Below, piece after piece: positions 1 to 64,000 of a DNA stretch of 64,000 nucleotides; the first letter of the stretch is position 1, and every line of letters begins with the position of its first letter. Under the pieces are notes generated by a model that worked only from the letters and a program-made list of their open reading frames with translations, was not told the origin of the DNA and made no database searches. Origin of the DNA: Caldisericia bacterium (GTDB lineage: Bacteria > Caldisericota > Caldisericia > UBA6126); contig DAOSES010000007.1 in the NCBI GenBank assembly GCA_035363255.1, positions 2,723 through 66,722 of the forward strand, given 5' to 3'. The position numbers and the translations under genes were made by a program.

Positions 1-50
1 TTAACTCTTCAATGAAATAATAATTGCTTAGTTCCCCTCCCCTTTTTTGC

Positions 51-80
51 TTGACAAGCTTAGTTTTTTATTGATAACAT
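51..80 (+). promoter_or_regulatory. sigma70-like promoter, copy A of a duplicated promoter module
   Basis: TTGACA at 51-56, 18-nt spacer, TAACAT at 75-80, then AGTCATAC at 83-90. The same pyrimidine-rich lead-in, CTTGACAAGCT core and AGTCATAC recur at 1245-1311. Confidence 0.4.
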
Positions 81-137
81 TAAGTCATACACCTGTAGGA
101 GGAAGAGTTTGCATCGTTTTCAGCGGGGAAGTGAAGC

Positions 138-599
138 TTGAATTTTGTTGATTTTTCGATTATTCTGATTTGTCTTTCAGCTTCATTGGATTTGATGTTG
201 AACTGGAAGAAGTATTCCAAAGAGTTGTGGATGGGTAGCAAGTTTGAAAAACATTATATTTACCTGACGCTGATAGTTTTCTACCTTCTTGTGACTCTTT
301 ATTGGAGTTTTTTTAATAAGCAATTCACAGCACATGCAGGAGTAATTTTGATCTCCCTTGGATTATTTAACATGGAATTCGGAATGACCTCTACTCCTCC
401 CTCAAACCTTCATCGCATACAACTTCCTTCACTAAACCTGTGGTATGGTCTCCTTTTAGCTCTAACGGTATTATGGTTTTGGTTTTTTACGAATACCATG
501 TACACTAATTTGCTTTTTTTGATCCATATAGTTTCGCGGGGGATGCTTTGGACATGGAAAATTCATACCAAATCTATCAGAAACGATATTAAACTATGA
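138..599 (+). CDS. small multi-pass membrane protein, immunity-like paralogue 1
   Basis: 153-aa ORF with a TTG start and about four hydrophobic helices. C-terminal motif SRGMLWTWKI resembles ARIMLWIWRI in the next ORF and IRIFYWIGI in 5559-6116. ATGA stop/start overlap with the next ORF. Confidence 0.5.
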   Translation: MNFVDFSIILICLSASLDLMLNWKKYSKELWMGSKFEKHYIYLTLIVFYLLVTLYWSFFNKQFTAHAGVILISLGLFNMEFGMTSTPPSNLHRIQLPSLNLWYGLLLALTVLWFWFFTNTMYTNLLFLIHIVSRGMLWTWKIHTKSIRNDIKL

Positions 600-1138
600 T
601 ACTCTCGATTGCAAATCTTCTCATAATGAGCTCATCAGGAGCTCTTATCCTATATCCCCATATTCAGGCTACTCGAAAAGTCAGAGATCATGAATTTTTC
701 ATGTTTCATTGCTTTCTGCCTTTGCTTTTAATGATTGTTGTTTTGATTCTTTATGTTTTGGAAATTGGTAAATATCCCCTCAATTTCGTGAATATTGGTA
801 CCTTGAGTTTGGTATTTTATTCTATTGAACTCATGCTCTCTGATATGCAGTTTCTTCAAAACTCCCCCTTATCACGGCTTCTATCTAAAAAAATGGCTTT
901 TCCCTTATTTCAAAATCAAAACTTGCTTGACGCTGGCAATGAAAAGAAATATCAATACCTTCGAACGATAGAAGGATTTTGTTTTGTGCTTGCTATTTTT
1001 TGGTGGGCCCTTTCAGCCTTTATAGGTGGCTGGTGCTTTCCAATGTTTCCACTCTTACTTATTAACGGAGCACGAATTATGCTCTGGATATGGCGGATAA
1101 GAATTTTAAAAACCATTCATTCGGTGAACAGGATTTAA
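596..1138 (+). CDS. small multi-pass membrane protein, immunity-like paralogue 2
   Basis: 180-aa ORF with several hydrophobic helices, translationally coupled (ATGA) to 138-599. Shares the C-terminal R-I/G-M-L-W-x-W-K/R-I helix motif. Confidence 0.55.
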   Translation: MILSIANLLIMSSSGALILYPHIQATRKVRDHEFFMFHCFLPLLLMIVVLILYVLEIGKYPLNFVNIGTLSLVFYSIELMLSDMQFLQNSPLSRLLSKKMAFPLFQNQNLLDAGNEKKYQYLRTIEGFCFVLAIFWWALSAFIGGWCFPMFPLLLINGARIMLWIWRIRILKTIHSVNRI

Positions 1139-1271
1139 CAGATTAATCAATAAAACACAAATTAAACCTACAGGGCTTTTTCCAAGAAGATTAACTCACT
1201 ACCAAAGCTTTTGAGATGCTGGTGTTTGCCCAAAAGTAAGAAAAATACCTCCCCACTCTCCCTTTTTTTAC

Positions 1272-1301
1272 TTGACAAGCTAGTTATCATACTGCTAATA
1301 T
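1272..1301 (+). promoter_or_regulatory. sigma70-like promoter, copy B of the duplicated module, upstream of the RHS gene
   Basis: TTGACA at 1272-1277, 18-nt spacer, TAATAT at 1296-1301, AGTCATAC at 1304-1311 with the same spacing as copy A. Confidence 0.45.
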
Positions 1302-1360
1302 ATAGTCATACGTAAATTGGTTTCATGGAGTGGCAATGAATAAGTGCAGCAAACTTATGA

Positions 1361-4300
1361 ATGGCGTGCTTTCCAGTTCTTTTCCTTTGGGTGCTATGGG
1401 GATTCCCCCTTATCTATATTTGTGCTCGAAAGGAGAATTTGTATGGTTTTGAAGCGTTCTTTTGTTCCGTCAAGAGAGAGAGAGAGAGAGCAATAGCTAA
1501 ATCGGCTTTTTCTTCTTGTCTTGCCAGTTTTCTGATCCTGGTGATGGTGTTTCTGATAGGCATTCCTGCCTCCTTTGCTCAAATGCTGGCTTCTCCCAGC
1601 TATCGCAGTAGTCGTTTTTATCCCCCGACCCTGCTGGATGAAGGAGACCCTTTAGCGGGGATGCACGGCAATGCAGGAAGCATGGCCTTTATGCCCGCTT
1701 CCCAGTGGAGTTCCCTGGCAGTGAATATGACCACCGGCAACAGCATGATGCTGGTTCAAGTCGTGAATTTGCCTGGCACTCCTCTGCCTTTGAGCTTGTC
1801 TCTGATTTACAATCATCGCAACAGCGAAGTAAATGTAGGACTGGGAGAAGGCTGGATGAGCTCGCTTCATACTGCTGTAGCAATCGATAATCAAACCCAG
1901 GATCTGCTGTGGCTGAGCCCTACGGGGGAGCAAGCGCTCTTTGAATGGGACAGCTTAAACTCCAGCTATCTCAATCCCTATGGTTTTGCTGGAAAAGCAG
2001 AAGTGCTGGGAACCGGGGATATAGCTATCACTCCTCTGGGGCAGGGTAGCATCCTCTATGCTTCGGATGGCAAACTTCAGCGCATCGAAGACAAAACCAG
2101 CAGCGGAGCCTTGGAAGTTACTTACGACAATGGGCGTCCTGTGGCTCTGGAAGATAGCCTCAGTGGTCGAAGCATTACTTTAGAATGGAATCTCTCGGGG
2201 CAACTCGTGGAGATTGAAGATCCTGCAGGATATGTATGGGAGATGTCTTATGATCAATTGGGAGAAAAACTCCTTTCCATTACTCCTCCCTCCAGTGAAG
2301 CTACTCCCCCTTCCTTCTCCTTTGGCTATGATGCCACTAGCGGTTTTCTAAACAGCCACGACGATTTGATGGGAAATACTTACGAGCTTTCCTATTACAG
2401 CAGTGGAAGCTTTACAGACTGGATGGAAAGCTGGACGGATCCTGCCAATGTCAGCAGTTCTTTTTCTTATGACACTTCCGTGCAGGGTTTCAGCATGGTC
2501 ACCACCTTTACGGATGGAGAAAATCAAGACCTTGTGTTTGGTTTTAACTCCGAAGGCTATTTGCTGAAGCAATGGCAGGAGGTAGGCCTGGAGCTGAGTT
2601 CCCAGCAATTGGGCTATAGCACGGAAGGTTGGCTCACGAGCGTGAAAGATGCCTACCAGAAAGAAACGACCCTGAGTTATGACAGTGTTGGGCATCTCAC
2701 CAGTATCCTGGGACCTGTTCCTTACCAGGGAGGAACTCCTTATCAAAAAGATTGGACCTACACCCCCAGCAACAGCCTGAATGGCTTGTTGACTGAGGAA
2801 AGCGAACGAGTTACTGCTGCGGTGTGGGTGGATACCACGCTTGCCTACAACGATCAAAATCACCCCATGTCCCCCACCCATATTACCAATGGCTTAAGTC
2901 AAACCACTGTCATAGCCTATCAAAGCGAGGGCTTTGTCTCCAGCGTCACTGTTCCTACCACCGGGGGCACAAAAAGTGCCAGCTACAGCTATAGTGCCCT
3001 GACTAAAGCCTTGAGCGGAAGTATCGATTTTGGAGGCAACGAAACCCTGTACAGCTACAAAAGCTCAGGTCTGCCCGATCAAATCTCTTCCTACGAAGGT
3101 TTAACTCTTCAGGGAAGATTGGTAAGTCAAGTGACCCATAGCTACAACATGCTTCATGCCCTGACCAGCACTTACAACAGCGTGGATCAGACCACCAGCA
3201 GCCAAAGCTACAATGCCAATGGCGCTCCGCTTAGCTCGGTCAGTGCGGGAGGATGTTCTTCCAGTCAGAGCTATGATCCTTCCACGAATCCAGCCTTGAT
3301 TCATTTTGGATCCCCGGGCTATCAAGCGTTGGCAGCGAGTAGCACCAATAGTCAAAGCCAGACTACTAGCTATGCCTATGATGCTTCGGGAAAGCTGAGT
3401 GAAGTCAGTGATTATCTGAATCGAGATACCGTCATGACTTATGATGGCTTTGGTCGTTTGGAAAGCCAGACCAATCCTTTTGGAAAGACTACTTCTTTCA
3501 GCTACAATCTCAACCATCAGTTGGTCGAACGAGAAGATGAAGGACAGGGCGTCACCAGCTTCACTTACGATGATGCGGGACGAATGACGGAAATGGATCA
3601 TCCCGTACAGGGCATCGTGGAATACAGCTACAATGTCCGAGGAGATCTGCTCTCCGATGAGCTGGGAAATTATACCTATGATCTCCTGGGGCGAGTCACT
3701 TCCCATCCCACCGAAGGAAGTATCAGTTATACCCCTGACGGTTTGATTCAAAGCCATAACAGTAACGATTATACCTACAATGCTGCAGGTAACATGACTT
3801 CCTGGGAAGGAAGCGCTGGAACGGTGAGTCTGGGCTATAGTGGTCAACAAGGCTATACTTCCCTGGGTCTTCCTTCCACGGCTTCGGGCAGTGGAGGCTA
3901 CTTAAGCTCGTATGCCTTCAGCTACAATAATCGCTTCTGGCTGAGTCAACTGCAAGTCAGCTCCAAAGGCAATCAAAGCTTCAGCTATGCCTGGAGCAGT
4001 GCGGGAGAATTGCAAAGCATCACCAATCCCAACAATACCACCCTGAGCCAGCAATGGAGCAACAAAAAAGTCAGTAGTTTGACGGTAAAGAATTCGATCA
4101 CTCAAGTGCAATGGTTGGGATCCACTCCCAGCTATAACGGCAATCAACAACTCGAAAGCTATGATACCGTGGTGTATGCAGGGCAAAATCCTCCCCTGAG
4201 TGAGAGCTTTGATTTGACCTATGATGCTTTGAATCGAGTCAGTACGGTCACTCGTGACAGTGACAATCAGGTCGTAACTTATAGCTACGATGCTTCCACG

Positions 4301-5554
4301 GGAAGACCCAGCAGTGTAAATCTTTCCGATGAGGGTACTTTTAGTTTCAGCTACCTGAGCAATGGAAAACTGGAGAGCGTGACCTATCCCGGGCAACAGG
4401 GTACCGAAGATTACAGCTATGACAGCGAGGGAAGACTGCAAAGCATTGAGTTGCCCGATAGCAGTGTCTTGAGTTTTTCACGTAATAGTCGCAAGGATTT
4501 GGCAAGTGCTCAATTTACCGATACTCAGAATACCGTGTATCGCTATGATTTTACCTATGACGATCAAGCCAACTTGATTTCTTCACTTTACAGTATCGAT
4601 GGCTTGCAGATGGAAAGCTGGAGCTATTACTGGGGGCCCCAGGGCTTGGAATATGCCAGTCGCAGTGGAGGCCAGGCCATCACTCAAAATTTCAGCACCG
4701 ACCCCAGTGGAAGAATCCTCTCCATGACCTATGGCAGTGCCAGCTATTCGGGAGAGCTTTATTACCATTATGATGCCCTGGGCAACACTACCCTTCTGAC
4801 CGATGCCGGGGGCAATCCCAAAGCCTCCTTTATCTACGATCTGCATACGGGGAAAATGATGGATAGCTGGAATCCCGACAATTTGGTGGTGATTAACCTG
4901 GAGCAGGGTATTTCAGGTAATCTGGGGTATGAATTACCTGAGGGGATAAAGGTATTAGTGCCACCTTGGAAATACAGACTGCTAACCCCCTTTGAGCTGT
5001 ATCTGTTCTTTCAAAACATACGCTATCCGGACGAAGAAGGCATGCTTATGCCGAGAGATCCAACCAGTCCTGCTTTCTTTGATGAAAGCGAGATCTCAAT
5101 TAGTGGTGGCATGCTACTTTCCTGGTGGAATATGTGGTTGGTGGCAGATGGTGTGAGTCATCAGAACACCAATAAGCCTTCTGAATTCGAGTTTTACGAT
5201 CCGAATAGGGTTTATATGGATAAAAAAAACGATCCATGGAGAGATTATAGAGTTGAACAGTATAAAAAAGCTCATGCAGCGTGTTTAAATCAATATGCAA
5301 CCTGTCTATCCTCTTGTACAAAACTCGGAAAATCAATTTTGGGAGGAATTAAGGATTTGTTGGCTGAAATTGTAGTTATTGGCACAGGGCTAGAAATACT
5401 TTCAAGAACTGCACTAGCTGCTCTATCAAAAGCTGCTATGTGGCTTGCGATTGCGATATATGCGATTAGTTTTTTCTGTGCTTTAGCTTGTCAAAGCGAT
5501 TTTACTGATTGTGCTTGGGAAGCTTGGGATAGGTGGAATCCTCTTGGACGATAA
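1361..5554 (+). CDS. RHS/YD-repeat polymorphic toxin, WapA-like secreted protein with a variable C-terminal tip
   Basis: 1397-aa ORF. Signal-like segment SAFSSCLASFLILVMVFLIGIPASFAQ. Many YD-repeat units (TYDGFGRLESQTNPFGKTTSFSYN, FTYDDAGRMTEMDHP, SYDSEGRLQSIELPD, YHYDALGNTTLLTDAGGN). The start is uncertain: ATG 1361 has no SD, and the SD-linked ATG 1443 is out of frame because of (AG)9. Confidence 0.9.
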   Translation: MACFPVLFLWVLWGFPLIYICARKENLYGFEAFFCSVKRERERAIAKSAFSSCLASFLILVMVFLIGIPASFAQMLASPSYRSSRFYPPTLLDEGDPLAGMHGNAGSMAFMPASQWSSLAVNMTTGNSMMLVQVVNLPGTPLPLSLSLIYNHRNSEVNVGLGEGWMSSLHTAVAIDNQTQDLLWLSPTGEQALFEWDSLNSSYLNPYGFAGKAEVLGTGDIAITPLGQGSILYASDGKLQRIEDKTSSGALEVTYDNGRPVALEDSLSGRSITLEWNLSGQLVEIEDPAGYVWEMSYDQLGEKLLSITPPSSEATPPSFSFGYDATSGFLNSHDDLMGNTYELSYYSSGSFTDWMESWTDPANVSSSFSYDTSVQGFSMVTTFTDGENQDLVFGFNSEGYLLKQWQEVGLELSSQQLGYSTEGWLTSVKDAYQKETTLSYDSVGHLTSILGPVPYQGGTPYQKDWTYTPSNSLNGLLTEESERVTAAVWVDTTLAYNDQNHPMSPTHITNGLSQTTVIAYQSEGFVSSVTVPTTGGTKSASYSYSALTKALSGSIDFGGNETLYSYKSSGLPDQISSYEGLTLQGRLVSQVTHSYNMLHALTSTYNSVDQTTSSQSYNANGAPLSSVSAGGCSSSQSYDPSTNPALIHFGSPGYQALAASSTNSQSQTTSYAYDASGKLSEVSDYLNRDTVMTYDGFGRLESQTNPFGKTTSFSYNLNHQLVEREDEGQGVTSFTYDDAGRMTEMDHPVQGIVEYSYNVRGDLLSDELGNYTYDLLGRVTSHPTEGSISYTPDGLIQSHNSNDYTYNAAGNMTSWEGSAGTVSLGYSGQQGYTSLGLPSTASGSGGYLSSYAFSYNNRFWLSQLQVSSKGNQSFSYAWSSAGELQSITNPNNTTLSQQWSNKKVSSLTVKNSITQVQWLGSTPSYNGNQQLESYDTVVYAGQNPPLSESFDLTYDALNRVSTVTRDSDNQVVTYSYDASTGRPSSVNLSDEGTFSFSYLSNGKLESVTYPGQQGTEDYSYDSEGRLQSIELPDSSVLSFSRNSRKDLASAQFTDTQNTVYRYDFTYDDQANLISSLYSIDGLQMESWSYYWGPQGLEYASRSGGQAITQNFSTDPSGRILSMTYGSASYSGELYYHYDALGNTTLLTDAGGNPKASFIYDLHTGKMMDSWNPDNLVVINLEQGISGNLGYELPEGIKVLVPPWKYRLLTPFELYLFFQNIRYPDEEGMLMPRDPTSPAFFDESEISISGGMLLSWWNMWLVADGVSHQNTNKPSEFEFYDPNRVYMDKKNDPWRDYRVEQYKKAHAACLNQYATCLSSCTKLGKSILGGIKDLLAEIVVIGTGLEILSRTALAALSKAAMWLAIAIYAISFFCALACQSDFTDCAWEAWDRWNPLGR
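1473..1490 (+). repeat. (AG)9 dinucleotide microsatellite in the 5' end of the RHS ORF
   Basis: Read directly: AGAGAGAGAGAGAGAGAG at 1473-1490, encoding RERER in the RHS frame. Confidence 0.95.
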
Positions 5555-5558
5555 TTTC

Positions 5559-6116
5559 ATGATTATTTCTATATATGTTTTTTGTATTCTATTTCTTTTT
5601 GTTTCGGCTTTTCTTTCTTTGCATATATTTAAACTACATGCTATCCAAAACTTATTTCAACAGCCTTCAAATCTCATACCTCTTAACAAAAAGAACTTTT
5701 CTGAAATCTTCCTATTGCTAATATTTTTGTTTTTCATTTGGCTGGGTGATGTTTTAACAAGTATTTTTTCTAATTCTTTCATACTCGGTGATAATTTTTT
5801 CTTACCTACTTTAATAATTTTATTACTACTCCATTTTGGATTTAACTATTGCGAAAAGAGTGCTTACTTAATCACTATTCAAAAGCAGGATTTCGAGGAT
5901 TCTCGCTACAATAAGGGTTTTACCATCGACCATGCCAATTATATAGTTTTGATTTTTTGTGCTCTTATCAATCGTTTTTTACCACACCCATGGAAATCAT
6001 GCTTCCTGCTACTCGGGATCCTCTATCACTGCGGTATTCGCATTTTCTATTGGATAGGCATAATGCGAACAATGAAGCAAACTCAAAATCATTCCTGTCA
6101 CACAGACAAATACTGA
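5559..6116 (+). CDS. multi-pass membrane protein, putative cognate immunity protein of the RHS tip
   Basis: ATG at 5559 lies 5 nt after the RHS stop (MIISIYVFCILF...). About 185 aa, AT-rich, several hydrophobic helices. The C-terminal helix motif is shared with ORFs 138-599 and 596-1138. Confidence 0.55.
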   Translation: MIISIYVFCILFLFVSAFLSLHIFKLHAIQNLFQQPSNLIPLNKKNFSEIFLLLIFLFFIWLGDVLTSIFSNSFILGDNFFLPTLIILLLLHFGFNYCEKSAYLITIQKQDFEDSRYNKGFTIDHANYIVLIFCALINRFLPHPWKSCFLLLGILYHCGIRIFYWIGIMRTMKQTQNHSCHTDKY

Positions 6117-6152
6117 GAACCCCAACCCCCAACTTGCTGATCAATCCCCCAG

Positions 6153-6190
6153 ACACCAGGGAGCTTTCACCCTCCCTGGTGTTTGGGTTT
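6153..6190 (+). terminator. hairpin terminator candidate after the RHS-immunity unit
   Basis: ACACCAGGGAG (6153-6163), 8-nt loop, CTCCCTGGTGT (6172-6182), followed by the imperfect T-rich run TTGGGTTTG. Confidence 0.45.
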
Positions 6191-6217
6191 GCGAAGTTTG
6201 ATTTTTCTTTGTATACT
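6189..6217 (+). promoter_or_regulatory. candidate promoter of the thi transporter operon
   Basis: TTGCGA at 6189-6194, 17-nt spacer, TATACT at 6212-6217, just upstream of the TPP aptamer. Confidence 0.35.
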
Positions 6218-6235
6218 GGTGGTGATTGAAAATTT

Positions 6236-6326
6236 AGTATTGCAGGGGAGCTGCTGACAGCGGCTGAGAGGGAGAGGTCTCCGACCCGTTTACCTGATCT
6301 GGATAATACCAGCGGAGGGAAGTGAA
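6236..6326 (+). promoter_or_regulatory. TPP (THI-box) riboswitch aptamer
   Basis: GGGGAGC...GCTGAGAGGGAGAGGTCTCCGACCCGTTTACCTGATCTGGATAATACCAGCGGAGGGAAG matches the conserved THI element cores (CUGAGA, ACCUGAUCUGGAUAAUxCCAGCG-AGGGAA). It sits upstream of a thiamine-precursor-type ABC transporter. Confidence 0.88.
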
Positions 6327-6358
6327 CCATTTTTTTTGTAATAGGAAAGCGCATCAAA

Positions 6359-7129
6359 TTGCCCGTAGGTCCTACGGTTGTGATCATTTCATTGCTATTG
6401 TTGGAGCTGATGGTATGGATTTTTCAGGTTCCCAAATGGCTTCTGCCTCCGCCATCCCGAGTGATCCATACTCTCTATCTGGACCGAAGCTTGCTCCTGG
6501 GGCATACTTTTACCACTTTGGTCGAAACTCTGAGCGGATATTCTCTGGCTTTGATTTTAGCTGTGTTGATTGCTTTGCTCATGGACGCTTCCAGTTTTAT
6601 ACGCAAAACCTTTTATCCTCTTATGATTGTCAGCCAAACTATTCCTATCATCACTATCGCCCCTCTTTTAGTGCTTTGGCTGGGTTTTGGGATGGGTCCG
6701 AAAATTGCTATTGTGGTCCTGATATGCTTCTTCCCTGTTTGCATGGCTCTTTTACATGGTTTGTCCCAGATGGATGGAGATTTTATGGATCTAATGAAAA
6801 CCATGGGAGCCTCTCGCAGAGATCTTTTCTTCCATTTAAAGCTCCCCTCCATACTCCCTTCTTTCTTTTCCGGGCTCAAGATTTCAGCCACCTACAGCGT
6901 GATGGGAGCAGTGATTGCTGAGTGGTTGGGAGCTAAAGCAGGCTTGGGAGAATACATGCGTCGCACCCTGCATACTTTTTCCATCGAAAGAACTTTTGCT
7001 GCCATTGTGATTGTCATTACCCTCAGCCTGCTCATGGTAGGGCTCATTCACCGCATAGCCTATCATACCATGCCATGGCTGATACACTCAAAAACACGTG
7101 AGGGAAGTTTTAAGGAGGAAGAACTGTGA
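6359..7129 (+). CDS. thiX: ABC transporter permease, NitT/TauT family, ThiX-like
   Basis: 256-aa polytopic protein with the permease EAA-like loop (MKTMGASRRDLFFHLKLPSILP). First gene after the TPP riboswitch. The TTG start at 6359 is uncertain. Confidence 0.75.
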   Translation: MPVGPTVVIISLLLLELMVWIFQVPKWLLPPPSRVIHTLYLDRSLLLGHTFTTLVETLSGYSLALILAVLIALLMDASSFIRKTFYPLMIVSQTIPIITIAPLLVLWLGFGMGPKIAIVVLICFFPVCMALLHGLSQMDGDFMDLMKTMGASRRDLFFHLKLPSILPSFFSGLKISATYSVMGAVIAEWLGAKAGLGEYMRRTLHTFSIERTFAAIVIVITLSLLMVGLIHRIAYHTMPWLIHSKTREGSFKEEEL

Positions 7130-8109
7130 AAGGAAAAATTATTGGCTTTTTGGTGCTTTGTCTTTGTTTTGCTTCTATAAGTTGTACGGGTGGTAAAAAA
7201 CAGCCCCTGGAGAAAATTACCCTTTTATTGGACTGGACCCCTAATACCAACCATACTGGTCTCTATTGCGCCAAAAACCTGGGCTACTTCGAGGAAGAAG
7301 GTTTGGAAGTGGATATTCTCCTGGCTCAGGAAGGAGGGACCTCTGCCCTGGTTTCGAGTGGAAAGGCTCCCTTTGGGGTGAGTTATCAGGAGGAAGTGAC
7401 CTATGCACGCTCAGAAAAGCTCCCGGTGGTAGCTATTGCAGCTATGGTGCAACACAACACTTCTGGCTTTGCAGCTCCAAGTGATCGAGGAGTTAAAACT
7501 CCCGCAGACTTTGAAGGAAAAAGATATGGAGGTTGGGGCTCTCCAGTGGAAACTGCCTTATTGAAAACCCTCGTTGGCAAATATGGAGGAGACTTTTCCA
7601 AGGTGGAAATGCTAAGCTCAGGGGCTGCAAGCTTTGTGGCCGCAGTGGAAAAAAACATGTTTGACTTTGCCTGGATCTACTATGGCTGGGATGGCATCCT
7701 GGCAGAACTTAGAGAAATCCCTTTGACCTTTTTTCTCTTGCAGGACGAAGACCCCCGTCTGGATTTCTATACCCCGGTGATCATCACAAGCGAAAAAACC
7801 ATTTCCGAACGACCAGAGTTTGTAAAAAGCTTTTTAAAAGCCGTCAGCCGTGGATATGATTATGCTATACAAAACCCCGATAAAGCTGCTGAAATCCTGT
7901 TGAAGGAAGTGCCTGAGCTGGATAAAGAGCTCATCTTTGCCAGTCAGCGTTATTTGTCACCCAGATATCAGGACGATGCACCTTACTGGGGATATATGAA
8001 GGAAGCAGTCTGGAACAATTATATGGAATGGTTGATTGAAAACGACTTATTGTCTGAAGCTATTGATATCAAGCAAGCCTATACCATCGAATTCCTGGCA
8101 CATGACTAA
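7126..8109 (+). CDS. thiY: NMT1/THI5-like substrate-binding lipoprotein, ThiY-like
   Basis: Lipoprotein signal (LCFASISCTGG). The NMT1-type N-terminus LLLDWTPNTNHTGLYCAKNLGYFEEEGLEVDIL. 4-nt overlap with the permease gene. Confidence 0.8.
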   Translation: MKGKIIGFLVLCLCFASISCTGGKKQPLEKITLLLDWTPNTNHTGLYCAKNLGYFEEEGLEVDILLAQEGGTSALVSSGKAPFGVSYQEEVTYARSEKLPVVAIAAMVQHNTSGFAAPSDRGVKTPADFEGKRYGGWGSPVETALLKTLVGKYGGDFSKVEMLSSGAASFVAAVEKNMFDFAWIYYGWDGILAELREIPLTFFLLQDEDPRLDFYTPVIITSEKTISERPEFVKSFLKAVSRGYDYAIQNPDKAAEILLKEVPELDKELIFASQRYLSPRYQDDAPYWGYMKEAVWNNYMEWLIENDLLSEAIDIKQAYTIEFLAHD

Positions 8110-8863
8110 ACTCTTCGCCGAAAAGCTGTCCAAAACGCTGGATGGTCTGGAGATTTTACAAAATATCTCGCTGGAGGTTGAGACTGGCTCTGTGACAAGT
8201 ATCATCGGCCCCAGTGGATGCGGAAAAAGCACCTTCCTGCACCTTCTGGCAGGGTTGATCTCTCCAGATCAAGGCAGGGTGCTGATTGACGGGCAGGATT
8301 ATACGGGCAAAACAGGTCGTATGGGCTACCTTCAGCAAAAGGATTGCCTGTTCCCCTGGAAAACCCTTTTGGCAAACGTCATTTTGCCCCTACAAATAAA
8401 AAAATGGCCCTTAGTTGAAGCCAGAGCCAAAGCGATGGATTATTTGAGTAAATTCAAGTTGGAAGGTTTTGAAAACTACTACCCCTCAGAGCTGTCTGGG
8501 GGGATGCGCCAACGGGCAGCCCTTTTGCGCACCTACCTATATCAAAGCGATATCCTGCTTTTGGACGAACCCTTTGCCCAATTGGATGCCATCAGCCGAA
8601 AAAGGATGCAGGAATGGCTTCTTGCCATGAAAGAGGACTTGGATTTGACCATTGTGATGATCACGCACGATATCGACGAGGCAGTCTTTCTTTCGGATCA
8701 GGTGGTGGTTTTTTCACCTTTGCCTGCCAGAATGGTGCTCAGTTTAAAGCTTCATCCCCCATCGATGCGAAAGCTAAGCTATGTAAGCTCTCCAGAGTTT
8801 GTGGAAAACAAAAGCAAAATCATGGATGCGCTTTATCATGAAGACACAGTAAACAAGGCTTAA
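8102..8863 (+). CDS. thiZ: ABC transporter ATP-binding protein, ThiZ-like
   Basis: Walker A GPSGCGKST, signature LSGGMRQR, Walker B ILLLDEPF. I chose ATG 8102 (MTKLFAEKL), which overlaps the thiY stop, rather than the track start at 8036. Confidence 0.85.
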   Translation: MTKLFAEKLSKTLDGLEILQNISLEVETGSVTSIIGPSGCGKSTFLHLLAGLISPDQGRVLIDGQDYTGKTGRMGYLQQKDCLFPWKTLLANVILPLQIKKWPLVEARAKAMDYLSKFKLEGFENYYPSELSGGMRQRAALLRTYLYQSDILLLDEPFAQLDAISRKRMQEWLLAMKEDLDLTIVMITHDIDEAVFLSDQVVVFSPLPARMVLSLKLHPPSMRKLSYVSSPEFVENKSKIMDALYHEDTVNKA

Positions 8864-8870
8864 GCTTGAG

Positions 8871-9578
8871 TTAAAAAATCTCTTTCCAGATCATGTAAAA
8901 ACCAGCGATAAGTACTAAAATTCCACAGATGATTTTTAAGATGGTGGCTCCCTTGGATTTTTCTGTCCAGTTCAAATATGTTTGAACTGCTCCTGTAAAA
9001 GTTCCTGCTAATACAATGACTCCTACATGTCCGATAGTAAAGAAAGAAAGAATCAGGATGGCATGAACGAGATTTGAACCAGCTACTTGAAAAGCTATCC
9101 CTAGTATGGGTGCCATAAAGGCAAAGGTGCAGGACCCTAAACCTGCGCCAACAATAAAACCAAGAACAAAAGTAGCCCAGGGATTGGTAGTTTTTTTCAT
9201 TCCTTTTGCAGGAAGACCTCCACCCCAGTCGAGTTTTACCAGTCCCATTAGATAGAGTCCGAAAAAAATAAATACTGCAGCAACTACATAGTTAGTGATG
9301 GGACCTAAATCACCAGCAAGTCTTCCAAGAGATAGCGTGATAGCGCCAAGAATAATGATAGAAGCAAGAATACCAAGGGAGAGTAAGAGAGAAGAAATAA
9401 AGGCTTTTTTAGTGGTTTGATCCTTTTGCGAGCTGATATAGCCAATGACAAGGGGAATTGCTGCAAGGTGACAGGGACTGAGAATAATGCTGAGAATACC
9501 CCAGACAAAACTCCCGAAAGAAGCAACTAGCAGCGATCCAGCCAGCCACTGATTTAAGGTTGTAAATACCTGCCCCAC
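8871..9578 (-). CDS. ccdA: CcdA/DsbD-family thiol-disulfide transmembrane electron transporter
   Basis: Polytopic 235-aa protein with the two membrane-embedded Cys motifs (LSPCHLAAIPL and GLGSCTFAFMAP). Confidence 0.8.
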   Translation of the reverse strand: MGQVFTTLNQWLAGSLLVASFGSFVWGILSIILSPCHLAAIPLVIGYISSQKDQTTKKAFISSLLLSLGILASIIILGAITLSLGRLAGDLGPITNYVVAAVFIFFGLYLMGLVKLDWGGGLPAKGMKKTTNPWATFVLGFIVGAGLGSCTFAFMAPILGIAFQVAGSNLVHAILILSFFTIGHVGVIVLAGTFTGAVQTYLNWTEKSKGATILKIICGILVLIAGFYMIWKEIF

Positions 9579-9579
9579 G

Positions 9580-9987
9580 CTAAAACTCCAGGCCGTGATC
9601 GGTAAAGGTCTTTAAAATATCTTCCTTGGAGAAAAAGCCAATATGGCGGAAAAACTCCTTGCCTTCTTCGTCGAAGAAAATTTGGGTGGGAATCACATTT
9701 ATACCATATTCTCTTGATTTATCTTGATTCTTTGTCACATCGATAAACTCAATCAAGAGTCGATCTTTGTATTCAATTTGGAGTTCTTCCAGAATAGGTT
9801 CCATTTCTTTGCATGGGATGCACATAGTGGATCCAAGGTCGATCATGCGGGGAATACCCAGAGCCTCTTCCTGGATGGGCTGGGAGTTTTTGTTTAAACT
9901 ACAGGCACTGAGATGAAACATCAGCCCCATCATCACTGATAAAACTACAAAAGATAAGACTCGCTGAATACAAGTTTTGTTTTTCAT
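9580..9987 (-). CDS. thioredoxin-fold lipoprotein, TlpA/ResA-like
   Basis: Lipobox HLSAC. CxxC active site CIPC in a thioredoxin-like context (DLGSTMCIPCKEMEPILEEL). 1-nt gap to ccdA. Confidence 0.75.
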   Translation of the reverse strand: MKNKTCIQRVLSFVVLSVMMGLMFHLSACSLNKNSQPIQEEALGIPRMIDLGSTMCIPCKEMEPILEELQIEYKDRLLIEFIDVTKNQDKSREYGINVIPTQIFFDEEGKEFFRHIGFFSKEDILKTFTDHGLEF

Positions 9988-9999
9988 TTTTTCACCTGT

Positions 10000-10242
10000 T
10001 TATTCTTCCACTTTGGATAACAAATCTTTGATCTGCTGAGTAGTCAACACTTTCCCAGCGGATAAGACCTTACCGTTGACTGCAAAGCCGGGGGTGGACA
10101 TGATGCCAAAGGATACAATTTCTTGTATTTCTGTGACTTTTTCGATCTCCACTTTAAGTCCAAGCTCTTGAACTACTGCTTCTACGTTGGCAAGAAGCGT
10201 TTTGCATTTGGGGCATCCCACCCCCAGGATTTGAATCTTCAT
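10000..10242 (-). CDS. small thioredoxin-family protein, redox-active disulfide protein 2 type
   Basis: MKIQILGVGCPKCKTL...STPGFAVNGKV pattern. I chose the internal ATG (MKIQILG) rather than the track start at 10275. Confidence 0.8.
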   Translation of the reverse strand: MKIQILGVGCPKCKTLLANVEAVVQELGLKVEIEKVTEIQEIVSFGIMSTPGFAVNGKVLSAGKVLTTQQIKDLLSKVEE

Positions 10243-10258
10243 CACAACCTCCATAAAT

Positions 10259-11398
10259 TTAGGGCAAAGCTCCATATATTAAACCTGCCAGCATGGAAAA
10301 AGTTACCACCAATGTCACATAGGTCAAGGTTTTTTTGAAGCCAAGTACTCGATTGATTACCAACATGGCTGGAAAGCTCAGGGATGGACCAGAAAGCAAT
10401 AGTGCTAATGCAGGACCTTTATGCATTCCTTTGGCTATAAGCCCTTGCATGATAGGAATCTCGGTCATGGTGGAAAAATACATAAAAGCACCAAAAATGG
10501 AGGCAATAAAGTTTCCGAGAAGGGAATTGCTACCTACCAGGCCCTGGATGAGGGTTTCAGGCAAAAAGGGCATCACAAAACCTGCCAGCATGACTCCTAT
10601 CAATAGGGTTGGAAACAGAATCTTGGTAAAAGTCCAGGTTTCATTTAACCATTCCTTGGCGAGGCTTCGTTTAAACTTGAATATAGCAAGCAAGGTAACT
10701 GCAAGAGCCATGCCCATCATCACAGCATACTTATAGACAACATAGCCTGGATCGACTTTAAAACCATTGATGACGAGAATGCCTACTAAAAAAATAAAAA
10801 AGAAACTCAGGGTGCTTTTAGAGGTATCGTGATCTTCGCTGTCTCCCACAAACAATCCCCCACCCTCTACTTTTTCAGGATGAATCCAGTGCATGGTCAA
10901 GCCAATCAGGATGGATATCAACACTGCGAAGAGGATTCTTGCCAGACCAATGGAGTATCCGAGGACCGATATGGTCAAAAACATGGCAGCGATATTGATG
11001 GCAGGACCAGAAAAGAGGAAGGTGCTTGCAGGACCAAGGCCGGCTCCACGTTTACGTATTCCTGCAAATAAGGGTAAAATCGTGCAGGAGCATACCGCCA
11101 GAATGGCTCCGGAAACTGCAGCTATGGAATAAGCTATCCATTTTTTACTTTTAGGACCCAGGTAAGACAAAATGACATCTTTTTTTATAAAAACTCCAAT
11201 AGCACCCGCAATGAAAAAAGCTGGAACCAAACAAGTAAGAACATGAGCCCTGGCATAATCGTTGAGCCAATAGAGGGAGGAAAAGATTGCATCCTTAAAA
11301 AGCTGAGACCCCAGGGGCATGAAAAATGCAAATAGAAAGAATCCTAATAGCCATAAAAAGGTCTTTTGTTCTTTATTCATCATATCACCTGCACTCAT
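10259..11398 (-). CDS. DUF318/YraQ-type permease
   Basis: Polytopic 379-aa protein with the CSCTILPLFAGIRKRGAGLG motif typical of this family. Adjacent to the small CPxC thioredoxin, a pairing usual for the family. The start codon is uncertain (three ATGs within 18 nt). Confidence 0.75.
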   Translation of the reverse strand: MSAGDMMNKEQKTFLWLLGFFLFAFFMPLGSQLFKDAIFSSLYWLNDYARAHVLTCLVPAFFIAGAIGVFIKKDVILSYLGPKSKKWIAYSIAAVSGAILAVCSCTILPLFAGIRKRGAGLGPASTFLFSGPAINIAAMFLTISVLGYSIGLARILFAVLISILIGLTMHWIHPEKVEGGGLFVGDSEDHDTSKSTLSFFFIFLVGILVINGFKVDPGYVVYKYAVMMGMALAVTLLAIFKFKRSLAKEWLNETWTFTKILFPTLLIGVMLAGFVMPFLPETLIQGLVGSNSLLGNFIASIFGAFMYFSTMTEIPIMQGLIAKGMHKGPALALLLSGPSLSFPAMLVINRVLGFKKTLTYVTLVVTFSMLAGLIYGALP

Positions 11399-11440
11399 AA
11401 AATATATAACAAAATTATTATATAAGGTTTTCGTTATATA

Positions 11441-11944
11441 TCAAGAATTCAAGCCTATTAATTGTAGTCGTTCCTTAATGATTTGCGCCAGAGCTTGTCT
11501 GAGCTGTATGCTATCTTTGGTGATCAGCCAAAGATCGTGATGTTGCTCTATCTTGTCCAGCTCCATTCCCAGGGTATGTGTGACAAAATCTTCCTCCATG
11601 ACTCCATATTGCAAGAGCAGGGGTTTGTTTTCAAGATATTCGCTATTGACTGCACGATAGGTGATCATTCCACGTTCAAGCTCAAGAGAATACTCCTTGT
11701 TGAGGATATCCAACACTGCTTCGCCTATCAGGAAGCATTCCTCGCATTCCTCGGTATGATGAAAACGCACCAAATCCAAACGGGTGGAAGGTAAGTCGAG
11801 TTCTTGATAATTGGGAGGATAATAGCGAATGGTTTGTATTTCTTTGCGTTCGTTTTTCTTGCTTTCTATGCTACACGCATTAAGTGAGATTGAAATAAGC
11901 AGGATGCATGTCATAAGCATGGAAAGAGAAGCCTTGTAAGCCAT
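11441..11944 (-). CDS. hypothetical lipoprotein with a CxxC motif
   Basis: Lipobox SLNAC; CEEC in HHTEECEECFLIGEAV. ATG 11944 lies 1 nt after the stop of the upstream thioredoxin gene. No family recognised. Confidence 0.5.
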   Translation of the reverse strand: MAYKASLSMLMTCILLISISLNACSIESKKNERKEIQTIRYYPPNYQELDLPSTRLDLVRFHHTEECEECFLIGEAVLDILNKEYSLELERGMITYRAVNSEYLENKPLLLQYGVMEEDFVTHTLGMELDKIEQHHDLWLITKDSIQLRQALAQIIKERLQLIGLNS

Positions 11945-11945
11945 T

Positions 11946-12422
11946 TTACGGCTCCAATCCAAGTTTGGCAAAAAACTCTCGTATCTCAGTTTTATACCAG
12001 ACTCCTTCTTTTCGATATAGTTCTCTACCCAAACCGTCCATCACAAGAATGGTTGGAACTGCGCTTATATTATACTGGCTTTCAAGCTGAGGGAACTCTG
12101 CTAAATCAACAATTTCAAAACTCACGCTATCCCTAAATTCTTTTTTCATTTCAAGCATTATTTCATTCATTTGTGCACATGAAACACAATCATCTCGACC
12201 AATATCCAATACACGAATTTTGCCCAGCTTCTCGACGTCCCACTTCCAGGAAGGTTCCTCGACAGGCTCCTGCTTCACTTTTGTTTCTGTTTTTTGAGCG
12301 CTCTTGTTGACCACTGCTCCAGACTTGCTTAGCACGTTAATGGCTATGCTAATGCCAGCAACAATCACGAGCAGAAAAAGGATGGGACCGATAACACTCA
12401 GATCAATTCTCTTTTTTGACAT
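11946..12422 (-). CDS. membrane-anchored thioredoxin-like protein
   Basis: N-terminal TM helix (VIGPILFLLVIVAGISIAI). CxxC CVSC in the thioredoxin-like context VLDIGRDDCVSCAQMNEIM...AVPTILV. Confidence 0.7.
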   Translation of the reverse strand: MSKKRIDLSVIGPILFLLVIVAGISIAINVLSKSGAVVNKSAQKTETKVKQEPVEEPSWKWDVEKLGKIRVLDIGRDDCVSCAQMNEIMLEMKKEFRDSVSFEIVDLAEFPQLESQYNISAVPTILVMDGLGRELYRKEGVWYKTEIREFFAKLGLEP

Positions 12423-14793
12423 GGCTTGGATTCCTTTCACCCTGAAATGAATTATGCTTTCTTTGCCCCAAGATTCTCATCGAATTTAGGACTGCCAGGA
12501 GGGTAACTCCAACATCAGCGAAAACTGCCTCCCACATGCTGGCAAAACCAAAAGCTCCTAAGAGCAAAACTGAGATCTTCACTGAAAGGGCAAAAACAAT
12601 ATTTTGTACGATAATCTGTCGGGTTTTTCGAGCAATTTGAAAAGCTCGAGGAAGCTTGCGTAAATCTTGATGCATCAGCACAATATCTGAAGCCTCAATG
12701 GCAGCATCAGAGCCCCAGGCACCCATAGCTACGCCGATATCAGCCTGGGCAAGCACTGGAGCATCGTTGATGCCATCACCCACAAACATCAGTTTTTCTT
12801 TTTTACTCATTTTTGATCGCAAAGAAGCCATGATGGTAGCCTTGTCTTGAGGCATGAGTTCGGCATGTATCATATCTAAATTTAGGCTTTGAGCTATTTT
12901 GTTGGCAACACTTTTCCTATCACCACTAAGTAAGCCTAAATGTTTGATCTTCCAGGTTCTTAGCCAAGCCATGACTCCATGTGTTTCAGGCTTAAGCTCA
13001 TCTTCCAAAGCAATAAAGCCTGCCAAATGGCCATTAAAAGCAACATAGGCACCGCTGGTGCCTTCCTGTAAGGTGTCGTCAATTTCAATATGATGCTCTT
13101 TCAATAGTTTTATATTCCCCACAAGTATCTCTTCATTTTGATTAAGCTTTAGGATAATTCCTCTGCCTGCTATTTCCTGGTATTCCAAGGGAAGTATCTC
13201 GGGTAGATCATTTTGATATGCTTGCAATATCGGATAGGCGAAGGGATGCAGAGAATATTTTTCAGCCAAAGCAGCGTAATAAAGCACCTCAGAGGCTTGG
13301 AACCTAGCAGTGGGTAAAATCTTGCTTACCTTGAACTGCCCATGAGTAAGGGTTCCTGTTTTATCAAACAAAATGGTTGAAACTGAGTTTAATGCTTCCA
13401 GGTAGTTTCCTCCTTTGATGAGAATCCCTTCGCGTGAGGCAGCACCCAGCCCACTAAAAAAACTAAGAGGAATGGATATGACCAAAGCACAGGGGCAAGA
13501 AACTACCAAAAACACAAAGGACCTATAAAGCCATATGTTCCAGGGAATAGAAGGAAAAACCCATGGACAGACGAGAGCCAAAAAGAGCGCAGCAAGCACC
13601 ACCAGAGGGGTGTAAACTCTGGCAAGTCGGGTAATGAGTTGCTCGCTTTGGGCTTTTTTTTCAGAAGCCGATTCAACAAGTTGCATGATACGTTGCATGG
13701 TGGATTCTTGAAAGACTTTGCTGGCTTGCACATGAATAAGACCTCTCAAATTGATGGACCCGGACAGTACCTGCTGACCTTTGACTGCGATGGAGGGCTC
13801 TGATTCTCCAGTTAGGGCTGATAAATCGAGATGTGAGGAGCCTTCTACTATGATACCATCGATAGCCACTCTATCGCCAGCTTTTAGGACAAAAACATCA
13901 CCAATCTTTACTTTTTCTGCATCCAAAGAGATCAGCTTACCCTCTTGAAGCACATTTACTTTATCGGGTCGAAGCTTTACCAAGGATTGAATGGACTGAC
14001 GAGACTGGTGAACTGCAAACTGCTGAAATTGATCGCCCAACCAGAAAAAAAGCATCACCGCAACTGCTTCAGGGTATTCTTTTATAGCAAAAGCACCTAA
14101 AGTTGCGATACTCATCAAAAAGTATTCATCAAAGATGTCCCCACGTCTGATATTCTTAATAGATCTTAGCAGTACCTGCCAGCCAAAAATGAGATAAGCA
14201 ATGAAATAAAAACCTGCAGAGAGAGGAATAGATTTTACAAACAAAGCTAAAACAAAAAAGCTTAAACCCAGTGATAATCGAAGTACTTTGGTGATGGTGA
14301 TAAAAGTCCAGGGGGACTCAAGGCCTGTGAAGGATCTTTGGACTTTAACTTCGGGCTCCAGGTCATGGACGATCGTTTCAATTTTCTTGAGTAGTAGCTC
14401 AGAGTTTTTTTTCTCTGAAATTGTAATGGAAAGTTTTTTGCTTGCGATGTTTAATTGTGCGGAGGCTACCCCCGGAATCTTAGCTACCTGTTTTTCAATT
14501 TTGGCGGCACAGACTGCACAGTGCAGACCCTCTAATTGGAGAGAAAAAGCATGGCCAGGGGATTCTTTTTTTTGTTCAATCCTGCACTGACATGGATTTT
14601 GGCCTATCCAACTCCGTACTTCCTTTAGTGTTTCCTGAGCTAATCTTGATGAATCGATTTGAAGGGATAACACCTGGTTTTCTTTGTCAAAGTTTAGCCC
14701 ATGAACACCTGGGATTAGGCTCAAAGCATGGATTGTTTTTTTGATACAAGCCTGGCATTTAAGATCTGATAAATCAAGAACTGTTTTGATCAC
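12403..14793 (-). CDS. heavy-metal P1B-type ATPase, Zn/Cd/Pb (CadA/ZntA) subtype
   Basis: Two N-terminal HMA motifs (CQAC, CAVC), TGES, the membrane CPC motif, DKTGTLT and GDGINDAP. The last TM segment carries ADVG rather than the Cu-type MSS motif. Confidence 0.9.
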   Translation of the reverse strand: MIKTVLDLSDLKCQACIKKTIHALSLIPGVHGLNFDKENQVLSLQIDSSRLAQETLKEVRSWIGQNPCQCRIEQKKESPGHAFSLQLEGLHCAVCAAKIEKQVAKIPGVASAQLNIASKKLSITISEKKNSELLLKKIETIVHDLEPEVKVQRSFTGLESPWTFITITKVLRLSLGLSFFVLALFVKSIPLSAGFYFIAYLIFGWQVLLRSIKNIRRGDIFDEYFLMSIATLGAFAIKEYPEAVAVMLFFWLGDQFQQFAVHQSRQSIQSLVKLRPDKVNVLQEGKLISLDAEKVKIGDVFVLKAGDRVAIDGIIVEGSSHLDLSALTGESEPSIAVKGQQVLSGSINLRGLIHVQASKVFQESTMQRIMQLVESASEKKAQSEQLITRLARVYTPLVVLAALFLALVCPWVFPSIPWNIWLYRSFVFLVVSCPCALVISIPLSFFSGLGAASREGILIKGGNYLEALNSVSTILFDKTGTLTHGQFKVSKILPTARFQASEVLYYAALAEKYSLHPFAYPILQAYQNDLPEILPLEYQEIAGRGIILKLNQNEEILVGNIKLLKEHHIEIDDTLQEGTSGAYVAFNGHLAGFIALEDELKPETHGVMAWLRTWKIKHLGLLSGDRKSVANKIAQSLNLDMIHAELMPQDKATIMASLRSKMSKKEKLMFVGDGINDAPVLAQADIGVAMGAWGSDAAIEASDIVLMHQDLRKLPRAFQIARKTRQIIVQNIVFALSVKISVLLLGAFGFASMWEAVFADVGVTLLAVLNSMRILGQRKHNSFQGERNPSHVKKEN

Positions 14794-14794
14794 C

Positions 14795-16210
14795 TTATAT
14801 TACCTTGCTCATCCAATTTTTTTTCTTGAACACCAGAGCAATAAGGTATAAATTGACTAATGAAGTGATAACAAAGGAAATCCAAAGCCCATTTTGTCCA
14901 AAATATTTTCCTAGTAAATACATGCCAGGTAGCTGGAAAATCCAAGTAGTGATCAGAGATACATACAGGCTGACCTTGAGATAGCCTGTCCCAAGAAGAG
15001 GAGCGCCAAATATCCCAGCAAGTGCGCCTGTAATTTGAAGGAAAGCAAATAAGGGTAAGAGAGAGCTAAATTGCTTGAGTAAATTTGGATCAGAGGTAAA
15101 AATCTTCAATACTGGAGCAGGAAAAAGCGAAAAGATGATAAAAAACGCACTAGTAATGACTGCAGCAATCCATGCAGCAGTGATGGTAGCTTGATAGGAT
15201 CGATCCGGGCGATTGGCTCCCATGTTTTGCCCCACAATGGCTGAGGTAGCAAATGAAAGCCCTGAAATCAACATTCCAGAAAGACTGGCAGCTCGAGTAA
15301 CAACAATGTATCCTGCAACTACTTGCATGCCATACATAGCAATAATACGCACCATGATCGAATTTGCCAAACCTCCCACCAAACCCTGAAAACCTGTGGG
15401 AAGACCAATGGAAAAGATTTTTTTCATGGTCGGAAAGTGAGGAATAAACAATTGATATAGAGAAAACTGGATCGTCTTTTTTCCACTGGTATATACCCAG
15501 AGACCTGCAAAAAGAAGGTAGATTTGTGCTAAGGCGGTTGAGTAGGCTACTCCAAGGATTCCAAGCTTGGGAAATGGCCCAACACCAAGGATGAATAACA
15601 CATTGAAAGCCAGATTGATCAACAAGGTGCTAAGCATCAAATACATGGGAGTCAAGGAGTCGCCGGAAGCTCGTAGGGCAGTATTAAATGTAAAACCAGT
15701 ATTGTGGAGAGGGAAAACTAATAGCAGGATACGACCATACTGAACCGCCATTTCCAATGCCTCCCCCTGAGCTCCAAACAAAACCATTAAAGGGCGAAGA
15801 AAGATGATAAAAGGAAGGGCAAGGAGCAATGAACCAAATAGTTTCATGATGATGGTCTGAACGGTTGCGACACCTGCTTCCTTGATTTTACCAGCTCCAT
15901 AATATTGAGCAATAACACATACTGAACCATTGCCAACAATCGAATTGTAGGCGGATAAATAGCCAGTCAAGACCCCATAAAACCCCAGGGCTGCCTGCGC
16001 ATTGGGGTTGTTGATTTTGCCAAGAAAATACACATCACTCACACTACTCATGGACTGAAAAACCATCGCAATCATGGCTGGCCATGCGAGTGTAAGTAAG
16101 GACCAGGTCAGGTTTTTTTCTGATATGCTGTTTTTGGGTTTATCCGGGGGTAAATTCAAATTCGCAGTATTTGCATTTGAGAATAACGGGCTCTTTTGAT
16201 TGAACGTCAT
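14795..16210 (-). CDS. MATE-family efflux transporter
   Basis: 12-TM type protein with a MATE-like N-terminus (LLTLAWPAMIAMVFQSMSSVSDVYFLGK). The start is uncertain: the track start at 16264 and ATG 16210 both overlap the pyrI 3' end. Confidence 0.8.
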   Translation of the reverse strand: MTFNQKSPLFSNANTANLNLPPDKPKNSISEKNLTWSLLTLAWPAMIAMVFQSMSSVSDVYFLGKINNPNAQAALGFYGVLTGYLSAYNSIVGNGSVCVIAQYYGAGKIKEAGVATVQTIIMKLFGSLLLALPFIIFLRPLMVLFGAQGEALEMAVQYGRILLLVFPLHNTGFTFNTALRASGDSLTPMYLMLSTLLINLAFNVLFILGVGPFPKLGILGVAYSTALAQIYLLFAGLWVYTSGKKTIQFSLYQLFIPHFPTMKKIFSIGLPTGFQGLVGGLANSIMVRIIAMYGMQVVAGYIVVTRAASLSGMLISGLSFATSAIVGQNMGANRPDRSYQATITAAWIAAVITSAFFIIFSLFPAPVLKIFTSDPNLLKQFSSLLPLFAFLQITGALAGIFGAPLLGTGYLKVSLYVSLITTWIFQLPGMYLLGKYFGQNGLWISFVITSLVNLYLIALVFKKKNWMSKVI

Positions 16211-16568
16211 ATTCGGGGGTGTATCCTTCCGTGTTGCTAATGCATCTGGAGTTGACGCAGGCAATAGTTCCTTTGATTTCGAAGGGAATTTCTGGATTGA
16301 TTTTTTTGACTACCTGGGAATCTTTGATGATGTTGATGGTGATATGGGGAGCTAATAGGGACAAGTAGGTTGAGGTAGCTTCATCAAGGTAAAAATCCTG
16401 GATTTTAATCATGTCTTTCTTTTGTTGTTGGCTGGAAGGAACATTAATAAAGACTATCAAGGTTTCGTTTCCTTGAAGGTGCTTTTTTAAAATCTCCAGG
16501 CAATGAAGACCCATGCCTTCGGGTAAATGATCAATCACAGTTCCATTGACTAACATTTGAGTTTTCAT
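16140..16568 (-). CDS. pyrI: aspartate carbamoyltransferase regulatory subunit
   Basis: 142 aa, NGTVIDHLP N-terminal domain, C-terminal Zn motif CVNSRC...CKYCE, immediately downstream of pyrB. Confidence 0.9.
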   Translation of the reverse strand: MKTQMLVNGTVIDHLPEGMGLHCLEILKKHLQGNETLIVFINVPSSQQQKKDMIKIQDFYLDEATSTYLSLLAPHITINIIKDSQVVKKINPEIPFEIKGTIACVNSRCISNTEGYTPEYDVQSKEPVILKCKYCEFEFTPG

Positions 16569-16571
16569 AAG

Positions 16572-17489
16572 TTAAATCACCCCCAATAAAGTAGCTATCA
16601 GAGCCATACGCACTGGAACTCCATTATAGGCTTGTTTGAAATATAGAGCTCGGGGATCTTTGTCGACATCTCGAGCTATTTCATTGACTCTGGGTAAAGG
16701 ATGAAGCACGATGGCATCCTTTTTGGCTGATCTAAGCATTTCTTCTGAAACCACGTAGGCATCACGATATTTCAGGTATTCCATTTCACCCAAACGCTCC
16801 CGTTGAACACGAGTGACGTAAATCACGTCCACATCATTGATAAAATCTCGAATGTTGTTTGCTACTTTGGGAACTACTTGAAACTCGGAGCTTAATGTAC
16901 GCATGATATAGTCTGGCATTTCCAGTCCTGGAGGAGAAGCAAAACACATTTTAACTCCGAACCTTGCGAGAGAAATAGCCAGAGAATGAGTGGTACGACC
17001 AAACTTTAAATCGCCCGAGATGAGCACGCTCAGATTAGCAAAAGATCCTTTTTCTTTGAGAATGGTATAAAGATCGAGTAGGGTCTGGGTAGGATGTTGG
17101 TGCCCTCCATCTCCCCCATTGATGATAGGGACATTGGAAAACTGAGAAGCTACTCGCGCTGATCCCTCATTGGGATGACGGATAGCAATTACGTCAGAAT
17201 AACTTGCTACCGTTCGGATAGTGTCAGCCAGGGATTCTCCTTTTGAAACTGAACTGCCTTCAGTGCTTGAAAAACCAAGAACTGAGCCTCCGAGACGAAA
17301 CATGGCTGATTCAAAGGATAGTCTTGTGCGGGTGGAGGCCTCGTAAAACAAAGTTGCCAGAATTTTACCTTTGCACAAATCGAGTTTTTGTTTGTTTTGG
17401 ATGGCGTGATTCATTTCGTCGGCAGCAACAAAGAGCTTCATGATTTCTTCGTTGGACAGATCTTTAATGTTTACCAGATCTTTTTTCAT
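16572..17489 (-). CDS. pyrB: aspartate carbamoyltransferase catalytic subunit
   Basis: EASTRTRLSFE, GGHQHPTQTLLD and HPLPRVNEI motifs. Confidence 0.95.
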   Translation of the reverse strand: MKKDLVNIKDLSNEEIMKLFVAADEMNHAIQNKQKLDLCKGKILATLFYEASTRTRLSFESAMFRLGGSVLGFSSTEGSSVSKGESLADTIRTVASYSDVIAIRHPNEGSARVASQFSNVPIINGGDGGHQHPTQTLLDLYTILKEKGSFANLSVLISGDLKFGRTTHSLAISLARFGVKMCFASPPGLEMPDYIMRTLSSEFQVVPKVANNIRDFINDVDVIYVTRVQRERLGEMEYLKYRDAYVVSEEMLRSAKKDAIVLHPLPRVNEIARDVDKDPRALYFKQAYNGVPVRMALIATLLGVI

Positions 17490-17631
17490 ACTTCTCCCCT
17501 TTTTTAAGGATTGCTCATTTAGCTTTTTTTTTACATACCTATTATATTTATATATTGGAAATATTTTATAGGATTTTTGAATTCCATTCAGATTTTGAAT
17601 ATAGTTTTAGCATAGAAGATGGAGGTTGCTT

Positions 17632-18042
17632 ATGAAAATCAATGGCTTTGAGTATCGCGAAGGTAGATTTTACACCAAGAAACATCTATGGGTTTTGGTA
17701 AAAGGCAAACAGGCCCGAATTGGTTTGGATGCTTTTTTTATCTCCCATTTAGGAGACATCTCCGATATTGAGCTTAGCTATATTGACAATGAATGTGAAA
17801 AAGACGATGCTATTGCCACCATCTATTCTGATGCAGACAATCTGGATATCCTGCCTCCATTTCCTGGAAAAATAATCAACGTCAACGAAGAGCTGGAAGA
17901 TGATCCCAGTCCTCTTATGGAAGATCCATATGGCAAAGGATGGTTAGTGGACATGATCATCAGCGACGAAGCAGATTTGGAACAGCTATTTAAAGGAGAT
18001 GAAGCAGAAAGTTGGTATCGAACTGAAACTGAAAAAGACTAA
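17632..18042 (+). CDS. glycine-cleavage H-like protein lacking the lipoyl-lysine
   Basis: GcvH-like pattern (HLWV...ARIGLDAFF...GKIINVNEEL...DPYGKGWL). GGAGG lies 9 nt upstream of ATG 17632. The ESVK lipoylation motif aligns to YSDA. Confidence 0.7.
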   Translation: MKINGFEYREGRFYTKKHLWVLVKGKQARIGLDAFFISHLGDISDIELSYIDNECEKDDAIATIYSDADNLDILPPFPGKIINVNEELEDDPSPLMEDPYGKGWLVDMIISDEADLEQLFKGDEAESWYRTETEKD

Positions 18043-18051
18043 GCCATTTTC

Positions 18052-20703
18052 ATGAAAAAGAACGAGAAAATCAAACCAAAAGCTATTGCCATATCTCACT
18101 CTTATGCTGATTTCGATGCCATAGCTTCCACTATCGCAGTTTCCAAGCTTTATCCAGATATGCTTCCTGTGTTGAACTATTCATGTGAAGAAGAAGTTCA
18201 ACGATTTTTATCCATATACAAAGACTATCTTAGATTGACTCCTATCAACAACGTATCCTTCGAGGCGGTTGAGTTAGTGGTGATTACAGATTTTCAAGAC
18301 ATCTCAAGGATCAAACCCCTAATAGCCGAAATGAAGAAACGCAAAATCACGATCAAGATCTATGATCATCATCCTACTGAAGCCCATATCAAAGGAACTC
18401 ATCGATACCTTAAAAGCTATGGGAGTACTATGACCATTCTTTATGAAAAACTTAAACATCGCAAAATAGCATTTTCTGCTATTGAAGCCACCTTGTTTCT
18501 GATAGGTATCTATGAAGATACAGGATCTCTGAGTTTTACCTCCACCACAGTCAGGGACATGGAAGCTGCTGCGTTCTTTTTAAAAAATGGTGCAAAACTA
18601 AACGTTATATCGGATTTCGTATTCCCTCCCATTTCTGAATCACAAAAATCCCTTTATACTCAACTATTCGCTGCACTTCACATTCTTGAAATTAAAGGAG
18701 TTCAAATTGGAATCTGTGCAGTAGAATCAAAAAAGTATGTCGAAGGGGTTTCATTTCTTGCTCATCGAATTCTAGAGGCTACTGCAGTGGACGCTCTTTT
18801 TGTATTGGTAAAGTTTAAACAGGATTTATTGATCGTAGGAAGATCAACCGATGAGAAAATACTCCATATACACCGCATTATGGAGTATTATGGGGGCGGA
18901 GGCCATACTCAGGCAGGATCGGCCTTCATAAAAGACAAACACATGGATCTCAACCTGCTTGCTATCAATGTCCTAAGAAAGATAAAAAAGCATATTCGCA
19001 TGAGTCGTCAGGTAAAAGACTTCATGAGCAGTCCTGTTAAAGTGGTCAGTTCTGACACCTCAGCAGAAGAAACATTGAAAATTATGCTTCGATATGGACA
19101 TTCTGGCCTTCCGGTGGTAGATGGAGAAAGAGTCATAGGAATCATATCACGTAAAGACATAGAACGAATGAACGAAGAAAAGCTTCGTATGCGTCCAGTG
19201 AAGTTTTACATGTCTCGTACCCCAGTGGTGATTAGCCCTGAAAGCTCTCTCAAAGAAGCTGAAAACCTTATGGTGGATCGTGATATTGGGCGCCTTCCTG
19301 TGATATCGGAGGGTAAAATCATGGGAATTCTTACCCGATCTGACTTACTACGAGCCTTGTATGGCATACACAAAAACCAGGGCCGAAGAAATCATAGATC
19401 TGAAGAACCCCCTGATCCAGTGGAGATAAAGTTGTTGATGGAAGCATTCATTTCTCAACAATGTCTTAATGTGATTCAGACTATTGCAAAGATAGCAGAT
19501 CAATTGATCTTGCCTTTATACATAGTGGGAGGTTGTGTGCGAGATTTGTTGTTAGGTCTTCCCGCAAAAGATATTGATTTATTAGTGGATGGAAATGCTC
19601 TGGACATCGCTCAACAATATAAAAAACGTTATCCAGAAAGCAAAGTAATCTGCAATGCCAAATTTAACACAGCAAAAATAATCATCAAAGATGATCTTTC
19701 ATTTGACCTGACCAGCGCAAGAACAGAGTATTATGAACACCCTGCAGACCTACCCAAAGTGAGTTCTGGCTCCCTTAGAGAAGATCTATACCGTAGAGAT
19801 TTTACCATCAATACTCTGTCAATTTGTCTCAATCAGGAGCGCTATGGGCAACTCATCAACGATTATCACGGCTACGAAGACTTGAAGGCAAAAAAGATCA
19901 GAGTCCTTCACAATCTAAGCTTTATTGAGGACCCATCACGAATTTTCCGAGCCATTAGCTACCTACTAAAGTTTAAATTTTCGTGGGAAAGTAAAACCAA
20001 AGAACTTGCATTGAATGCCATGAAATCAGGTATTTTTGAGCGCACTTCACGTTTTCGAATATTAAATGAGTTTATCAGCATGTTGAAAGAGCCGATTTCA
20101 ATATCCAAAGCCCTTAGCAAACTAAATGATATTGAGGCTATTCCCATGCTCTCATCCAACATAGTGATCAACAAAAATATGCTCCAAACCATTTTTAAAG
20201 CAGAGAAACTTACTCCTTTTCTCGCCGAGGAAGATCGGTGGATATTATACCTTCTTCTGCTGACCTTATCGATCAGCAACGATGAACTTGAGGACATCAT
20301 GGAGCGTTTGAAGTTAAACAAAAAAAAGAAAAGCTGGATTTACCATTTCAGGAAGCATTATCAGGCTACACTGGAACAATTGAACGGAATGCCCTTGGAA
20401 AAAGCTTCAATCCTGGTAGATTTACTGGAAACTTATCGAAGCGAGGAATTGGCAGCCCTGGCAAGTATTTGTAATAATTCTCAAAGAAAAGCTATCGAAC
20501 ATTACTTTTTCAAGTTACGTTTGATCAAGCTTGAGGCTTCGGGGGAGCAGATCAAGAAGTGGACAGAACTTGAAGGAAAAGAACTTGGACAGGTGCTAAG
20601 GCAACTAAAGATCATGAAAATCGATGGACAACTGGAAACTTTGGAAGAAGAAAAAAACATGGCTATATTGCTTTCTCAAGGAGTTACTCATGAAAATACC
20701 TAA
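18052..20703 (+). CDS. DHH/DHHA1 - CBS pair - poly(A) polymerase/CCA-adding nucleotidyltransferase fusion protein
   Basis: DHH motifs (DFDAIAS, YDHHPT, GGGGHTQAGS), two CBS units, then GGCVRDLLLGLPAKDIDLLV and RRDFTINTL of the class II nucleotidyltransferase head. Confidence 0.85.
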   Translation: MKKNEKIKPKAIAISHSYADFDAIASTIAVSKLYPDMLPVLNYSCEEEVQRFLSIYKDYLRLTPINNVSFEAVELVVITDFQDISRIKPLIAEMKKRKITIKIYDHHPTEAHIKGTHRYLKSYGSTMTILYEKLKHRKIAFSAIEATLFLIGIYEDTGSLSFTSTTVRDMEAAAFFLKNGAKLNVISDFVFPPISESQKSLYTQLFAALHILEIKGVQIGICAVESKKYVEGVSFLAHRILEATAVDALFVLVKFKQDLLIVGRSTDEKILHIHRIMEYYGGGGHTQAGSAFIKDKHMDLNLLAINVLRKIKKHIRMSRQVKDFMSSPVKVVSSDTSAEETLKIMLRYGHSGLPVVDGERVIGIISRKDIERMNEEKLRMRPVKFYMSRTPVVISPESSLKEAENLMVDRDIGRLPVISEGKIMGILTRSDLLRALYGIHKNQGRRNHRSEEPPDPVEIKLLMEAFISQQCLNVIQTIAKIADQLILPLYIVGGCVRDLLLGLPAKDIDLLVDGNALDIAQQYKKRYPESKVICNAKFNTAKIIIKDDLSFDLTSARTEYYEHPADLPKVSSGSLREDLYRRDFTINTLSICLNQERYGQLINDYHGYEDLKAKKIRVLHNLSFIEDPSRIFRAISYLLKFKFSWESKTKELALNAMKSGIFERTSRFRILNEFISMLKEPISISKALSKLNDIEAIPMLSSNIVINKNMLQTIFKAEKLTPFLAEEDRWILYLLLLTLSISNDELEDIMERLKLNKKKKSWIYHFRKHYQATLEQLNGMPLEKASILVDLLETYRSEELAALASICNNSQRKAIEHYFFKLRLIKLEASGEQIKKWTELEGKELGQVLRQLKIMKIDGQLETLEEEKNMAILLSQGVTHENT

Positions 20704-21367
20704 ATTATCTTATGATCAAATTATCTTTTTTCTTGCTTTCACTGGACTTGTTTACTTTAAAAACATCAATGAAGCTCAAACCAATACTTCAGATTGGTTG
20801 ACTGGCATCCTGGTAACTATCTTTTGTGCATTGATCGCTTTACATCTAAGATCCAATACTCAGCTCTATGTAGCTCATCTATTGGGAGATATCAACATCA
20901 AGATCCAAAAGCAACTCAAACTTTTTTCATTTGATTTTATCGATTGGATAGGATTAATCCCACTGATCGGTCTTCAGATGGGCTGGGGAAGACCCATCAA
21001 CTCAGACAAAGCGATGAAAGGATCAAAACGACTCAACCGATGCATCATCCTGCTCTCAGGTTCGATTATTAATCTGTTGTTAGCCATACTGCTAAAGCTA
21101 TGTGTTAGCCCCTTGGAAGCTATATCATTAAACCTTGCAGCCATTACTGAGCTCTGGTCGAGAGTTCACCTTCATTTTGGACTCATCAATTTGCTTCCCT
21201 TGCCCCCCTTTGACGGATGGTATGTAGTGGGCGCTTTGTTCAAACGAAATATGAAACAAAATGACAATCGTAATTATGGCCTCATACTTTCATTGATCCT
21301 TTTCTATTTTGATATCATTCAAGATCTGATATTGGCAGTAAGTAGTCAGATCATGAGTTTATTCTAA
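20690..21367 (+). CDS. M50 (site-2 protease)-like membrane protein with a degenerate active site
   Basis: NLLPLPPFDGW motif and polytopic layout as in small M50B proteins. No HExxH; the aligned region reads HLRSNTQLYVAHLLGD. AAGGAG lies upstream of ATG 20690. Confidence 0.55.
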   Translation: MKIPKLSYDQIIFFLAFTGLVYFKNINEAQTNTSDWLTGILVTIFCALIALHLRSNTQLYVAHLLGDINIKIQKQLKLFSFDFIDWIGLIPLIGLQMGWGRPINSDKAMKGSKRLNRCIILLSGSIINLLLAILLKLCVSPLEAISLNLAAITELWSRVHLHFGLINLLPLPPFDGWYVVGALFKRNMKQNDNRNYGLILSLILFYFDIIQDLILAVSSQIMSLF

Positions 21368-24043
21368 TTTTTGGCCATACTCTTTCATGAGGATGCTGCT
21401 ATCTTCCTCATTGATCCAGCGATCTTGGTTGATATCACAAAGAAGGTGTAAAGAATTGGTGGAATCGACTCGTTGACCAAGATATCTTGAAATCAATCTT
21501 AGATCAAAGAAATCAACCTTGGCATCCTGATTTAGATCTCCGAGTAAAAATGAACGCCGACTCAGGGTCATTTCTGGAAGCGAGGGATAAACTCGTATAA
21601 GCTGTTTAGCTTTGTCTTTGATTGAGCATCTTGCGGTCCAGGAGACGCTTCCAAGACCTTTGGTGGCAAAACGCAACTTAGCCAACTGGTATCGCTGATT
21701 CTTCATTCCTTCATTCCATTTGCCTTCCCATTCGAGCTTCATCGATGTCTTGCGAATCACAGGTTTTTTGGCTTCCATCGGAAATTCAGCCAACTCAACT
21801 TCAAGATCGAGCATTTTACGATCGTCAATGTTCAGATATATTTCGAGTTGTTCTATTTCCTGCTCAAAAAAGTCCCAGTAAAGGGTAAGTTCAGCCTTAT
21901 CTCCAGACATAAGCAACTTCGGAGAAGCCAAAACAGGTTCTGAATAGACTTTGGAGTTTTCGTCAGAGAAAACAAACCTGGATGAAAAAGCTTCATCTCC
22001 TTGTTTGGCAGAGGATTCGAAACGTAGCATATATTCCCCGTTTGGTATATGCTCACCACTTTCCAAAGAACCATTCCATGAAAAACTATAGTATCCTGCG
22101 GGAACAGTGTTTAGCTCAAAAACGGGCTTACGACTCCAATCCAAACCATATTTATCACAAAGATAGACTTTCACAGTTCCGTAATTTGAATTTGAAGTTT
22201 GATCTTCAAATGTTTGCTCGCTCCCAGTATTTAAGGAAAACACCACATGCATGGATTCTGGAGATACTTGGGCTTCTTTAAGCATATGCAGTTTTGACAT
22301 TTGAATGTCTGAAACTCCCTTTTGAATTGCTAAGCTATTCTCTTTTTCCACGCTTTCTCGGTACAGTAGAAAGGGTAAATGCAGACTACCTATACGAATT
22401 AAGCCCTCATAGCGAGTTCTAATAAAGGTATTGTTTAAGGCTTCCCTTGGTTTAATGCTTATTTTAAGTGAGGATGTCTGAGCCTTTTTTATCATAATGC
22501 TGGAGGAGTCCAATTCTATAGCAAAAGGAAGCTCTTCACCTTGTTCGGTAAAAATTTCGACCTGTGCTGTATAAGTTGCATCAGTGTTTCCTTTGATGCT
22601 GATTGTTTTTTGGTAACCACTCTCCCAGTTTTCTATAACTAAAGCTCTTGGCTCTAAGAATGCTGGAGTTTTAAGTGCTTTGACAATATTGGCTTGACCT
22701 GCACCCTGAAGAGTGTAGGTGACGGGAAGCTTGTTGGCGGGATTGATAATCAGGTCAGCAGTGTTCATCAAGGATGATTTGATCTGATCCCCTGTCCACT
22801 CAGGTCTGACTTCTTTTATTAGAGCTACAATTCCTGTTATTACGGGTGATGCCATGGAAGTGCCACTCATCCCAGCATATGATCCATATTTTCGTGGAAG
22901 GGTTGAATGTATATCAACGCCTGGTGCAGATATTTCTGGTTTAAAGCAAGCATCAGGGGTGATACCCATGGAAGTGAATGAAGAGATCTTTGGGGTGTTT
23001 CCATCGCGATCATTGGATGCAGCCACTGAAAAAGCATCTTCAGTGATGGCGGGGGCTCCAGCTACCCAGGGCATATTTTTGCTTCTTGAGCCTGAGTTTC
23101 CAATCGCGGCCACTACAAATACTCCTGCATTTGAAGCATTTTTTACTGAACGATGCATCAAGGTGTCCCCTTTGGCAACAAAACCGTTCCCCACATGGCC
23201 CAGAGATAAGTTGATCACCTGGCATTTATCTTTTACCGATTGATCGATAGCTTTGTATATGTTTTCTGAAGGTATCCCTGGTTGTCTGCTTGAATTTACT
23301 TTATAAACCATTAAATCAGCATCAAAGGCCATCCCTTTGGAATTATTGTTTTGACCCAGACCTGCGGCTATTCCTGCCACATGTGTGCCATGGAAATTGG
23401 CATCAATGCCATAATTGCCTTCGCCAGAAAAATCAAGTCCTCCCTTGATTTTGTCTTTAAATTCAGGATGTTGAGCATCTATACCGGAATCAATGATTCC
23501 TACCAAAATCTTTTTTCCGCTGGCTTTTGTATCGTCATTGGCAGTCCAAATTTTGGTGACACCAGTAGATTCAGAAGCCTGTCGTCGAAAACTGCTAAAC
23601 TCGAGTCGAATATCATTTACATAGTAAACAGAGGGATGCAGAGCGATAGATGTCAAATCTTTGCCAGGAACGCGAATAGCAAAACCATGAATAACTTCAG
23701 AAAAATCATTACTGAATTCAATAGTTGGATTTTTTCTTTGTAGATGTTTGAATAGTGCTTGCTGTTTTTTGCCAAGTTGTTCACGATACAATTGAGCAAG
23801 GTTTTCTTCTTGTTCAAGGCTCAAATCGAGTCCAAGTTTTTTTTGTTGAGTCTGGTAACGAAGAATATATTTAGATACGGGATCATCCCTTAGCTCAACA
23901 ATCACAGGCACTTTAAGAGATGAGGTGCTTAGCTCCTGTACCAGTGCCTGGTCTATTTTTTGAATATTACTTTCTATTGTCCACGCTGGATGCGTAAAAA
24001 AGACAAAAAGCAAGGAAAGCAATATTGATATGATTTTTTTCAT
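21359..24043 (-). CDS. secreted subtilisin-like (S8) serine protease with a C-terminal cohesin-like module and dockerin
   Basis: Signal peptide MKKIISILLSLLFVFF. Catalytic motifs IIDSGID, HGTHVAGIAAG and GTSMASPVITG. The C-terminus has two DxNxD calcium-loop repeats. Confidence 0.9.
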   Translation of the reverse strand: MKKIISILLSLLFVFFTHPAWTIESNIQKIDQALVQELSTSSLKVPVIVELRDDPVSKYILRYQTQQKKLGLDLSLEQEENLAQLYREQLGKKQQALFKHLQRKNPTIEFSNDFSEVIHGFAIRVPGKDLTSIALHPSVYYVNDIRLEFSSFRRQASESTGVTKIWTANDDTKASGKKILVGIIDSGIDAQHPEFKDKIKGGLDFSGEGNYGIDANFHGTHVAGIAAGLGQNNNSKGMAFDADLMVYKVNSSRQPGIPSENIYKAIDQSVKDKCQVINLSLGHVGNGFVAKGDTLMHRSVKNASNAGVFVVAAIGNSGSRSKNMPWVAGAPAITEDAFSVAASNDRDGNTPKISSFTSMGITPDACFKPEISAPGVDIHSTLPRKYGSYAGMSGTSMASPVITGIVALIKEVRPEWTGDQIKSSLMNTADLIINPANKLPVTYTLQGAGQANIVKALKTPAFLEPRALVIENWESGYQKTISIKGNTDATYTAQVEIFTEQGEELPFAIELDSSSIMIKKAQTSSLKISIKPREALNNTFIRTRYEGLIRIGSLHLPFLLYRESVEKENSLAIQKGVSDIQMSKLHMLKEAQVSPESMHVVFSLNTGSEQTFEDQTSNSNYGTVKVYLCDKYGLDWSRKPVFELNTVPAGYYSFSWNGSLESGEHIPNGEYMLRFESSAKQGDEAFSSRFVFSDENSKVYSEPVLASPKLLMSGDKAELTLYWDFFEQEIEQLEIYLNIDDRKMLDLEVELAEFPMEAKKPVIRKTSMKLEWEGKWNEGMKNQRYQLAKLRFATKGLGSVSWTARCSIKDKAKQLIRVYPSLPEMTLSRRSFLLGDLNQDAKVDFFDLRLISRYLGQRVDSTNSLHLLCDINQDRWINEEDSSILMKEYGQKLE
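21362..21547 (-). other. dockerin-like module (two EF-hand-like repeats)
   Basis: GDLNQDAKVDFFDLRLISRYL ... CDINQDRWINEEDSSILMKEY. Confidence 0.7.
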
Positions 24044-24074
24044 AGTGAAAGATCCTCCCGTATACTGCAGTATG

Positions 24075-24557
24075 TTAAAGTTTATATCCGATATCCCTTA
24101 GAAAAGATTTTCGTTGTTTTTTTTGGTCTTCATTTTCAATGCCCTGGGGTGAAAAGCCATCAATAACCCCAAGGATGCCTTTGCCTTGATCGCTTTGTGC
24201 TATTATGACCTGTAGCGGATTGGCAGTGGCACAATAGATACGACAAACTTCAGGTATCGCCTTGATAGCATTGAGCACCTGGATGGGAAAAGCTTTATCA
24301 AGGAATATGATAAAGCTGTGCCCCGCGGATAATAGTTGAGCGTTTTCCTCTGCAAGATCGATTAATTCCTGCTTGTTTCCAGAAGATCGTATAAGGCATG
24401 GTCCAGAGGCTTCACAAAAACTCAAACCAAACTCAATCCCGCTGGAGGATTGCACCAAAGCTTCGTGCAAATCCTCGACGGTTTTAATAAAATGAGCTTG
24501 TCCAAGAATTAGATTGTATGCATTGGGATTGTGGATAGGTATTAGCTCAAATTTCAT
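24075..24557 (-). CDS. adenosine-specific kinase-like small protein (COG1839-type)
   Basis: LILGQAHFIKTVEDLHEAL...FCEASGPCLIRSSGN...AGHSFIIFL...CATANP...GILGVIDG pattern recalled for this family. The family assignment is from memory only. Confidence 0.6.
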   Translation of the reverse strand: MKFELIPIHNPNAYNLILGQAHFIKTVEDLHEALVQSSSGIEFGLSFCEASGPCLIRSSGNKQELIDLAEENAQLLSAGHSFIIFLDKAFPIQVLNAIKAIPEVCRIYCATANPLQVIIAQSDQGKGILGVIDGFSPQGIENEDQKKQRKSFLRDIGYKL

Positions 24558-24583
24558 GTGTCCCCCCTGGCGTAAATGTCATA

Positions 24584-27500
24584 TTAAATCATCTTGCCCA
24601 TTTCACGGGTGATGATCATCAAATCAGACATATCCACTCGTAGATCCTGGTTGAAATCACAACTTGCGTTAAAAGCTGCATCCCCCCTGTTAGTGCCATA
24701 AGCTTCATTGAAGATGGCATAATCATAGCGATCTACAATTTTGTCGTTGTTGATGTCTGCAAGGAGATAGTCACGATTCTGGATGCGGATACTTGGCATC
24801 ATAGGCTTGACTCTCTGGCTTTCTCCTGTATCTAGTATGATTCTAAAGCCTTTGCTAGAAAAGCGGACTCTGCCTGCGCCAATGGTCCTGAAAACGAGGG
24901 TAAAACTCTTTTGGTCAAGGAAAGTACTGAGGGGCATTTGATCAAAGTAGAACTTGACCTTGATAATACCATTGTTGTCGTCTTCATCTATGTCAAAATC
25001 AAATTCGTCTTCGATATCTTTCATAAAACCATTGAGCCGGAAACTACGATACATTAATCTTGCGGGATCATAATTTAACTCAAATTCGATGGAAGAGACT
25101 GCTTTTGCATTTTGTTCCAGCGATAAAAGAGAACCGAAGTTAAGGTCCAGGGGAAACTCTTCATACTCGCGAAAAATTGCAAGTGAGGAGAAAACTGCAG
25201 TAATGGGATCTGGAACATCAGAACTTATTACCTGGAAAGCTTGCTTTTTTTCAACGTAGTTGGTGGTTTTATATGCTTTTTCTTTGCTATCATAATAAAG
25301 TTTGGTCATGCTGACAGAAATGAAATAGGAACCTTTAGGGAGGAAATAGCGATTTTCTCGATTTTTTCCATTCCAGGGTATTGAGTATTCTCCAACCATA
25401 ACATTGCTAAGGGATAAAATACTGTCCCACTCTTCTCCTTCATTGTCAACAATGGCTATCTTGACGTTGCCATAATTTCTTCCAATGTTCATAGTGGAAT
25501 TTCCACTTGGAACAGTTACTACGGTGCCAGCATTCATAGAAAAATTGATCAAAACGGAATCGGTAAGCTCTGCCGATTGAGTAGAGAACTGGAGCTGTGC
25601 AGTGGAAAGACGTATGTCAGATATGGGCTCAGGCAGGTTGGATACATTATCTCTACAAATAACAAAGGGAATGTGGAGATCTGAGCCAAGTTTGACAATT
25701 CCTTCGTATCTCCCTCTAAGAAAACGTTCTTTGTCTACTTTAAATTTGACTGTAAACTGGGCATCTTTTGAAGGTTCAAGGGAAAGATTTGTTGAATCAA
25801 AGCTAAGCTCGATTGGCGAAACTTCGCCATCCAGTAAAAATACTTGATAATTTAAGTCAAAGCTTTGTTTTTCGGCTTTTGCATTACTTACTGTAAAAAC
25901 CTGTTCAAACTCTTGGGAAGCGTTTGAAAACACAAGTGCTCTTGGCTCTATAAAGGCAGGGGTAAAGATTGCTCTATCAATTCTGGCAGATCCGGCACCT
26001 TGTAGAAAAAAAGTGATGGGCATACGGTTTGCGGGGTTGATAAGAAGCTCTGCAGTGTTCATAAATGCGGATTTAATCTGATTAAAATCCCATTTGGGTC
26101 GTGCTTCTTTTAGCAGAGTAGCCAAACCTGCCATGGAGGGGCTTGCCATGGAAGTACCGCTGGCATAGCCATACTTACCTCCGGGGAAAGTAGATAGAAT
26201 ATTGTCTCCGGGAGTTGAAATTTCTGGTTTGAATGCAGCGTCAGGGGTGGGACCCATGGAAGAAAAATCAGCAATCACTTTCAAGTTTTGGTACAAAACT
26301 TCGAGTGAATAGGTCTTCTGGCTTTCTGCTTTTAAAAGAAGTCCATCCTCAAGACTGAGCATGAGAGTTGGAGGAAGGTAAGCCACTTGTGCGGCAGTTT
26401 CGTTTCTTGCTGCATCCAAAATACCAGGATTGATATAGTCCCCAGAAGTATGATTATAAAGGATGACTCCTACAGCCCCTTTGGCATAAGCATTTTCCAA
26501 CTTTTCACGAAAGGTGATGCCAGTGGGGAGAGGTCCTCTTTGAATGAGAGCAATTTTATCTTTTATGTCAAGATCTTTCAGTTCACCCACCGAGCCAAAT
26601 CCAGCAGGCACAATAGCTTTTTCAAGGAGTTGATTGGTGAATTGGGGAGTGGGGGAAACTTGAACTGCAGGCATGACTACCTTGGAAGCTTCCTGAGGAG
26701 TTAGAATAAGACTTGCCTCGATAGTACGGTCGTTGGAAGCTGCTACAGAAAAAGCTTCTTCCACAATCGCAGGGGATCCTGCAGTCCAGGGTAAATCTGA
26801 TCTTCGGGAGCCATCATTACCAATGGCAACCACCACCAAAACTCCTGCCTTGGAGGCATTGGCTATGGAACGGTGATAAGCACTGCTACCTTTTGAATTT
26901 TCGCCTCCCGCAAAGCCAAGAGACATATTGATAACATCGCATTTATCAGCAACTGAGCGATCGATGGCAGCGATGACATTTCTTGCACCTTGTTGTTCTG
27001 GGGTAAACACTCGATATGCCATAAGGTCGGCTTCGTAAGCCATTCCTCGATATTTGTCTGTTTTTCCTTGACCGGCTGAAATGCCTGCTACGTGGGTTCC
27101 GTGGCCTTCTTCATCTCTGTAGTCACCGTTTCCTTTGACAAAATTGTAGCCTCCACGAACTTTCTTGGGACGGTTGAACTCTGAATGATCCTTGTCAAGA
27201 CCAGTATCTATGATACCAATAAGTTTGTTTCTGCCTGTAAGTCGGGAGATACCTTGCTCAGAAAATCCATTCCAGGCTTCACTTGAACCGGTAGTGCCAG
27301 CCATAATTTCACGCACTGGCTGAAATTTGGGACGGTCATCGTGTATAAACAAGATTCTTTGATCGTTAAGAAGTTTTGACAGGTCTCTGCCTTGAATCTC
27401 AGCACTCATGGCATTGAGCACAAGAGTGATATGCTCCTGAGGAATGAGCTTGATATTTCGTTGACTAAGGGAGCTTAAGAAATCTTCCTGTTTGGACATT

Positions 27501-27772
27501 AATATGTTTTGATATTCACTTGTTTCGTTTAAAATAGCGTTTTGTTTTATCTTAACATCTTCAAAAACTTGATCCTGCTTTGTTTTTGACCAAAACTCCA
27601 CTCCAGGATCATCTTTGAATTCAATCAATATCTGGACCCATTCCTGACTCTCGCCATATTCATTTAGAAAGACAGGGTCAATTTTGGGAGCTGATTTTTC
27701 GTGAGCTGAGGAAATATTCAGCGAAAACAACATAAAAAATAAGACAAAAAAAGCCATACATTTATTAAACAT
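24584..27772 (-). CDS. secreted S8 serine protease with a PA domain, a cohesin-like module and a C-terminal dockerin
   Basis: Catalytic motifs IIDTGLD, GHGTHVAGISAG and GTSMASPSMAG. PA-like insert (IALIQRGPLPTGITFREKLENAYAKGAVGVILYN). GGAGGAG lies 8 nt upstream of ATG 27772 (MFNKCMAFFVLFF). Confidence 0.9.
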   Translation of the reverse strand: MFNKCMAFFVLFFMLFSLNISSAHEKSAPKIDPVFLNEYGESQEWVQILIEFKDDPGVEFWSKTKQDQVFEDVKIKQNAILNETSEYQNILMSKQEDFLSSLSQRNIKLIPQEHITLVLNAMSAEIQGRDLSKLLNDQRILFIHDDRPKFQPVREIMAGTTGSSEAWNGFSEQGISRLTGRNKLIGIIDTGLDKDHSEFNRPKKVRGGYNFVKGNGDYRDEEGHGTHVAGISAGQGKTDKYRGMAYEADLMAYRVFTPEQQGARNVIAAIDRSVADKCDVINMSLGFAGGENSKGSSAYHRSIANASKAGVLVVVAIGNDGSRRSDLPWTAGSPAIVEEAFSVAASNDRTIEASLILTPQEASKVVMPAVQVSPTPQFTNQLLEKAIVPAGFGSVGELKDLDIKDKIALIQRGPLPTGITFREKLENAYAKGAVGVILYNHTSGDYINPGILDAARNETAAQVAYLPPTLMLSLEDGLLLKAESQKTYSLEVLYQNLKVIADFSSMGPTPDAAFKPEISTPGDNILSTFPGGKYGYASGTSMASPSMAGLATLLKEARPKWDFNQIKSAFMNTAELLINPANRMPITFFLQGAGSARIDRAIFTPAFIEPRALVFSNASQEFEQVFTVSNAKAEKQSFDLNYQVFLLDGEVSPIELSFDSTNLSLEPSKDAQFTVKFKVDKERFLRGRYEGIVKLGSDLHIPFVICRDNVSNLPEPISDIRLSTAQLQFSTQSAELTDSVLINFSMNAGTVVTVPSGNSTMNIGRNYGNVKIAIVDNEGEEWDSILSLSNVMVGEYSIPWNGKNRENRYFLPKGSYFISVSMTKLYYDSKEKAYKTTNYVEKKQAFQVISSDVPDPITAVFSSLAIFREYEEFPLDLNFGSLLSLEQNAKAVSSIEFELNYDPARLMYRSFRLNGFMKDIEDEFDFDIDEDDNNGIIKVKFYFDQMPLSTFLDQKSFTLVFRTIGAGRVRFSSKGFRIILDTGESQRVKPMMPSIRIQNRDYLLADINNDKIVDRYDYAIFNEAYGTNRGDAAFNASCDFNQDLRVDMSDLMIITREMGKMI
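24587..24769 (-). other. dockerin-like module
   Basis: ADINNDKIVDRYDYAIFNEAYG ... CDFNQDLRVDMSDLMIITREMG. Confidence 0.75.
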
Positions 27773-27799
27773 TAAAAACTCCTCCAAAAACAAACAAAA

Positions 27800-28777
27800 T
27801 CAATGGCAATATAAAAGCTGTTTTGCCTGAATCATCCATGTATCCACATTACTTTTTTGGTTGATTCGGGTTAAACGCAAATCAATCTCAAGCTGAATCA
27901 GCTTTTCCTGCGCAAGCAATAATCGTTCCATAGCAGTTGGACTGCTAATTAAATTCAAAAGTTGCTGGTCCATATCTATTATACTACTTTTGTAGCTTGA
28001 AAGTTTCATGTAATAACACTCTTTGATGAGAATTTTAAAAATATCAAGACAGTTTTGAGTATCATTCTTGGAAATCGAAGGAAAAACACTTCTGGGATTT
28101 ATGATAAAGTCGATAAGTTTTTGGATCCATTGCATATGCTCGTTGTATTTTTCTTCATTCATGAGTTCATGAGCTTTTTTCATATTGCCTTGCGACAAGA
28201 GGACAATCAAATCAATATGTGCTGGATTGCAGGCATTTTTGTTGAGTAGTATTTTTATTTGATCTAACGATAGTCGGTGGAAGGGTAGGCTTACGGTTCG
28301 AGAAAGAATAGTGGCAGGAATGGAATCAAGCTGAGAAGTGGTCATGAGATATATGGTTGAGGCATTGGGCTCTTCAAGACTTTTAAGCATGGAATTAAAG
28401 GCATCCATGGTTAAAAAATGAATATCATCTATGTGGATAACTTTTCTGGGGGCATAAGCTGGCTTCCAAGAGGAAAACTCTTGAATTTTACGAGCGGTAT
28501 CGATTCCAATGGAAGCTCCATCCTGGGATGAAAAATAATAATAATCGGGATGGGCACCAGATAAGTGCATTCTGCATGATTTGCATTCTCCGCATGCAAA
28601 TCCGTGTTTGCTTTGAATGCAAAGTAAGTCTTGTGCCAGATGCTGAGCGAAAAAAGTCTTTCCGCTTCCTGAAGGACCCGCAAACAAGAGGGAATGTGGA
28701 ATTTTGTTGCGCGATAAAAAACAGGACAAGATTTCATGAACCTGTTTTTGGGTATCGAATAAAGCGGAAATGCTCAT
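27800..28777 (-). CDS. holB: DNA polymerase III delta' subunit
   Basis: Walker A-like GPSGSGKTFFA and Zn module CGECKSCRM. Position tmk-darA-holB as in Bacillus. Confidence 0.85.
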   Translation of the reverse strand: MSISALFDTQKQVHEILSCFLSRNKIPHSLLFAGPSGSGKTFFAQHLAQDLLCIQSKHGFACGECKSCRMHLSGAHPDYYYFSSQDGASIGIDTARKIQEFSSWKPAYAPRKVIHIDDIHFLTMDAFNSMLKSLEEPNASTIYLMTTSQLDSIPATILSRTVSLPFHRLSLDQIKILLNKNACNPAHIDLIVLLSQGNMKKAHELMNEEKYNEHMQWIQKLIDFIINPRSVFPSISKNDTQNCLDIFKILIKECYYMKLSSYKSSIIDMDQQLLNLISSPTAMERLLLAQEKLIQLEIDLRLTRINQKSNVDTWMIQAKQLLYCH

Positions 28778-29107
28778 TTAGTATTTTATATACTTTTCGA
28801 TGTCTATGATAAAAACCTGAGCACCTCCGACAGTAACTTTAACTGGGAGACTAAAACCTGAAATTCCTTCGATCAAATTAAAGGGAAGGGTTTCTACATA
28901 ACGCTCTCGACTGTGAGCATGCTCTTGAATAATGCTTAAGACTTCGTCTAATTTTTCGTTTTCTACGGCAATAAGCAACACGATATTTGAAACTTCAAGA
29001 AAACCACCAATACTTTTTAGTTTGGTCACTTTGAAACCTTTTGACAACAAGTGATCCAGCAATTCGCGCATATCTTCTTGTTGAACGATGGAAATGATTA
29101 GCTTCAT
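28778..29107 (-). CDS. darA: PII-like cyclic-di-AMP receptor protein (YaaQ/DarA family)
   Basis: 109 aa. MKLIISIVQQED...FKVTKLKSIGGFL...VTVGGAQVFII closely parallels B. subtilis YaaQ/DarA as I recall it. Conserved position between tmk and holB. Confidence 0.75.
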   Translation of the reverse strand: MKLIISIVQQEDMRELLDHLLSKGFKVTKLKSIGGFLEVSNIVLLIAVENEKLDEVLSIIQEHAHSRERYVETLPFNLIEGISGFSLPVKVTVGGAQVFIIDIEKYIKY

Positions 29108-29120
29108 TGCTTAAACCTCC

Positions 29121-29753
29121 TTAAGGCTCATTTTTATTGAAACATCTGCCATCGATGCACTTGATGGCTTCGCTTTCCACTTTATCGGGGCTTTGATTTC
29201 CATCGATAAGAACTATGCGATCACTGTTTAGTCGGGCTAAATCCAAATATCTACTTCGAATGTCTTTTAGCAATTCCATTTGTTCAAAATATTCCTTTTC
29301 CCTGTCATCTATTCGATGCAAGGACCTTTCCGGATCTACATCAAGCAAAATAGTCAAATCCGGTGTCAACATATCCAACAATATCTGAGATATAGTATAA
29401 ACTGTTTTTAAATTTTTTTCATCTTTTCCCTGGTAGGCTATAGTAGAATCAACGTAACGATCGCATAGCACCCAATAAGCTTGGGAAAGATAGGTCTTGA
29501 GCTGCTCAACATGAAGAGCTCTGTCAGCAGAAAACAAGAATAACTCAGCAAGGAAATTAGATTGATATGCTTTTTCTGGTGAGAGATAAGTTCTAATAAA
29601 CTTACCTATAATGGAGGAAGTGGGTTCTGAGGTTAAATAAACTTGTTTTTGTCGCTGAATTAGGTATTTTTCGAGTTTCGTAATTAAAGTACTTTTACCC
29701 GAACCGTCTATCCCTTCGATGGTAATGAAAAAAGATTTAGACATCTTGATCAT
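29121..29753 (-). CDS. tmk: thymidylate kinase
   Basis: P-loop IEGIDGSGKST, DRY motif (LCDRYVDSTIAYQG). Confidence 0.9.
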   Translation of the reverse strand: MIKMSKSFFITIEGIDGSGKSTLITKLEKYLIQRQKQVYLTSEPTSSIIGKFIRTYLSPEKAYQSNFLAELFLFSADRALHVEQLKTYLSQAYWVLCDRYVDSTIAYQGKDEKNLKTVYTISQILLDMLTPDLTILLDVDPERSLHRIDDREKEYFEQMELLKDIRSRYLDLARLNSDRIVLIDGNQSPDKVESEAIKCIDGRCFNKNEP

Positions 29754-32272
29754 TGGAACACATAATAATTGAGAATTTTATTACCAATAATATCTCCTGA
29801 AGAAGATCGCAAAATTGCTTGCAACAGGTTTACCCCAGGTATATCGGGTACATAATAGTATCGATAAGGATAGTCTGTTAAAATGGCAACCAATTGACCA
29901 TTCAGATAGAGTTCGATTGAGTTGCCTCGAGGATCAAATATATTGAATCCGATTTCGGTGGGAGATCCGATACGTAAATTGGCTGAGCCAAAATATACGC
30001 TAAAATCACCCGTATCAACACTAGGAGGAGTATAAAGTGATTGGTCAGGCTCTTCTTTTTTGGGAGGAGGAGGGGGGGGAGGGGTCTCGTCTTTTGGAGG
30101 TGGTACGCTACTCTCGGGAGCTTTTCCTGCCTCGGGATCCTGATTTTTTTCTTTTTCGGATGAGTTGTCCTCTTTGTTGTCCGTCTTTTCTTTGGGATTC
30201 TTTTCAGTTGGAGGCGGAAGAGTATGCTTCTTTGGGCAAATGCCAAGAATTGAACTCTCTACTCTGGTTTCAGTTATCGCAGGACATGATGAATTTGCTC
30301 TCAAACCGGTTTCTCTGCATATACGAACCTGAACGAGCCCTTGAGGTTCTTTCCAATCCTGATCTATGAAAAATTTCTGTTGATAAAGTGTTTGTACAAT
30401 TTGCTTGAAGATTTGACCTGCAAAGACTGAACCATAATTTTGCACTGCTGATAAGTCGATATCTTTACTATCTGATCCTACATAAACTGCCAATACCACA
30501 GAAGGAGTAAAACCTACAAACCAGCCATCTCTGAAATTTTCAGTCGTACCAGTCTTTCCCGCCATTGGAACTCCAGGGATATCAAGTGATGAAGCAGTTC
30601 CTGATGATTTGAAAGGTTCTTTAAGCAGTTCTGTCATCAGGTAGGCTGCCTGGGGAGATATCACTTGTTGGTATTCTTTGGAAGCTTGAAATAGTTTTTG
30701 GCCTGTCTTTCTGCGTTCAATCAAGCTTATGGCTGAAGGTTTGCAATGTTTTCCACCATTTGCAATAACTGCATTGGCTATCGCCATATCAAGGGGTTTG
30801 ACTTCAAGACTTCCCAATGCCATCGAAGGCACAGGAAGCATTGGGGTAGTAAGTCCCATTTTTACTGCGTACGCAGCTGTTTGTTCGAGTCCTACACGAA
30901 GTGCTACTTTCACTGATGCGATATTGGAGGAGATTCCAATGGCTCTTCGGGCTGTCATAGCACCAAAATAGCCTGAAGTCCATTCTTTGGGTCTCCAGCC
31001 GTCGATGTTCATTGCTTCACTGACCAAAATACTTTCAGGGCCTAACAGCCCCTGATCAATGGCAGCAACATATGGAAAGACTTTAAAACTCGATCCGGAT
31101 TGACGCTCAGCTAAAGACCGATTGAATTTCGTGTTGGTGTAGTCGCGACCACCTACCATGGCAAATATATCACCAGTTTTTGCCGATACTGCGACTACTG
31201 CCCCCTGGGGTTGCTTCACCCCTGCTTGATCCTGGACTGAAGATGGCAATTTCCCATCCTTTTCTGCTTGAGCCAGCACTTCATTAAATTTGCGAAAACA
31301 AAGACCTTGAATGGAAGGATGTAAATTGGTGTGTATTCGCAAGCCACCTTTGTATAGCTCCTGAGCAGACAATTTACTGACTACCTCCTCTTTGACATAG
31401 TCGATGTAATAATCCAATCCATCAGGCAGGATGGTCTCATTGTCTGAGAATGCTTTTTGATTGGAGATTTTTACTTCCATGAGATAAGCCTTATCAGCTT
31501 GATCCTGGGTGATATAATGATTATCAACCATTTTATTGAGTACGTTTTTTTGATAGTCTTTGATCTGCTGAGAGGGAGAAAACAATGAAAGAGCTGAAGG
31601 AGCTGGAAGAATTGATATCAACAGGGAAGCTTCTTCAAGATTTAATTCTTTTGCATGTTTTCCAAAATACTTCCGAGCAGCAGTTTCAACCCCATAACAT
31701 CCCTCGCCAAAATAAGCTTGGTTGAGATACAACTCAAGGATCTCAGTCTTTGTAAAACGTTGCTCAATACGAAGAGACATGATGATTTCTCTGACCTTGC
31801 GAGTAATGGTTTTTTCCTTGCTAAGAAACACATTTCGTGCAAGCTGTTGAGTAATAGTGCTTCCACCCTCAGCATAATCCCTGCTTATAATGTTGGAGGC
31901 AATTGCTCGAAGAACTGCTTTCATATCAACGCCAATATGTTTGTAAAAACGCTCATCCTCGGATGCAACAACAGCATCAATCACAAAGGGTGAAATGTCT
32001 GTCAAAGAAACATAGATTCTGCGTTCAGTTAAATAGAGAATTTTGAGGACCCTGCCATCTCGATCCAATACTTCAGAAGATTCTTCGCCAGCAATAACAA
32101 TTGCTTTAGTTTCTGGTAAATCTTTTGAAAAAAAGATCCATATCTGCAAAACAAAGACACTACTGAAAAAAACCAGACTCACCAATAAAATCAGCAAAAG
32201 GTTGCCGATTAAACGATACGGCTTTTTCTTTCGAAGCAGAGAGCTGGAAGTGTTAAGAGGATATATCAACAT
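29750..32272 (-). CDS. class A penicillin-binding protein (glycosyltransferase + transpeptidase), copy 1
   Basis: GT51 motifs ASEDERFYKHIGVD and GGSTITQQLARN. Transpeptidase SGSSFK, SSN and KTGTT. Pro/Lys/Glu-rich linker and a C-terminal beta-rich domain. Confidence 0.9.
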   Translation of the reverse strand: MLIYPLNTSSSLLRKKKPYRLIGNLLLILLVSLVFFSSVFVLQIWIFFSKDLPETKAIVIAGEESSEVLDRDGRVLKILYLTERRIYVSLTDISPFVIDAVVASEDERFYKHIGVDMKAVLRAIASNIISRDYAEGGSTITQQLARNVFLSKEKTITRKVREIIMSLRIEQRFTKTEILELYLNQAYFGEGCYGVETAARKYFGKHAKELNLEEASLLISILPAPSALSLFSPSQQIKDYQKNVLNKMVDNHYITQDQADKAYLMEVKISNQKAFSDNETILPDGLDYYIDYVKEEVVSKLSAQELYKGGLRIHTNLHPSIQGLCFRKFNEVLAQAEKDGKLPSSVQDQAGVKQPQGAVVAVSAKTGDIFAMVGGRDYTNTKFNRSLAERQSGSSFKVFPYVAAIDQGLLGPESILVSEAMNIDGWRPKEWTSGYFGAMTARRAIGISSNIASVKVALRVGLEQTAAYAVKMGLTTPMLPVPSMALGSLEVKPLDMAIANAVIANGGKHCKPSAISLIERRKTGQKLFQASKEYQQVISPQAAYLMTELLKEPFKSSGTASSLDIPGVPMAGKTGTTENFRDGWFVGFTPSVVLAVYVGSDSKDIDLSAVQNYGSVFAGQIFKQIVQTLYQQKFFIDQDWKEPQGLVQVRICRETGLRANSSCPAITETRVESSILGICPKKHTLPPPTEKNPKEKTDNKEDNSSEKEKNQDPEAGKAPESSVPPPKDETPPPPPPPKKEEPDQSLYTPPSVDTGDFSVYFGSANLRIGSPTEIGFNIFDPRGNSIELYLNGQLVAILTDYPYRYYYVPDIPGVNLLQAILRSSSGDIIGNKILNYYVFQ

Positions 32273-34646
32273 CAGTGCTGATCATCGTAATATATTCTTC
32301 ATCATGGCGTAATACTGCCATAATTTTGATCGGTCCAGCTTCTTCAGGAATCCACTCAAAGGAGTATATACCATGTTCAAGAAGAATCACTCGTCGATTG
32401 TTGATAAAAACTTCAACTTTATCAGCTTTAGGATGTTTAACTTCAAAAGCAATTTTAACTGCTTGCCCCACTTTCCATGGTCCTGCTGGGAGGGAAAAAG
32501 CTATGGGATTGCCATGTAGGGTGCATTTCTTTTTTGGCTCCATACCTTCGAGGAAGCCTTTTTCTTCAATATGGGGGCAATACTCTGTAGCCAACTCACC
32601 AGACTCAGAACAAATCTTGAGAAATACAAATTCTTTGCCATGAGAAGTGCAATACTTACTCGGAGAAAAACCTTTCAAATAGATGCTTGATACTCGTAAA
32701 TTTTCGGGACAATCATCTGTTGCGCGAAGACCACTGTCGCGACATAAATATGCTGATTCCACATTTTCCGCTTTAGTTTTGAAAGCTACCTTTTCGAGCT
32801 TGGGAGAAAGCTTTAGTAGAAATCTTTTCACCATAGGAGCAGCAAATGAGGATCCCCATAGTTTTGCATGGGGTAGCTCCACCTCACGAGAATCACGTCC
32901 TACCCAGGCGCAGGCTACAACTTCCGGAGTATATCCAACAAACCATCCACTCAGAAAATCCTCCGATGTTCCCGTTTTACCACCCGCATCAAATCCTACA
33001 GATCCGTTAACGTTTGCAAATACGCTTTGAAACAAGTCATTCATCAAGATAGCTGTCTCTTCTTTGATGACTCTGACAGGTTTTTGATTGAATTCAAAGA
33101 GAAGCTTATCATCTTTGGTGCTCACTTTGGTGATTGCCATGGGATCAACTCGCATCCCATCGTTGGCAAGAACCCCAAAAGCAGTTGCCATTTCGAGGGG
33201 AGATACCTCAAGACTGCCAATTGCCATACTTGGCACCGGCAACACACTTCGTTTTATGCCCATTTTTTCTGCAAAGTAGGCTAAGCGCTCCCATCCAACA
33301 CGTTGAGCAACTTTGATTGCACAAATGTTGGAAGATTTAACCAAGGCTTCCCTTACCGTAAGCTTTCCGAAGAATTGTTTTTCGCCGATCCACTCCTCGG
33401 GTATCCAGACGTTTTCTTGGTCTGGCATAGACATTGCTTCACTCTCAATCAGGGTGCCAGTACCAATGACTCCAGATTCCAAGCCTGCAGTATAATCAAA
33501 TATTTTAAACAAAGATCCTGGCTGTCTTTTGGCTATACTGCGATTAAACTGAGTCTTGCTAAAATCTCGCCCTCCAACCATCGCAAGGATTTCCCCAGTC
33601 TTTGGAGACAGCACCAAAATCTGCCCTTGGGGCTGAATAACTCCGAAGTGATCGAGATAGTCTGTCTTGAAATACTTATCTTTTTCAGCCTTATCAAAAG
33701 TTTCACTTAAGGAATCAAAAGCCATGTCCTGGATAGTTAAATCCAAGGTGGTGTAAATCTTAAGACCTTGTTTGAGCAAAGCTTCTTCTGGAAACAGGTC
33801 TAAAACAAGATTTTTTATATAATCTACAAAGTAATATTTTGATTCAAATTGAGTTTTATCTTCGAGAGTTTTAAAAACCATTTCTTCTTTGAGTGCGGCT
33901 TCATACTCCTCTTGAGAAATGAATCGATTACGCAGCATTTTTGCAAGAACCAGATCTCTTTGACGAAGGGAAGCTTCTCTGTCAACCCAGGGAGAATGAA
34001 GGGAGGGAGCATTGAGCGTCCCTGTGATTAAAGCTGCTTCAGCGATACTAATATCAGAAACCGTTTTTCCAAAAAAGTTACGTGAAGCTGCTTCAATGCC
34101 GTATGATCTTCCTGCTGGACTCGGACCAAAATAAACATAGTTCAAATAGTATTCCAAAATTTCGTCTTTAGTGTACTTTTGTTCGAGGTTGATGGCTAAA
34201 AACACTTCTCTTATCTTTCGATCATAGGTTCTTTCGGTGCTTAAAAACAAGCCTCGAGCCAATTGCTGGGAGATGGTACTACCTCCCTCCACTCGATTTT
34301 TGTTGAGAAGGTTGTTTCGAGCTGCTCTTAAAATACCAATCAAATCATACCCTTTGTGTCGGTAAAAACGTTCATCTTCAGACGCAACAATAGCGTAACG
34401 AACATGCATTGGAATAGCACTCATGGGGGTAGCTATACGGTATTCATCCAGTTCAACGCTGGCAATAAACTCCCCGTTCCGATCGAATATTTGCGAAGAA
34501 ACTGGCGGATTTTCAGCTATATCTTTGATTTCAGGCAAGGAAACCACTATAGAGTTTTTCCATCGTATCAGCACTATTCCAAAGATGATGACAAAAACCA
34601 AACAGATGGAAGCAATGATGAGTAGAATTTTATGTATTTTTTTCAT
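32253..34646 (-). CDS. class A penicillin-binding protein, copy 2
   Basis: ASEDERFYRHKGYD and GGSTISQQLARG. PGSLFK, KSSN and KTGTS. Repeated CxxSGxxATxxCP motifs. I chose ATG 34646 (MKKIHKILL). Confidence 0.9.
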   Translation of the reverse strand: MKKIHKILLIIASICLVFVIIFGIVLIRWKNSIVVSLPEIKDIAENPPVSSQIFDRNGEFIASVELDEYRIATPMSAIPMHVRYAIVASEDERFYRHKGYDLIGILRAARNNLLNKNRVEGGSTISQQLARGLFLSTERTYDRKIREVFLAINLEQKYTKDEILEYYLNYVYFGPSPAGRSYGIEAASRNFFGKTVSDISIAEAALITGTLNAPSLHSPWVDREASLRQRDLVLAKMLRNRFISQEEYEAALKEEMVFKTLEDKTQFESKYYFVDYIKNLVLDLFPEEALLKQGLKIYTTLDLTIQDMAFDSLSETFDKAEKDKYFKTDYLDHFGVIQPQGQILVLSPKTGEILAMVGGRDFSKTQFNRSIAKRQPGSLFKIFDYTAGLESGVIGTGTLIESEAMSMPDQENVWIPEEWIGEKQFFGKLTVREALVKSSNICAIKVAQRVGWERLAYFAEKMGIKRSVLPVPSMAIGSLEVSPLEMATAFGVLANDGMRVDPMAITKVSTKDDKLLFEFNQKPVRVIKEETAILMNDLFQSVFANVNGSVGFDAGGKTGTSEDFLSGWFVGYTPEVVACAWVGRDSREVELPHAKLWGSSFAAPMVKRFLLKLSPKLEKVAFKTKAENVESAYLCRDSGLRATDDCPENLRVSSIYLKGFSPSKYCTSHGKEFVFLKICSESGELATEYCPHIEEKGFLEGMEPKKKCTLHGNPIAFSLPAGPWKVGQAVKIAFEVKHPKADKVEVFINNRRVILLEHGIYSFEWIPEEAGPIKIMAVLRHDEEYITMISTDVDISS

Positions 34647-34648
34647 TT

Positions 34649-36076
34649 TCACACCCATTTCTTTAAAAATAGCTGGTATCTACGCTTAATTTCATCCCTA
34701 CCAATCAAAACAAGTGTCTCAAAAAGTGAGGGAGAAAGCAAGCGACCAGTAGCACAAAATCGTACTATCCTTACTGCATCTTTTTTTGATACTTGCTGCT
34801 TAAGCAATACTTCATCGAAGAGCTTCTCTGCGTAGTCTAACTCAAGTTTCGAGGCTTCCAGAAGCTTAAGCAGGTACTCATTTAAAAATGATATGTTTTG
34901 GCTTGTGATAAGGCTTGCTTGCTCCTTGGGATCGATTTCTTGGATTGAATACTCACTGAAAGGAAGCAAGAGATCATAAAAATCATGAATGGATTTTGCC
35001 TGGTGTTTGCTTAGAGAAATAATTTGCAGAATTTTCTCCTCACTCAGATCTATGGTCTTTATCGAGTTTTGAATGAGAGGGTAAAGTTCGCTACTGGACG
35101 ATTCTTGAATAACTTTTCGGTTGGTCCAGTTTAACTTGTGAAGATCAAATATAGATGGAGAAGAAGAAACGCGAGATAAATCAAACTGATCAATCATGTC
35201 TTGAAGACTGGGAAGTTCATTGGAGTTTGTGACTGGGTAGCCTAAATGAAATAGGTAGACTACCAATGCTCGGGGTAATATTCCCAAAGCCTTAAACTCT
35301 TCAATTGAAGTTTCTCCATGTCTTTTGCTGAGTTTTGCCTTGTCTGGACCAAGAATAAGTGGAAGATGAGCAAATTGAGGAATAGGAAAACCCAAAGCAT
35401 GGTAAAGAGCTATTTGTTTGGGAGTGTTGCTTAGATGATCTTCGCCTCTAATCACATGGCTTATTTTCATCATAGCATCATCAACCACAACAGCTAAATG
35501 ATAGGTGGGAGTGTTGTCTTGACGAAACAAAACAAAATCCCCTATTCCCTCTGTTTTGAAAACAAGCTCTCCTTTGATAAGATCATTGAATTTGATCGTA
35601 TTGGCATCAGATAGCTTGAGGCGAATCGTATGCGGAAAGCCCTGGGATATCTTTTCCATGGCCTCATGATAAGGGATATTTCTGCAGGTTCCGGGGTAGC
35701 TTGTATCCAGACCCTGGTTTTTTTGATTTTCTTTTTGTTGCTCACACTCATATCGAGAGCAAAAACATGGATATGCTTTTCCACTTTCAAGGAGCTTATT
35801 TTTGATCTCTTGATAGAATTCATGACGTTGAGATTGGTAGTAGGGACCCTCATTCCAGCTTATGCCAAGCCATTCAAGCATTTGAAGTATTGCGTTCGAG
35901 TGAATTTCGTTGGAACGTTGGGTGTCGGTGTCCTCGATGCGTAATATCAGTATGCCATGATGATGATTCGCATATAGGAAGTTAAGCAAGGCTGTTCGAG
36001 CACTCCCCAAATGCAAGCTCCCGCTCGGGGACGGAGCAAAGCGAACACGAATCGATTCTTTACTCATCATAATCAT
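34649..36076 (-). CDS. gltX: glutamyl-tRNA synthetase
   Basis: VRFAPSPSGSLHLGSARTAL (HIGH-type) and KLSKR (KMSKS-type) motifs. Confidence 0.95.
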   Translation of the reverse strand: MIMMSKESIRVRFAPSPSGSLHLGSARTALLNFLYANHHHGILILRIEDTDTQRSNEIHSNAILQMLEWLGISWNEGPYYQSQRHEFYQEIKNKLLESGKAYPCFCSRYECEQQKENQKNQGLDTSYPGTCRNIPYHEAMEKISQGFPHTIRLKLSDANTIKFNDLIKGELVFKTEGIGDFVLFRQDNTPTYHLAVVVDDAMMKISHVIRGEDHLSNTPKQIALYHALGFPIPQFAHLPLILGPDKAKLSKRHGETSIEEFKALGILPRALVVYLFHLGYPVTNSNELPSLQDMIDQFDLSRVSSSPSIFDLHKLNWTNRKVIQESSSSELYPLIQNSIKTIDLSEEKILQIISLSKHQAKSIHDFYDLLLPFSEYSIQEIDPKEQASLITSQNISFLNEYLLKLLEASKLELDYAEKLFDEVLLKQQVSKKDAVRIVRFCATGRLLSPSLFETLVLIGRDEIKRRYQLFLKKWV

Positions 36077-36139
36077 TTAAAACTACTAAATTCTTCATCT
36101 ATTTTAAGATATATTGTACTGATTCCTTGTGTTTTTTAA

Positions 36140-36173
36140 AAATAAAAAAAGCCCGACCGTTGGACTGTCGGGC
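36140..36173 (-). terminator. rho-independent terminator of the 36192-37352 gene
   Basis: Minus strand: GCCCGAC, 9-nt loop, GTCGGGC, followed by TTTTTTT. Confidence 0.75.
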
Positions 36174-36191
36174 TTGATAGACAGATTCTGT

Positions 36192-37352
36192 TTACTTTTT
36201 TGGAGCTATAGCGTATTTGTTGCGTGAGAACATAAAGTTTAAGAAGCTGGGTCTCACCAATTGAGCAGCTTTGAAAGGACATCGATCGACACATTCGAGA
36301 CAAGCAATACAATGAGAAGTAGCGCCATGCTCGTATAGTTTGATATCCATGGGACATACCTTCCAGCAAACATTGCATTTTTCGCCTTTACACTTTACTT
36401 TGTCAACCACCACGCGAACAGCGGAGAAGTAGTTAAAGCCAGAGTAGATAAAGCCTATTGGACAGGCAAATTTACAAAACACTCTTTTGGAAAGCATGGT
36501 GACCCATAATAACAATATAAGGGTAGAGATTTTTAAGCCAAACATGACTTGTCCCATACCTCTGATATCTTGATAGGAAGCCATACCATAGGGAATGAAG
36601 GGGGAATTTCTGGCAAGACCAAAGAGAGGAAACATGTCTTTTGGTAGTGCATTGATGAGGAATTGGGGAATTGCTGCAAAAGTGGTTCCTGAAGGGCATA
36701 CCTTGCAAAACCACGGGCCACCAGTATTTAAAACTGGATCCACTACAAATAGAGGGAAGATAAGAAAAGGAAAGAGAAAGAAGAAGAAACGACCCCAATT
36801 GGAAAGCTTAACACTGATAGTGAATTTTTTAAACTTAAGGAAAAACAACACAAATATTGCTCCAAAGATACCGAGGTATCGTCCTACCCAGGCAAGCATA
36901 CCTATTATATCTTTGCTTTTGATCATGTTTCTGAGAGACATGGGAGCAAACATCGGTGAGGTCCAAACCAGATAGACTACTAAAAAAGCAAAAAGCGTAA
37001 CAATAATCCATTTTGTGATGCTACGCATACGATAGACTATATCTTGAAGATAGCCAAAAGGACAGAGCCATCCACAGACCATTCGACCAAACAATGCGCC
37101 AATAAGAAGGAAAATACCCAGTACAAAGAAGGGGAAGTGACCTGTATTGAAAAAATGCTGGAAGGTTCCAGCAGGACAAGCGCCTGGGGCAAAAGGATCA
37201 GACCAGCATACCAACCAGGGCATAGGGATTCGTTTGAGAATAATAGGGGGAAGGGTGGCTAAAAAATAAAAAATACCTGTCCCAAATAAAAAACCAAAAA
37301 GCTGTACTTTGTTTTTTAATGCGCGATTGAGGTATTTATTGTTTTGTGACAT
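36192..37352 (-). CDS. NapH/MauN-type membrane polyferredoxin (4Fe-4S binding)
   Basis: Membrane CxxxCP motifs (CGWLCPFGYLQD, CKFACPIGFIY) plus C-terminal ferredoxin motifs (CNVCWKVCP, CIACLECVDRCP). Confidence 0.8.
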   Translation of the reverse strand: MSQNNKYLNRALKNKVQLFGFLFGTGIFYFLATLPPIILKRIPMPWLVCWSDPFAPGACPAGTFQHFFNTGHFPFFVLGIFLLIGALFGRMVCGWLCPFGYLQDIVYRMRSITKWIIVTLFAFLVVYLVWTSPMFAPMSLRNMIKSKDIIGMLAWVGRYLGIFGAIFVLFFLKFKKFTISVKLSNWGRFFFFLFPFLIFPLFVVDPVLNTGGPWFCKVCPSGTTFAAIPQFLINALPKDMFPLFGLARNSPFIPYGMASYQDIRGMGQVMFGLKISTLILLLWVTMLSKRVFCKFACPIGFIYSGFNYFSAVRVVVDKVKCKGEKCNVCWKVCPMDIKLYEHGATSHCIACLECVDRCPFKAAQLVRPSFLNFMFSRNKYAIAPKK

Positions 37353-37665
37353 TTCTTACCTCCAAAAGCTTATAAACTGCTAAAAATACTGCTAAATATA
37401 TGGAAAGATCGAGCAAAGTCCCAAATTTGATTTTTCCAAGACCTATACACGAAAGACATAAGGCCATAGCAGTGGAGAAAATGGATTGTAATTGACTCTC
37501 GTAGGTGTGACCCAAGAGAGATTCAAACAAACCAGCTCCAACCAGAACAAAAATAATTCCGAGCAAAAATACAATCACGTAAAGAAATCCGGATTTTTTT
37601 TCTTGCAAGACAGGTGGGCTTGTCTTTTTGTCCTGCCCTTGTACTTTTTTGTCAAGCTCTGGCAT
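37336..37665 (-). CDS. small hypothetical membrane protein
   Basis: 109-aa ORF with a Lys-rich N-terminus and about three hydrophobic helices. 17-nt overlap with the polyferredoxin gene. Confidence 0.45.
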   Translation of the reverse strand: MPELDKKVQGQDKKTSPPVLQEKKSGFLYVIVFLLGIIFVLVGAGLFESLLGHTYESQLQSIFSTAMALCLSCIGLGKIKFGTLLDLSIYLAVFLAVYKLLEVRNVTKQ

Positions 37666-37737
37666 AGTTTTATCCTTTCCGAAAATTATAAACTTACATA
37701 ATCCTGCTTTTCTGTTATGCTTTTTATAGCAGTCTTT

Positions 37738-37765
37738 TTGACAGTTTCAAGAGAAAAAGTATAAT
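37738..37765 (+). promoter_or_regulatory. consensus sigma70 promoter of efp
   Basis: TTGACA at 37738-37743, 16-nt spacer, TATAAT at 37760-37765. GGAGG at 37784-37788 lies 7 nt before ATG 37796. Confidence 0.6.
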
Positions 37766-37795
37766 TTCGTTCACAAGTTGTATGGAGGTTTTTGC

Positions 37796-38359
37796 ATGAT
37801 TACTGCGAATGAATTGCGAAATGGTAAAGCTTTCGAATTAGATGGAGAACTCTTTGTAGTTACTTCGTTTCAACATATTAAGCCAGGCAAGGGTTCTCCC
37901 TTTGTCCGAATAAAAATGCGTGGCATCAAAAGCAACTCCACTATAGAGCGCACCTTTAGACCTGACGAAAAGATACAAGATGCCTATCTTGAAAACAAAA
38001 AAATGCAATATTTATACAAAGATGGTGACCATTACGTTTTTATGGATACTGAAAGCTACGAGCAGCTCTCATTGTCAGAAAAAGAGCTTGAAGAAGAATC
38101 CTCCTACCTTATTGAAAACAACTTTGTTGACATATTGTTTTACAACGATCAAGCCATCGGAGTAGAGCTACCTACCAGTATCAACCTTCGAGTCACTCGC
38201 ACCGAACCTGGCTACCGCGGCGACACTGCTCAAGGTGGAAGCAAGCCAGCCACTCTTGAAACCGGTCTCGAAATTCAAGTTCCGCTTTTTATTGAAGAGG
38301 GTGATCTATTGAAAGTCGATACCCGTAGTGGAGAGTATATTGAACGGGTCAATAGCTAA
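37796..38359 (+). CDS. efp: elongation factor P
   Basis: MITANELRNGK...HIKPGKGSPFVRIKMR...GDTAQGGSKPATLETG motifs. Confidence 0.95.
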   Translation: MITANELRNGKAFELDGELFVVTSFQHIKPGKGSPFVRIKMRGIKSNSTIERTFRPDEKIQDAYLENKKMQYLYKDGDHYVFMDTESYEQLSLSEKELEEESSYLIENNFVDILFYNDQAIGVELPTSINLRVTRTEPGYRGDTAQGGSKPATLETGLEIQVPLFIEEGDLLKVDTRSGEYIERVNS

Positions 38360-38370
38360 CAAGCTCCAAT

Positions 38371-38820
38371 ATGTCCGACTTTTCAAATGCCATCAACCAA
38401 GAATTGCATGACAGAGTCTTTGTACTGCTATACCAAAGCGAATTTCGAAATGATCCCATTGACATACTCAATGAAATGACTTTCTCTGATGATTTTGTGA
38501 TGTTGCCTATCAACGCTCCTGTAATCCGTCTTGTTCAGGAAATCCTTGAGAAAAAGTTTGAGCTTGACGCTATCATCGAGAAATTTCTTGTCAACTGGAC
38601 GATGGACCGTATCACCACCAGCGATAAAGAGGTGCTAAGAATAGGCATTTACCAGCTTTTATTCCGCCCCGAGCAAGATCCAAGAATTGTGATTGACCGA
38701 TCAGTTCGAATTGCAAAAAAATATGGTGACAAAGATTCTGGCAAATTTGTCAATGGCTTACTCGGAGCAATCTATCGAAAACATGTGCAAGAACAAAATC
38801 ATCCAGACCCTGATACCTAA
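38371..38820 (+). CDS. nusB: transcription antitermination factor NusB
   Basis: 149 aa. NusB-like helices (RVFVLLYQSEF..., DKEVLRIGIYQLLF, AKKYGDKDSGKFVNGLLG). Confidence 0.85.
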   Translation: MSDFSNAINQELHDRVFVLLYQSEFRNDPIDILNEMTFSDDFVMLPINAPVIRLVQEILEKKFELDAIIEKFLVNWTMDRITTSDKEVLRIGIYQLLFRPEQDPRIVIDRSVRIAKKYGDKDSGKFVNGLLGAIYRKHVQEQNHPDPDT

Positions 38821-38852
38821 TTCCTTTTAAATATTAAAAAAAGGAGCTTGTT

Positions 38853-39722
38853 ATGTTTGATTTAAATGAGATGGATGCTTTTTTTCATGAAAAACGGCAA
38901 AAAGTGGAGCAATCTCTTCAAGTTTGCATGGACGAACTCAAAGAAAAAACAGTCCTTTATGCTTCGATTTCCTATAGTTTGTTTTCCAGCGGAAAAAGAA
39001 TCAGACCCCTTCTGCTAATATCTGCCTACGAAACCCTATCTTCAGGGAAGGATATTCAAAAAGCCATGATTCCTGCTTGTGCTATTGAGCTTATTCATAC
39101 CTACTCCCTGATTCATGATGATTTGCCCTGTATGGACAATAGCGATACGCGAAGAGGCAAACCAAGCAACCACATCCTGTATGGAGAAGATGTTGCTTTG
39201 CTGGCAGGAGACGCACTTCTCACCCATGCTTTTACGCTTTTATCGAGCGCAGATACCCAAAGCACTCTAAATCCAAGTCAAGTGGTCGAGTTGATTCAAT
39301 GTCTTTCACAACATAGTGGAATAGCTGGCATGGTGGAGGGTCAAGCTTTCGAGTTGATGCAACAAGACATGAAAATAGAAAGCTTGCATTACATCGACGA
39401 GCACAAGACAGCTGCGTTGTTTTCGTCTGCTCTCATTATGGGAGCCATTCTCGCTGAAGCTCCCACAAACATTAAAGACACTATGGGCAAATTAGGTCGA
39501 TCCTTCGGTCATGCCTTCCAAATAGCTGATGATCTGGCAGATTACCAAGAAGGCGATACTGCACCCAATATCGTAAAACTGATAGGCAAAGAAAAAAGCC
39601 TCGACTTATACCATCACTACCTTAAAGAAGTCAATTCCTATCTCGACCATCTTCGACCTATATATCCCTATGCATCTCTCTACAACATCATGCTCCTGAT
39701 GCAGGAAAAAGCAAAGTTCTAA
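38853..39722 (+). CDS. ispA: short-chain polyprenyl (farnesyl/geranylgeranyl) diphosphate synthase
   Basis: First Asp-rich motif LIHDDLPCMDNSDTRRG, second Asp-rich motif FQIADDLAD. Confidence 0.85.
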   Translation: MFDLNEMDAFFHEKRQKVEQSLQVCMDELKEKTVLYASISYSLFSSGKRIRPLLLISAYETLSSGKDIQKAMIPACAIELIHTYSLIHDDLPCMDNSDTRRGKPSNHILYGEDVALLAGDALLTHAFTLLSSADTQSTLNPSQVVELIQCLSQHSGIAGMVEGQAFELMQQDMKIESLHYIDEHKTAALFSSALIMGAILAEAPTNIKDTMGKLGRSFGHAFQIADDLADYQEGDTAPNIVKLIGKEKSLDLYHHYLKEVNSYLDHLRPIYPYASLYNIMLLMQEKAKF

Positions 39723-39726
39723 AAAA

Positions 39727-41574
39727 ATGAAAAAAGAAGCTCTTGATTTTATTAGAAAAGCCACTGAAATTGAGCTTTATCAGCTTTGTGATGAGCTAAG
39801 AAATCTGATTATCCAAACGGTATCAAAGCATGGGGGTCATTTGTCTTCCAATCTTGGAGTCATTGAGCTTACAGTTGCCTTGTTAAAGTGTTTTGATCCC
39901 CTGATAGACGATATCTTGTTTGATGTTGGCCATCAATCGTATGCCTACAAAATTTTATGTGATCGATGGGACCAGTTTTCTGGATTAAGGCAGGAGGGTG
40001 GTATCAGTGGTTTTCCCGACCCCCGTGAAAGCCCTTTTGATAAATTTATCTCTGGGCATTCCAGCACTGCTCTGGCTATAGCTTCGGGTTTTGCCATTCA
40101 AAAAAAGCTAGAACAAAGGTCCTCTCATACCATTGCTATCTTTGGAGATGGCTCCATTACTGGGGGAGAAGCTTTCGAATCCCTCAACAATATAGGTCAT
40201 CACCAACTTCCCTTAATCGCCATCTTAAACGACAATGAAATGTCGATATCACAAAATGTAGGGGCTATGGCAAAAGCTTTTTCACGTTTTCGAAGCAGTC
40301 AAACCTACTATAAGCTCCGAAAAAGTTATAAACAACACCTTCGACAATGGGGAGGTTTTGGTAGCTTTCTCGAACAAGTTGGAGAAAAAGCCAAATCAAT
40401 GATCAAACAAGCCTTATTCCCAGAAATGTTTTTTGAAGAGTTTGGTTTTTTCTATATTGGTCCAGTCGATGGTCACAATATCAGCGAAATGTGTGAAATG
40501 TTTCAACGAGCAAAAAGTATCAACAAACCAGTCTTGATCCATACCTATACCCGCAAGGGCAAGGGTTTTCATTATGCAGAAAGCAATCCAATACTATTTC
40601 ACAGTTCTCCTTCATTTATCATCGAAAATGAATGTTGCAAAACCAAGCCCAGTGGTGAAACATTTTCTCAAATTTTCGGGAGCACTCTGCTGGAGATAGC
40701 CAACGAAAACTCAAAAGTCATAGGCCTTACTGCAGCTATGTCGGAGGGCCTTTGCATGTGTGAGTTTGCAAAACATCATCCTGATCGTTTTTTTGATTGT
40801 GGGATCGCTGAACAGCACATGGTATCCTCTGCCTGTGGAATGGCTCACAAGGGTTTACGCCCTATAGTCGGTATCTATGCTACCTTTTTACAAAGAGCGT
40901 ATGATCAGATCATTCACGATTGCTGTATACTTAAAGAAACTGTGATATTCGCTGTTGATCGAGCTGGAGCAGTTTCTGATGATGGCCCAACACATCAGGG
41001 TATCTTTGATTTATGCAGTCTGATTCCAATACCAAATACTATTCTCCTTGCTCCATCCAATGCAGATGAATTAAAAAAAATGATGCAATGGTCGCTTGCT
41101 CAAGATCAGGGCCCCATCTTCATCCGCTACCCCAAGGAGACTGCCCCCCAGGATATAGATCCCTTACCCATCCAACTGGGACAAGCATCCTGCCTTAAAG
41201 AGGGAAGTGATTTAAGTATCGTTTTCCTGGGTCCCTTTAAAGATTTAAGCTTTGAGGTAGCTCAAAAGCTTGAAAAAAATCATATTTATCCTCGAATTGT
41301 TAATGCTCGTTTCGCAAAACCCTTTGATCAGAGAATGATCTTGAAGTGTGCTCAAGAAACACGTTTGATGGTTACAATTGAAGATGGGATATTGGAGGGA
41401 GGCTTTGGTCATCAAATCAGCACTTTCCTTTCCCATCACCACCCCATACCTCATATCCATTTTGCTTTAGGATCTGTTTTTCCCACCACAATGAAAAGAA
41501 AAAAAATATTAGAGCTTTCCGGAATTTCTGTAGATAATATATACCAAAGCATTCTTAAAATAATGGAAAGTTGA
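39727..41574 (+). CDS. dxs: 1-deoxy-D-xylulose-5-phosphate synthase
   Basis: GGHLSSNLGVIELTVAL, the TPP-binding GDGSITGGEAFESLN, and DRFFDCGIAEQH. Confidence 0.95.
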   Translation: MKKEALDFIRKATEIELYQLCDELRNLIIQTVSKHGGHLSSNLGVIELTVALLKCFDPLIDDILFDVGHQSYAYKILCDRWDQFSGLRQEGGISGFPDPRESPFDKFISGHSSTALAIASGFAIQKKLEQRSSHTIAIFGDGSITGGEAFESLNNIGHHQLPLIAILNDNEMSISQNVGAMAKAFSRFRSSQTYYKLRKSYKQHLRQWGGFGSFLEQVGEKAKSMIKQALFPEMFFEEFGFFYIGPVDGHNISEMCEMFQRAKSINKPVLIHTYTRKGKGFHYAESNPILFHSSPSFIIENECCKTKPSGETFSQIFGSTLLEIANENSKVIGLTAAMSEGLCMCEFAKHHPDRFFDCGIAEQHMVSSACGMAHKGLRPIVGIYATFLQRAYDQIIHDCCILKETVIFAVDRAGAVSDDGPTHQGIFDLCSLIPIPNTILLAPSNADELKKMMQWSLAQDQGPIFIRYPKETAPQDIDPLPIQLGQASCLKEGSDLSIVFLGPFKDLSFEVAQKLEKNHIYPRIVNARFAKPFDQRMILKCAQETRLMVTIEDGILEGGFGHQISTFLSHHHPIPHIHFALGSVFPTTMKRKKILELSGISVDNIYQSILKIMES

Positions 41575-41583
41575 GGCTTTGGT

Positions 41584-42432
41584 TTGAGAATTGGGATTTA
41601 TTTTCGAAAACGGATTGATCATTTAATACGTATCGCACACAACATCGCCAGCTTTGTTACTTCAAAAGGTTCTGAAGTGCTTGTCGCCCCAGAGATACAG
41701 GATATATTTCCTCAACATCCCATTTATAAAAATCAAGACTCCGGGCAGAAACCTGACCTTTTACTCAGCCTTGGAGGTGATGGCACTTTCCTCCATGCCG
41801 CTCAATATGCTCTTATGGAAGATCTTCCCATCATAGGTATCAACTTTGGATTTACCGGTTTTTTGACCAATATCGAAAAAGAGGAAATATTCCAGTCCCT
41901 GGAACTAATTCTCGAAGGTAAATTTGCAATCGAATCCAGCTCCTCTCTCAAATCCAGCATCCAACGCAATGGAGAGCTGGTTAAAACCTACGCCTGCCTT
42001 AATGATTTTGTTCTCCAAAAAGATCCCATCGAAAAAATACTATCCATTGAAGTCTATCTGGGTTCGCAGAAAATTGCTTCTTTCAGAGGCGATGGCATCA
42101 TTATCTCCACTCCTTCAGGATCTACTGCATATTCTCTTTCAGCGGGGGGTCCCGTAGTTGATCCCACCTGTAAAGTGTATGTCCTTACTCCTCTTTGTTC
42201 TCATAAGCTTAGCGGAAGGTCATTGATTGTTCCTGAAAAAGAAAAAATCTTCATCAATGTTTTTACCAAAGGAGACAAAACCCGCTTTATACGAGATGGA
42301 ACTTCTGAATTTATCCTCAAAGATCTTGATAGAATTTCCATTCAGCGTCATCATCGTTCATTAAAAATGATTGTGCTCCAGGAAAAGAATTTTTATCACA
42401 CATTAAACCAAAAGTTTCAATGGGGTTTTTGA
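41584..42432 (+). CDS. nadK: NAD kinase
   Basis: GGDGTFLHAA and STPSGSTAYSLSAGGP motifs. TTG start. Confidence 0.9.
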   Translation: MRIGIYFRKRIDHLIRIAHNIASFVTSKGSEVLVAPEIQDIFPQHPIYKNQDSGQKPDLLLSLGGDGTFLHAAQYALMEDLPIIGINFGFTGFLTNIEKEEIFQSLELILEGKFAIESSSSLKSSIQRNGELVKTYACLNDFVLQKDPIEKILSIEVYLGSQKIASFRGDGIIISTPSGSTAYSLSAGGPVVDPTCKVYVLTPLCSHKLSGRSLIVPEKEKIFINVFTKGDKTRFIRDGTSEFILKDLDRISIQRHHRSLKMIVLQEKNFYHTLNQKFQWGF

Positions 42433-42435
42433 GTC

Positions 42436-44157
42436 TTGATTAAAGAAATTCACATCCATCGTTTTATTTTGAGCCGCGACATACTCCTCATACCTGGAGA
42501 AGGTCTAAACGTATTCAGCGGGGAAACAGGGGCAGGTAAAACCCTTATTCTCAACGCTATCCGCTTTGGTCTGGGTGATTCTACCAACAAAGAACAAATT
42601 TACCATCCCAGCGAAAGCCCCCATGTCCAGATTACCTTTGCCATTCCTCGTGAAATGCATCACAATGAAGACGAATTCCCCTATACTGAATCTGAATGGG
42701 TTTGCGAACGTTACCTTAGCTCCTCGGGAAAAAACAGAACCAAAATCAATGGGGTGATGGTTCCTATAAAAGAGTACAAGCGGATTCTGAAAAAATTGAT
42801 ATCCATACATGGTCAGCATGATACCAGCCACTTGTTTTCCAAAAAAAACCAACTTCAGCTGTTTGATCGATTTTTTGGCAAAGAGTTTTCAGAACATTTA
42901 AGTTTCATTCAAAAAAACAGAAACCTTTATCTCCATAGCAAGGAAGAGCTCCTCGCTTGGCAAGAATCAGAAAAAGAGCGCATAAACGAAATAGATTTTA
43001 TCACTTATCAGATTAATGAAATTGAAGCTGCCAAGCTAAACCAAAGTGAAGAAGAGAGTCTCATGGCAGAAAGAGATATTCTTGCCAATTCACAGCGAAT
43101 TATCGAAACTTTATCCAAAATTCAACAACTTTTTAACGAAGCCAATCGGCAGGGTTTTTCTATTGAACAAACTTTTCACCGGTGCATCCAGCTTTTATCA
43201 AGTATCTCAGACTATACTCCCAACTTAAAACAAAGTTTTGAATCGCTCCAAACCTGCTCTTCCATCCTCAAAGACCTATTGCACGACTGGAGCAGGGAGC
43301 GAGAGCTTATTGAAAGCAACTATAATCTTCAACGCTTGGATCAAGTGCTTAGCCGTATTGACCTGATTCAAAACCTTAAGCGAAAATACGGGAATTCGAT
43401 TGCTGAAATATCTTCAACGCAAATGCATCTTAAAGACAAACTTCAAAACCTGGAACAAGCTCAAAACAAACGTGATCATTTGAGCCATCTGCTTAATGAC
43501 TTAGAACAGAGTTTAAGCTTTCATGCTTCAGAACTGAGTTTCAAACGAAAATCTTTAAAATCGAAATTTGAAGAAGAAGTAAGTAAAGAATTAGCTGATC
43601 TCGGAATGGACAAGATACGTTTCGAAGTCTCCCTCGACATGGAGTTACGTGACAGTGTTAGCTCCCTTCCCATTGACCAACAAAATGTTTTCTTGCATGA
43701 TAATGGAATAGACAGCTTGAGTTTCCTTATTTCAACCAATCCTGGGCAGGCTTTGTTGCCTCTCGCCAAAATTGCTTCTGGCGGTGAACTCTCCCGCATT
43801 ATGCTCGCTATTCAAAGCATGCTTGGGAAAGTCGATCAAACTCCCAGTCTCGTTTTTGATGAAATAGACACAGGCATAGGAGGACAAATAGCACATAGCA
43901 TCGGAGATAAACTTCAATCATTAGCCACCAACCATCAGCTTATTTGTATTACCCACCTTCCCCAGATTGCAGCTAAAGCTCATGTACATTTCAATATTAG
44001 CAAAAACACAACAAAAGATCACACTTTCATTCAGTTAAACCGCTTAAACGAAGAGGAACGAATCAAAGAAATCAGCCGAATGATTGGTGGAAATGAAGAT
44101 TCCGAGATATCCTATATGCATGCAAAAGAAATGTTAAACAGAGGAAAACATGAATAA
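42436..44157 (+). CDS. recN: DNA repair protein RecN
   Basis: Walker A GETGAGKTLI, long coiled-coil middle region, SGGELSRIMLAI, and Walker B LVFDEIDTGIGG. Confidence 0.9.
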   Translation: MIKEIHIHRFILSRDILLIPGEGLNVFSGETGAGKTLILNAIRFGLGDSTNKEQIYHPSESPHVQITFAIPREMHHNEDEFPYTESEWVCERYLSSSGKNRTKINGVMVPIKEYKRILKKLISIHGQHDTSHLFSKKNQLQLFDRFFGKEFSEHLSFIQKNRNLYLHSKEELLAWQESEKERINEIDFITYQINEIEAAKLNQSEEESLMAERDILANSQRIIETLSKIQQLFNEANRQGFSIEQTFHRCIQLLSSISDYTPNLKQSFESLQTCSSILKDLLHDWSRERELIESNYNLQRLDQVLSRIDLIQNLKRKYGNSIAEISSTQMHLKDKLQNLEQAQNKRDHLSHLLNDLEQSLSFHASELSFKRKSLKSKFEEEVSKELADLGMDKIRFEVSLDMELRDSVSSLPIDQQNVFLHDNGIDSLSFLISTNPGQALLPLAKIASGGELSRIMLAIQSMLGKVDQTPSLVFDEIDTGIGGQIAHSIGDKLQSLATNHQLICITHLPQIAAKAHVHFNISKNTTKDHTFIQLNRLNEEERIKEISRMIGGNEDSEISYMHAKEMLNRGKHE

Positions 44158-45247
44158 ACCAAAACAAACTGCAATCATTGTAGGGGACCGCAATACTCCC
44201 CAAACCACCAACGAGATGGAGCTATTGCTAAAAACTTTAAACATTGAAAGTGAAGTCATTTTTCCAGTGGATTTAAGTAAGATCCATCCTGCTACCTTTA
44301 TCACCAAAGGCAAACTGGAAGAGCTCAAAAACCTTGCTTTAGCCCTTAAAATTGACCTGATTGTATTCGACGATGAGCTTTCCTATACACAAATACGCAA
44401 CTTAAGCAGAACGACCAATGTGCTCATTGTGGATCGACCAAGAATTATTTTAGATATCTTTGCTTCCCGAGCCACCACCAAAGAAGGTAAAATTCAAGTT
44501 GAATTAGCTATTCTCCGAAAACGACTTCCTGAAATTGTCCATCAAAACAAAGCTTTCGATCAACAAGTCGGTTTTATCGGTGGAAAAGGACCTGGAGAAC
44601 GCAAGGCAGAAATTACTCGACGCTCTATCTATCAAAAGATACATCAACACAAGATTCAACTCAAAACCCTCGAAAAACAACGAAAAACTAAACGTGACAA
44701 ACGTATTGATTCCGATCTGCTTCTCATATCCATTGTTGGCTATACCAATGCCGGGAAATCCACCCTATTTAATGCTTTAACTCGAGATCAAACACCTACC
44801 GATGATTTGTTGTTTCACACCCTCGAGACCAAAACCCGTCAAGGCTATCTCAATAAAAGCATTGGAAACGTGCTTTTTAGTGATACCGTTGGCTTCATAA
44901 GAAAACTACCTCACGAATTGGTTGAAGCTTTCAAAGGAACGCTTGAGGAAATACAATTCGCAGATCTGATTATGATTGTGCTTGATGTATCAGACCCTGA
45001 CTTTCCCATACATTTAAATACCGTTTATCAGACTCTAAAGGACTTGAAAGCCGATCACATTGATCAGTTATTGATTTATAATAAAGCAGATTTGTATCCT
45101 GAAAAAACCAACTTCAACTCTCTCGTCAAACAATACGGAGACGGAATCTTGATTTCAGCTTTATCCAAAGAAGGTCTGCCTGAGTTAAAACAAAAAATCA
45201 CCCAAAAGATAGAAGATAGAATTAACAAAAAGACTAATGAAGCTTGA
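44150..45247 (+). CDS. hflX: GTPase HflX
   Basis: HflX N-domain (RPRIILDIFASRA, ELAILRKRLPEI). G motifs GYTNAGKSTLFNAL, DTVGF and NKAD. Confidence 0.9.
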   Translation: MNKPKQTAIIVGDRNTPQTTNEMELLLKTLNIESEVIFPVDLSKIHPATFITKGKLEELKNLALALKIDLIVFDDELSYTQIRNLSRTTNVLIVDRPRIILDIFASRATTKEGKIQVELAILRKRLPEIVHQNKAFDQQVGFIGGKGPGERKAEITRRSIYQKIHQHKIQLKTLEKQRKTKRDKRIDSDLLLISIVGYTNAGKSTLFNALTRDQTPTDDLLFHTLETKTRQGYLNKSIGNVLFSDTVGFIRKLPHELVEAFKGTLEEIQFADLIMIVLDVSDPDFPIHLNTVYQTLKDLKADHIDQLLIYNKADLYPEKTNFNSLVKQYGDGILISALSKEGLPELKQKITQKIEDRINKKTNEA

Positions 45248-46235
45248 TCCCTTTCCCTCCCTTCAGTTTTTTTCAGACCATATTCTGCTCCTGGATCAGC
45301 GCTTGCTACCCTTTCAAGAAAAATACATCCATCTTACCCAGCTTACAGAATTAATTGATGCCATAAAAAACCTCGCAATTCGAGGGGCTCCATTATTGGG
45401 CTTTGCAGGTTTGTGTGGTTTGTACCTTGCTAGTTTGCGGTGCAAAAACAGAGCTGATATGGATAGCATGGTTTTAAAACTGTCCACAGCAAGACCAACT
45501 GCAATTCAGCTATCCTCTTGTGTTGATTCATCCTATGCCAAACATCGTCATTTAAGCCTTGAGGAACAAAGTTTAGTTTATTTTACTGAGGCTAAAGAAT
45601 ATGAACTACAAATGTTTGAAGACTCAGAAAACATCGCAAAGAATGGACAGGAACTTGTAGCTGACACTTGTAGTATCCTTACCCATTGCAACACGGGATC
45701 TCTGGCAATGCACGGCTGGGGAACAGCTCTGGGGGTGATTCTATATGGTTCGAGTGTTTTGGGTAAAGATTTACAAGTTTACTATACCGAAACTCGTCCC
45801 TTACAACAGGGGCTTCGTTTAACCAGCTTTGAATTACATCGTCATCATATAAAAGCTACTTGTATCACAGATAGCTCTGCAGCTTATTTGATGCAAGAAC
45901 GCAAAATTGATCTTGTGATCACGGGTGCAGATCGAATTGCACTCAATGGAGACACAGCCAACAAAATCGGAACCTATATGCTTGCCTTGAGCGCATACTA
46001 CCACCAGATCCCATTTTACATCGCTGCTCCCACCTCCACTATCGATTTTAGTGCCACCAGTGGAAAAGATTTCGAGATCGAACTTCGGGAAGCCTACGAG
46101 TTTTTCCAATGTGCTTCAGGAAAGCAAAACCCCCCGGAATACTTCAAGGCTCTTAATCCAGCCTTTGATGTATGTCCAGGGGATCTTATCAGCGCTTTTA
46201 TTACTGAAAAGGGGCTTTTGCAAGCCCCTTTTTAA
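45237..46235 (+). CDS. mtnA: S-methyl-5-thioribose-1-phosphate isomerase (eIF-2B-related family)
   Basis: LLDQRLLP, IRGAPLLG, THCNTGSLA, TETRPLQQGLRLT and GADRIALNGDTANKIGTY motifs. Confidence 0.8.
   Translation: MKLDPFPSLQFFSDHILLLDQRLLPFQEKYIHLTQLTELIDAIKNLAIRGAPLLGFAGLCGLYLASLRCKNRADMDSMVLKLSTARPTAIQLSSCVDSSYAKHRHLSLEEQSLVYFTEAKEYELQMFEDSENIAKNGQELVADTCSILTHCNTGSLAMHGWGTALGVILYGSSVLGKDLQVYYTETRPLQQGLRLTSFELHRHHIKATCITDSSAAYLMQERKIDLVITGADRIALNGDTANKIGTYMLALSAYYHQIPFYIAAPTSTIDFSATSGKDFEIELREAYEFFQCASGKQNPPEYFKALNPAFDVCPGDLISAFITEKGLLQAPF
46207..46233. terminator. bidirectional hairpin terminator between convergent mtnA and the NHL gene
   Basis: AAAAGGGGCTT-TTGC-AAGCCCCTTTT, with an A-run and a T-run flanking an 8-11 bp stem. 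It overlaps the last mtnA codons and its stop. Confidence 0.7.
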
Positions 46236-46248
46236 TCCTCAAAAGTAG

Positions 46249-49200
46249 TTAACTTTTTATTGTAATCTCCCGAAGCTCTGCATTCCAGTCTAATTTTGCT
46301 CCAAAGGTTTCACTGATAAAACGTAAAGGCACAAAAGTGCGTCCTGACGTGATTTCTGGGGGAGCGTCGAGTTTTTGTTGAGTTTCTCCCATTTTACCTT
46401 CTTCACGAATAAAGACATCAACTGAGCCAATCACCATACGAATAACAAAACGATCTTTCTGAATGGTGATTTGTCTAAGATTGCCATCCCAGTCGACCTT
46501 GGCTCCGAGTGCTTCACTAATAAAGCGAATAGGAACCATGGTACGTCCATTTTTGATATAGGGTGGAGCATCAAGCGTCTTGTCTTGATGGTTGACTTGT
46601 GCAAGATTGGAGCCAATACGGAGTTTTATCAGAGTAATAAGACTGACTTCCAGGTAAATGGCAGTGGTGTTACTTGCTTTATCGATCGCAATGACTTCTA
46701 TTGAGTTGAAGCCATGGAGAAGCTCATACTCGTAAGAGAATTTACCTTCTTCATCAATTACAACATCTTGAGTATCAATAGTCAAGACAGCACCAGCTTC
46801 AGTTTTTCCTTCAATTAAAACAAGTTTTTGAGTTACCTCTTCGGGGATGGGTTTGATATCAAGTTTTGGTGCCAGTGTGTCTAGCGTAACCAAGCGCATG
46901 ATTTCAGTTTCGAGACCTTTACGATTGGTAGCTTTGAGTTGAATCAGGTTTTGCCCTTCCTCTAAGACCATCGGAAACACAAAAGAACCATTCTTTTCAA
47001 CAGTGATCGGTTTGTCGTTTATAATCAAGCTAGCAGTAGGATCGGTAATGCCCGAAACTTCCAACTCTTTTTTGTTGGTGAGAAAGTTATCTGGAGGATA
47101 AGCAAGTTCAAGCTGAGGAGGAAGAGCATCAGGATTACGCTTGACTCCAAAAACCAAACGCTGGCTATGACTTAGCTTAGCTCCTGCAGCGATCAATTCA
47201 ATAGAAATATCTTTATCCTGGGTTTCAGGTTTAACCGAAATCGTAAGGATGGAATCAAAAGGAACCTTGCCACTGGAAGGCTGAAAATCAGCACTAGCAA
47301 TATCTGAAGGCAAATCTTTGATACTGAGTTTGACATCTTCCTCAAAATAGGGATCGGGAGTAAGAGAAATTTTATAAGATATGCTTTCGCCAGCCATGAT
47401 TTCCTGCTCAGCTAAAGCTTCGACAGATAGGTTGAAATTGGGAGGACGAGATTCAACAATTTCAATACGACTCGATAGGCTTTGTGAAATTCTGGATCGA
47501 ACTGAAAACGCGGTAATGGTAAAAAGTTGTTCGGATTTTGGCTCTGCGTTGGCAGGAATATTGGTTTTAATATCTATTTTAGCGGATTCATAGGGTTTCA
47601 AGGTAAATTTGCCATTCCCAGAGGCATCATTTTCTTTTCCATTGACGAAAACTTTAAACAACCATTTATCTTGAGATTTGTTTAACACGCTAATATCAAA
47701 CACTTCTGAGCGAGTACCCGTATTGACCAGGTAACTACTTACAGTAGATTCTTCGCCTTTGGTCCGTTTTTGGTTTAAGCTATGATCAGAAATTAGATTA
47801 AAAGACGCATTGTTGATGATTTTAACAGGTACTTCAGCAGTTTGAAGCACAGTTTTGGTAACATTGTCCTGTACAAAAACAACCAAACTCATGCGTGAAA
47901 GATTATAGATATCCAGGATGGTATAATCAACTTCAAGGGTGTAAACGTCCCCTTTTCTTCCAAAATTCTCTCCATTGGTCAACTTCATTGGAGTTCCCAA
48001 ATAGTCATGTTTGTCGTCATTTGTAGGCGTCAACATATCTCTAACTACAAAATGGTGTAGTTTATCTCCGTTGATTGCATCAAAGGGAATGTCGGTTTCT
48101 GTAAGAGCAAAATAAATACGAGGATCACGAAAAGGAACATTATCTAAAGCAGTTATTGTGGCCGAAGCTCTTCCGTTTTTGGCAGATGAATCGTAAAAGT
48201 TTTGCACCCCAATGCTTATAATAGAGGGTTGTTTAAGTTTTTCCATTACTTTGGTTCGATAGGCATTGTACATTGTTCGAGCTTTACCTTCTTCTGTGCG
48301 TGTATCATCGCTATTGGGTAAACCTTTAAGATAGTCAGTGCCATCAAAATATATAGTAGGGAGACCTTGATCAGACTGATACCACTTCATACGAGCTTCA
48401 CTATCAATAGAAGTAAGTCTTGGAGAGGGTTCATCCTTGCCTTGAGATTGAACATAGTACTCTAGCCAAACAACCTTTTCTGAACCTAACTCATAATGAA
48501 GACGATTCATAGCAGTATGGGAATGAACACAATTGATACACCAAATTGCAGTAAAGAGCTCTCCTAAGACAGTATGAGGCACCAAATCAAGTTTTTGCTT
48601 GTAAATAAAAGTGGAGCTTGCTCGTCTTTTTTGGCCCCCACTGGCTGCCTGAGTCTCGATTTCGATTTCATAGCTTCCTGCTTCAATCATACGAGAGGTG
48701 GGATTTAATTTTAAAAAGGTGGTGTTGCGTTCGGAGAGATTGATGGAAGGGGGATCAAAAGTGGGGGTGGTGTTGCGTGGAAGACCAAGCGCAACAAAAG
48801 AAACAACACCATTGAAGCCGTTCTGTGGAACCACTTTGACAGGGATGAGAAATTCTTCATCAGCAGAAGCTACAAACAAGGGTTGGAGCTCAGTGTAAAA
48901 GTCTGGAGCAGAATCAGCTCTGAATTGAAGTGATATTTGCTGGGAAACACTGGTATCGCTTCCTGTTTCTACTTCAACGGTAACTTGTGCGCTGTAATCT
49001 TTACCTTGTTCGAGTTTTTCGCCATGAATGGTTACTTTAACTTCCTGAGAGGGAGCATGGAAGCTGGTTGGTTCGATGCTAACAGAAGGATTATCAGCTT
49101 TTATGGTACCTTTGAGCATATTACCACTTTGATTGTGGATAAGAAAGGATCTTTCGACTTTAGTGTCAGACTTGACTGATCCAAAATCAAGATAAGAGGG

Positions 49201-51069
49201 AGTCAGGTGCAACATTTGGGTACCAAAGATATCTGTCATTGGAACAGACAGTACTCTTCGATTGAAGGTATCAGTCACAATCACGCTATGTTTAAAAACG
49301 GTAATATCTTGAGGATAAAGAAATGAGCTTTTCAAAAGTTTCGGATTGTAGTCAAAAATCTCATTTCCTCTAATAATACTGGATTCTTTAACTTGGGTTA
49401 AAGAACCAAACTTGCCAAAAACCTGGGTTTGCTGAGTCATCATATCAGTAACTTGAATACGATTATTGAGCGTGTCTGCAACATAGACCTTGTTGGAAGC
49501 GTCTACATACAAGCCTTTAGGCCCGTAGTAGCTACCGATTTCAAGGCCACGTTTCCCTATTTTGTAAAGAAACTTGCCTTCGTAATCAAACATTTGTATT
49601 CGATTGTTTCCAGAGTCGGTAACATATATGACTTGGTTTCGTACTGATATGCTGGATAAAACCATAAACTGACCATCATTGGAGCCAAGGGTACCAAAAT
49701 GGTGAACGTATTTGCCTTCCATGTCCAAAATTTGGATACGTGAATTGCCTGCATCTGCAACAAATATTTTGTTGTCAGCAATGGCAAGATCGACAGGAAT
49801 GGTCATCTCTCCAGGCTCACTGCCAGGTTTGCCAAATTTCTTCTCGAAACGACCTTCAGTACTAAAAACTGCAATAAATGAGCTCTCAGAATCGAGTGCA
49901 TATAGCTTTGAATTGGCATACTCAATGGCTTGTATTTGCTTAAAATTTGCTTTTGCCATTTCTTCGGAAGGAAAAACACTGGCAAAGGCGCCACCATCTT
50001 TAAATGATTGAATGTTTTGTTGGACTGCATCCAAAACATAGATTCGATCTTCTGAAGCAGTAACGGAAACAGGCTTTACAAAACGACCGTTAGTCTCTTC
50101 TTCTACACCAAAATAACCATAAAAACGCCCATTTTTTTCAAATACAAAGACTCTATTGGCTAGCTGGTCGGAGACGATAATCCTGTTTTCGAGGCTGGTT
50201 ACATCATAGGGGCTTTTTAGTCCGTCGTAGGTGATTTGCCCTTGATAAACTCCAGCAGTACTAAAGGTTTGAATTCTGCGGTTGAGAGAGTCTACTACGT
50301 AGAGAGTAGCATCATCAATCATAAGGCCCTTGGGTTGATTAAAAGCCTTTTCTTCTGTACCAAACCAGCCAAAATTGGAGAGATAATTGCCATCGTGATC
50401 AAAAATCTGGATTCGATGATTTCTTGTGTCGGAAACAAAAACTCTATCTTCAGAAACGGCCAGCCCAAGAGGATGATTGAATTCGCCATCCCCTTTGCCA
50501 GAGCGACCAAAGGTGGATAGATACTTTCCATTCAAATCAAACATTTGGACACGGTTGTTGCCAGTATCGAGTACAAAAAGCTTTTGTCCAAAGAGAGCGA
50601 TGTCGGTAGGGAATACCAATTCGCCTTCCTTGCTTCCGAAAGAACCAAATTGCGACTTGAAGTCGCCTTGAGAGCTTATGATCTGAACTCGGGAGTTGGC
50701 TGAATCGACAATATAAAGGTTTTGGGGAGTAGAACAAACACCAGCAATACCATCAAACTCTTTTTCGTTTTGGCCGTATCCACCGAAAGCAAGCTGGAAG
50801 ACATTGCCTCTAATGAAAGCTTGTAAACGATTGTTTTTGCTGTCAGCTACATAAACTCGTTGTTGTTCTACATTGAGATAGGTGGGTTGACTGAAAACAC
50901 CTTTTTGGAAACCACCAAGACCTATCATTGAGGTTTTAGCGGTATAGTCTACTTCTTCAATTGAAGAGCCCCCCGATGCAATGACAAAGGGTCTGTTGAG
51001 CATAAAAACACTGCCCACAAGACAAAGGCTAAGCAAAACTGAAACCCACTTAAATTGTCTATTTTTCAT
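46249..51069 (-). CDS. giant secreted NHL-repeat protein with Ig-like modules, an embedded thioredoxin-like CxxC module and two C-terminal CuAO-N-type repeats
   Basis: Signal peptide. About a dozen NHL units (NNRVQMFDLNGKYLSTFG, NHRIQIFDHDGNYLSNFG, ...). WCINC module. C-terminal APPYIKNGRTMVPIRFISEALGAKVDW and APPEITSGRTFVPLRFISETFGAKLDW. Confidence 0.85.
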   Translation of the reverse strand: MKNRQFKWVSVLLSLCLVGSVFMLNRPFVIASGGSSIEEVDYTAKTSMIGLGGFQKGVFSQPTYLNVEQQRVYVADSKNNRLQAFIRGNVFQLAFGGYGQNEKEFDGIAGVCSTPQNLYIVDSANSRVQIISSQGDFKSQFGSFGSKEGELVFPTDIALFGQKLFVLDTGNNRVQMFDLNGKYLSTFGRSGKGDGEFNHPLGLAVSEDRVFVSDTRNHRIQIFDHDGNYLSNFGWFGTEEKAFNQPKGLMIDDATLYVVDSLNRRIQTFSTAGVYQGQITYDGLKSPYDVTSLENRIIVSDQLANRVFVFEKNGRFYGYFGVEEETNGRFVKPVSVTASEDRIYVLDAVQQNIQSFKDGGAFASVFPSEEMAKANFKQIQAIEYANSKLYALDSESSFIAVFSTEGRFEKKFGKPGSEPGEMTIPVDLAIADNKIFVADAGNSRIQILDMEGKYVHHFGTLGSNDGQFMVLSSISVRNQVIYVTDSGNNRIQMFDYEGKFLYKIGKRGLEIGSYYGPKGLYVDASNKVYVADTLNNRIQVTDMMTQQTQVFGKFGSLTQVKESSIIRGNEIFDYNPKLLKSSFLYPQDITVFKHSVIVTDTFNRRVLSVPMTDIFGTQMLHLTPSYLDFGSVKSDTKVERSFLIHNQSGNMLKGTIKADNPSVSIEPTSFHAPSQEVKVTIHGEKLEQGKDYSAQVTVEVETGSDTSVSQQISLQFRADSAPDFYTELQPLFVASADEEFLIPVKVVPQNGFNGVVSFVALGLPRNTTPTFDPPSINLSERNTTFLKLNPTSRMIEAGSYEIEIETQAASGGQKRRASSTFIYKQKLDLVPHTVLGELFTAIWCINCVHSHTAMNRLHYELGSEKVVWLEYYVQSQGKDEPSPRLTSIDSEARMKWYQSDQGLPTIYFDGTDYLKGLPNSDDTRTEEGKARTMYNAYRTKVMEKLKQPSIISIGVQNFYDSSAKNGRASATITALDNVPFRDPRIYFALTETDIPFDAINGDKLHHFVVRDMLTPTNDDKHDYLGTPMKLTNGENFGRKGDVYTLEVDYTILDIYNLSRMSLVVFVQDNVTKTVLQTAEVPVKIINNASFNLISDHSLNQKRTKGEESTVSSYLVNTGTRSEVFDISVLNKSQDKWLFKVFVNGKENDASGNGKFTLKPYESAKIDIKTNIPANAEPKSEQLFTITAFSVRSRISQSLSSRIEIVESRPPNFNLSVEALAEQEIMAGESISYKISLTPDPYFEEDVKLSIKDLPSDIASADFQPSSGKVPFDSILTISVKPETQDKDISIELIAAGAKLSHSQRLVFGVKRNPDALPPQLELAYPPDNFLTNKKELEVSGITDPTASLIINDKPITVEKNGSFVFPMVLEEGQNLIQLKATNRKGLETEIMRLVTLDTLAPKLDIKPIPEEVTQKLVLIEGKTEAGAVLTIDTQDVVIDEEGKFSYEYELLHGFNSIEVIAIDKASNTTAIYLEVSLITLIKLRIGSNLAQVNHQDKTLDAPPYIKNGRTMVPIRFISEALGAKVDWDGNLRQITIQKDRFVIRMVIGSVDVFIREEGKMGETQQKLDAPPEITSGRTFVPLRFISETFGAKLDWNAELREITIKS

Positions 51070-51114
51070 TGTTCAACTCCTAACCAGACCAGGGGGTCTG
51101 AAATTAAAATCGGC

Positions 51115-51996
51115 TTACTTTTTGTTGTTTTCACTTGGGAAATCAACACTCACAGTTTGAGAAGAGGCTTCCCATCCAACTTTAGCTCCTAAAAACTCGG
51201 ACACATAACGAACTGGGACAAAAGTGCGTCCCTGGACAATTACTGGGGCTACATCGAGAGGTATAGTCTTGGTATATTTTGGTCCAATATTGATCCTGGC
51301 TTCTTTTTTGTCTACCCAGAAATAAAGCGTCATATCGCCCAAAATGTAGCTTACACGTCGGGTAGCATTATCCCAAGCAATCTGGGCATTTAGTGCTTCG
51401 CCAATAAAACGGAGTGGAACCATAGTGCGTCCACTGGTGATAAAGGGAGGAACATCGAGGGGAACATTTTTGGTTTCTTTGCTTCCAGCAACGGAGGCTT
51501 GCTTGGAATTAATCTGCATTTTAACCAATTTCTTTTCAACCACTATCGAATAGACACTAACAGTTTCTTTGAGTTTGGTGTCTGAAGTGGGCCAGATTTC
51601 GATTGTAACTTTTGCTTTATCGCCTATTTTTGCAGTATCCATGGGATGCATGGTAATGTGCATTTCTTCATTACGATTGGGTTGAACTCTATTTGGTGAT
51701 TCCCCTTCGTCCAAAAAACAGATATTTGAATAGCAAAATTGAGTAAACCAATCTGCATCTTGAGGACCCTTAGGAAACTTTTTTTCTGTGATTTTAGCAA
51801 ATAGAGTAGACACTCTGCGAGTATTATTTGTGAAATAAAAATAAGCTGCGCCAGCTATACCAGGGGTAACGGGCAGAAAAAAATCAGATTCACTAGCTGC
51901 ACTTTGATTGGACAAACCCTGGGTAGAGCTAAACAAAGTCGCAGATACCATGAGTAAGCAAACTAAAAACAAACTAAAAAATTTACGCATTTCCAT
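51115..51996 (-). CDS. secreted protein with two CuAO-N-type repeats
   Basis: Signal peptide. VPPFITSGRTMVPLRFIGEALNAQIAW and VAPVIVQGRTFVPVRYVSEFLGAKVGW. Confidence 0.8.
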   Translation of the reverse strand: MEMRKFFSLFLVCLLMVSATLFSSTQGLSNQSAASESDFFLPVTPGIAGAAYFYFTNNTRRVSTLFAKITEKKFPKGPQDADWFTQFCYSNICFLDEGESPNRVQPNRNEEMHITMHPMDTAKIGDKAKVTIEIWPTSDTKLKETVSVYSIVVEKKLVKMQINSKQASVAGSKETKNVPLDVPPFITSGRTMVPLRFIGEALNAQIAWDNATRRVSYILGDMTLYFWVDKKEARINIGPKYTKTIPLDVAPVIVQGRTFVPVRYVSEFLGAKVGWEASSQTVSVDFPSENNKK

Positions 51997-52044
51997 TCAC
52001 ACTCCTCAACTAAAATTCTGAATGAATCTAATTTATATGCACTA

Positions 52045-52084
52045 ACCCATCGGTTAAACCTTGATCAAGGTTTAACCGATGGGT
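52045..52084. repeat. perfect 40-nt palindrome (18-bp stem, GATC centre) in the intergenic region
   Basis: ACCCATCGGTTAAACCTTGATCAAGGTTTAACCGATGGGT, read directly. No U-run follows on the minus strand. Confidence 0.95.
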
Positions 52085-52144
52085 CCTCGTCACTACGAAG
52101 CTATACACAAAATACAAGGCAAGGCAAGACTTGGTTCAAGTATT

Positions 52145-55100
52145 TTACTTAACCCGTAAAATAATTTCACCCTTTTTAAACCTTCCGTTGGAATCCTTGG
52201 CTTGTATAAGTACTCGATATATTCCAGCTTTTTGGTAGGTATGCTTAAGCACAACTTCATTGCTATCCAGAGCTTGGTCGTTTAAGACAGTGCCATCGCT
52301 CCAATTCCAAGTGAAGGTATAATTGCCTGATCCACCTTCGATTTTGAAACGAACACGAACTTCGGAATTAAGACTTATTGTGCCATCAGGGTTGAGATTT
52401 TCCACATAGGCTCTGAAGTATAGTGGATTTTCAGCTCCAGGGCAAGGGTGAAGCATGGTATAGAAGGGGAAGCTTTCACTGTAATTGGGATCGGATATAA
52501 AAGTTAGGCGATTTTCGAGGAGTGTTGAGGATGAAACTTGAATAGCAGTCTTGCTTAAGCGAGCGTAAATAACTAGATAATGACCATCATTATCGCTAAA
52601 ACCTGGATATCCTATGGAGTTGCAATCTCTGGAAGGCCAGCAGTCACCAGGGCGAGAGTTCAATGGTTCATTTAAATCGTAGAGATCGATCTTGAGGATT
52701 CCATCCGTGAAATATCCTGAGGGCTCAGAAGAAATAAGCTCAAGATTGGGATCAAGACGAACTTCTATACGATTGCGGGAAAGCTTTTCATTTCCAATGT
52801 TTTTAATTTGAATACGATACTTTACAACAACATTGCTACTATCGTTTTCTTTGCATGGAGCCTGAACAGAATCAGGGAAAGATCTACGGTAAACTTCGAC
52901 TTTATGCTGTGAGATTCTTGGTAATACTTCAAGCCGGAAAACAATTTTACGCTCTATATATTTTCCAGATGGAAGCTCTGCAGAACCAACAATAGATACG
53001 TCATAGATACCGTCAGGAGTCGTTTTCTCGGTTTTGATGGTCAGTATGGATCTGTATTCGTGGATAACACTGCTACTGGTAGGATTGGGGTCCATCGTAT
53101 AAGTAGTATTTGGGGGAAGACCCATAACTTCAAAGTCTACTTGTTCATTGAACTCGAAACGGGGTTGAACTGTCACTTGGGTATAAGTACTCTCGTCCTG
53201 ATAGATAGTAGCATGGTTGGGACGTAAAGAGAGATTGAAGATAGGCTCCTGGATAAGATCCATATTAAAGTTGGCATAGTTACCGAGTAATACGATTTCT
53301 GCCCGACTTTCTTCTCGAAGCTCTGAAATCACTGTCATGGGATAGGAACTCAATGGCGTATCGTCGGAAGTGTTGACTCGTATCATGATGGAAGCCGACA
53401 TACCAGCTGACAAATACACTCGATTGCTGGGGTAAAAATCATAAAAAATACCAACATTGGAGGGATCACCGAATCCACCACCAAACTGGAGGGGTTTCAG
53501 CTCTACCCAACCACGGGCACCATTGAGAGATTTAAGGTTAGCTTGATAGTTGGTGGAGTCACCTTGCACGACCACACGGTTGAAAGGTACTACCTCAAGA
53601 GAATAAGAGGGTATAACTGGCTCAGGATCAGGTCCAGGATCTTCAAAACTACCCGATGCGACTAAAGCAAAGGGCTGACGACCCGTTGCTGGTTCACCCT
53701 GGGGAACGGATAGAGCAACAACTTCCACTTGATACATACCTGTTTCTGGATCGGCGATGAAAACTCCCTCAACATTGTTAAGGTCGTCAGCAATAACAGC
53801 TGGGGTAATAGAAACACCATTGTTATTAAAATGATTACCACGATATACGTTTCCAAGAGGGTCGCGCACCACAAGATTCAAGTCGTTAACCAAAGCTTTG
53901 GAAGCTCCAGGAGTGCCAGGAGCATCAGTATATACCAGGTTGACTTTAAGAGGTTTGGTTGAATCGTATACTTCGATATTAACAGAATAAGTGTCACCAG
54001 TCATTAATCCATTGGTGCCAGTAACATCCCAGTAATTGATGCCAGGCTCGGTAGATTTTTCAACATCCACGCGACCCCATCCTAATGCAGAATTGGGGCA
54101 TGAAACAGGCTGATTGTTTTGGTTGACTAGTCCATTGGACTTAGCTCCATGGATTAATAAAGCTTTAAGTAAGGCAGCAGAAACATTTCCATATTTTTGT
54201 CGCAATAAAGCAAGAGAACCAGAGGTAACAGGAGTAGCCATGGATGTACCACTCTTGTTAGTGTAAGCATTGGGATCGACAGTAGAACGAACTTGTTGTC
54301 CTGGAGCTACAATATCTGGTTTGATTCTGCCGTCGCCAGCAGGACCTCTTACAGAAAAAGAAGCAAGTTTGTCTGGATTCAAGCCAGCTTTATTGTTTTC
54401 AGTTGCACCAACTACAATATTGTTTTTTGCGTTTGCCTGATATCCAAAAGAATAGACACCTGTCTGATAATTACCTGAAGCGAATAGTATTGAAAAGTCT
54501 TTTCGTTCCCATAGAAATGTATCCATAACCACGGCATCAGATGCATAGGTGTTTGAATTTGCGTTACCCCAACTGTTGCTATGAATACGAGCCCCAGAAT
54601 TATAAGCAAGATTAAAGTACTCAATTAGGCTATGGTTTGGACCAGCTGGTGGTAAATTTTGAGGAGGACCACTACTAAAGTACATTTTTTGAATAACCAG
54701 ATTTGCTTTATAAGCCATTCCTCTATATTGCTGATTATCTGGATCGTTGCCTGCAATAGTCCCTGCTACATGGGTACCATGGAGGTTCCCATGGGCTCCA
54801 CTGTCAGACCAATTGCTATCTGCTGAATGATGAGCAACGATTTTGCCAGGATCCTTAAAAGCATTGTGAAGCGTAAGTTCATCTCCAGTAGATAGTCCAG
54901 AGTCAAGCACAGCCACAATTTGTCCTTCTCCTGTAAGCCCTAACTGTTTGTCGTTGTGAAGATTGTCACGAATATTGACTACCTGCGCAGCTTCAGCATT
55001 AAACAATTTTGCTTCAGCTTTTTGGGTGATACTAATAATCTTTGAATTAAGAGAATAAGCTCCCAAACGATTGGTATGTTGGGATTTAAGCTCAAGAAAC

Positions 55101-55804
55101 CCTAGTGATCCTATCTTGGAGAAAGTAGCAAGCTTTGTATCGATCTGATGATTGTTGAGAAAATGGTGGAGAACAAAATCATGAGAAGTGATTAGTGCTA
55201 GATCAACCACGGAAGAGCCAATCGCCTGAAGCTCGGGGGAAATCTTCAATACTGGAGGCAAGTAGCCAACCATGGAAACGTAACTTTTCTCGCGCAGTGT
55301 TTGCGCCAATGAACCAGTAGTTTTTACAAGATATCCGAAATCAGCAACGGGAAATAAGGTATATTCGTTTGGGTTTAGTTCGGTAATCCATTCGTTTTTG
55401 ATGGGTCCAACGAACTGAAGCAAAAAGATAGCTTCGTCCTCGGGAGCATAAACTCCTATGGAACCCTTTAATGCTTGGGGGTAGATGATATTCTTTTGAG
55501 TGTCGGGCTTAAACTCGTAGCCACCAAAACGAAGAGAACCAATGCCCGATATATAGGTAAATCGAACTTTGTTCTTTTTTAGAAAAGTTTCTTGTTGATC
55601 GTTGATCTGGGTGAGGAAAAAGGATTCGTAGGTTTCGATGATTTGAAAACCAGAAATCCTGTATTGATCAATAACTTCGGCTCTGTTTTCATAGATAAGG
55701 ATATGGCGAGGATTGTTTGCAAATCCGTGTTGAATGTTGGTCAAACACCATGAAAAAAGAAATACAAATACCATCAATAGAGTAAAAGTTCTATTCTTAA
55801 CCAT
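52145..55804 (-). CDS. secreted S8 serine protease with a P-domain-like module, Ig-like modules and a C-terminal PKD domain
   Basis: Catalytic motifs AVLDSGL, HGTHVAGTIAG and GTSMATPVTSG. P-domain-like VNLVYTDAPGTPGASKALVNDLNLVV. PKD-like GSGNYTFTWNWSDGT...HTYQKAGIYRV. I chose ATG 55804 (MVKNRTFTLLMVFVF), which has AAGGAG upstream. Confidence 0.9.
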   Translation of the reverse strand: MVKNRTFTLLMVFVFLFSWCLTNIQHGFANNPRHILIYENRAEVIDQYRISGFQIIETYESFFLTQINDQQETFLKKNKVRFTYISGIGSLRFGGYEFKPDTQKNIIYPQALKGSIGVYAPEDEAIFLLQFVGPIKNEWITELNPNEYTLFPVADFGYLVKTTGSLAQTLREKSYVSMVGYLPPVLKISPELQAIGSSVVDLALITSHDFVLHHFLNNHQIDTKLATFSKIGSLGFLELKSQHTNRLGAYSLNSKIISITQKAEAKLFNAEAAQVVNIRDNLHNDKQLGLTGEGQIVAVLDSGLSTGDELTLHNAFKDPGKIVAHHSADSNWSDSGAHGNLHGTHVAGTIAGNDPDNQQYRGMAYKANLVIQKMYFSSGPPQNLPPAGPNHSLIEYFNLAYNSGARIHSNSWGNANSNTYASDAVVMDTFLWERKDFSILFASGNYQTGVYSFGYQANAKNNIVVGATENNKAGLNPDKLASFSVRGPAGDGRIKPDIVAPGQQVRSTVDPNAYTNKSGTSMATPVTSGSLALLRQKYGNVSAALLKALLIHGAKSNGLVNQNNQPVSCPNSALGWGRVDVEKSTEPGINYWDVTGTNGLMTGDTYSVNIEVYDSTKPLKVNLVYTDAPGTPGASKALVNDLNLVVRDPLGNVYRGNHFNNNGVSITPAVIADDLNNVEGVFIADPETGMYQVEVVALSVPQGEPATGRQPFALVASGSFEDPGPDPEPVIPSYSLEVVPFNRVVVQGDSTNYQANLKSLNGARGWVELKPLQFGGGFGDPSNVGIFYDFYPSNRVYLSAGMSASIMIRVNTSDDTPLSSYPMTVISELREESRAEIVLLGNYANFNMDLIQEPIFNLSLRPNHATIYQDESTYTQVTVQPRFEFNEQVDFEVMGLPPNTTYTMDPNPTSSSVIHEYRSILTIKTEKTTPDGIYDVSIVGSAELPSGKYIERKIVFRLEVLPRISQHKVEVYRRSFPDSVQAPCKENDSSNVVVKYRIQIKNIGNEKLSRNRIEVRLDPNLELISSEPSGYFTDGILKIDLYDLNEPLNSRPGDCWPSRDCNSIGYPGFSDNDGHYLVIYARLSKTAIQVSSSTLLENRLTFISDPNYSESFPFYTMLHPCPGAENPLYFRAYVENLNPDGTISLNSEVRVRFKIEGGSGNYTFTWNWSDGTVLNDQALDSNEVVLKHTYQKAGIYRVLIQAKDSNGRFKKGEIILRVK

Positions 55805-55985
55805 TCTTAATACTCTCCTTTTCAAAAAGAGATTAGCTACCATAAACCCAACAAATTTTTTACAATCACGACTTAAATATATAAAATATCCATGCCCAAA
55901 GTCAAGCATCCAGCAAAACCATTTTCATTTTTGGCCTATTTTTTGCTTTACTGCTATAAAATGAGGTGAGAAATCTTGCAATACC

Positions 55986-56014
55986 TTGATATTTACTATA
56001 TTAAACAATATAAT
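55986..56014 (+). promoter_or_regulatory. candidate promoter of the SpoIID-domain/PQQ-propeller operon
   Basis: TTGATA at 55986-55991, 17-nt spacer, TATAAT at 56009-56014. Confidence 0.5.
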
Positions 56015-56093
56015 TATGCATGAATAGTAAGGATTTTCAACCTGCCAACCGTAGAATTACCATTTGATGCGGGTGGAAGTTAGGGAGGAAAAG

Positions 56094-59090
56094 ATGAGTA
56101 CGCTGCTTCAAAAAAAACTAGCGTGGCTTTTCTTGTTATTTTTTGTTACATTTTTATCTACACCATCTTTTCCTGCAAGTGCATCCAATCCCAGATCAGA
56201 TGAATTTAAAATCAAAGTTCTCTTGTCCAGCAAAAAATCTCCCATTGAATTGAGCAATAACAGCAAACAATGGCTAATATCCCCATCAAGCTCTCCCTAC
56301 ACAAACCTAACCCTACATTCTGCTCAATTGATATTCGATATACTGGGTAATCCAAATCAAACCATTCTTTTTTCAAGATCAAATTCATCGTGGAGCTGGG
56401 ATCAAGCTTTAAACCAAGTACAAGCATTGAAGTCCTGTCTTAAAGGTAGTGGCTTAAAAGTATTCATAGGCATTTCCGACAATAATCAATTTTTTCTTGA
56501 TATTGGTCCTTTTGAAAAAAATAAGGATGCAGCTTTTATTTGTAGTCTCCTTCAATCCTCCGGACATCTTTTTACAGTACAAGATAGCACCACTGGTCAA
56601 GCTTGTATCTCTATTGGTTTTCAAGAAAACTCATTTCATCTTAAGTCTGATTATTTCGTCTTAAATCAAGACAAAGTCCCAGTTTGGGAGATATCCACTC
56701 CCAGCAACGAAACTATCAATTTTGCCTCTCGTACATATCCTGAAAAATTAATCCTTGCATATTCTCCCTCCCAAAGCTTATTGCTTGTCAACGAATTATC
56801 AATCGAAGAATACCTTAGAAGTGTAGTTCCAGCAGAAATGCCAAACAATTGGCACCTAGAAGCTTTAAAAGCTCAGGCAGTAGCTAGCAGGTCTTTTGCG
56901 CTTTCACGTGTCCTTCAAGCCAGAAAAGTGAAAGCTCTATATGATGTGACTGACGATACCTACACCCAGGTTTATCTTGGATGTAGGTACTTTCCATCAA
57001 GTGACAATGCAGTAAAAGCAAGTAGAAACGAAGTTCTTGTCTTTAATAATCAAGTAATTGAGAGTGTCTTCCACTCTACCAGCGGAGGGCACACTGAAAA
57101 TAATGAACTAGTTTGGTCAGGAGGAGCAAGACCCTATCTCCGAGGGGTTGTTTCTGAAGGAGAGGAGGGATCTCCTCACTTTACATGGTACAAAAGTATC
57201 AAACAAGAGCAATTTCTCATCGAAATAAACAAATACCTTTCTTCTGAAGGACGCCCTGAACGTCTTTCATCCCTTGAGTCCTTAACTATCACTGAAACTG
57301 GGGCTTCACCACGAGTTCGAAAAGTTTCACTCCATCACCAAAAAGGGGCTATCGAACTCAGTGGTTCTGAATTCCAAGCTATTTTTTCATTGAAAAGCAC
57401 CTGGTTTAATATTTTGATATGGAAAGACGATTATTCCTCTGCCTGGTGGAAAGACTATATGAATCCTGAAAACAAAGACTCCACAACTCTTTATATCTTT
57501 GGAAGAGGATGGGGTCATGGGGTTGGAATGTCCCAATATGGAGCTGGAGCTCAAGCCAGAAAAGGTTTAAATTATCATCAAATCCTTCAACATTACTTCC
57601 AGGGAAGCCAAATTGATCAAATGTCTCCTTACCTCCCAGCATCCCAAAACTCTTCGAGCATAAATGGTTCCTATTCCCCCTATTCTTCAAGTTGTCACCT
57701 AAGCTTTTCCCCATCAGTTATCAATAATGAGCTTCATGAGCAATGGAAGCTTGAATTACTTATATCATCAAGTAGTAGTATGCAGGGTTTTTCCCTGGAC
57801 CTGGTATTTGACCCCAACCATTTAGACATTAATGAAAACGACATCAGTGAAGGAACTTTTTTAAATGCAGGCGATAAAACTACCCTGTTTCTCAAGAAAA
57901 AAGAAAACAACAAGATTCATATTGGTTTGGCTCGTGAGGGTAAAGCTGGAGGAGTGGTCGGTGAAGGAGTATTACTAATCATCGAAGGTAGGGCTCTAAA
58001 AGAGGGCAGTAGCGAGATACAACTCCAACAACTCCATGTATTCAACAGCCAACTGGAAGAGATTGAAGCCAGCTCAGACAAGGCTCTGATTGTTGTTAAC
58101 AAAAAAGACCTTATCCCACCCAAAACCCTAATCATTGAATACCCTCCTCGGTTTAACAATCAGGCTTTTGTAACTTTCCGCTGGATAGGAAGTGACAATG
58201 AGAGTAAAATTGAAAACCTTTTCTATTCTTATCGCATCAATGAAGAAGCCTGGTCAATTTTTTCCAAGGATACCTTATACACATTTCATTTAAGCAATGA
58301 CGGAGCCTATGTCTTTTCTGTGAGAGCAAAAGATGAAGCCAATCTTATCGATCCCTCCCCTCCAGTCTATACCTTTTATATTGACACCAAGCCCCCTTTG
58401 CTTGAGTTGGATCCCTTTCCCAATCCCACCACCAAATCAGAAATATTGATCAAAGGAAAAACCGAAGCTGACGTTACTCTCCTGGTTAATGCCATAAAGT
58501 ACCCAGTATCTTCCTTGGGCAATTTTGAATGCCTTATTCCCTTAAAAAATGGAGACAATTTAATTCGCTTCATCGCTATCGATGAAGCATCAAATACCAG
58601 CACCCAAGACCTTCTTATCACTCGTAATCCCTTTCCTTCTGTGGAAATTTCTCTCAGCATAGGTAGTCGCAAGGCTATGGTCAATAAAGAAATCAAAACC
58701 TTGGAAATAGCACCATTTATAGAACAAAACAGGACTTTTGTACCCTTACGCTTTATTGCAGAATCTTTTCAATCCAAAGTTGACTGGTTCCCAACAGAAA
58801 AAAGGATTCTCATTTCTCTGGATCACCCCCTGGTTCAAAAGAACATTACCCTTTGGCTTGGTTCAAAAACAGCCTTGATTGACGGAGAAAAAGTTCCTCT
58901 CGATGTTCCCCCTTTGCTAAAACCTCCTGGAATTACCTTTGTACCTATACGTTTTATTGCTGAGAGTTTTGGCTCAAAAGTTGAGTGGTTTCCTCAAACC
59001 CAAAGCATAAACATAATTTTTCCTGACCCGGAAAAATTCAACAAGCATGATCAAAGTCTGAGAAAGTTGGTGATTACTCATGAAAAATAG
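56094..59090 (+). CDS. secreted SpoIID/LytB-domain protein with a cohesin-like module, Ig-like modules and two CuAO-N-type repeats
   Basis: GGGAGG lies before ATG 56094. SpoIID motifs (VVPAEMPNNWHLEALKAQAVASRSFAL, FHSTSGGHTENN, GRGWGHGVGMSQYGA). Cohesin-like FSLDLVFDPNHLDI. FVPLRFIAESFQSKVDW and FVPIRFIAESFGSKVEW. Confidence 0.85.
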   Translation: MSTLLQKKLAWLFLLFFVTFLSTPSFPASASNPRSDEFKIKVLLSSKKSPIELSNNSKQWLISPSSSPYTNLTLHSAQLIFDILGNPNQTILFSRSNSSWSWDQALNQVQALKSCLKGSGLKVFIGISDNNQFFLDIGPFEKNKDAAFICSLLQSSGHLFTVQDSTTGQACISIGFQENSFHLKSDYFVLNQDKVPVWEISTPSNETINFASRTYPEKLILAYSPSQSLLLVNELSIEEYLRSVVPAEMPNNWHLEALKAQAVASRSFALSRVLQARKVKALYDVTDDTYTQVYLGCRYFPSSDNAVKASRNEVLVFNNQVIESVFHSTSGGHTENNELVWSGGARPYLRGVVSEGEEGSPHFTWYKSIKQEQFLIEINKYLSSEGRPERLSSLESLTITETGASPRVRKVSLHHQKGAIELSGSEFQAIFSLKSTWFNILIWKDDYSSAWWKDYMNPENKDSTTLYIFGRGWGHGVGMSQYGAGAQARKGLNYHQILQHYFQGSQIDQMSPYLPASQNSSSINGSYSPYSSSCHLSFSPSVINNELHEQWKLELLISSSSSMQGFSLDLVFDPNHLDINENDISEGTFLNAGDKTTLFLKKKENNKIHIGLAREGKAGGVVGEGVLLIIEGRALKEGSSEIQLQQLHVFNSQLEEIEASSDKALIVVNKKDLIPPKTLIIEYPPRFNNQAFVTFRWIGSDNESKIENLFYSYRINEEAWSIFSKDTLYTFHLSNDGAYVFSVRAKDEANLIDPSPPVYTFYIDTKPPLLELDPFPNPTTKSEILIKGKTEADVTLLVNAIKYPVSSLGNFECLIPLKNGDNLIRFIAIDEASNTSTQDLLITRNPFPSVEISLSIGSRKAMVNKEIKTLEIAPFIEQNRTFVPLRFIAESFQSKVDWFPTEKRILISLDHPLVQKNITLWLGSKTALIDGEKVPLDVPPLLKPPGITFVPIRFIAESFGSKVEWFPQTQSINIIFPDPEKFNKHDQSLRKLVITHEK
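57690..58108 (+). other. cohesin-like module
   Basis: WKLELLISSSSSMQGFSLDLVFDPNHLDINENDISEGTFL...IHIGLAREGKAGGVVGEGVLLIIEGRALKEGSSEIQL. The FxLxYDPxxL-type cohesin pattern; not HMM-verified. Confidence 0.55.
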
Positions 59091-62000
59091 ATTCATATCT
59101 TTGATACTAAGTGTAATGCTGCTATTGCCTTTTCCTTATCTTCGCGCGTCGGCCGAACAAACTCCAACTCAACATTGGCCAATGTTCCGACAAAATGAAT
59201 CAGGAACTGGGGAAAGCAGTGTCTCGCTGAAAACAGACTCAATGCTGGAACAATGGAGATTCCAAACTGGAAGTTCAATCTCTTGCTCCCCCGTTGTTAG
59301 CCAGGGCACCACATACGTTTTATCCGACAACCGAAAACTATATGCCCTGGAAACAGAAAGTGGCCAAAAAAGATGGGAGAGCGAAGAATTTATCAATTAC
59401 CCCCTCCCTCTGGGTGCCCCAACCGTTAGCAATGACAGAATATACTTTCTTACTGGAGGAGCTTCAGACAGACCTTCTTACCTCTACTGCTACTCCACTG
59501 AAGGGTATCGTTTATGGAATTTTGCTGCCTTTGGCCAGTTTAGCAGTCATTCCCCCTTGGTATATGGCAACAAAATCTTTGCTGGTGCTTCTACTGATAT
59601 CCTTTATTGCATCAATGCAGGAGGCAATCAAATATGGCAAAAAGCACTAAACTCTCCGATTTTAAGCACTCCAGTTTTAGGTGCTAACAGAGTATTTACT
59701 GTAAGCTCCAAAGGTAGGGTATATGCTTTTGACTACGAAAGTCTTGCCGACCTATTTGAAGTTGACCTGCCATTTAATAGTCCGAGTGAATGTAAATCAT
59801 CTCCTGTATTCTATGATGGGGTACTGTATATTGCCTCAAAGTCAATCAACAACAAAGGTGAAATCTTCGCCATCAATGCCTACACTGGTGAAATTATTTG
59901 GCGATCAGGACCTTTAGCAAACTTTGTTTCTTCCTTGACCGCCAACACTAACTTCCTTTTCATTGGATCAGAAGATCACGTTTTGTATGCCATTGGAAGA
60001 GCTGATGGCAAGGTAAAATGGAAATATTCCTCTCGAGGTCGTATTTTATCTACTCCAGCTATAAGTGAAGATAAAGTTTTCTCTGCTTCAGCTGATGGCA
60101 ACATTTATGCTCTAGATTTTAAAGGAGAGCTTCAATGGAAGTATGCCCTTGGAGGAGAAATTATCACCTCCCCCGCTATCAGCAACAACAAACTGACCAT
60201 TACCCAATCCAACAACGTGGTTACCTTTGCAGATAACATCGATTTCTCCATTTCTGCCCTACCCTCAGAACTTAGTTTATACCAGGGCGAAGAAACGAAT
60301 ATAGCTTTACAGATCCAATCTTCAGGTAGTATTTCTCAAAATGTGTTTCTTCGTACAGACAGTGTACCTTTGGGTTTTGAAGCAATCATCAGCCCCAATA
60401 TTCTGAAACTTTCAGAGGGTCGCGGTAATGCTTCCTTAAAGCTGAAAAGCAACAAAGAAACCAAACCGGGAACTCACACTTTTTTCGTTATTGCTGAAAC
60501 TGCAGGTCGGAGCAGGAAGGTCAGAATCACTGTAGAGATACTGAAAATTTCAGAGGGTAGTTTTTACATTCAGATGACCCCACAAACAGCTGAAGTCAAT
60601 GCGGGTAATGCTGTGGTATACCAAGTTGAAGTTGGAAGCAGGGATCAATTCAGAGGTAGTGTGCAACTATCCGTTTTATCCCCCCCCTCAGGATTTCAAT
60701 GCACTTTTCAGGAAGCTCGTTTAGAAGTGCCAGGAATAACCAACTTAGTAGTGTTTGTCGATATCACTGTAGATCCAGACAGATACTCCCTTACCGTGGA
60801 GGGCTTGGGAGGTGGAAGAAGAGAGCTAAGTCGTGCATCCCTGGTTGTTCAGGGCACCAAGAGATTTGATTGGCCTGGTTTTGGAAACTCAAACCAACTC
60901 ACCAATTACACCAAAGAAGCTGTTTCTCATGCTCTTGAAACCAGATATATTTTTCAAGCAGAGGGCGCGATTCGTAGTCAAGCCGCCATCGTCGGTGACA
61001 CCGCCTACTTTACCTCAGAAATTCCTCGAGCCTCAAAACATCATGCCACCAAACTATATGCCATAGACATACGATCTGGTGAATTAAAATGGGACTACTT
61101 CCTTGGTATTTCATCCAAAACACTTCCAGATATCGGAGAAGAAGGTCCTGACGATCCTCCTCCCTGGATTTCCTCTCCAAGAATTCACGGTAACAAGTTA
61201 TTTGTTGGAACTCTTGATGGCTTGTTGTTTTGTATTGACATCACCTCTGGCCGACCCATTTGGTTTAGAAATGTTGGCTCAAGTATCCGTTCCTCTCCCT
61301 CTATCGGAGACGATAAAGTATACTTTGGCACTGAAAACAATCGCGTATTTGCGCTTGACATCGAATCAGGTGAACAACGTTGGATGACTGAGTTAAAAGG
61401 CCCTGTTCATTCCAGTCCAGCCTTTTACAACAACCGAGTATATGTCAGTTCATATGATAATCACTTACACTGTCTATCATCCACCAATGGTTTGATCTTC
61501 TGGTCATTCAATGGGTTTAGATCGAGCTTCAAAGCTTCTCCTTCGGTCGGTGAACAAGGTATCTATATTGGAGGAGCAGGCGAGAATAAATACTTTTATC
61601 GCGTAAATCATAATGGATCTGCCAAATGGCAAATTCTTACTGCCGCAGAAATACCTTCCACCGCTGCTTTAGATGAAAATGACCAAACTATCTACTATTT
61701 AAATGTTGCCCAACAAGCTAACATACAATTATCTGAACTCACCCGTTTAAACACAGAAAGCAAGGAAAAAATCTGGGGATATGCAGCGGGTGGGGGCGTG
61801 ATCTCAAGCTCTCCAGTAGTCGCTGACGACAAGATATTGTTTGGTGGTTTGGACAAAGCTTTTAATATTGTTGGCAAAGATGGGCGATTGATCTTCAAAC
61901 AAGTTCTTGATGCGCCCATACAGGGGAGTCCTTCGGTGGGAAGAGGGGTAGTACTTGTAGGAACAAATAGTGGTAAGCTTTATGCTTTCACTTCGAGCAT

Positions 62001-63849
62001 CATGTTTACGCTCATCCCCGAAAAACAGTTAGTAAACCTATTTCAAGGAGAATCCACTGATATCAATATAAACATCCTAGCAGACTCACCTCTTAAAGCT
62101 CCTGTAAAGTTATCAGCAGACAACCTTCCTACAGGGGCTTCGGTAGAATTTCTTCCTCCAGAAGTCAACCAATTTCCAGGTTCAACTATCATGCGCATCA
62201 AACTAAATCCACATACGCCCATTGGTAAATATCCCATCACAATCCTTGGCACCAGCGGAACTTATCGAAGAACCACAAGCATAGAACTCAGAGTACAGAA
62301 TCTTGCTCCAGGAAAGTTTTCACTAAAAACAGCAAGTACTGAAAAAGAAATCAATGCTGGTTCAGCCATTAAGGCAGAGATCTTTGCAGAGCCTTCAGGT
62401 GGATTCAATGCTCCCGTAAGTTTTTCTGTAGTGAGTGAACTACCCGACCATATTCAGGCACTTTTCAATCCAAAAACTATAAGCCTTCCGGGTTCCACTA
62501 CACTTAGCATTCAAGTTCCTGCTACAGCCAATCCACAAAAATTTGAGATGACTGTTCGAGGTGACGGAGGAGGCAAACAGGAAAACTTAGTCTTCTCAGT
62601 GTCGGTATTTGAAAACATGACAGGTGATTTTTCTATTCGAGTCACACCTATATCAAAAACGATTTATACTGGAGAAAATGCTGAATATGAAGTTATTGCT
62701 GAAGGTTGGGATGGATTTAATGAAGCAATAGAACTCGATGTTGAAGGCTTACCCACTTATCTGCAACCCAAGTTCGAAAGCAAAAAACTCCGAAATGGAG
62801 AAAAAACTGTCTTCTCAGTTCTCACAACTCTTGATACTCCAACAGGAAGTTATGCTTTTTCTCTTACTGGTAAAGCACAAAAAACAAGCAAGAAGATCCC
62901 TTTAACCCTCGAAATTATTCAAGAAAAGGGAGATTTTTCTTTCAACTTTCCTCCCAATTTCCTCATCAGCATGACTGCAGGTACACAAAAAGATTTTTCG
63001 TTCCAACCTACCTTCACCGTTAACTGGAATGCTCCAGTCACATTTAGTATCCTAAACTTGCCTTCCAACCTTCAAGCTCAAATCCTTCCCCCCATATTAG
63101 AACCCAAAGCCAGCTCCAAAGAAGTCAAGATTATGTTTACTGCGAGCGAATCGTCTCCTAACGAGACTTACTCACTTTCATTGCAAGGAAGTGGAGGGGG
63201 AAAAACTCGTACTGTTCACTTTAGAGTCCAGGTTTTATCCATTCAAGCAGGCTACCTTTCTTATCAAATCAATCCCACTTTTCCACAGATCAAAAGGAAT
63301 CACGACACTCCCATCGATATAAATATCATGGGAGCGAAAGAAATCAGTTATCTTGAGTTTCGTTTTTCATGGGATCCAATTTTGGCAAGTGTTTCGAGCA
63401 TTCAGCTCAATGCTGCATTGAGCAATCCTTCAGTAGGTGCTACCCTATCAAGCGAAATCAATCAAGAAAAAGGTTTTGCTCTGATCAAAGTAAGTATTCC
63501 AGTGGAGAATTCCATTAGTGGAGATATGCTGTTGATGCAGATATTTATGTCTGGAATCAACAAAGGTGAAATGCTTCTTAAGATCGACGACACCGTTGCT
63601 CGAAACAAGACACTCGATTTAATGCCTTCCAAAGGAACCTCAGTATCCAGTCTTGTCACTCTCTATTTACCTGGAGATGTAAATGGTGACGGGAAAGTTG
63701 ATATTGAAGATTTAGTTTTGTTTGCTCGTGCTTTTGGCACCAAAAAAGGTGATACAAACTATGATGCTCGTGCAGATTTTAATAATGACGGTTTGGTAGA
63801 TGGATTGGATTTGATACTCCTCGCTTACAATTGGGGAGAAAGCCTTTAA
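59080..63849 (+). CDS. giant secreted protein: two PQQ-like beta-propellers, multiple Ig-like modules, and a C-terminal cohesin-like module plus dockerin
   Basis: Signal peptide. WPMFRQNESGTGES and repeated PQQ-like blades (KLYALETESGQKRW, HVLYAIGRADGKVKW, RVFALDIESGEQRW). 11-nt overlap with the upstream gene. Confidence 0.85.
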   Translation: MKNRFISLILSVMLLLPFPYLRASAEQTPTQHWPMFRQNESGTGESSVSLKTDSMLEQWRFQTGSSISCSPVVSQGTTYVLSDNRKLYALETESGQKRWESEEFINYPLPLGAPTVSNDRIYFLTGGASDRPSYLYCYSTEGYRLWNFAAFGQFSSHSPLVYGNKIFAGASTDILYCINAGGNQIWQKALNSPILSTPVLGANRVFTVSSKGRVYAFDYESLADLFEVDLPFNSPSECKSSPVFYDGVLYIASKSINNKGEIFAINAYTGEIIWRSGPLANFVSSLTANTNFLFIGSEDHVLYAIGRADGKVKWKYSSRGRILSTPAISEDKVFSASADGNIYALDFKGELQWKYALGGEIITSPAISNNKLTITQSNNVVTFADNIDFSISALPSELSLYQGEETNIALQIQSSGSISQNVFLRTDSVPLGFEAIISPNILKLSEGRGNASLKLKSNKETKPGTHTFFVIAETAGRSRKVRITVEILKISEGSFYIQMTPQTAEVNAGNAVVYQVEVGSRDQFRGSVQLSVLSPPSGFQCTFQEARLEVPGITNLVVFVDITVDPDRYSLTVEGLGGGRRELSRASLVVQGTKRFDWPGFGNSNQLTNYTKEAVSHALETRYIFQAEGAIRSQAAIVGDTAYFTSEIPRASKHHATKLYAIDIRSGELKWDYFLGISSKTLPDIGEEGPDDPPPWISSPRIHGNKLFVGTLDGLLFCIDITSGRPIWFRNVGSSIRSSPSIGDDKVYFGTENNRVFALDIESGEQRWMTELKGPVHSSPAFYNNRVYVSSYDNHLHCLSSTNGLIFWSFNGFRSSFKASPSVGEQGIYIGGAGENKYFYRVNHNGSAKWQILTAAEIPSTAALDENDQTIYYLNVAQQANIQLSELTRLNTESKEKIWGYAAGGGVISSSPVVADDKILFGGLDKAFNIVGKDGRLIFKQVLDAPIQGSPSVGRGVVLVGTNSGKLYAFTSSIMFTLIPEKQLVNLFQGESTDININILADSPLKAPVKLSADNLPTGASVEFLPPEVNQFPGSTIMRIKLNPHTPIGKYPITILGTSGTYRRTTSIELRVQNLAPGKFSLKTASTEKEINAGSAIKAEIFAEPSGGFNAPVSFSVVSELPDHIQALFNPKTISLPGSTTLSIQVPATANPQKFEMTVRGDGGGKQENLVFSVSVFENMTGDFSIRVTPISKTIYTGENAEYEVIAEGWDGFNEAIELDVEGLPTYLQPKFESKKLRNGEKTVFSVLTTLDTPTGSYAFSLTGKAQKTSKKIPLTLEIIQEKGDFSFNFPPNFLISMTAGTQKDFSFQPTFTVNWNAPVTFSILNLPSNLQAQILPPILEPKASSKEVKIMFTASESSPNETYSLSLQGSGGGKTRTVHFRVQVLSIQAGYLSYQINPTFPQIKRNHDTPIDINIMGAKEISYLEFRFSWDPILASVSSIQLNAALSNPSVGATLSSEINQEKGFALIKVSIPVENSISGDMLLMQIFMSGINKGEMLLKIDDTVARNKTLDLMPSKGTSVSSLVTLYLPGDVNGDGKVDIEDLVLFARAFGTKKGDTNYDARADFNNDGLVDGLDLILLAYNWGESL
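63247..63663 (+). other. cohesin-like module
   Basis: ISYLEFRFSWDPILASVSSIQL...GFALIKVSIPVENSISGDMLLMQIFMSGINKGEMLLKI. Pattern-level call only. Confidence 0.5.
63664..63846 (+). other. type I dockerin-like module
   Basis: GDVNGDGKVDIEDLVLFARAFG ... ADFNNDGLVDGLDLILLAYNWG, two canonical calcium-binding repeats. Confidence 0.85.
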
Positions 63850-63861
63850 AAAATAAAAAAA

Positions 63862-63896
63862 CCCTCCCGTTCTAAATGGAACGGGAGGGTTTTTTT
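63862..63896. terminator. bidirectional rho-independent terminator
   Basis: CCCTCCCGTTC-loop-GAACGGGAGGG followed by TTTTTTT and preceded by an A-run. Lies between convergent genes. Confidence 0.85.
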
Positions 63897-63911
63897 ATAC
63901 TCTGTTAAGAT

Positions 63912-64000
63912 CTATTTAGCAGGAAGACTCAATCGTTGTATAGTAACCACTTGATCTTTGGCATCCCATTCCACCAGAGATCCAAAAGCCTCTGCAATAA
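63912..64000 (-). CDS. 3' end of a gene encoding a CuAO-N-type repeat (partial, runs off the window)
   Basis: Minus-strand translation ...IAEAFGSLVEWDAKDQVVTIQRLSLPAK-stop matches the FxAEAFGxxVxWD repeat seen in four other proteins here. Confidence 0.5.
   Translation of the reverse strand, partial: IAEAFGSLVEWDAKDQVVTIQRLSLPAK

Follow-up and report, generated by a model that had tools for sequence, protein, structure and literature searches.

We conclude that an uninterrupted (AG)9 tract near the start of an RHS gene in the window (the whole 64 kb stretch of DNA that was analyzed) is probably a contingency tract that changes length by slipped-strand mispairing; it lies in the signal-peptide coding sequence of a putative Sec-exported RHS polymorphic toxin. 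Since the tract puts the only good start codon out of frame and recurs with 4–13 AG units in every relative, it is most likely a heritable, reversible on/off switch. On this explanation, the assembled allele is probably OFF, with at best low expression that depends on a poorly placed in-frame TTG at 1439. Slippage itself is the inferred mechanism, and the switching rate and any adaptive role in bet-hedging are likewise putative.

The features of the locus are collected in Table 1. A sequence-only reading of this DNA had placed AGGAG, ATG 1443, the (AG)9 tract and TAG 1494, and all four positions are exact to the base. The tract begins 30 nt after ATG 1443, whose frame reads MVLKRSFVPSREREREQ* and closes at the TAG after 17 codons. 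As that reading had also claimed, the 1397-aa RHS ORF (1361..5554) lies in a different frame and is fused to ATG 1443 by loss of a single AG; removing one unit in silico gave MVLKRSFVPSRERERAIAKSAFSSCLASFLILVMVFLIGIPASFAQML..., which continues into the RHS body. At 1439, 3 nt past GGAG, an in-frame TTG had been overlooked. Because (AG)9 is the sole dinucleotide run of at least 5 units in the 64 kb window, and because (AG)7 was seen in 0 of 100 dinucleotide-preserving shuffles, we do not attribute the tract to chance.

Table 1. Features of the RHS locus (window coordinates)
Feature	Position	Strand	Basis or remark
Sigma-70-like operon promoter, predicted: TTGACA, 18 nt spacer, TG-extended TAATAT	1272..1301	+	Scan; 10/12 consensus positions
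Small upstream ORF, 38 aa	1336..1452	+	SD GGAG 1327-1330; TGA 1450-1452 overlaps RHS start region
Apparently accidental 5′ extension of RHS frame; ATG 1361 judged not to be the real start	1361..1442	+	No SD; leader unlike others
Shine-Dalgarno (SD) AGGAG	1431..1435	+	Context AAAGGAGA; 7 nt before ATG 1443
Predicted true start ATG and signal-peptide n-region leader codons (MVLKRSFVPS)	1443..1472	+	Frame common to other leaders
(AG)9 putative slippage tract, (Arg-Glu)n when ON	1473..1490	+	Homologous tracts of 4-13 units in 28 related loci
Remainder of predicted signal peptide, RHS frame: AIAKSAFSSC, hydrophobic core LASFLILVMVFLIGI, c-region PASFA|Q	1490..1582	+	Hydropathy; S-x-A-Q motif
Stops shutting both OFF frames right after tract	1494..1500	+	TAG 1494-1496, TAA 1498-1500
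Conserved RHS body, DUF6531 and YD/RHS repeats	1583..4924	+	Pfam; identity to L004, L035
Variable C-terminal domain, ~210 aa, candidate toxin, with hydrophobic C-terminal segment and stop codon	4925..5554	+	L035 homology ends before
Candidate immunity gene, 185-aa multi-pass membrane protein	5559..6116	+	4 nt past RHS stop; several hydrophobic segments

If the tract is a switch, how would it operate? Transcription would begin at the TTGACA/TAATAT promoter, AGGAG would load ribosomes and initiation would occur at ATG 1443. With 8, 11 or 14 units, the numbers predicted to be ON for the window, translation would proceed from the leader and (Arg-Glu)n to the hydrophobic core, SFA|Q and the ~1320-aa RHS protein for export. 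The 9 units of the window put ATG 1443 out of frame, and ribosomes would halt at TAG 1494; with 10 or 13, they would be expected to halt at TAA 1498. Whole AG units gained or lost in replication would toggle production of the exported toxin in a heritable and reversible way.

To compare the tract across relatives, we used 28 related loci (29 with the window) from approximately a dozen independent metagenome assemblies, with 44–97% protein identity. Protein-database searches returned four clusters only, whose members added further alleles, and no relative of the RHS N-terminal domain turned up when one genome per GTDB species was scanned; the family is known from metagenome contigs only. A pure (AG)n tract occupies the equivalent position in 28 of 28 relatives and is pure in all 29 loci, 90–95 nt ahead of the mature N terminus and its conserved “SFAQ|ML” signal-peptide end. 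In 27 of the relatives, the tract follows an SD, an ATG and a leader of 10–14 codons, the remaining locus being cut at its 5′ end. The SD, of the (A/T)AAGGAG(A/G/T) type, lies 4–9 nt before the ATG in all 28 loci that have a 5′ end and is weaker in two of them (CTTGGAGG and AAAGGGGA).

Comparing repeat length in relatives had been proposed in the sequence-only reading, according to which exactly (AG)9 in all of them, or orthologues that lack the tract, would speak against a switch. We found the opposite, as lengths of 4, 5, 7, 8, 9, 10, 11, 12 and 13 units were observed. In 16 related loci, the SD-ATG opens the reading frame of the RHS signal peptide; these include L003, L004, L006 and L028 (13 units), L005, L007 and L008 (4), L010, L029–L032 and L034 (7) and L037 (5). 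Out-of-frame SD-ATGs occur in the window (9), L001 (13), L027 (12), L002 and L014 (9), L009, L011, L012 and L035 (8), L013 (11) and L036 (5). When translated in silico, the in-frame loci read leader, (RE)n, hydrophobic core, SFAQ and RHS body, which is the fusion that had been predicted for (AG)8. In intact loci, both OFF frames end within ~16 codons of the tract, and every intact relative has a TAG or TAA directly after the tract and a second TAG ~40 nt downstream. The OFF reading of L001 ends in ...RERESNS*. Four of the five loci with short tracts of 4 or 5 units are in frame (L005, L007 and L008 with 4, L037 with 5, but not L036 with 5), and long tracts (at least 7 units) are found in both states.

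Closely related alleles differ only, or nearly so, in the tract. L036 and L031 share 98.7% identity across 2083 nt, and the single indel between them is 4 nt in the tract, which takes the OFF allele (5 units) to ON (7 units). Over 649 nt, the window (9 units) and L001 (13 units) differ by two indels: the tract accounts for 8 nt, and a T run differs by a single base. The tract is the sole indel between L027 (12 units) and L001 within the first 3.5 kb. Likewise, L010 has 7 units and L011 and L012 have 8. No ON allele of the window's leader type, which would have 8, 11 or 14 units, is present among the three alleles of that type (9, 12 and 13 units). Since the identical alleles of three samples (L003, L004 and L006) all have 13 units, consensus sequences give no sign of extreme instability in the tract. 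Together, the length polymorphism among relatives, the presence of ON and OFF alleles and these near-identical pairs support the earlier proposal that expression may be phase-variable through dinucleotide slippage.

Could the RHS protein be made in the 9-unit state? Initiation at ATG 1361 or TTG 1439, with the tract tuning the level or N terminus of the protein and switching nothing off, is in our view improbable. Both codons share the RHS frame at 9 and 12 units, a TTG 1439 start would keep the hydrophobic core in the peptide and, in L035, the small upstream ORF is likewise in frame with RHS at 8 units. However, the 16 nt upstream of ATG 1361 contain no SD-like sequence, as the sequence-only reading had noted, and the 3-nt spacing between SD and TTG 1439 is well below the usual 5–9 nt. 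The 1361 extension is not conserved, and the leader read in its frame has no similarity to other leaders, whereas the leaders of other loci read in the ATG frame end in ..VPS(FS) right before the tract (MKFVLHSNVVPSFS and others), a motif that the window shares in the ATG 1443 frame. As the RHS frame of three OFF loci (L009, L011 and L012) lacks any start codon ahead of the hydrophobic core, the SD-ATG appears to be the start for the family, and OFF alleles would truly lose the signal peptide. On these comparisons, ATG 1361 is an accidental ORF extension and not the true start. In the window alone, the 17-codon ORF, with its good SD, resembles a leader peptide, and the sequence-only reading had offered a regulatory uORF or an assembly error in the repeat as alternatives to phase variation. 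We regard a uORF or leader peptide, or a sequencing or assembly error behind the count of 9, as highly improbable. The uORF fails on conservation: relatives do not keep the short ORF as a unit of its own, its SD-ATG is joined to the RHS signal peptide in the in-frame loci, and the position of its stop is not conserved irrespective of tract length. Error fails because approximately a dozen independent assemblies show the tract, always pure and differing by whole units; in addition, a tract of 8–26 nt is well within the 150-nt Illumina reads behind at least one assembly. Equally remote is RNA-level recoding, in which polymerase slippage or ribosomal frameshifting on GAGAGAG would put some transcripts back in frame. 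In other systems, transcriptional slippage can occur at repeats, mostly A or T runs, but we know of no described slippage on dinucleotide runs. Moreover, the length differences reside in the DNA of independent assemblies, and both OFF frames meet stops immediately after the tract.

It is also possible, although unlikely, that the tract is a mutational weak spot in a lineage that is losing its RHS genes, and that OFF alleles are young pseudogenes instead of states of a maintained switch. Many members of the family are decayed: L001 and L027 are truncated, and L025, L026, L028, L029–L034, L036 and L037 have other defects, which include internal deletions and multiple frameshifts. Given these remnants, some OFF states may be first hits toward gene loss and not a regulated switch. 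Among distinct alleles of at least 7 units, moreover, ON is not clearly above the one-third expected at random. Unselected repeats decay, however, and the tract is pure and at the same position even where leaders and bodies have diverged to 44–70% identity. If the tract mutated often enough to take the first hit as a rule, it would also be able to revert. Four distinct OFF genes retain an open RHS frame, which runs for 1323 codons in the window and 1317 in L035 and for no fewer than 1213 and 768 in L012 and L011, respectively, and L011 and L012, both OFF and intact, have diverged with a dN/dS of 0.11 at a dS of 0.25. Since these two genes diverged under purifying selection, OFF alleles appear not to be decayed genes, and OFF would not be a dead end.

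For a phase-variable tract, a graded output can also be envisioned, in which the frame selected by the tract would set three states: high from the ATG, low from a poor in-frame start, and off. For annotation, we note that gene callers misplace the starts of these RHS genes at spurious upstream codons or split the genes (P0001, P0002, P0005, P0013 and P0014); such calls hide both the signal peptide and the switch.

What would the switch control? The RHS ORF matches Pfam RHS_repeat (7.8e-41, 5 stretches) and DUF6531 (1.1e-10), and these were the only Pfam domains, with no cell-wall-binding, anchoring or LysM domain detected. From hydropathy and the S-x-A motif, a signal peptide is predicted for the ON product, with a charged n-region followed by a hydrophobic core of 15 residues and S-F-A|Q; Kyte-Doolittle values in 19-residue windows reach 2.57 over residues 16–33 of the ON peptide. 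The predicted signal peptide is unusually long at 45 residues, and an S-x-A-Q motif (SFAQ, SLAQ or SYAQ) is present in every locus compared. We also considered a Tat signal for the RERE stretch, which was rejected since there are no consecutive arginines and no Tat consensus, and a lipoprotein signal, which was rejected since there is no conserved lipobox cysteine; the Cys of SSCLAS is not kept in relatives. Over 1086 aligned positions, the body shares 59% identity with the L004 protein, and over aa 1–1114 it shares 39% with that of L035. The alignment with L035 stops at mature aa 1114, after a ...WNPxN segment common to both proteins, and the final ~210 aa are unrelated. For this C-terminal domain, we found no Pfam match and no credible PDB sequence match (best E-value 0.29), and a regular-expression search of the RHS protein for the canonical core-end motif PxxxxDPxG(L/W/F) found none. 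The 185-aa protein encoded downstream matches no Pfam family and is a candidate immunity protein from the position of its gene. Toxin and immunity functions, as well as Sec export and cleavage, are thus putative assignments made from sequence.

The mechanism is most likely, by analogy, classical slipped-strand phase variation of the kind known for Helicobacter pylori oipA (and also sabA and babA), where CT repeats in the signal-peptide coding region form a slipped-strand mispairing switch (PMC10564699). In oipA, as here, an uninterrupted dinucleotide repeat closely follows the start codon, inside the signal-peptide coding region, the number of units sets the frame, many natural repeat numbers occur in both ON and OFF alleles, and ON alleles have a conserved signal-peptide C terminus (FWLHA in oipA, SFAQ here). 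The proteins are unrelated, however, as oipA encodes an outer-membrane adhesin of a host-adapted pathogen, in contrast to an RHS toxin of a free-living or bioreactor anaerobe. CT encodes Leu/Ser in oipA, whereas coding-strand AG encodes Arg-Glu in a charged n-region here, and the tract described here is common to an entire family of probable paralogues, whose leaders differ. Neisseria opa (CTCTT repeats) and pilC (a G run) likewise have repeats where their signal peptides are encoded and vary in phase at the level of translation; opa is, in addition, a multigene family whose members switch independently. The Neisseria genes differ in the repeat unit and its position (the hydrophobic core in opa) and encode adhesins, not toxins.

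The protein itself resembles the WapA-type Sec-exported RHS polymorphic toxins of Gram-positives such as Bacillus subtilis and Streptococcus suis (PMC12704120). Both have DUF6531, an RHS/YD shell, a variable C-terminal domain (a candidate toxin domain here) and a small downstream gene, and the N-terminal Sec-type signal of WapA has a putative counterpart here. The window protein differs in the wall-binding or LysM domain and the PxxxxDPxGL core-end motif, neither of which was detected. Our literature searches found no report of repeat-based switching or phase variation for WapA or for any RHS or polymorphic toxin.

What is new here is the setting, namely Sec-exported RHS polymorphic toxins and a lineage that is probably Caldisericota-related. 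Most known cases of repeat-based phase variation concern surface structures of host-adapted pathogens; the device described here seems to govern the export of an interbacterial RHS toxin by a never-cultured environmental or bioreactor anaerobe. If so, we know of no earlier repeat-based contingency system in interbacterial RHS toxins, and this one would join a small number known beyond host-adapted pathogens; bet-hedging by contingency loci would then extend to microbial warfare and a little-known phylum. Several loci of one sample each have their own leader and their own tract length, and these may be paralogues in one genome. In that case, a population would stochastically display different toxin repertoires. 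We lean toward the combined view that an (AG)n contingency tract in the signal-peptide n-region gates a whole family of Sec-exported RHS toxins, with possible paralogues and varied toxin repertoires, in an uncultured anaerobic lineage that is probably Caldisericota-related. As reads of the SC05-UT enrichment culture are public (SRX21660399 and SRX21660401), the switching hypothesis is directly testable.

Upstream of the gene, an Rfam search found no match in the 5′ region, the sole match in the window being a TPP riboswitch at 6234–6338. The small ORF that overlaps the RHS start region has SD-preceded counterparts at the equivalent place in most other loci examined, and their N-terminal halves are shared by many loci (MTHSxSVLI..NFEIFQECYAI; MNKLL...). 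It may be a leader or have a role in translational coupling. The promoter sequence is identical in L001, and 14 of 16 loci checked have a TTGACA at a distance of 170–230 nt ahead of the RHS ATG. The promoter module is found again at window positions 51–80.

Positions 1428-1496 of the window read GAAAGGAGAATTTGTATGGTTTTGAAGCGTTCTTTTGTTCCGTCA(AG)9CAATAG, and the SD, ATG, uninterrupted tract and stop codon described by the sequence-only reading are all borne out in detail by the window sequence (see the table of features). Translation from ATG 1443 gives MVLKRSFVPSREREREQ and terminates at TAG 1494-1496; a further OFF-frame stop, TAA, lies at 1498. The RHS ORF is in a different frame, as had been stated, and in-silico deletion of one AG unit fuses ATG 1443 to it, yielding MVLKRSFVPSRERERAIAKSAFSSCLASFLILVMVFLIGIPASFAQML..., contiguous with the RHS body. 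No other dinucleotide run in the 64 kb reaches five units, and (AG)7 appeared in none of 100 dinucleotide-preserving shuffles.

Features of the window and of related RHS loci (L handles) on metagenome contigs
Feature	Position	Strand	Detail
SD AGGAG	1431-1435	+	
ATG	1443	+	7 nt past AGGAG
(AG)9	1473-1490	+	uninterrupted
RHS ORF	1361..5554	+	1397 aa; Pfam RHS_repeat 7.8e-41, DUF6531 1.1e-10
Multi-pass membrane ORF	5559-6116	+	185 aa; begins 4 nt past RHS stop
Orphan membrane-protein ORFs	138-599, 596-1138	+	upstream of RHS gene
Membrane-protein ORF, L001	10768-11274		
Small upstream ORF	1336-1452	+	stop TGA 1450-1452 overlaps RHS start
Small upstream ORF, L002; L009; L005; L008	2317-2439; 2712-2852; 955-1062; 2696-2845		
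Promoter module	32-90, 1250-1301		
Promoter module, L001	9793-9850		
TPP riboswitch	6234-6338	+	69.2 bits, E 1.6e-11
ABC transporter	6359-8863		NMT1/THI5-like binding protein
G8 run	30072-30079		in class A PBP gene 29750-32272 (minus strand)
C8 run	60680-60687		in 1589-aa beta-propeller/dockerin ORF 59080-63849
Large extracellular proteins	21359-27793, 46249-63849		predicted

Searching proteins with the predicted ON N-terminus as query returned two clusters, an alignment of the mature N-terminal domain run against metagenome contigs gave twelve loci, and cluster members and their contigs supplied further ones. The resulting total of 28 related loci stems from roughly a dozen independent assemblies. 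Scanning one genome per GTDB species yielded no relatives. One source is identifiable: JAWDGN, the metagenome of the anaerobic chloroform-dechlorinating enrichment SC05-UT (PMC11324032), contains locus L002. Since the DXS gene of the window shares 67% identity with its counterpart in an uncultured Caldisericota MAG, against 51% for the next best genomes, the organism is, judging from this single marker, probably a relative of Caldisericota.

All 28 related loci carry a pure (AG)n at the same site, 90-95 nt 5′ of the conserved ...SFAQ|ML junction between predicted signal peptide and mature protein. Where the 5′ end is retained (27 relatives), the tract is preceded, in this order, by a strong SD of the type (A/T)AAGGAG(A/G/T), a spacer of 4-9 nt, an ATG and 10-14 leader codons. 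Unlike the tract and the part downstream, which are conserved, leaders vary by locus (MVLKRSFVPS, MKFVLHSNVVPSFS, MFFKKTNVELPSFS, MHSSLVRSAVASFS, MKLYLVNFEGPPFS, MLADSRNCATVSFS, MAIGLQVVKSFPF, MNSRLAHSVVPSSS). Rather than being fixed at nine, tract length ranges from 4 to 13 units, and both in-frame and out-of-frame loci are represented. Where the ATG is in frame, the order is leader, (Arg-Glu)n, Ser-rich stretch, hydrophobic core, SFAQ and RHS body, the layout that had been forecast for an (AG)8 allele of the window. In OFF loci both alternative frames end soon, with TAG/TAA directly after the tract and a second stop ~40 nt further.

Frame of the SD-ATG relative to the RHS body, excluding L025 (8 units) and L026 (10 units), which are decayed and carry additional frameshifts, and L033 (7 units), whose 5′ end is cut
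State	Locus	AG units
ON	L003/L004/L006	13
ON	L005/L007/L008	4
ON	L010	7
ON	L028	13
ON	L029-L032, L034	7
ON	L037	5
OFF	window	9
OFF	L001	13
OFF	L027	12
OFF	L002, L014	9
OFF	L009, L011, L012, L035	8
OFF	L013	11
OFF	L036	5

Closely related alleles differ at the tract, always by whole units, and the tracts are never interrupted. L036 and L031, at 98.7% identity over 2083 nt, have one indel, 4 nt in the tract (5 units, OFF, versus 7, ON). The window and L001 (96.9% identity over 649 nt) differ by two indels, 8 nt in the tract and one base in a T run. L027 and L001 represent one truncated locus in two sibling samples, with 12 and 13 units, and this one-unit change is their sole indel in the first 3.5 kb.

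Which start codon is used? ATG 1361 lacks an SD and would add an odd hydrophobic extension, as noted from the sequence alone; this extension is also unconserved in relatives. Three OFF loci (L009, L011 and L012) contain no in-frame ATG, GTG or TTG 5′ of the hydrophobic core, and the window leader read from ATG 1443 ends in ..FVPS, matching ..VVPSFS and ..ELPSFS in other leaders. ATG 1443 is therefore the predicted start, and we reject ATG 1361, which shares the RHS frame by accident at a tract length of 9 units. The sole other candidate, TTG 1439, is in the RHS frame at 9 units; as it lies merely 3 nt from GGAG, it could yield a low level of product at best.

The main rival explanation is that some OFF states may be the first steps of decay, since remnants clearly occur in the family: truncation has cut L001 and L027 at the equivalent of window position 1898 (L001 10445), after ~105 mature codons, L026 and L029-L034 have internal deletions, and L025, L028 and L037 have further frameshifts. 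However, RHS frames remain open over long distances in OFF loci (1323 codons for the window and 1317 for L035, with lower bounds of 1213 for L012 and 768 for L011), and L011 and L012, both OFF with 8 units, have a dN/dS of 0.11 over 768 codons (dS 0.25). Other pairs give 0.12-0.25. These low ratios argue that the RHS protein has been under selection along lineages that are OFF today, a pattern consistent with reversible switching and inconsistent with permanent loss. Tract-length polymorphism, the presence of ON and OFF alleles and selection on OFF lineages all support the phase variation originally proposed; classical slipped-strand translational phase variation is the best explanation, and (AG)n is probably a working reversible switch. 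As the tract lies in the charged n-region and would be read as Arg-Glu, in-frame length changes would be harmless to the signal.

Neisseria opa and pilC switch by the same principle. The closest analogue is H. pylori oipA, in which a CT dinucleotide repeat likewise lies within the signal-peptide coding region (PMC10564699). Our literature search found no report of repeat-based switching for RHS or other polymorphic toxins.

Among the remnants (including L026, L028, L029-L034 and L037), one internal deletion recurs, joining mature aa ~62 to aa ~578 in a product ending ...PLSLSTP; other remnants carry single or multiple frameshifts. Recurrence of the ...LSLSTP end in different allele types might reflect recombination at a repeated motif. 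Two versions of one locus, flanked by an LRP1-like propeller gene and rpsO, are present in sample 3300076802: L035 (1501-5742) is an intact 1413-aa gene call carrying (AG)8, and L026 is a remnant with a deletion and (AG)10. The pair shows strain-level heterogeneity of RHS loci in one community.

Over 1086 aligned positions, the window RHS body shares 59% identity with the L004 protein; with that of L035 it shares 39% over aa 1-1114, beyond which the last ~210 residues are unrelated; a conserved body with a differing C-terminus is the layout of a putative polymorphic toxin. The window protein lacks the canonical PxxxxDPxGL motif. For its C-terminal domain, whose final segment is hydrophobic, Pfam gave no match and PDB no credible one. 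With its predicted N-terminal signal ahead of DUF6531 and RHS repeats, the window protein resembles Sec-exported WapA (PMC12704120), although no wall-binding domain was detected in it. By position, the membrane ORF following the RHS gene is a candidate immunity gene. The products of this ORF, the two orphan copies and the L001 ORF are all small membrane proteins of the multi-pass type. They resemble one another weakly, and only in a short C-terminal segment (by eye, approximately R-(I/V)-x-x-W-x-W-(K/R)), and look like a family of candidate immunity proteins.

A repeated promoter module stands at the head of the orphan pair as well as of the RHS operon and consists of a C/T-rich run, a T run and then CTTGACAAGCT.... 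Since homology between the window and L001 begins at this module, it may mark a cassette boundary. Between promoter and RHS start, most loci have a small SD-preceded ORF (35-55 codons); N-terminal halves are common to many (MTHSxSVLI..NFEIFQECYAI or MNKLL..) and hydrophobic tails vary. Its possible roles are those of leader peptide, small membrane protein and coupling device.

Elsewhere in the window, the TPP riboswitch lies upstream of the ABC transporter, and this is an ordinary thiamine-related uptake operon. The genes containing the G8 and C8 runs are at present in frame. The very large predicted extracellular proteins are clustered. Three are subtilases, of which two contain dockerin and one PKD; alongside them are NHL/beta-propeller proteins carrying copper-amine-oxidase-N domains, one protein with a SpoIID domain and one PQQ-propeller protein that has dockerin. 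The presence of dockerin is notable in a genome that is probably Caldisericota-related.

Follow-up and report, generated by a model that had tools for sequence, protein, structure and literature searches.

An uncultured Caldisericia bacterium carries a conserved chromosomal locus whose invariant core is a pair of genes. The first codes for a protein with a cohesin, Ig-like domains and PF07833 repeats, and the second, tightly adjacent, codes for a propeller protein that terminates in a cohesin and a dockerin. The reading we favor, with a probability of roughly 0.55, is that the first protein is a single-cohesin, wall-bound anchor which tethers the propeller protein and that the locus serves the cell envelope. 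The stretch of DNA analyzed is 64,000 nucleotides long and is named the window hereafter; coordinates refer to it unless a locus is named.

Organization and Conservation of the Locus

The cluster lies at the end of the window. Its conserved order is NHL protein, 293-aa protein and S8/PKD protease on the reverse strand, SpoIID-cohesin protein and PQQ-cohesin-dockerin protein on the forward strand, and then a 2233-aa giant encoded convergently. This order, from the NHL gene to the giant, is found in at least 10 Caldisericota MAGs with protein identities of 35-70%. The genes and named domains lie where the first-pass annotation had placed them (ORF calls, Pfam): PF07833 is present in the NHL, 293-aa, SpoIID and window-truncated 2233-aa proteins, the PQQ protein has a dockerin, and the S8/PKD protease has neither. 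That annotation also likened the host to Clostridia-like anaerobes, a view that has to be given up: all the orthologous loci are from Caldisericota. The clustering is not fortuitous because an HMM scan found no PF07833 in the ORFs of the first 46 kb of the window and because the gene order is kept in many distant genomes.

The region had also been described as an island. A horizontally acquired island was rejected: the GC content of the cluster genes (0.395-0.419) is flat relative to the whole window (0.413), the flanking genes are housekeeping genes (Pfam scans), the Pfam scans showed no integrase, transposase or tRNA boundary, and synteny extends across the phylum. In L025, a deep-branching locus, as in the window itself, the NAD kinase and RecN genes lie near the cluster and on the same side of it.

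The S8/PKD and SpoIID-cohesin genes diverge from an intergenic region (55910-56093) analyzed by promoter-consensus scan. Its best σ70-like match is TTGATA-17-TATAAT (55986-56014, forward strand) and an opposing match is found at 56040-56013; both are consensus matches, and the total count of promoter-like sites is not above shuffled expectation. The operon structure is deduced from gene spacing and from these scans only. Between the convergent PQQ and 2233-aa genes lies a strong hairpin (63853-63898, listed for the reverse strand), with a 20-pair stem including 8 G-C pairs and flanked by an A-run and a T-run, which by its sequence probably acts as a bidirectional terminator.

Cohesins and dockerins were searched in six frames with HMMs built in this analysis, using stop-to-stop ORFs of at least 70 aa from the window and the 10 kb beyond it (74 kb). 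Only three proteins gave a cohesin match, namely the SpoIID protein, the PQQ protein and the second S8 protease; dockerin matches were confined to the PQQ protein and to both S8 proteases encoded at 21-28 kb. The only cohesin without a dockerin of its own is that of the SpoIID protein, which has the PF07833 pair, in agreement with the first-pass annotation. No multi-cohesin scaffoldin or cohesin array was found in these 74 kb, where each cohesin protein bears a single cohesin. Pfam detected no glycoside hydrolase, carbohydrate-binding module or SLH domain in the scanned window proteins. The earlier observation that glycoside hydrolases, SLH domains and sortases are not visible is correct for the window; ~7 kb beyond its end, however, lies a gene of the exosortase family together with a candidate substrate.

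The Cohesin-Bearing Protein

The candidate anchor is a protein of 998 aa (56094-59090, forward strand; Pfam) with 20 full-length orthologs. A signal-peptide-like N-terminus, assessed by eye from the amino-terminal sequence as for the predicted secretion of all cluster proteins, is followed by a SpoIID/LytB domain, one cohesin, a Y_Y_Y-type Ig domain, a Glucodextran_B domain and two PF07833 repeats. The SpoIID/LytB domain belongs to family TIGR02669/PF08486 (NCBIfam TIGR02669, 221.9 bits; cutoff 83.3) and aligns with the solved structures 4rwr, 5i1t and 5txu (E = 3e-27 to 3e-23). The Glu of its PAEMP sequence matches the sEM/gEM motif of those structures in the alignment. This xEMx Glu (E257 in the alignment) is invariant in 15 orthologs and aligns with E101, the catalytic Glu of Clostridium difficile SpoIID (PMC6221140). 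Judging from its residues, the lytic transglycosylase domain of the anchor protein is apparently active. The reading of this ORF as a sporulation gene was rejected: its score against the sporulation equivalog TIGR02870 is 175.5 bits, under the cutoff of 234.75, and the database label "stage II sporulation protein D" is therefore an over-annotation. No SpoIIP-like amidase partner was seen near the gene.

The nature of the cohesin-like modules of the SpoIID and PQQ proteins was disputed. Predicted structures identify both as genuine cohesins, with strong indirect support from profiles of the orthologs, and the AF2 models compared with Foldseek have the nine-stranded jelly-roll cohesin fold. The SpoIID-protein module (57693-58103, forward strand) scores 21.9 bits against Pfam Cohesin (PF00963), just under the cutoff of 24.1. 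A single-sequence phmmer search against the PDB returned noise only and a profile of the orthologs was required to match the cohesin of Archaeoglobus fulgidus (2xdh, E = 5.9e-4). The AF2 model has a pLDDT of 90.8, and its best 50 PDB matches listed by Foldseek are all cohesins, with query-normalized TM scores of 0.62-0.79. The best match is again 2xdh (0.75), and the cohesin of OlpC (4dh2) is among the best ones (E = 1.5e-10, TM 0.73). Sequence identity to known cohesins is only 10-18%. A motif R-x-G-x-x-GGV-x-G-x-G is invariant across 18 orthologs. A search of 1.84 billion representatives with profile A1 recovered proteins that Pfam scores as cohesin (up to 8e-46). The multi-cohesin proteins nearest to this cohesin were rejected as scaffoldins of this genome; they are taken to belong to other phyla because they carry T9SS sorting tails.

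The protein ends in a tandem PF07833 (Cu_amine_oxidN1) pair (58659-59063, forward strand; Pfam, 141.5 bits), presumed to be a wall- or lattice-binding module.

The Propeller Protein and the Conserved Gene Pair

The gene that follows (59080-63849, forward strand; Pfam) codes for the predicted secreted PQQ protein of 1589 aa, which has 14 full-length orthologs. The first 11 nt of this gene overlap the end of the SpoIID gene, stop codon included, which suggests translational coupling. The protein is composed of two PQQ_2/BamB-like propellers, Ig-like domains between and after them, and a cohesin-dockerin C-terminus; it lacks a PF07833 cassette of its own. Assignment as a PQQ-dependent dehydrogenase was rejected: the best PF01011 stretch covers profile positions 48-99 of 595, and the strong propeller matches are to cofactor-less PQQ_2/BamB-like and ACSF4-type repeats (Pfam). 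The JGI label "BamB" on PQQ-type proteins is a repeat-level annotation.

The cohesin of the PQQ protein (63256-63672, forward strand) has no Pfam Cohesin match. The equivalent module of the ortholog in locus L020 scores 31.5 bits, above the cutoff of 24.1. Comparison with the SpoIID-type cohesin profile by hhalign gives a probability of 98.6% (E = 9e-16), and the PQQ-type profile matches the PDB cohesins 4uyp, 1aoh and 2xdh (E = 0.003-0.008). The AF2 model has a pLDDT of 89.3; 49 of the 50 PDB matches listed by Foldseek are cohesin or cohesin-like chains, with target-normalized TM scores of ~0.8 against single modules. The first-pass annotation, for which these regions were cohesin-like, is borne out by the predicted structures, and the dockerins are canonical as well. 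The type-I-like dockerin of the PQQ protein (63673-63846, forward strand; Dockerin_1, 37.0 bits, cutoff 22.9) has two intact calcium-binding repeats, DVNGDGKVDIED and DFNNDGLVDGLD, whose loops are largely invariant in orthologs. The duplicated F-hand loop has D/N at positions 1, 3, 5, 9 and 12, as in type I dockerins (PF00404), and the best PDB dockerin match of the PQQ-type profile is 2y3n_B (E = 9.6e-15). The dockerin is present in all 14 full-length orthologs, several of which are labelled Caldisericia in NCBI. Its mean pairwise identity (74%) is the highest in the protein, relative to 62-67% for the propellers and 41% for the adjacent cohesin. Since the SpoIID-protein cohesin is likewise ~41% identical among orthologs, conservation per domain does not designate which of the two is the dockerin's partner.

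Every locus examined has the two genes tightly side by side, or overlapping as in the window: L009, L011, L013, L014, L015, L018, L029 and, with a propeller core that is only ~24% identical, the deep branches L020 and L025. The anchor protein of L020 has 482 aa, with a signal peptide, a cohesin, Ig domains and two PF07833 repeats but no SpoIID domain, and the propeller-cohesin-dockerin gene begins 3 nt after its gene. The conserved element is thus the cohesin with its anchor, not the enzyme.

PF07833 Proteins of the Cluster

The predicted secreted NHL protein (1606 aa; 46249-51069, reverse strand; Pfam) has orthologs in L008, L009, L017 and L018. It features a signal-peptide-like N-terminus, two NHL-type six-bladed propellers, Ig-like domains, two Glucodextran_B matches, a Big_6 domain and two C-terminal PF07833 repeats (aa ~1484-1606, 176.7 bits). 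A thioredoxin-like region carries WCINC (aa 843-847, nt 48529-48543), and the WCxxC is kept in 7 orthologs/paralogs. The 293-aa protein (51115-51996, reverse strand), also predicted to be secreted, has an N-terminal domain of ~130 aa without assigned family, followed by two PF07833 repeats (Pfam, 166.4 bits); that N-terminal domain is found next to the S8/PKD gene in 10 fetched loci (40-70% identity). The segment 63912-64000 (reverse strand) is the 3′ end of the gene for a predicted secreted protein of 2233 aa and translates to ...IAEAFGSLVEWDAKDQVVTIQRLSLPAK*. The gene continues past the window (full gene at 14833-21534 of L007), occupies the same convergent position in 10 loci, and codes for Glucodextran_B and a C-terminal PF07833 pair.

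PF07833 matches of the cluster proteins are strong (116-177 bits). In the fetched Caldisericota loci, 120 of 124 PF07833 ORFs have the repeats at their very C-terminus, and 116 have exactly two copies; these loci were retrieved by similarity to the SpoIID protein, so that the counts are biased to its architecture. Proteins with PF07833 were detected in the surfaceome of Desulfotomaculum reducens (PMC4137172), and in a Paenibacillus superoxide dismutase the domain was linked to dimerization (PMC10432803). A 2026 Paenibacillus preprint describes PF07833 as a predicted wall-binding module, with no binding result for it in the passages on this domain. Wall binding by PF07833 is presumed in the literature, and the stereotyped C-terminal pair seems to be a general surface tag of Caldisericota.

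S8 Proteases

The S8/PKD protease (52145-55909, reverse strand; Pfam; orthologs in 10 loci) is a subtilase of family S8 whose C-terminus is a PKD domain; PF07833, cohesin and dockerin are all absent from it. Its catalytic motifs VAVLDSG, HGTHVAG and GTSMATP are legible in the translation. The true start is probably the ATG at 55804 (Met36), favored because the N-terminus read from it resembles a signal peptide.

Two further S8 proteases, encoded on the reverse strand at 21-28 kb, both end in Dockerin_1 as reported earlier. The first (21359-24043; Pfam, 35.0 bits) has its dockerin at aa ~834-887, and no cohesin was recognized ahead of it, neither by hhalign, which matches the dockerin part alone, nor by the HMM scan. 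The second (24584-27793; Pfam, 28.5 bits), named S8b, has a PA domain and a module with a sub-threshold Pfam Cohesin score (about 20.2-22.1 bits, cutoff 24.1). Its C-terminal cohesin-dockerin tandem is homologous to that of the PQQ protein (hhalign 98.8%, E = 4e-17). In locus L025, an S8-PA protease homologous to S8b carries Glucodextran_B and PF07833 and not the tandem, so that the cohesin-dockerin and PF07833 C-terminal devices appear interchangeable. The dockerin proteases lie 28-35 kb from the SpoIID-cohesin gene and outside the conserved synteny. A dockerin-bearing S8b ortholog (L073, 46% identical) is encoded in the MAG that also holds the cluster copy L011. The best reading is that these proteases are optional extras without a conserved link to the gene pair.

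A Model for Attachment of the Propeller Protein

Under the model that we favor, the Ig-like and two-PF07833 cassette would hold the anchor protein on peptidoglycan or on a surface lattice, where it would display one free cohesin and, in this genome, also the SpoIID/LytB domain. The PQQ dockerin would plug into this cohesin in a calcium-dependent manner, tethering the propeller protein at the surface. The cohesin of the PQQ protein could then offer a second docking site, either for the S8 proteases encoded at 21-28 kb or for another PQQ copy. The NHL, 293-aa and 2233-aa proteins would attach directly by their own PF07833 pairs, and the S8/PKD protease, which has no anchor module, could be the enzyme that processes these proteins. 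Gene linkage is the one indication for the pairing of the PQQ dockerin with the SpoIID-protein cohesin.

Because the PQQ protein and one S8 protease carry a cohesin beside their dockerin, self-association could be the main or the only interaction. The C-terminal tandems would in this case be self-contained modules forming homo-oligomers or chains, and the free cohesin of the SpoIID protein would have its partner elsewhere or none. We consider this possible, if unlikely. The tandem recurs as a unit on two unrelated cores, a propeller in the PQQ protein and a protease in S8b, and is never lost among the full-length PQQ orthologs. At the helix positions on which specificity usually depends, the three dockerins of the window are not alike, and each may therefore match its own cohesin. 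The A. fulgidus cohesin is said, in work of Haimovitz from 2008, to bind the dockerin of the same protein. Self-association leaves unexplained, however, why a dockerin-less cohesin on a PF07833 protein is still found upstream of the propeller gene where the latter has diverged to ~24% identity or where the SpoIID domain is missing. It would also leave a secreted protein of 1589 aa without visible means of retention.

The first-pass annotation had proposed a wall-anchored scaffold displaying several proteases and propellers, as a protease-centered analogue of a cellulosome. A stretch of 43 kb does encode three confirmed cohesins and, in the PQQ protein and two S8 proteases, three dockerins; a daisy chain from the anchor cohesin through the cohesin-dockerin proteins PQQ and S8b to the dockerin of the other S8 protease is formally possible, and the L073/L011 genome unites both components. 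We nevertheless find this scaffold distinctly improbable. There is one free cohesin and no array or multi-cohesin scaffoldin in the window and the 10 kb beyond, and the multi-cohesin proteins closest to this cohesin point, by their T9SS tails, to other phyla. The protease emphasis does not fit either: it is the PQQ gene that stays with the cohesin gene across loci, the protease within the cluster has no dockerin, the dockerin-bearing ones are outside the conserved synteny, and their homolog in L025 is anchored directly by PF07833.

Very improbable is that these are independent secreted proteins grouped by shared regulation or ancestry, with cohesins and dockerins as spacers or vestiges devoid of specific interaction: such modules are common outside cellulose degraders, their presence in a genome does not by itself tell their role (PMC9012536), and the operon structure has the limited basis given above, but vestiges would hardly retain every calcium ligand in the most conserved segment of the PQQ protein, an invariant cohesin motif, and gene adjacency at a divergence to ~24% identity.

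Possible Significance for the Caldisericota Envelope

Caldisericum exile has an outer envelope visible by electron microscopy, BamA was not found in this species, and the phylum is without LPS genes (PMC4104836, PMC5007114). It is tempting to see in the supercluster formed by the PF07833 giants, the cohesin anchor with its dockerin-propeller protein, the S8 protease and the exosortase-family system the core of this "outer membrane-like envelope", an idea that we regard as doubtful. If it were true, Caldisericota would have a proteinaceous outer layer on peptidoglycan, assembled in two ways, with some proteins attached directly by PF07833 and others plugged in through cohesin and dockerin, and a wall-remodelling lytic transglycosylase would double as docking platform. 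The locus gives a first point of entry to the envelope of these cells. It is also a natural, genetically linked cohesin/dockerin pair, found phylum-wide and down to an enzyme-free minimal form. The question of who binds whom, and what for, thus becomes directly testable with four small recombinant modules. Should the interaction fail, no more than an unremarkable cluster of genes for multidomain secreted proteins would remain.

Comparison with Known Systems

The SpoIID/LytB domain and its aligned catalytic Glu are shared with the lytic transglycosylases of Bacillus anthracis (4rwr) and C. difficile (5i1t, 5txu). In the window the domain is found in a 998-aa protein with a cohesin and PF07833; it scores below the sporulation cutoff and is absent in the L020 lineage. 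The cellulosome (CipA/OlpB) and the Ruminococcus bromii amylosome use the same two interaction modules, and a protein with both cohesin and dockerin could bridge others there as here, but the scaffoldin, CBM, glycoside hydrolase and SLH components of those systems have no counterpart in the scanned window proteins.

The closest precedents for the anchor are Clostridium thermocellum OlpC (Cthe_0452), a cell-surface protein, and Acetivibrio cellulolyticus ScaG, each of which has one type-I cohesin along with a domain annotated as PF07833 (PMC3413522). The SpoIID protein likewise has PF07833 and exactly one type-I-like cohesin, lacks SLH and is predicted to be secreted, and the 482-aa form of L020 has essentially the same architecture. 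Given these published proteins, the earlier claim that no such system has been characterized needs qualifying. With this precedent, surface attachment through cohesin and dockerin may be taken as the most economical reading. The differences are that the cohesin follows the PF07833-like domain in OlpC/ScaG and precedes the C-terminal PF07833 pair in Caldisericota, that most Caldisericota versions are fused to a SpoIID/LytB enzyme, and that no cellulosomal enzymes are in view in the host, where the dockerin protein linked to the cohesin is a propeller and not a glycoside hydrolase.

Non-cellulolytic systems with cohesin and dockerin on one polypeptide and no large scaffoldin are found in A. fulgidus, whose 2xdh comes closest to the SpoIID-protein cohesin in both sequence and fold, and in ANME archaea. 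In contrast to these, the cohesin-only and cohesin-dockerin proteins of Caldisericota come from two neighboring genes kept together throughout the phylum, an arrangement that suggests a particular partner and a way of attachment.

Gene content of the region

ORF calling identified five complete genes in the region and the tail of a sixth, and a Pfam scan confirmed every domain named for them in the first-pass annotation. Two C-terminal PF07833 (Cu_amine_oxidN1) repeats are found in the NHL protein (46249-51069, minus strand), in a 293-aa protein (51115-51996, minus strand) and in the SpoIID protein (56094-59090, plus strand), termed here the anchor protein. The latter is followed by the PQQ protein (59080-63849, plus strand), which features two PQQ_2-type propellers and a Dockerin_1 domain. 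The S8/PKD protease (52145-55909, minus strand) has S8 and PKD domains and the Pfam scan detected no attachment module in it. The partial gene at 63912-64000 (minus strand) codes for the end of a PF07833 repeat and is part of a 2233-aa protein that runs on along the parent contig. Two further S8 proteases, encoded at 21-28 kb, each carry a C-terminal dockerin. The amino-termini of all region proteins resemble signal peptides when judged by eye, in case of the S8/PKD protease only if translation starts at Met36 (nt 55804).

The NHL protein carries a WCxxC motif (WCINC; aa 843-847, window 48529-48543, minus strand) within a thioredoxin-like stretch that adjoins a sub-threshold Omp28 (PF11551) match. 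The motif is kept in seven orthologs or paralogs and hints at an extracytoplasmic thiol-redox function of this propeller protein. Between the two dockerin-bearing protease genes, and on the same strand, lies an adenosine-specific kinase gene (24075-24557, minus strand; PF04008, 247.9 bits), an odd housekeeping insert within a secreted-protease pair. Elsewhere in the window, a gene for a 1397-aa RHS-repeat protein with DUF6531 (1361-5554, plus strand) is followed by several short overlapping ORFs (5511-8863); this is the usual layout of a putative polymorphic toxin with immunity or orphan-tip genes.

Identity of the cohesin and dockerin modules

The cohesin module of the anchor protein scores 21.9 bits in Pfam versus a cutoff of 24.1, and that of the PQQ protein has no Pfam cohesin match. 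Their assignment is supported by profile and structure comparisons. The anchor module is retained in all 20 full-length orthologs gathered, and a profile built from 18 of them matches 2xdh, a non-cellulosomal cohesin of Archaeoglobus fulgidus (E=5.9e-4). Its AlphaFold2 model is all-beta (pLDDT 90.8), and all 50 PDB matches listed by Foldseek are cohesins (query-normalised TM 0.62-0.79), the OlpC cohesin 4dh2 among them. The penultimate module of the PQQ protein is homologous to the anchor cohesin (hhalign 98.6%, E=9e-16); modelled together with the dockerin it reaches a pLDDT of 89.3, and cohesin or cohesin-like chains make up 49 of the 50 PDB matches listed for it. No other stretch of the PQQ protein is conserved as well as the dockerin, whose sequence retains all calcium ligands: its mean pairwise identity is 74%, as against 62-67% in the propellers and 41% in the cohesin beside it.

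The same cohesin-dockerin tandem is borne by the second S8 protease (24584-27793; 98.8%), while hhalign found nothing recognisable besides the dockerin in the first. Scanning of the window and the next 10 kb with the HMMs built here revealed no further cohesin or dockerin. The sole cohesin without a dockerin of its own is therefore on a PF07833 protein, as the first-pass annotation had proposed.

An invariant gene pair

Wherever a locus extends far enough, the gene of the propeller protein with its cohesin-dockerin tandem starts no more than a few bases after the cohesin-anchor gene, or overlaps it. The overlap is 11 nt in the window, where a GGTGA motif precedes the start of the propeller gene. 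A minimal form of the pair is found in the Caldisericota locus L020 (1288-5844, plus strand), downstream of an unrelated gene. Its first protein (482 aa) has a signal peptide, a cohesin, Y_Y_Y/Big Ig domains, Glucodextran_B and two PF07833 repeats, and lacks the SpoIID domain. The second gene begins 3 nt later and codes for a 1036-aa single-propeller protein with C-terminal cohesin and dockerin, this cohesin being Pfam-significant (31.5 bits). In the deep-branching locus L025 separate ORFs encode the SpoIID portion and the cohesin-anchor portion, and here too a gene for a propeller protein with cohesin and dockerin comes next. The conserved unit is therefore a cohesin and PF07833 anchor with a dockerin-bearing propeller.

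Nearby, L025 also encodes an S8-PA protease (6053-9031, plus strand), a homolog of the dockerin protease in the window with about 32% identity to it, with C-terminal Glucodextran_B and PF07833 in place of the cohesin-dockerin tandem. Attachment modules have thus been exchanged naturally between lineages; PF07833 and the tandem appear to behave as alternative C-terminal attachment devices. PF07833 repeats are at the extreme C-terminus in 120 of 124 ORFs of the fetched Caldisericota loci, and number exactly two in 116, in a sample biased by the way the loci were retrieved. Two Caldisericota proteins of ~1580 aa (L055 5630-10372, plus strand; L051 3247-7968, minus strand) show a cohesin-like module immediately preceding the PF07833 pair, as well as a partial dockerin-like match, so that more than one anchored cohesin may be present in these genomes.

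A conserved locus of Caldisericota

The region had been described as an envelope island. This does not hold: its GC content is uniform (0.395-0.419), it is flanked by housekeeping genes (two class A PBPs, GltX, Tmk, HolB, DXS, NAD kinase, RecN, HflX) and its gene order is conserved. Comparison of the window proteins with the fetched loci by tblastn identified the order NHL(-), 293-aa(-), S8-PKD(-), SpoIID-cohesin(+), PQQ-cohesin-dockerin(+), 2233-aa(-), at 35-70% identity, either complete or as overlapping parts in L008-L011, L014, L017, L018, L027 and L029, and as fragments in L012, L013, L015, L016, L019 and L028. NAD kinase and RecN are still near, on the same side of the cluster, in L025. 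Genes past the 2233-aa gene are also retained in one locus, L031.

The window lies on a 95-kb metagenome contig. When one genome per species was scanned, nearly all orthologs came from Caldisericota/Caldisericia MAGs, and several PQQ orthologs bear the NCBI label Caldisericia; the host is therefore not Clostridia-like. LPS core genes were not found in Caldiserica (PMC5007114) nor BamA in Caldisericum exile, whose "outer membrane-like envelope" is visible by electron microscopy (PMC4104836). A discussion of how outer membranes were lost counts the phylum among the Terrabacteria lineages that retained SLH/CsaB (bioRxiv 10.1101/2021.05.31.446380). That the organism makes peptidoglycan is confirmed by two class A penicillin-binding protein genes, arranged in tandem with a slight overlap (29750-34658, minus strand; transglycosylase and transpeptidase).

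In this lineage the public labels of the orthologs (P0003, P0004, P0357, P0359 and others) mislead. The anchor protein, which scores under the sporulation equivalog cutoff, is called "Stage II sporulation protein D", and the propeller protein "Outer membrane protein assembly factor BamB", in a phylum whose cultured member C. exile has no detectable BamA.

About 7-11 kb past position 64000 (within 21579-24770 of L007, the same contig) lies a gene for a 179-aa exosortase/archaeosortase-family protein (XrtH 83.3 bits, cutoff 86; family signature TIGR04178 64 bits, cutoff 23). It adjoins genes for a polytopic membrane protein of 157 aa and an fn3 protein of 1301 aa, whose C-terminus consists of KTPSFDTWG, a transmembrane helix and KRKR. 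The ortholog in L031 (3-4334) ends in KTPFLDIWG, a helix and RKK. This arrangement suggests an exosortase-type sorting system with a dedicated substrate, in a phylum from which neither BamA nor LPS genes have been reported.

Proposed mechanism

The part of the earlier interpretation that is likely right is surface attachment through cohesin and dockerin. We infer all binding steps as follows. The PF07833 pair would hold the anchor protein either on the wall or within a surface lattice, and the cohesin of the anchor would capture the co-expressed propeller protein by its dockerin. Through its own cohesin the propeller protein could lengthen the chain by binding other dockerin proteins, the two S8 proteases included, or itself. 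In the main rival explanation the cohesin-dockerin tandems would only self-associate. The "protease-centred scaffold" first suggested does not hold, as there is a single free cohesin in the window and the next 10 kb and the in-cluster S8/PKD protease has no attachment module. The SpoIID/LytB domain of the anchor protein scores well above the domain cutoff, and retains a Glu aligned with the catalytic Glu of solved SpoIID enzymes; in this genome, therefore, the anchor protein probably acts as a peptidoglycan lytic transglycosylase as well.

Comparison with known systems

Non-cellulosomal cohesins and dockerins are widespread and their roles unclear (PMC9012536). The defining features of a cellulosome are absent from the locus, which has a single free cohesin and no array; the scanned proteins contained neither a glycoside hydrolase nor a carbohydrate-binding module. 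When 1.84 billion proteins were searched, the multi-cohesin proteins that resembled this cohesin most had T9SS sorting tails, which points to other phyla. Proteins P0195-P0204, from other genomes in the representative search, match the cohesin profile built here 3-6 times in tandem. A C-terminal T9SS Por_Secre_tail is found in five of the nine scanned, and CarboxypepD_reg also in five; P0198 combines CarboxypepD_reg with no tail. They appear to be non-cellulosomal multi-cohesin scaffoldins of bacteria that use T9SS. The value of the Caldisericota locus is to offer a clean, testable non-cellulosomal cohesin-dockerin pair and an entry point to the envelope of this phylum. The closest described architecture is that of the Clostridium thermocellum cell-surface protein OlpC and its Acetivibrio cellulolyticus counterpart ScaG, single-cohesin proteins with a PF07833-like domain (PMC3413522).
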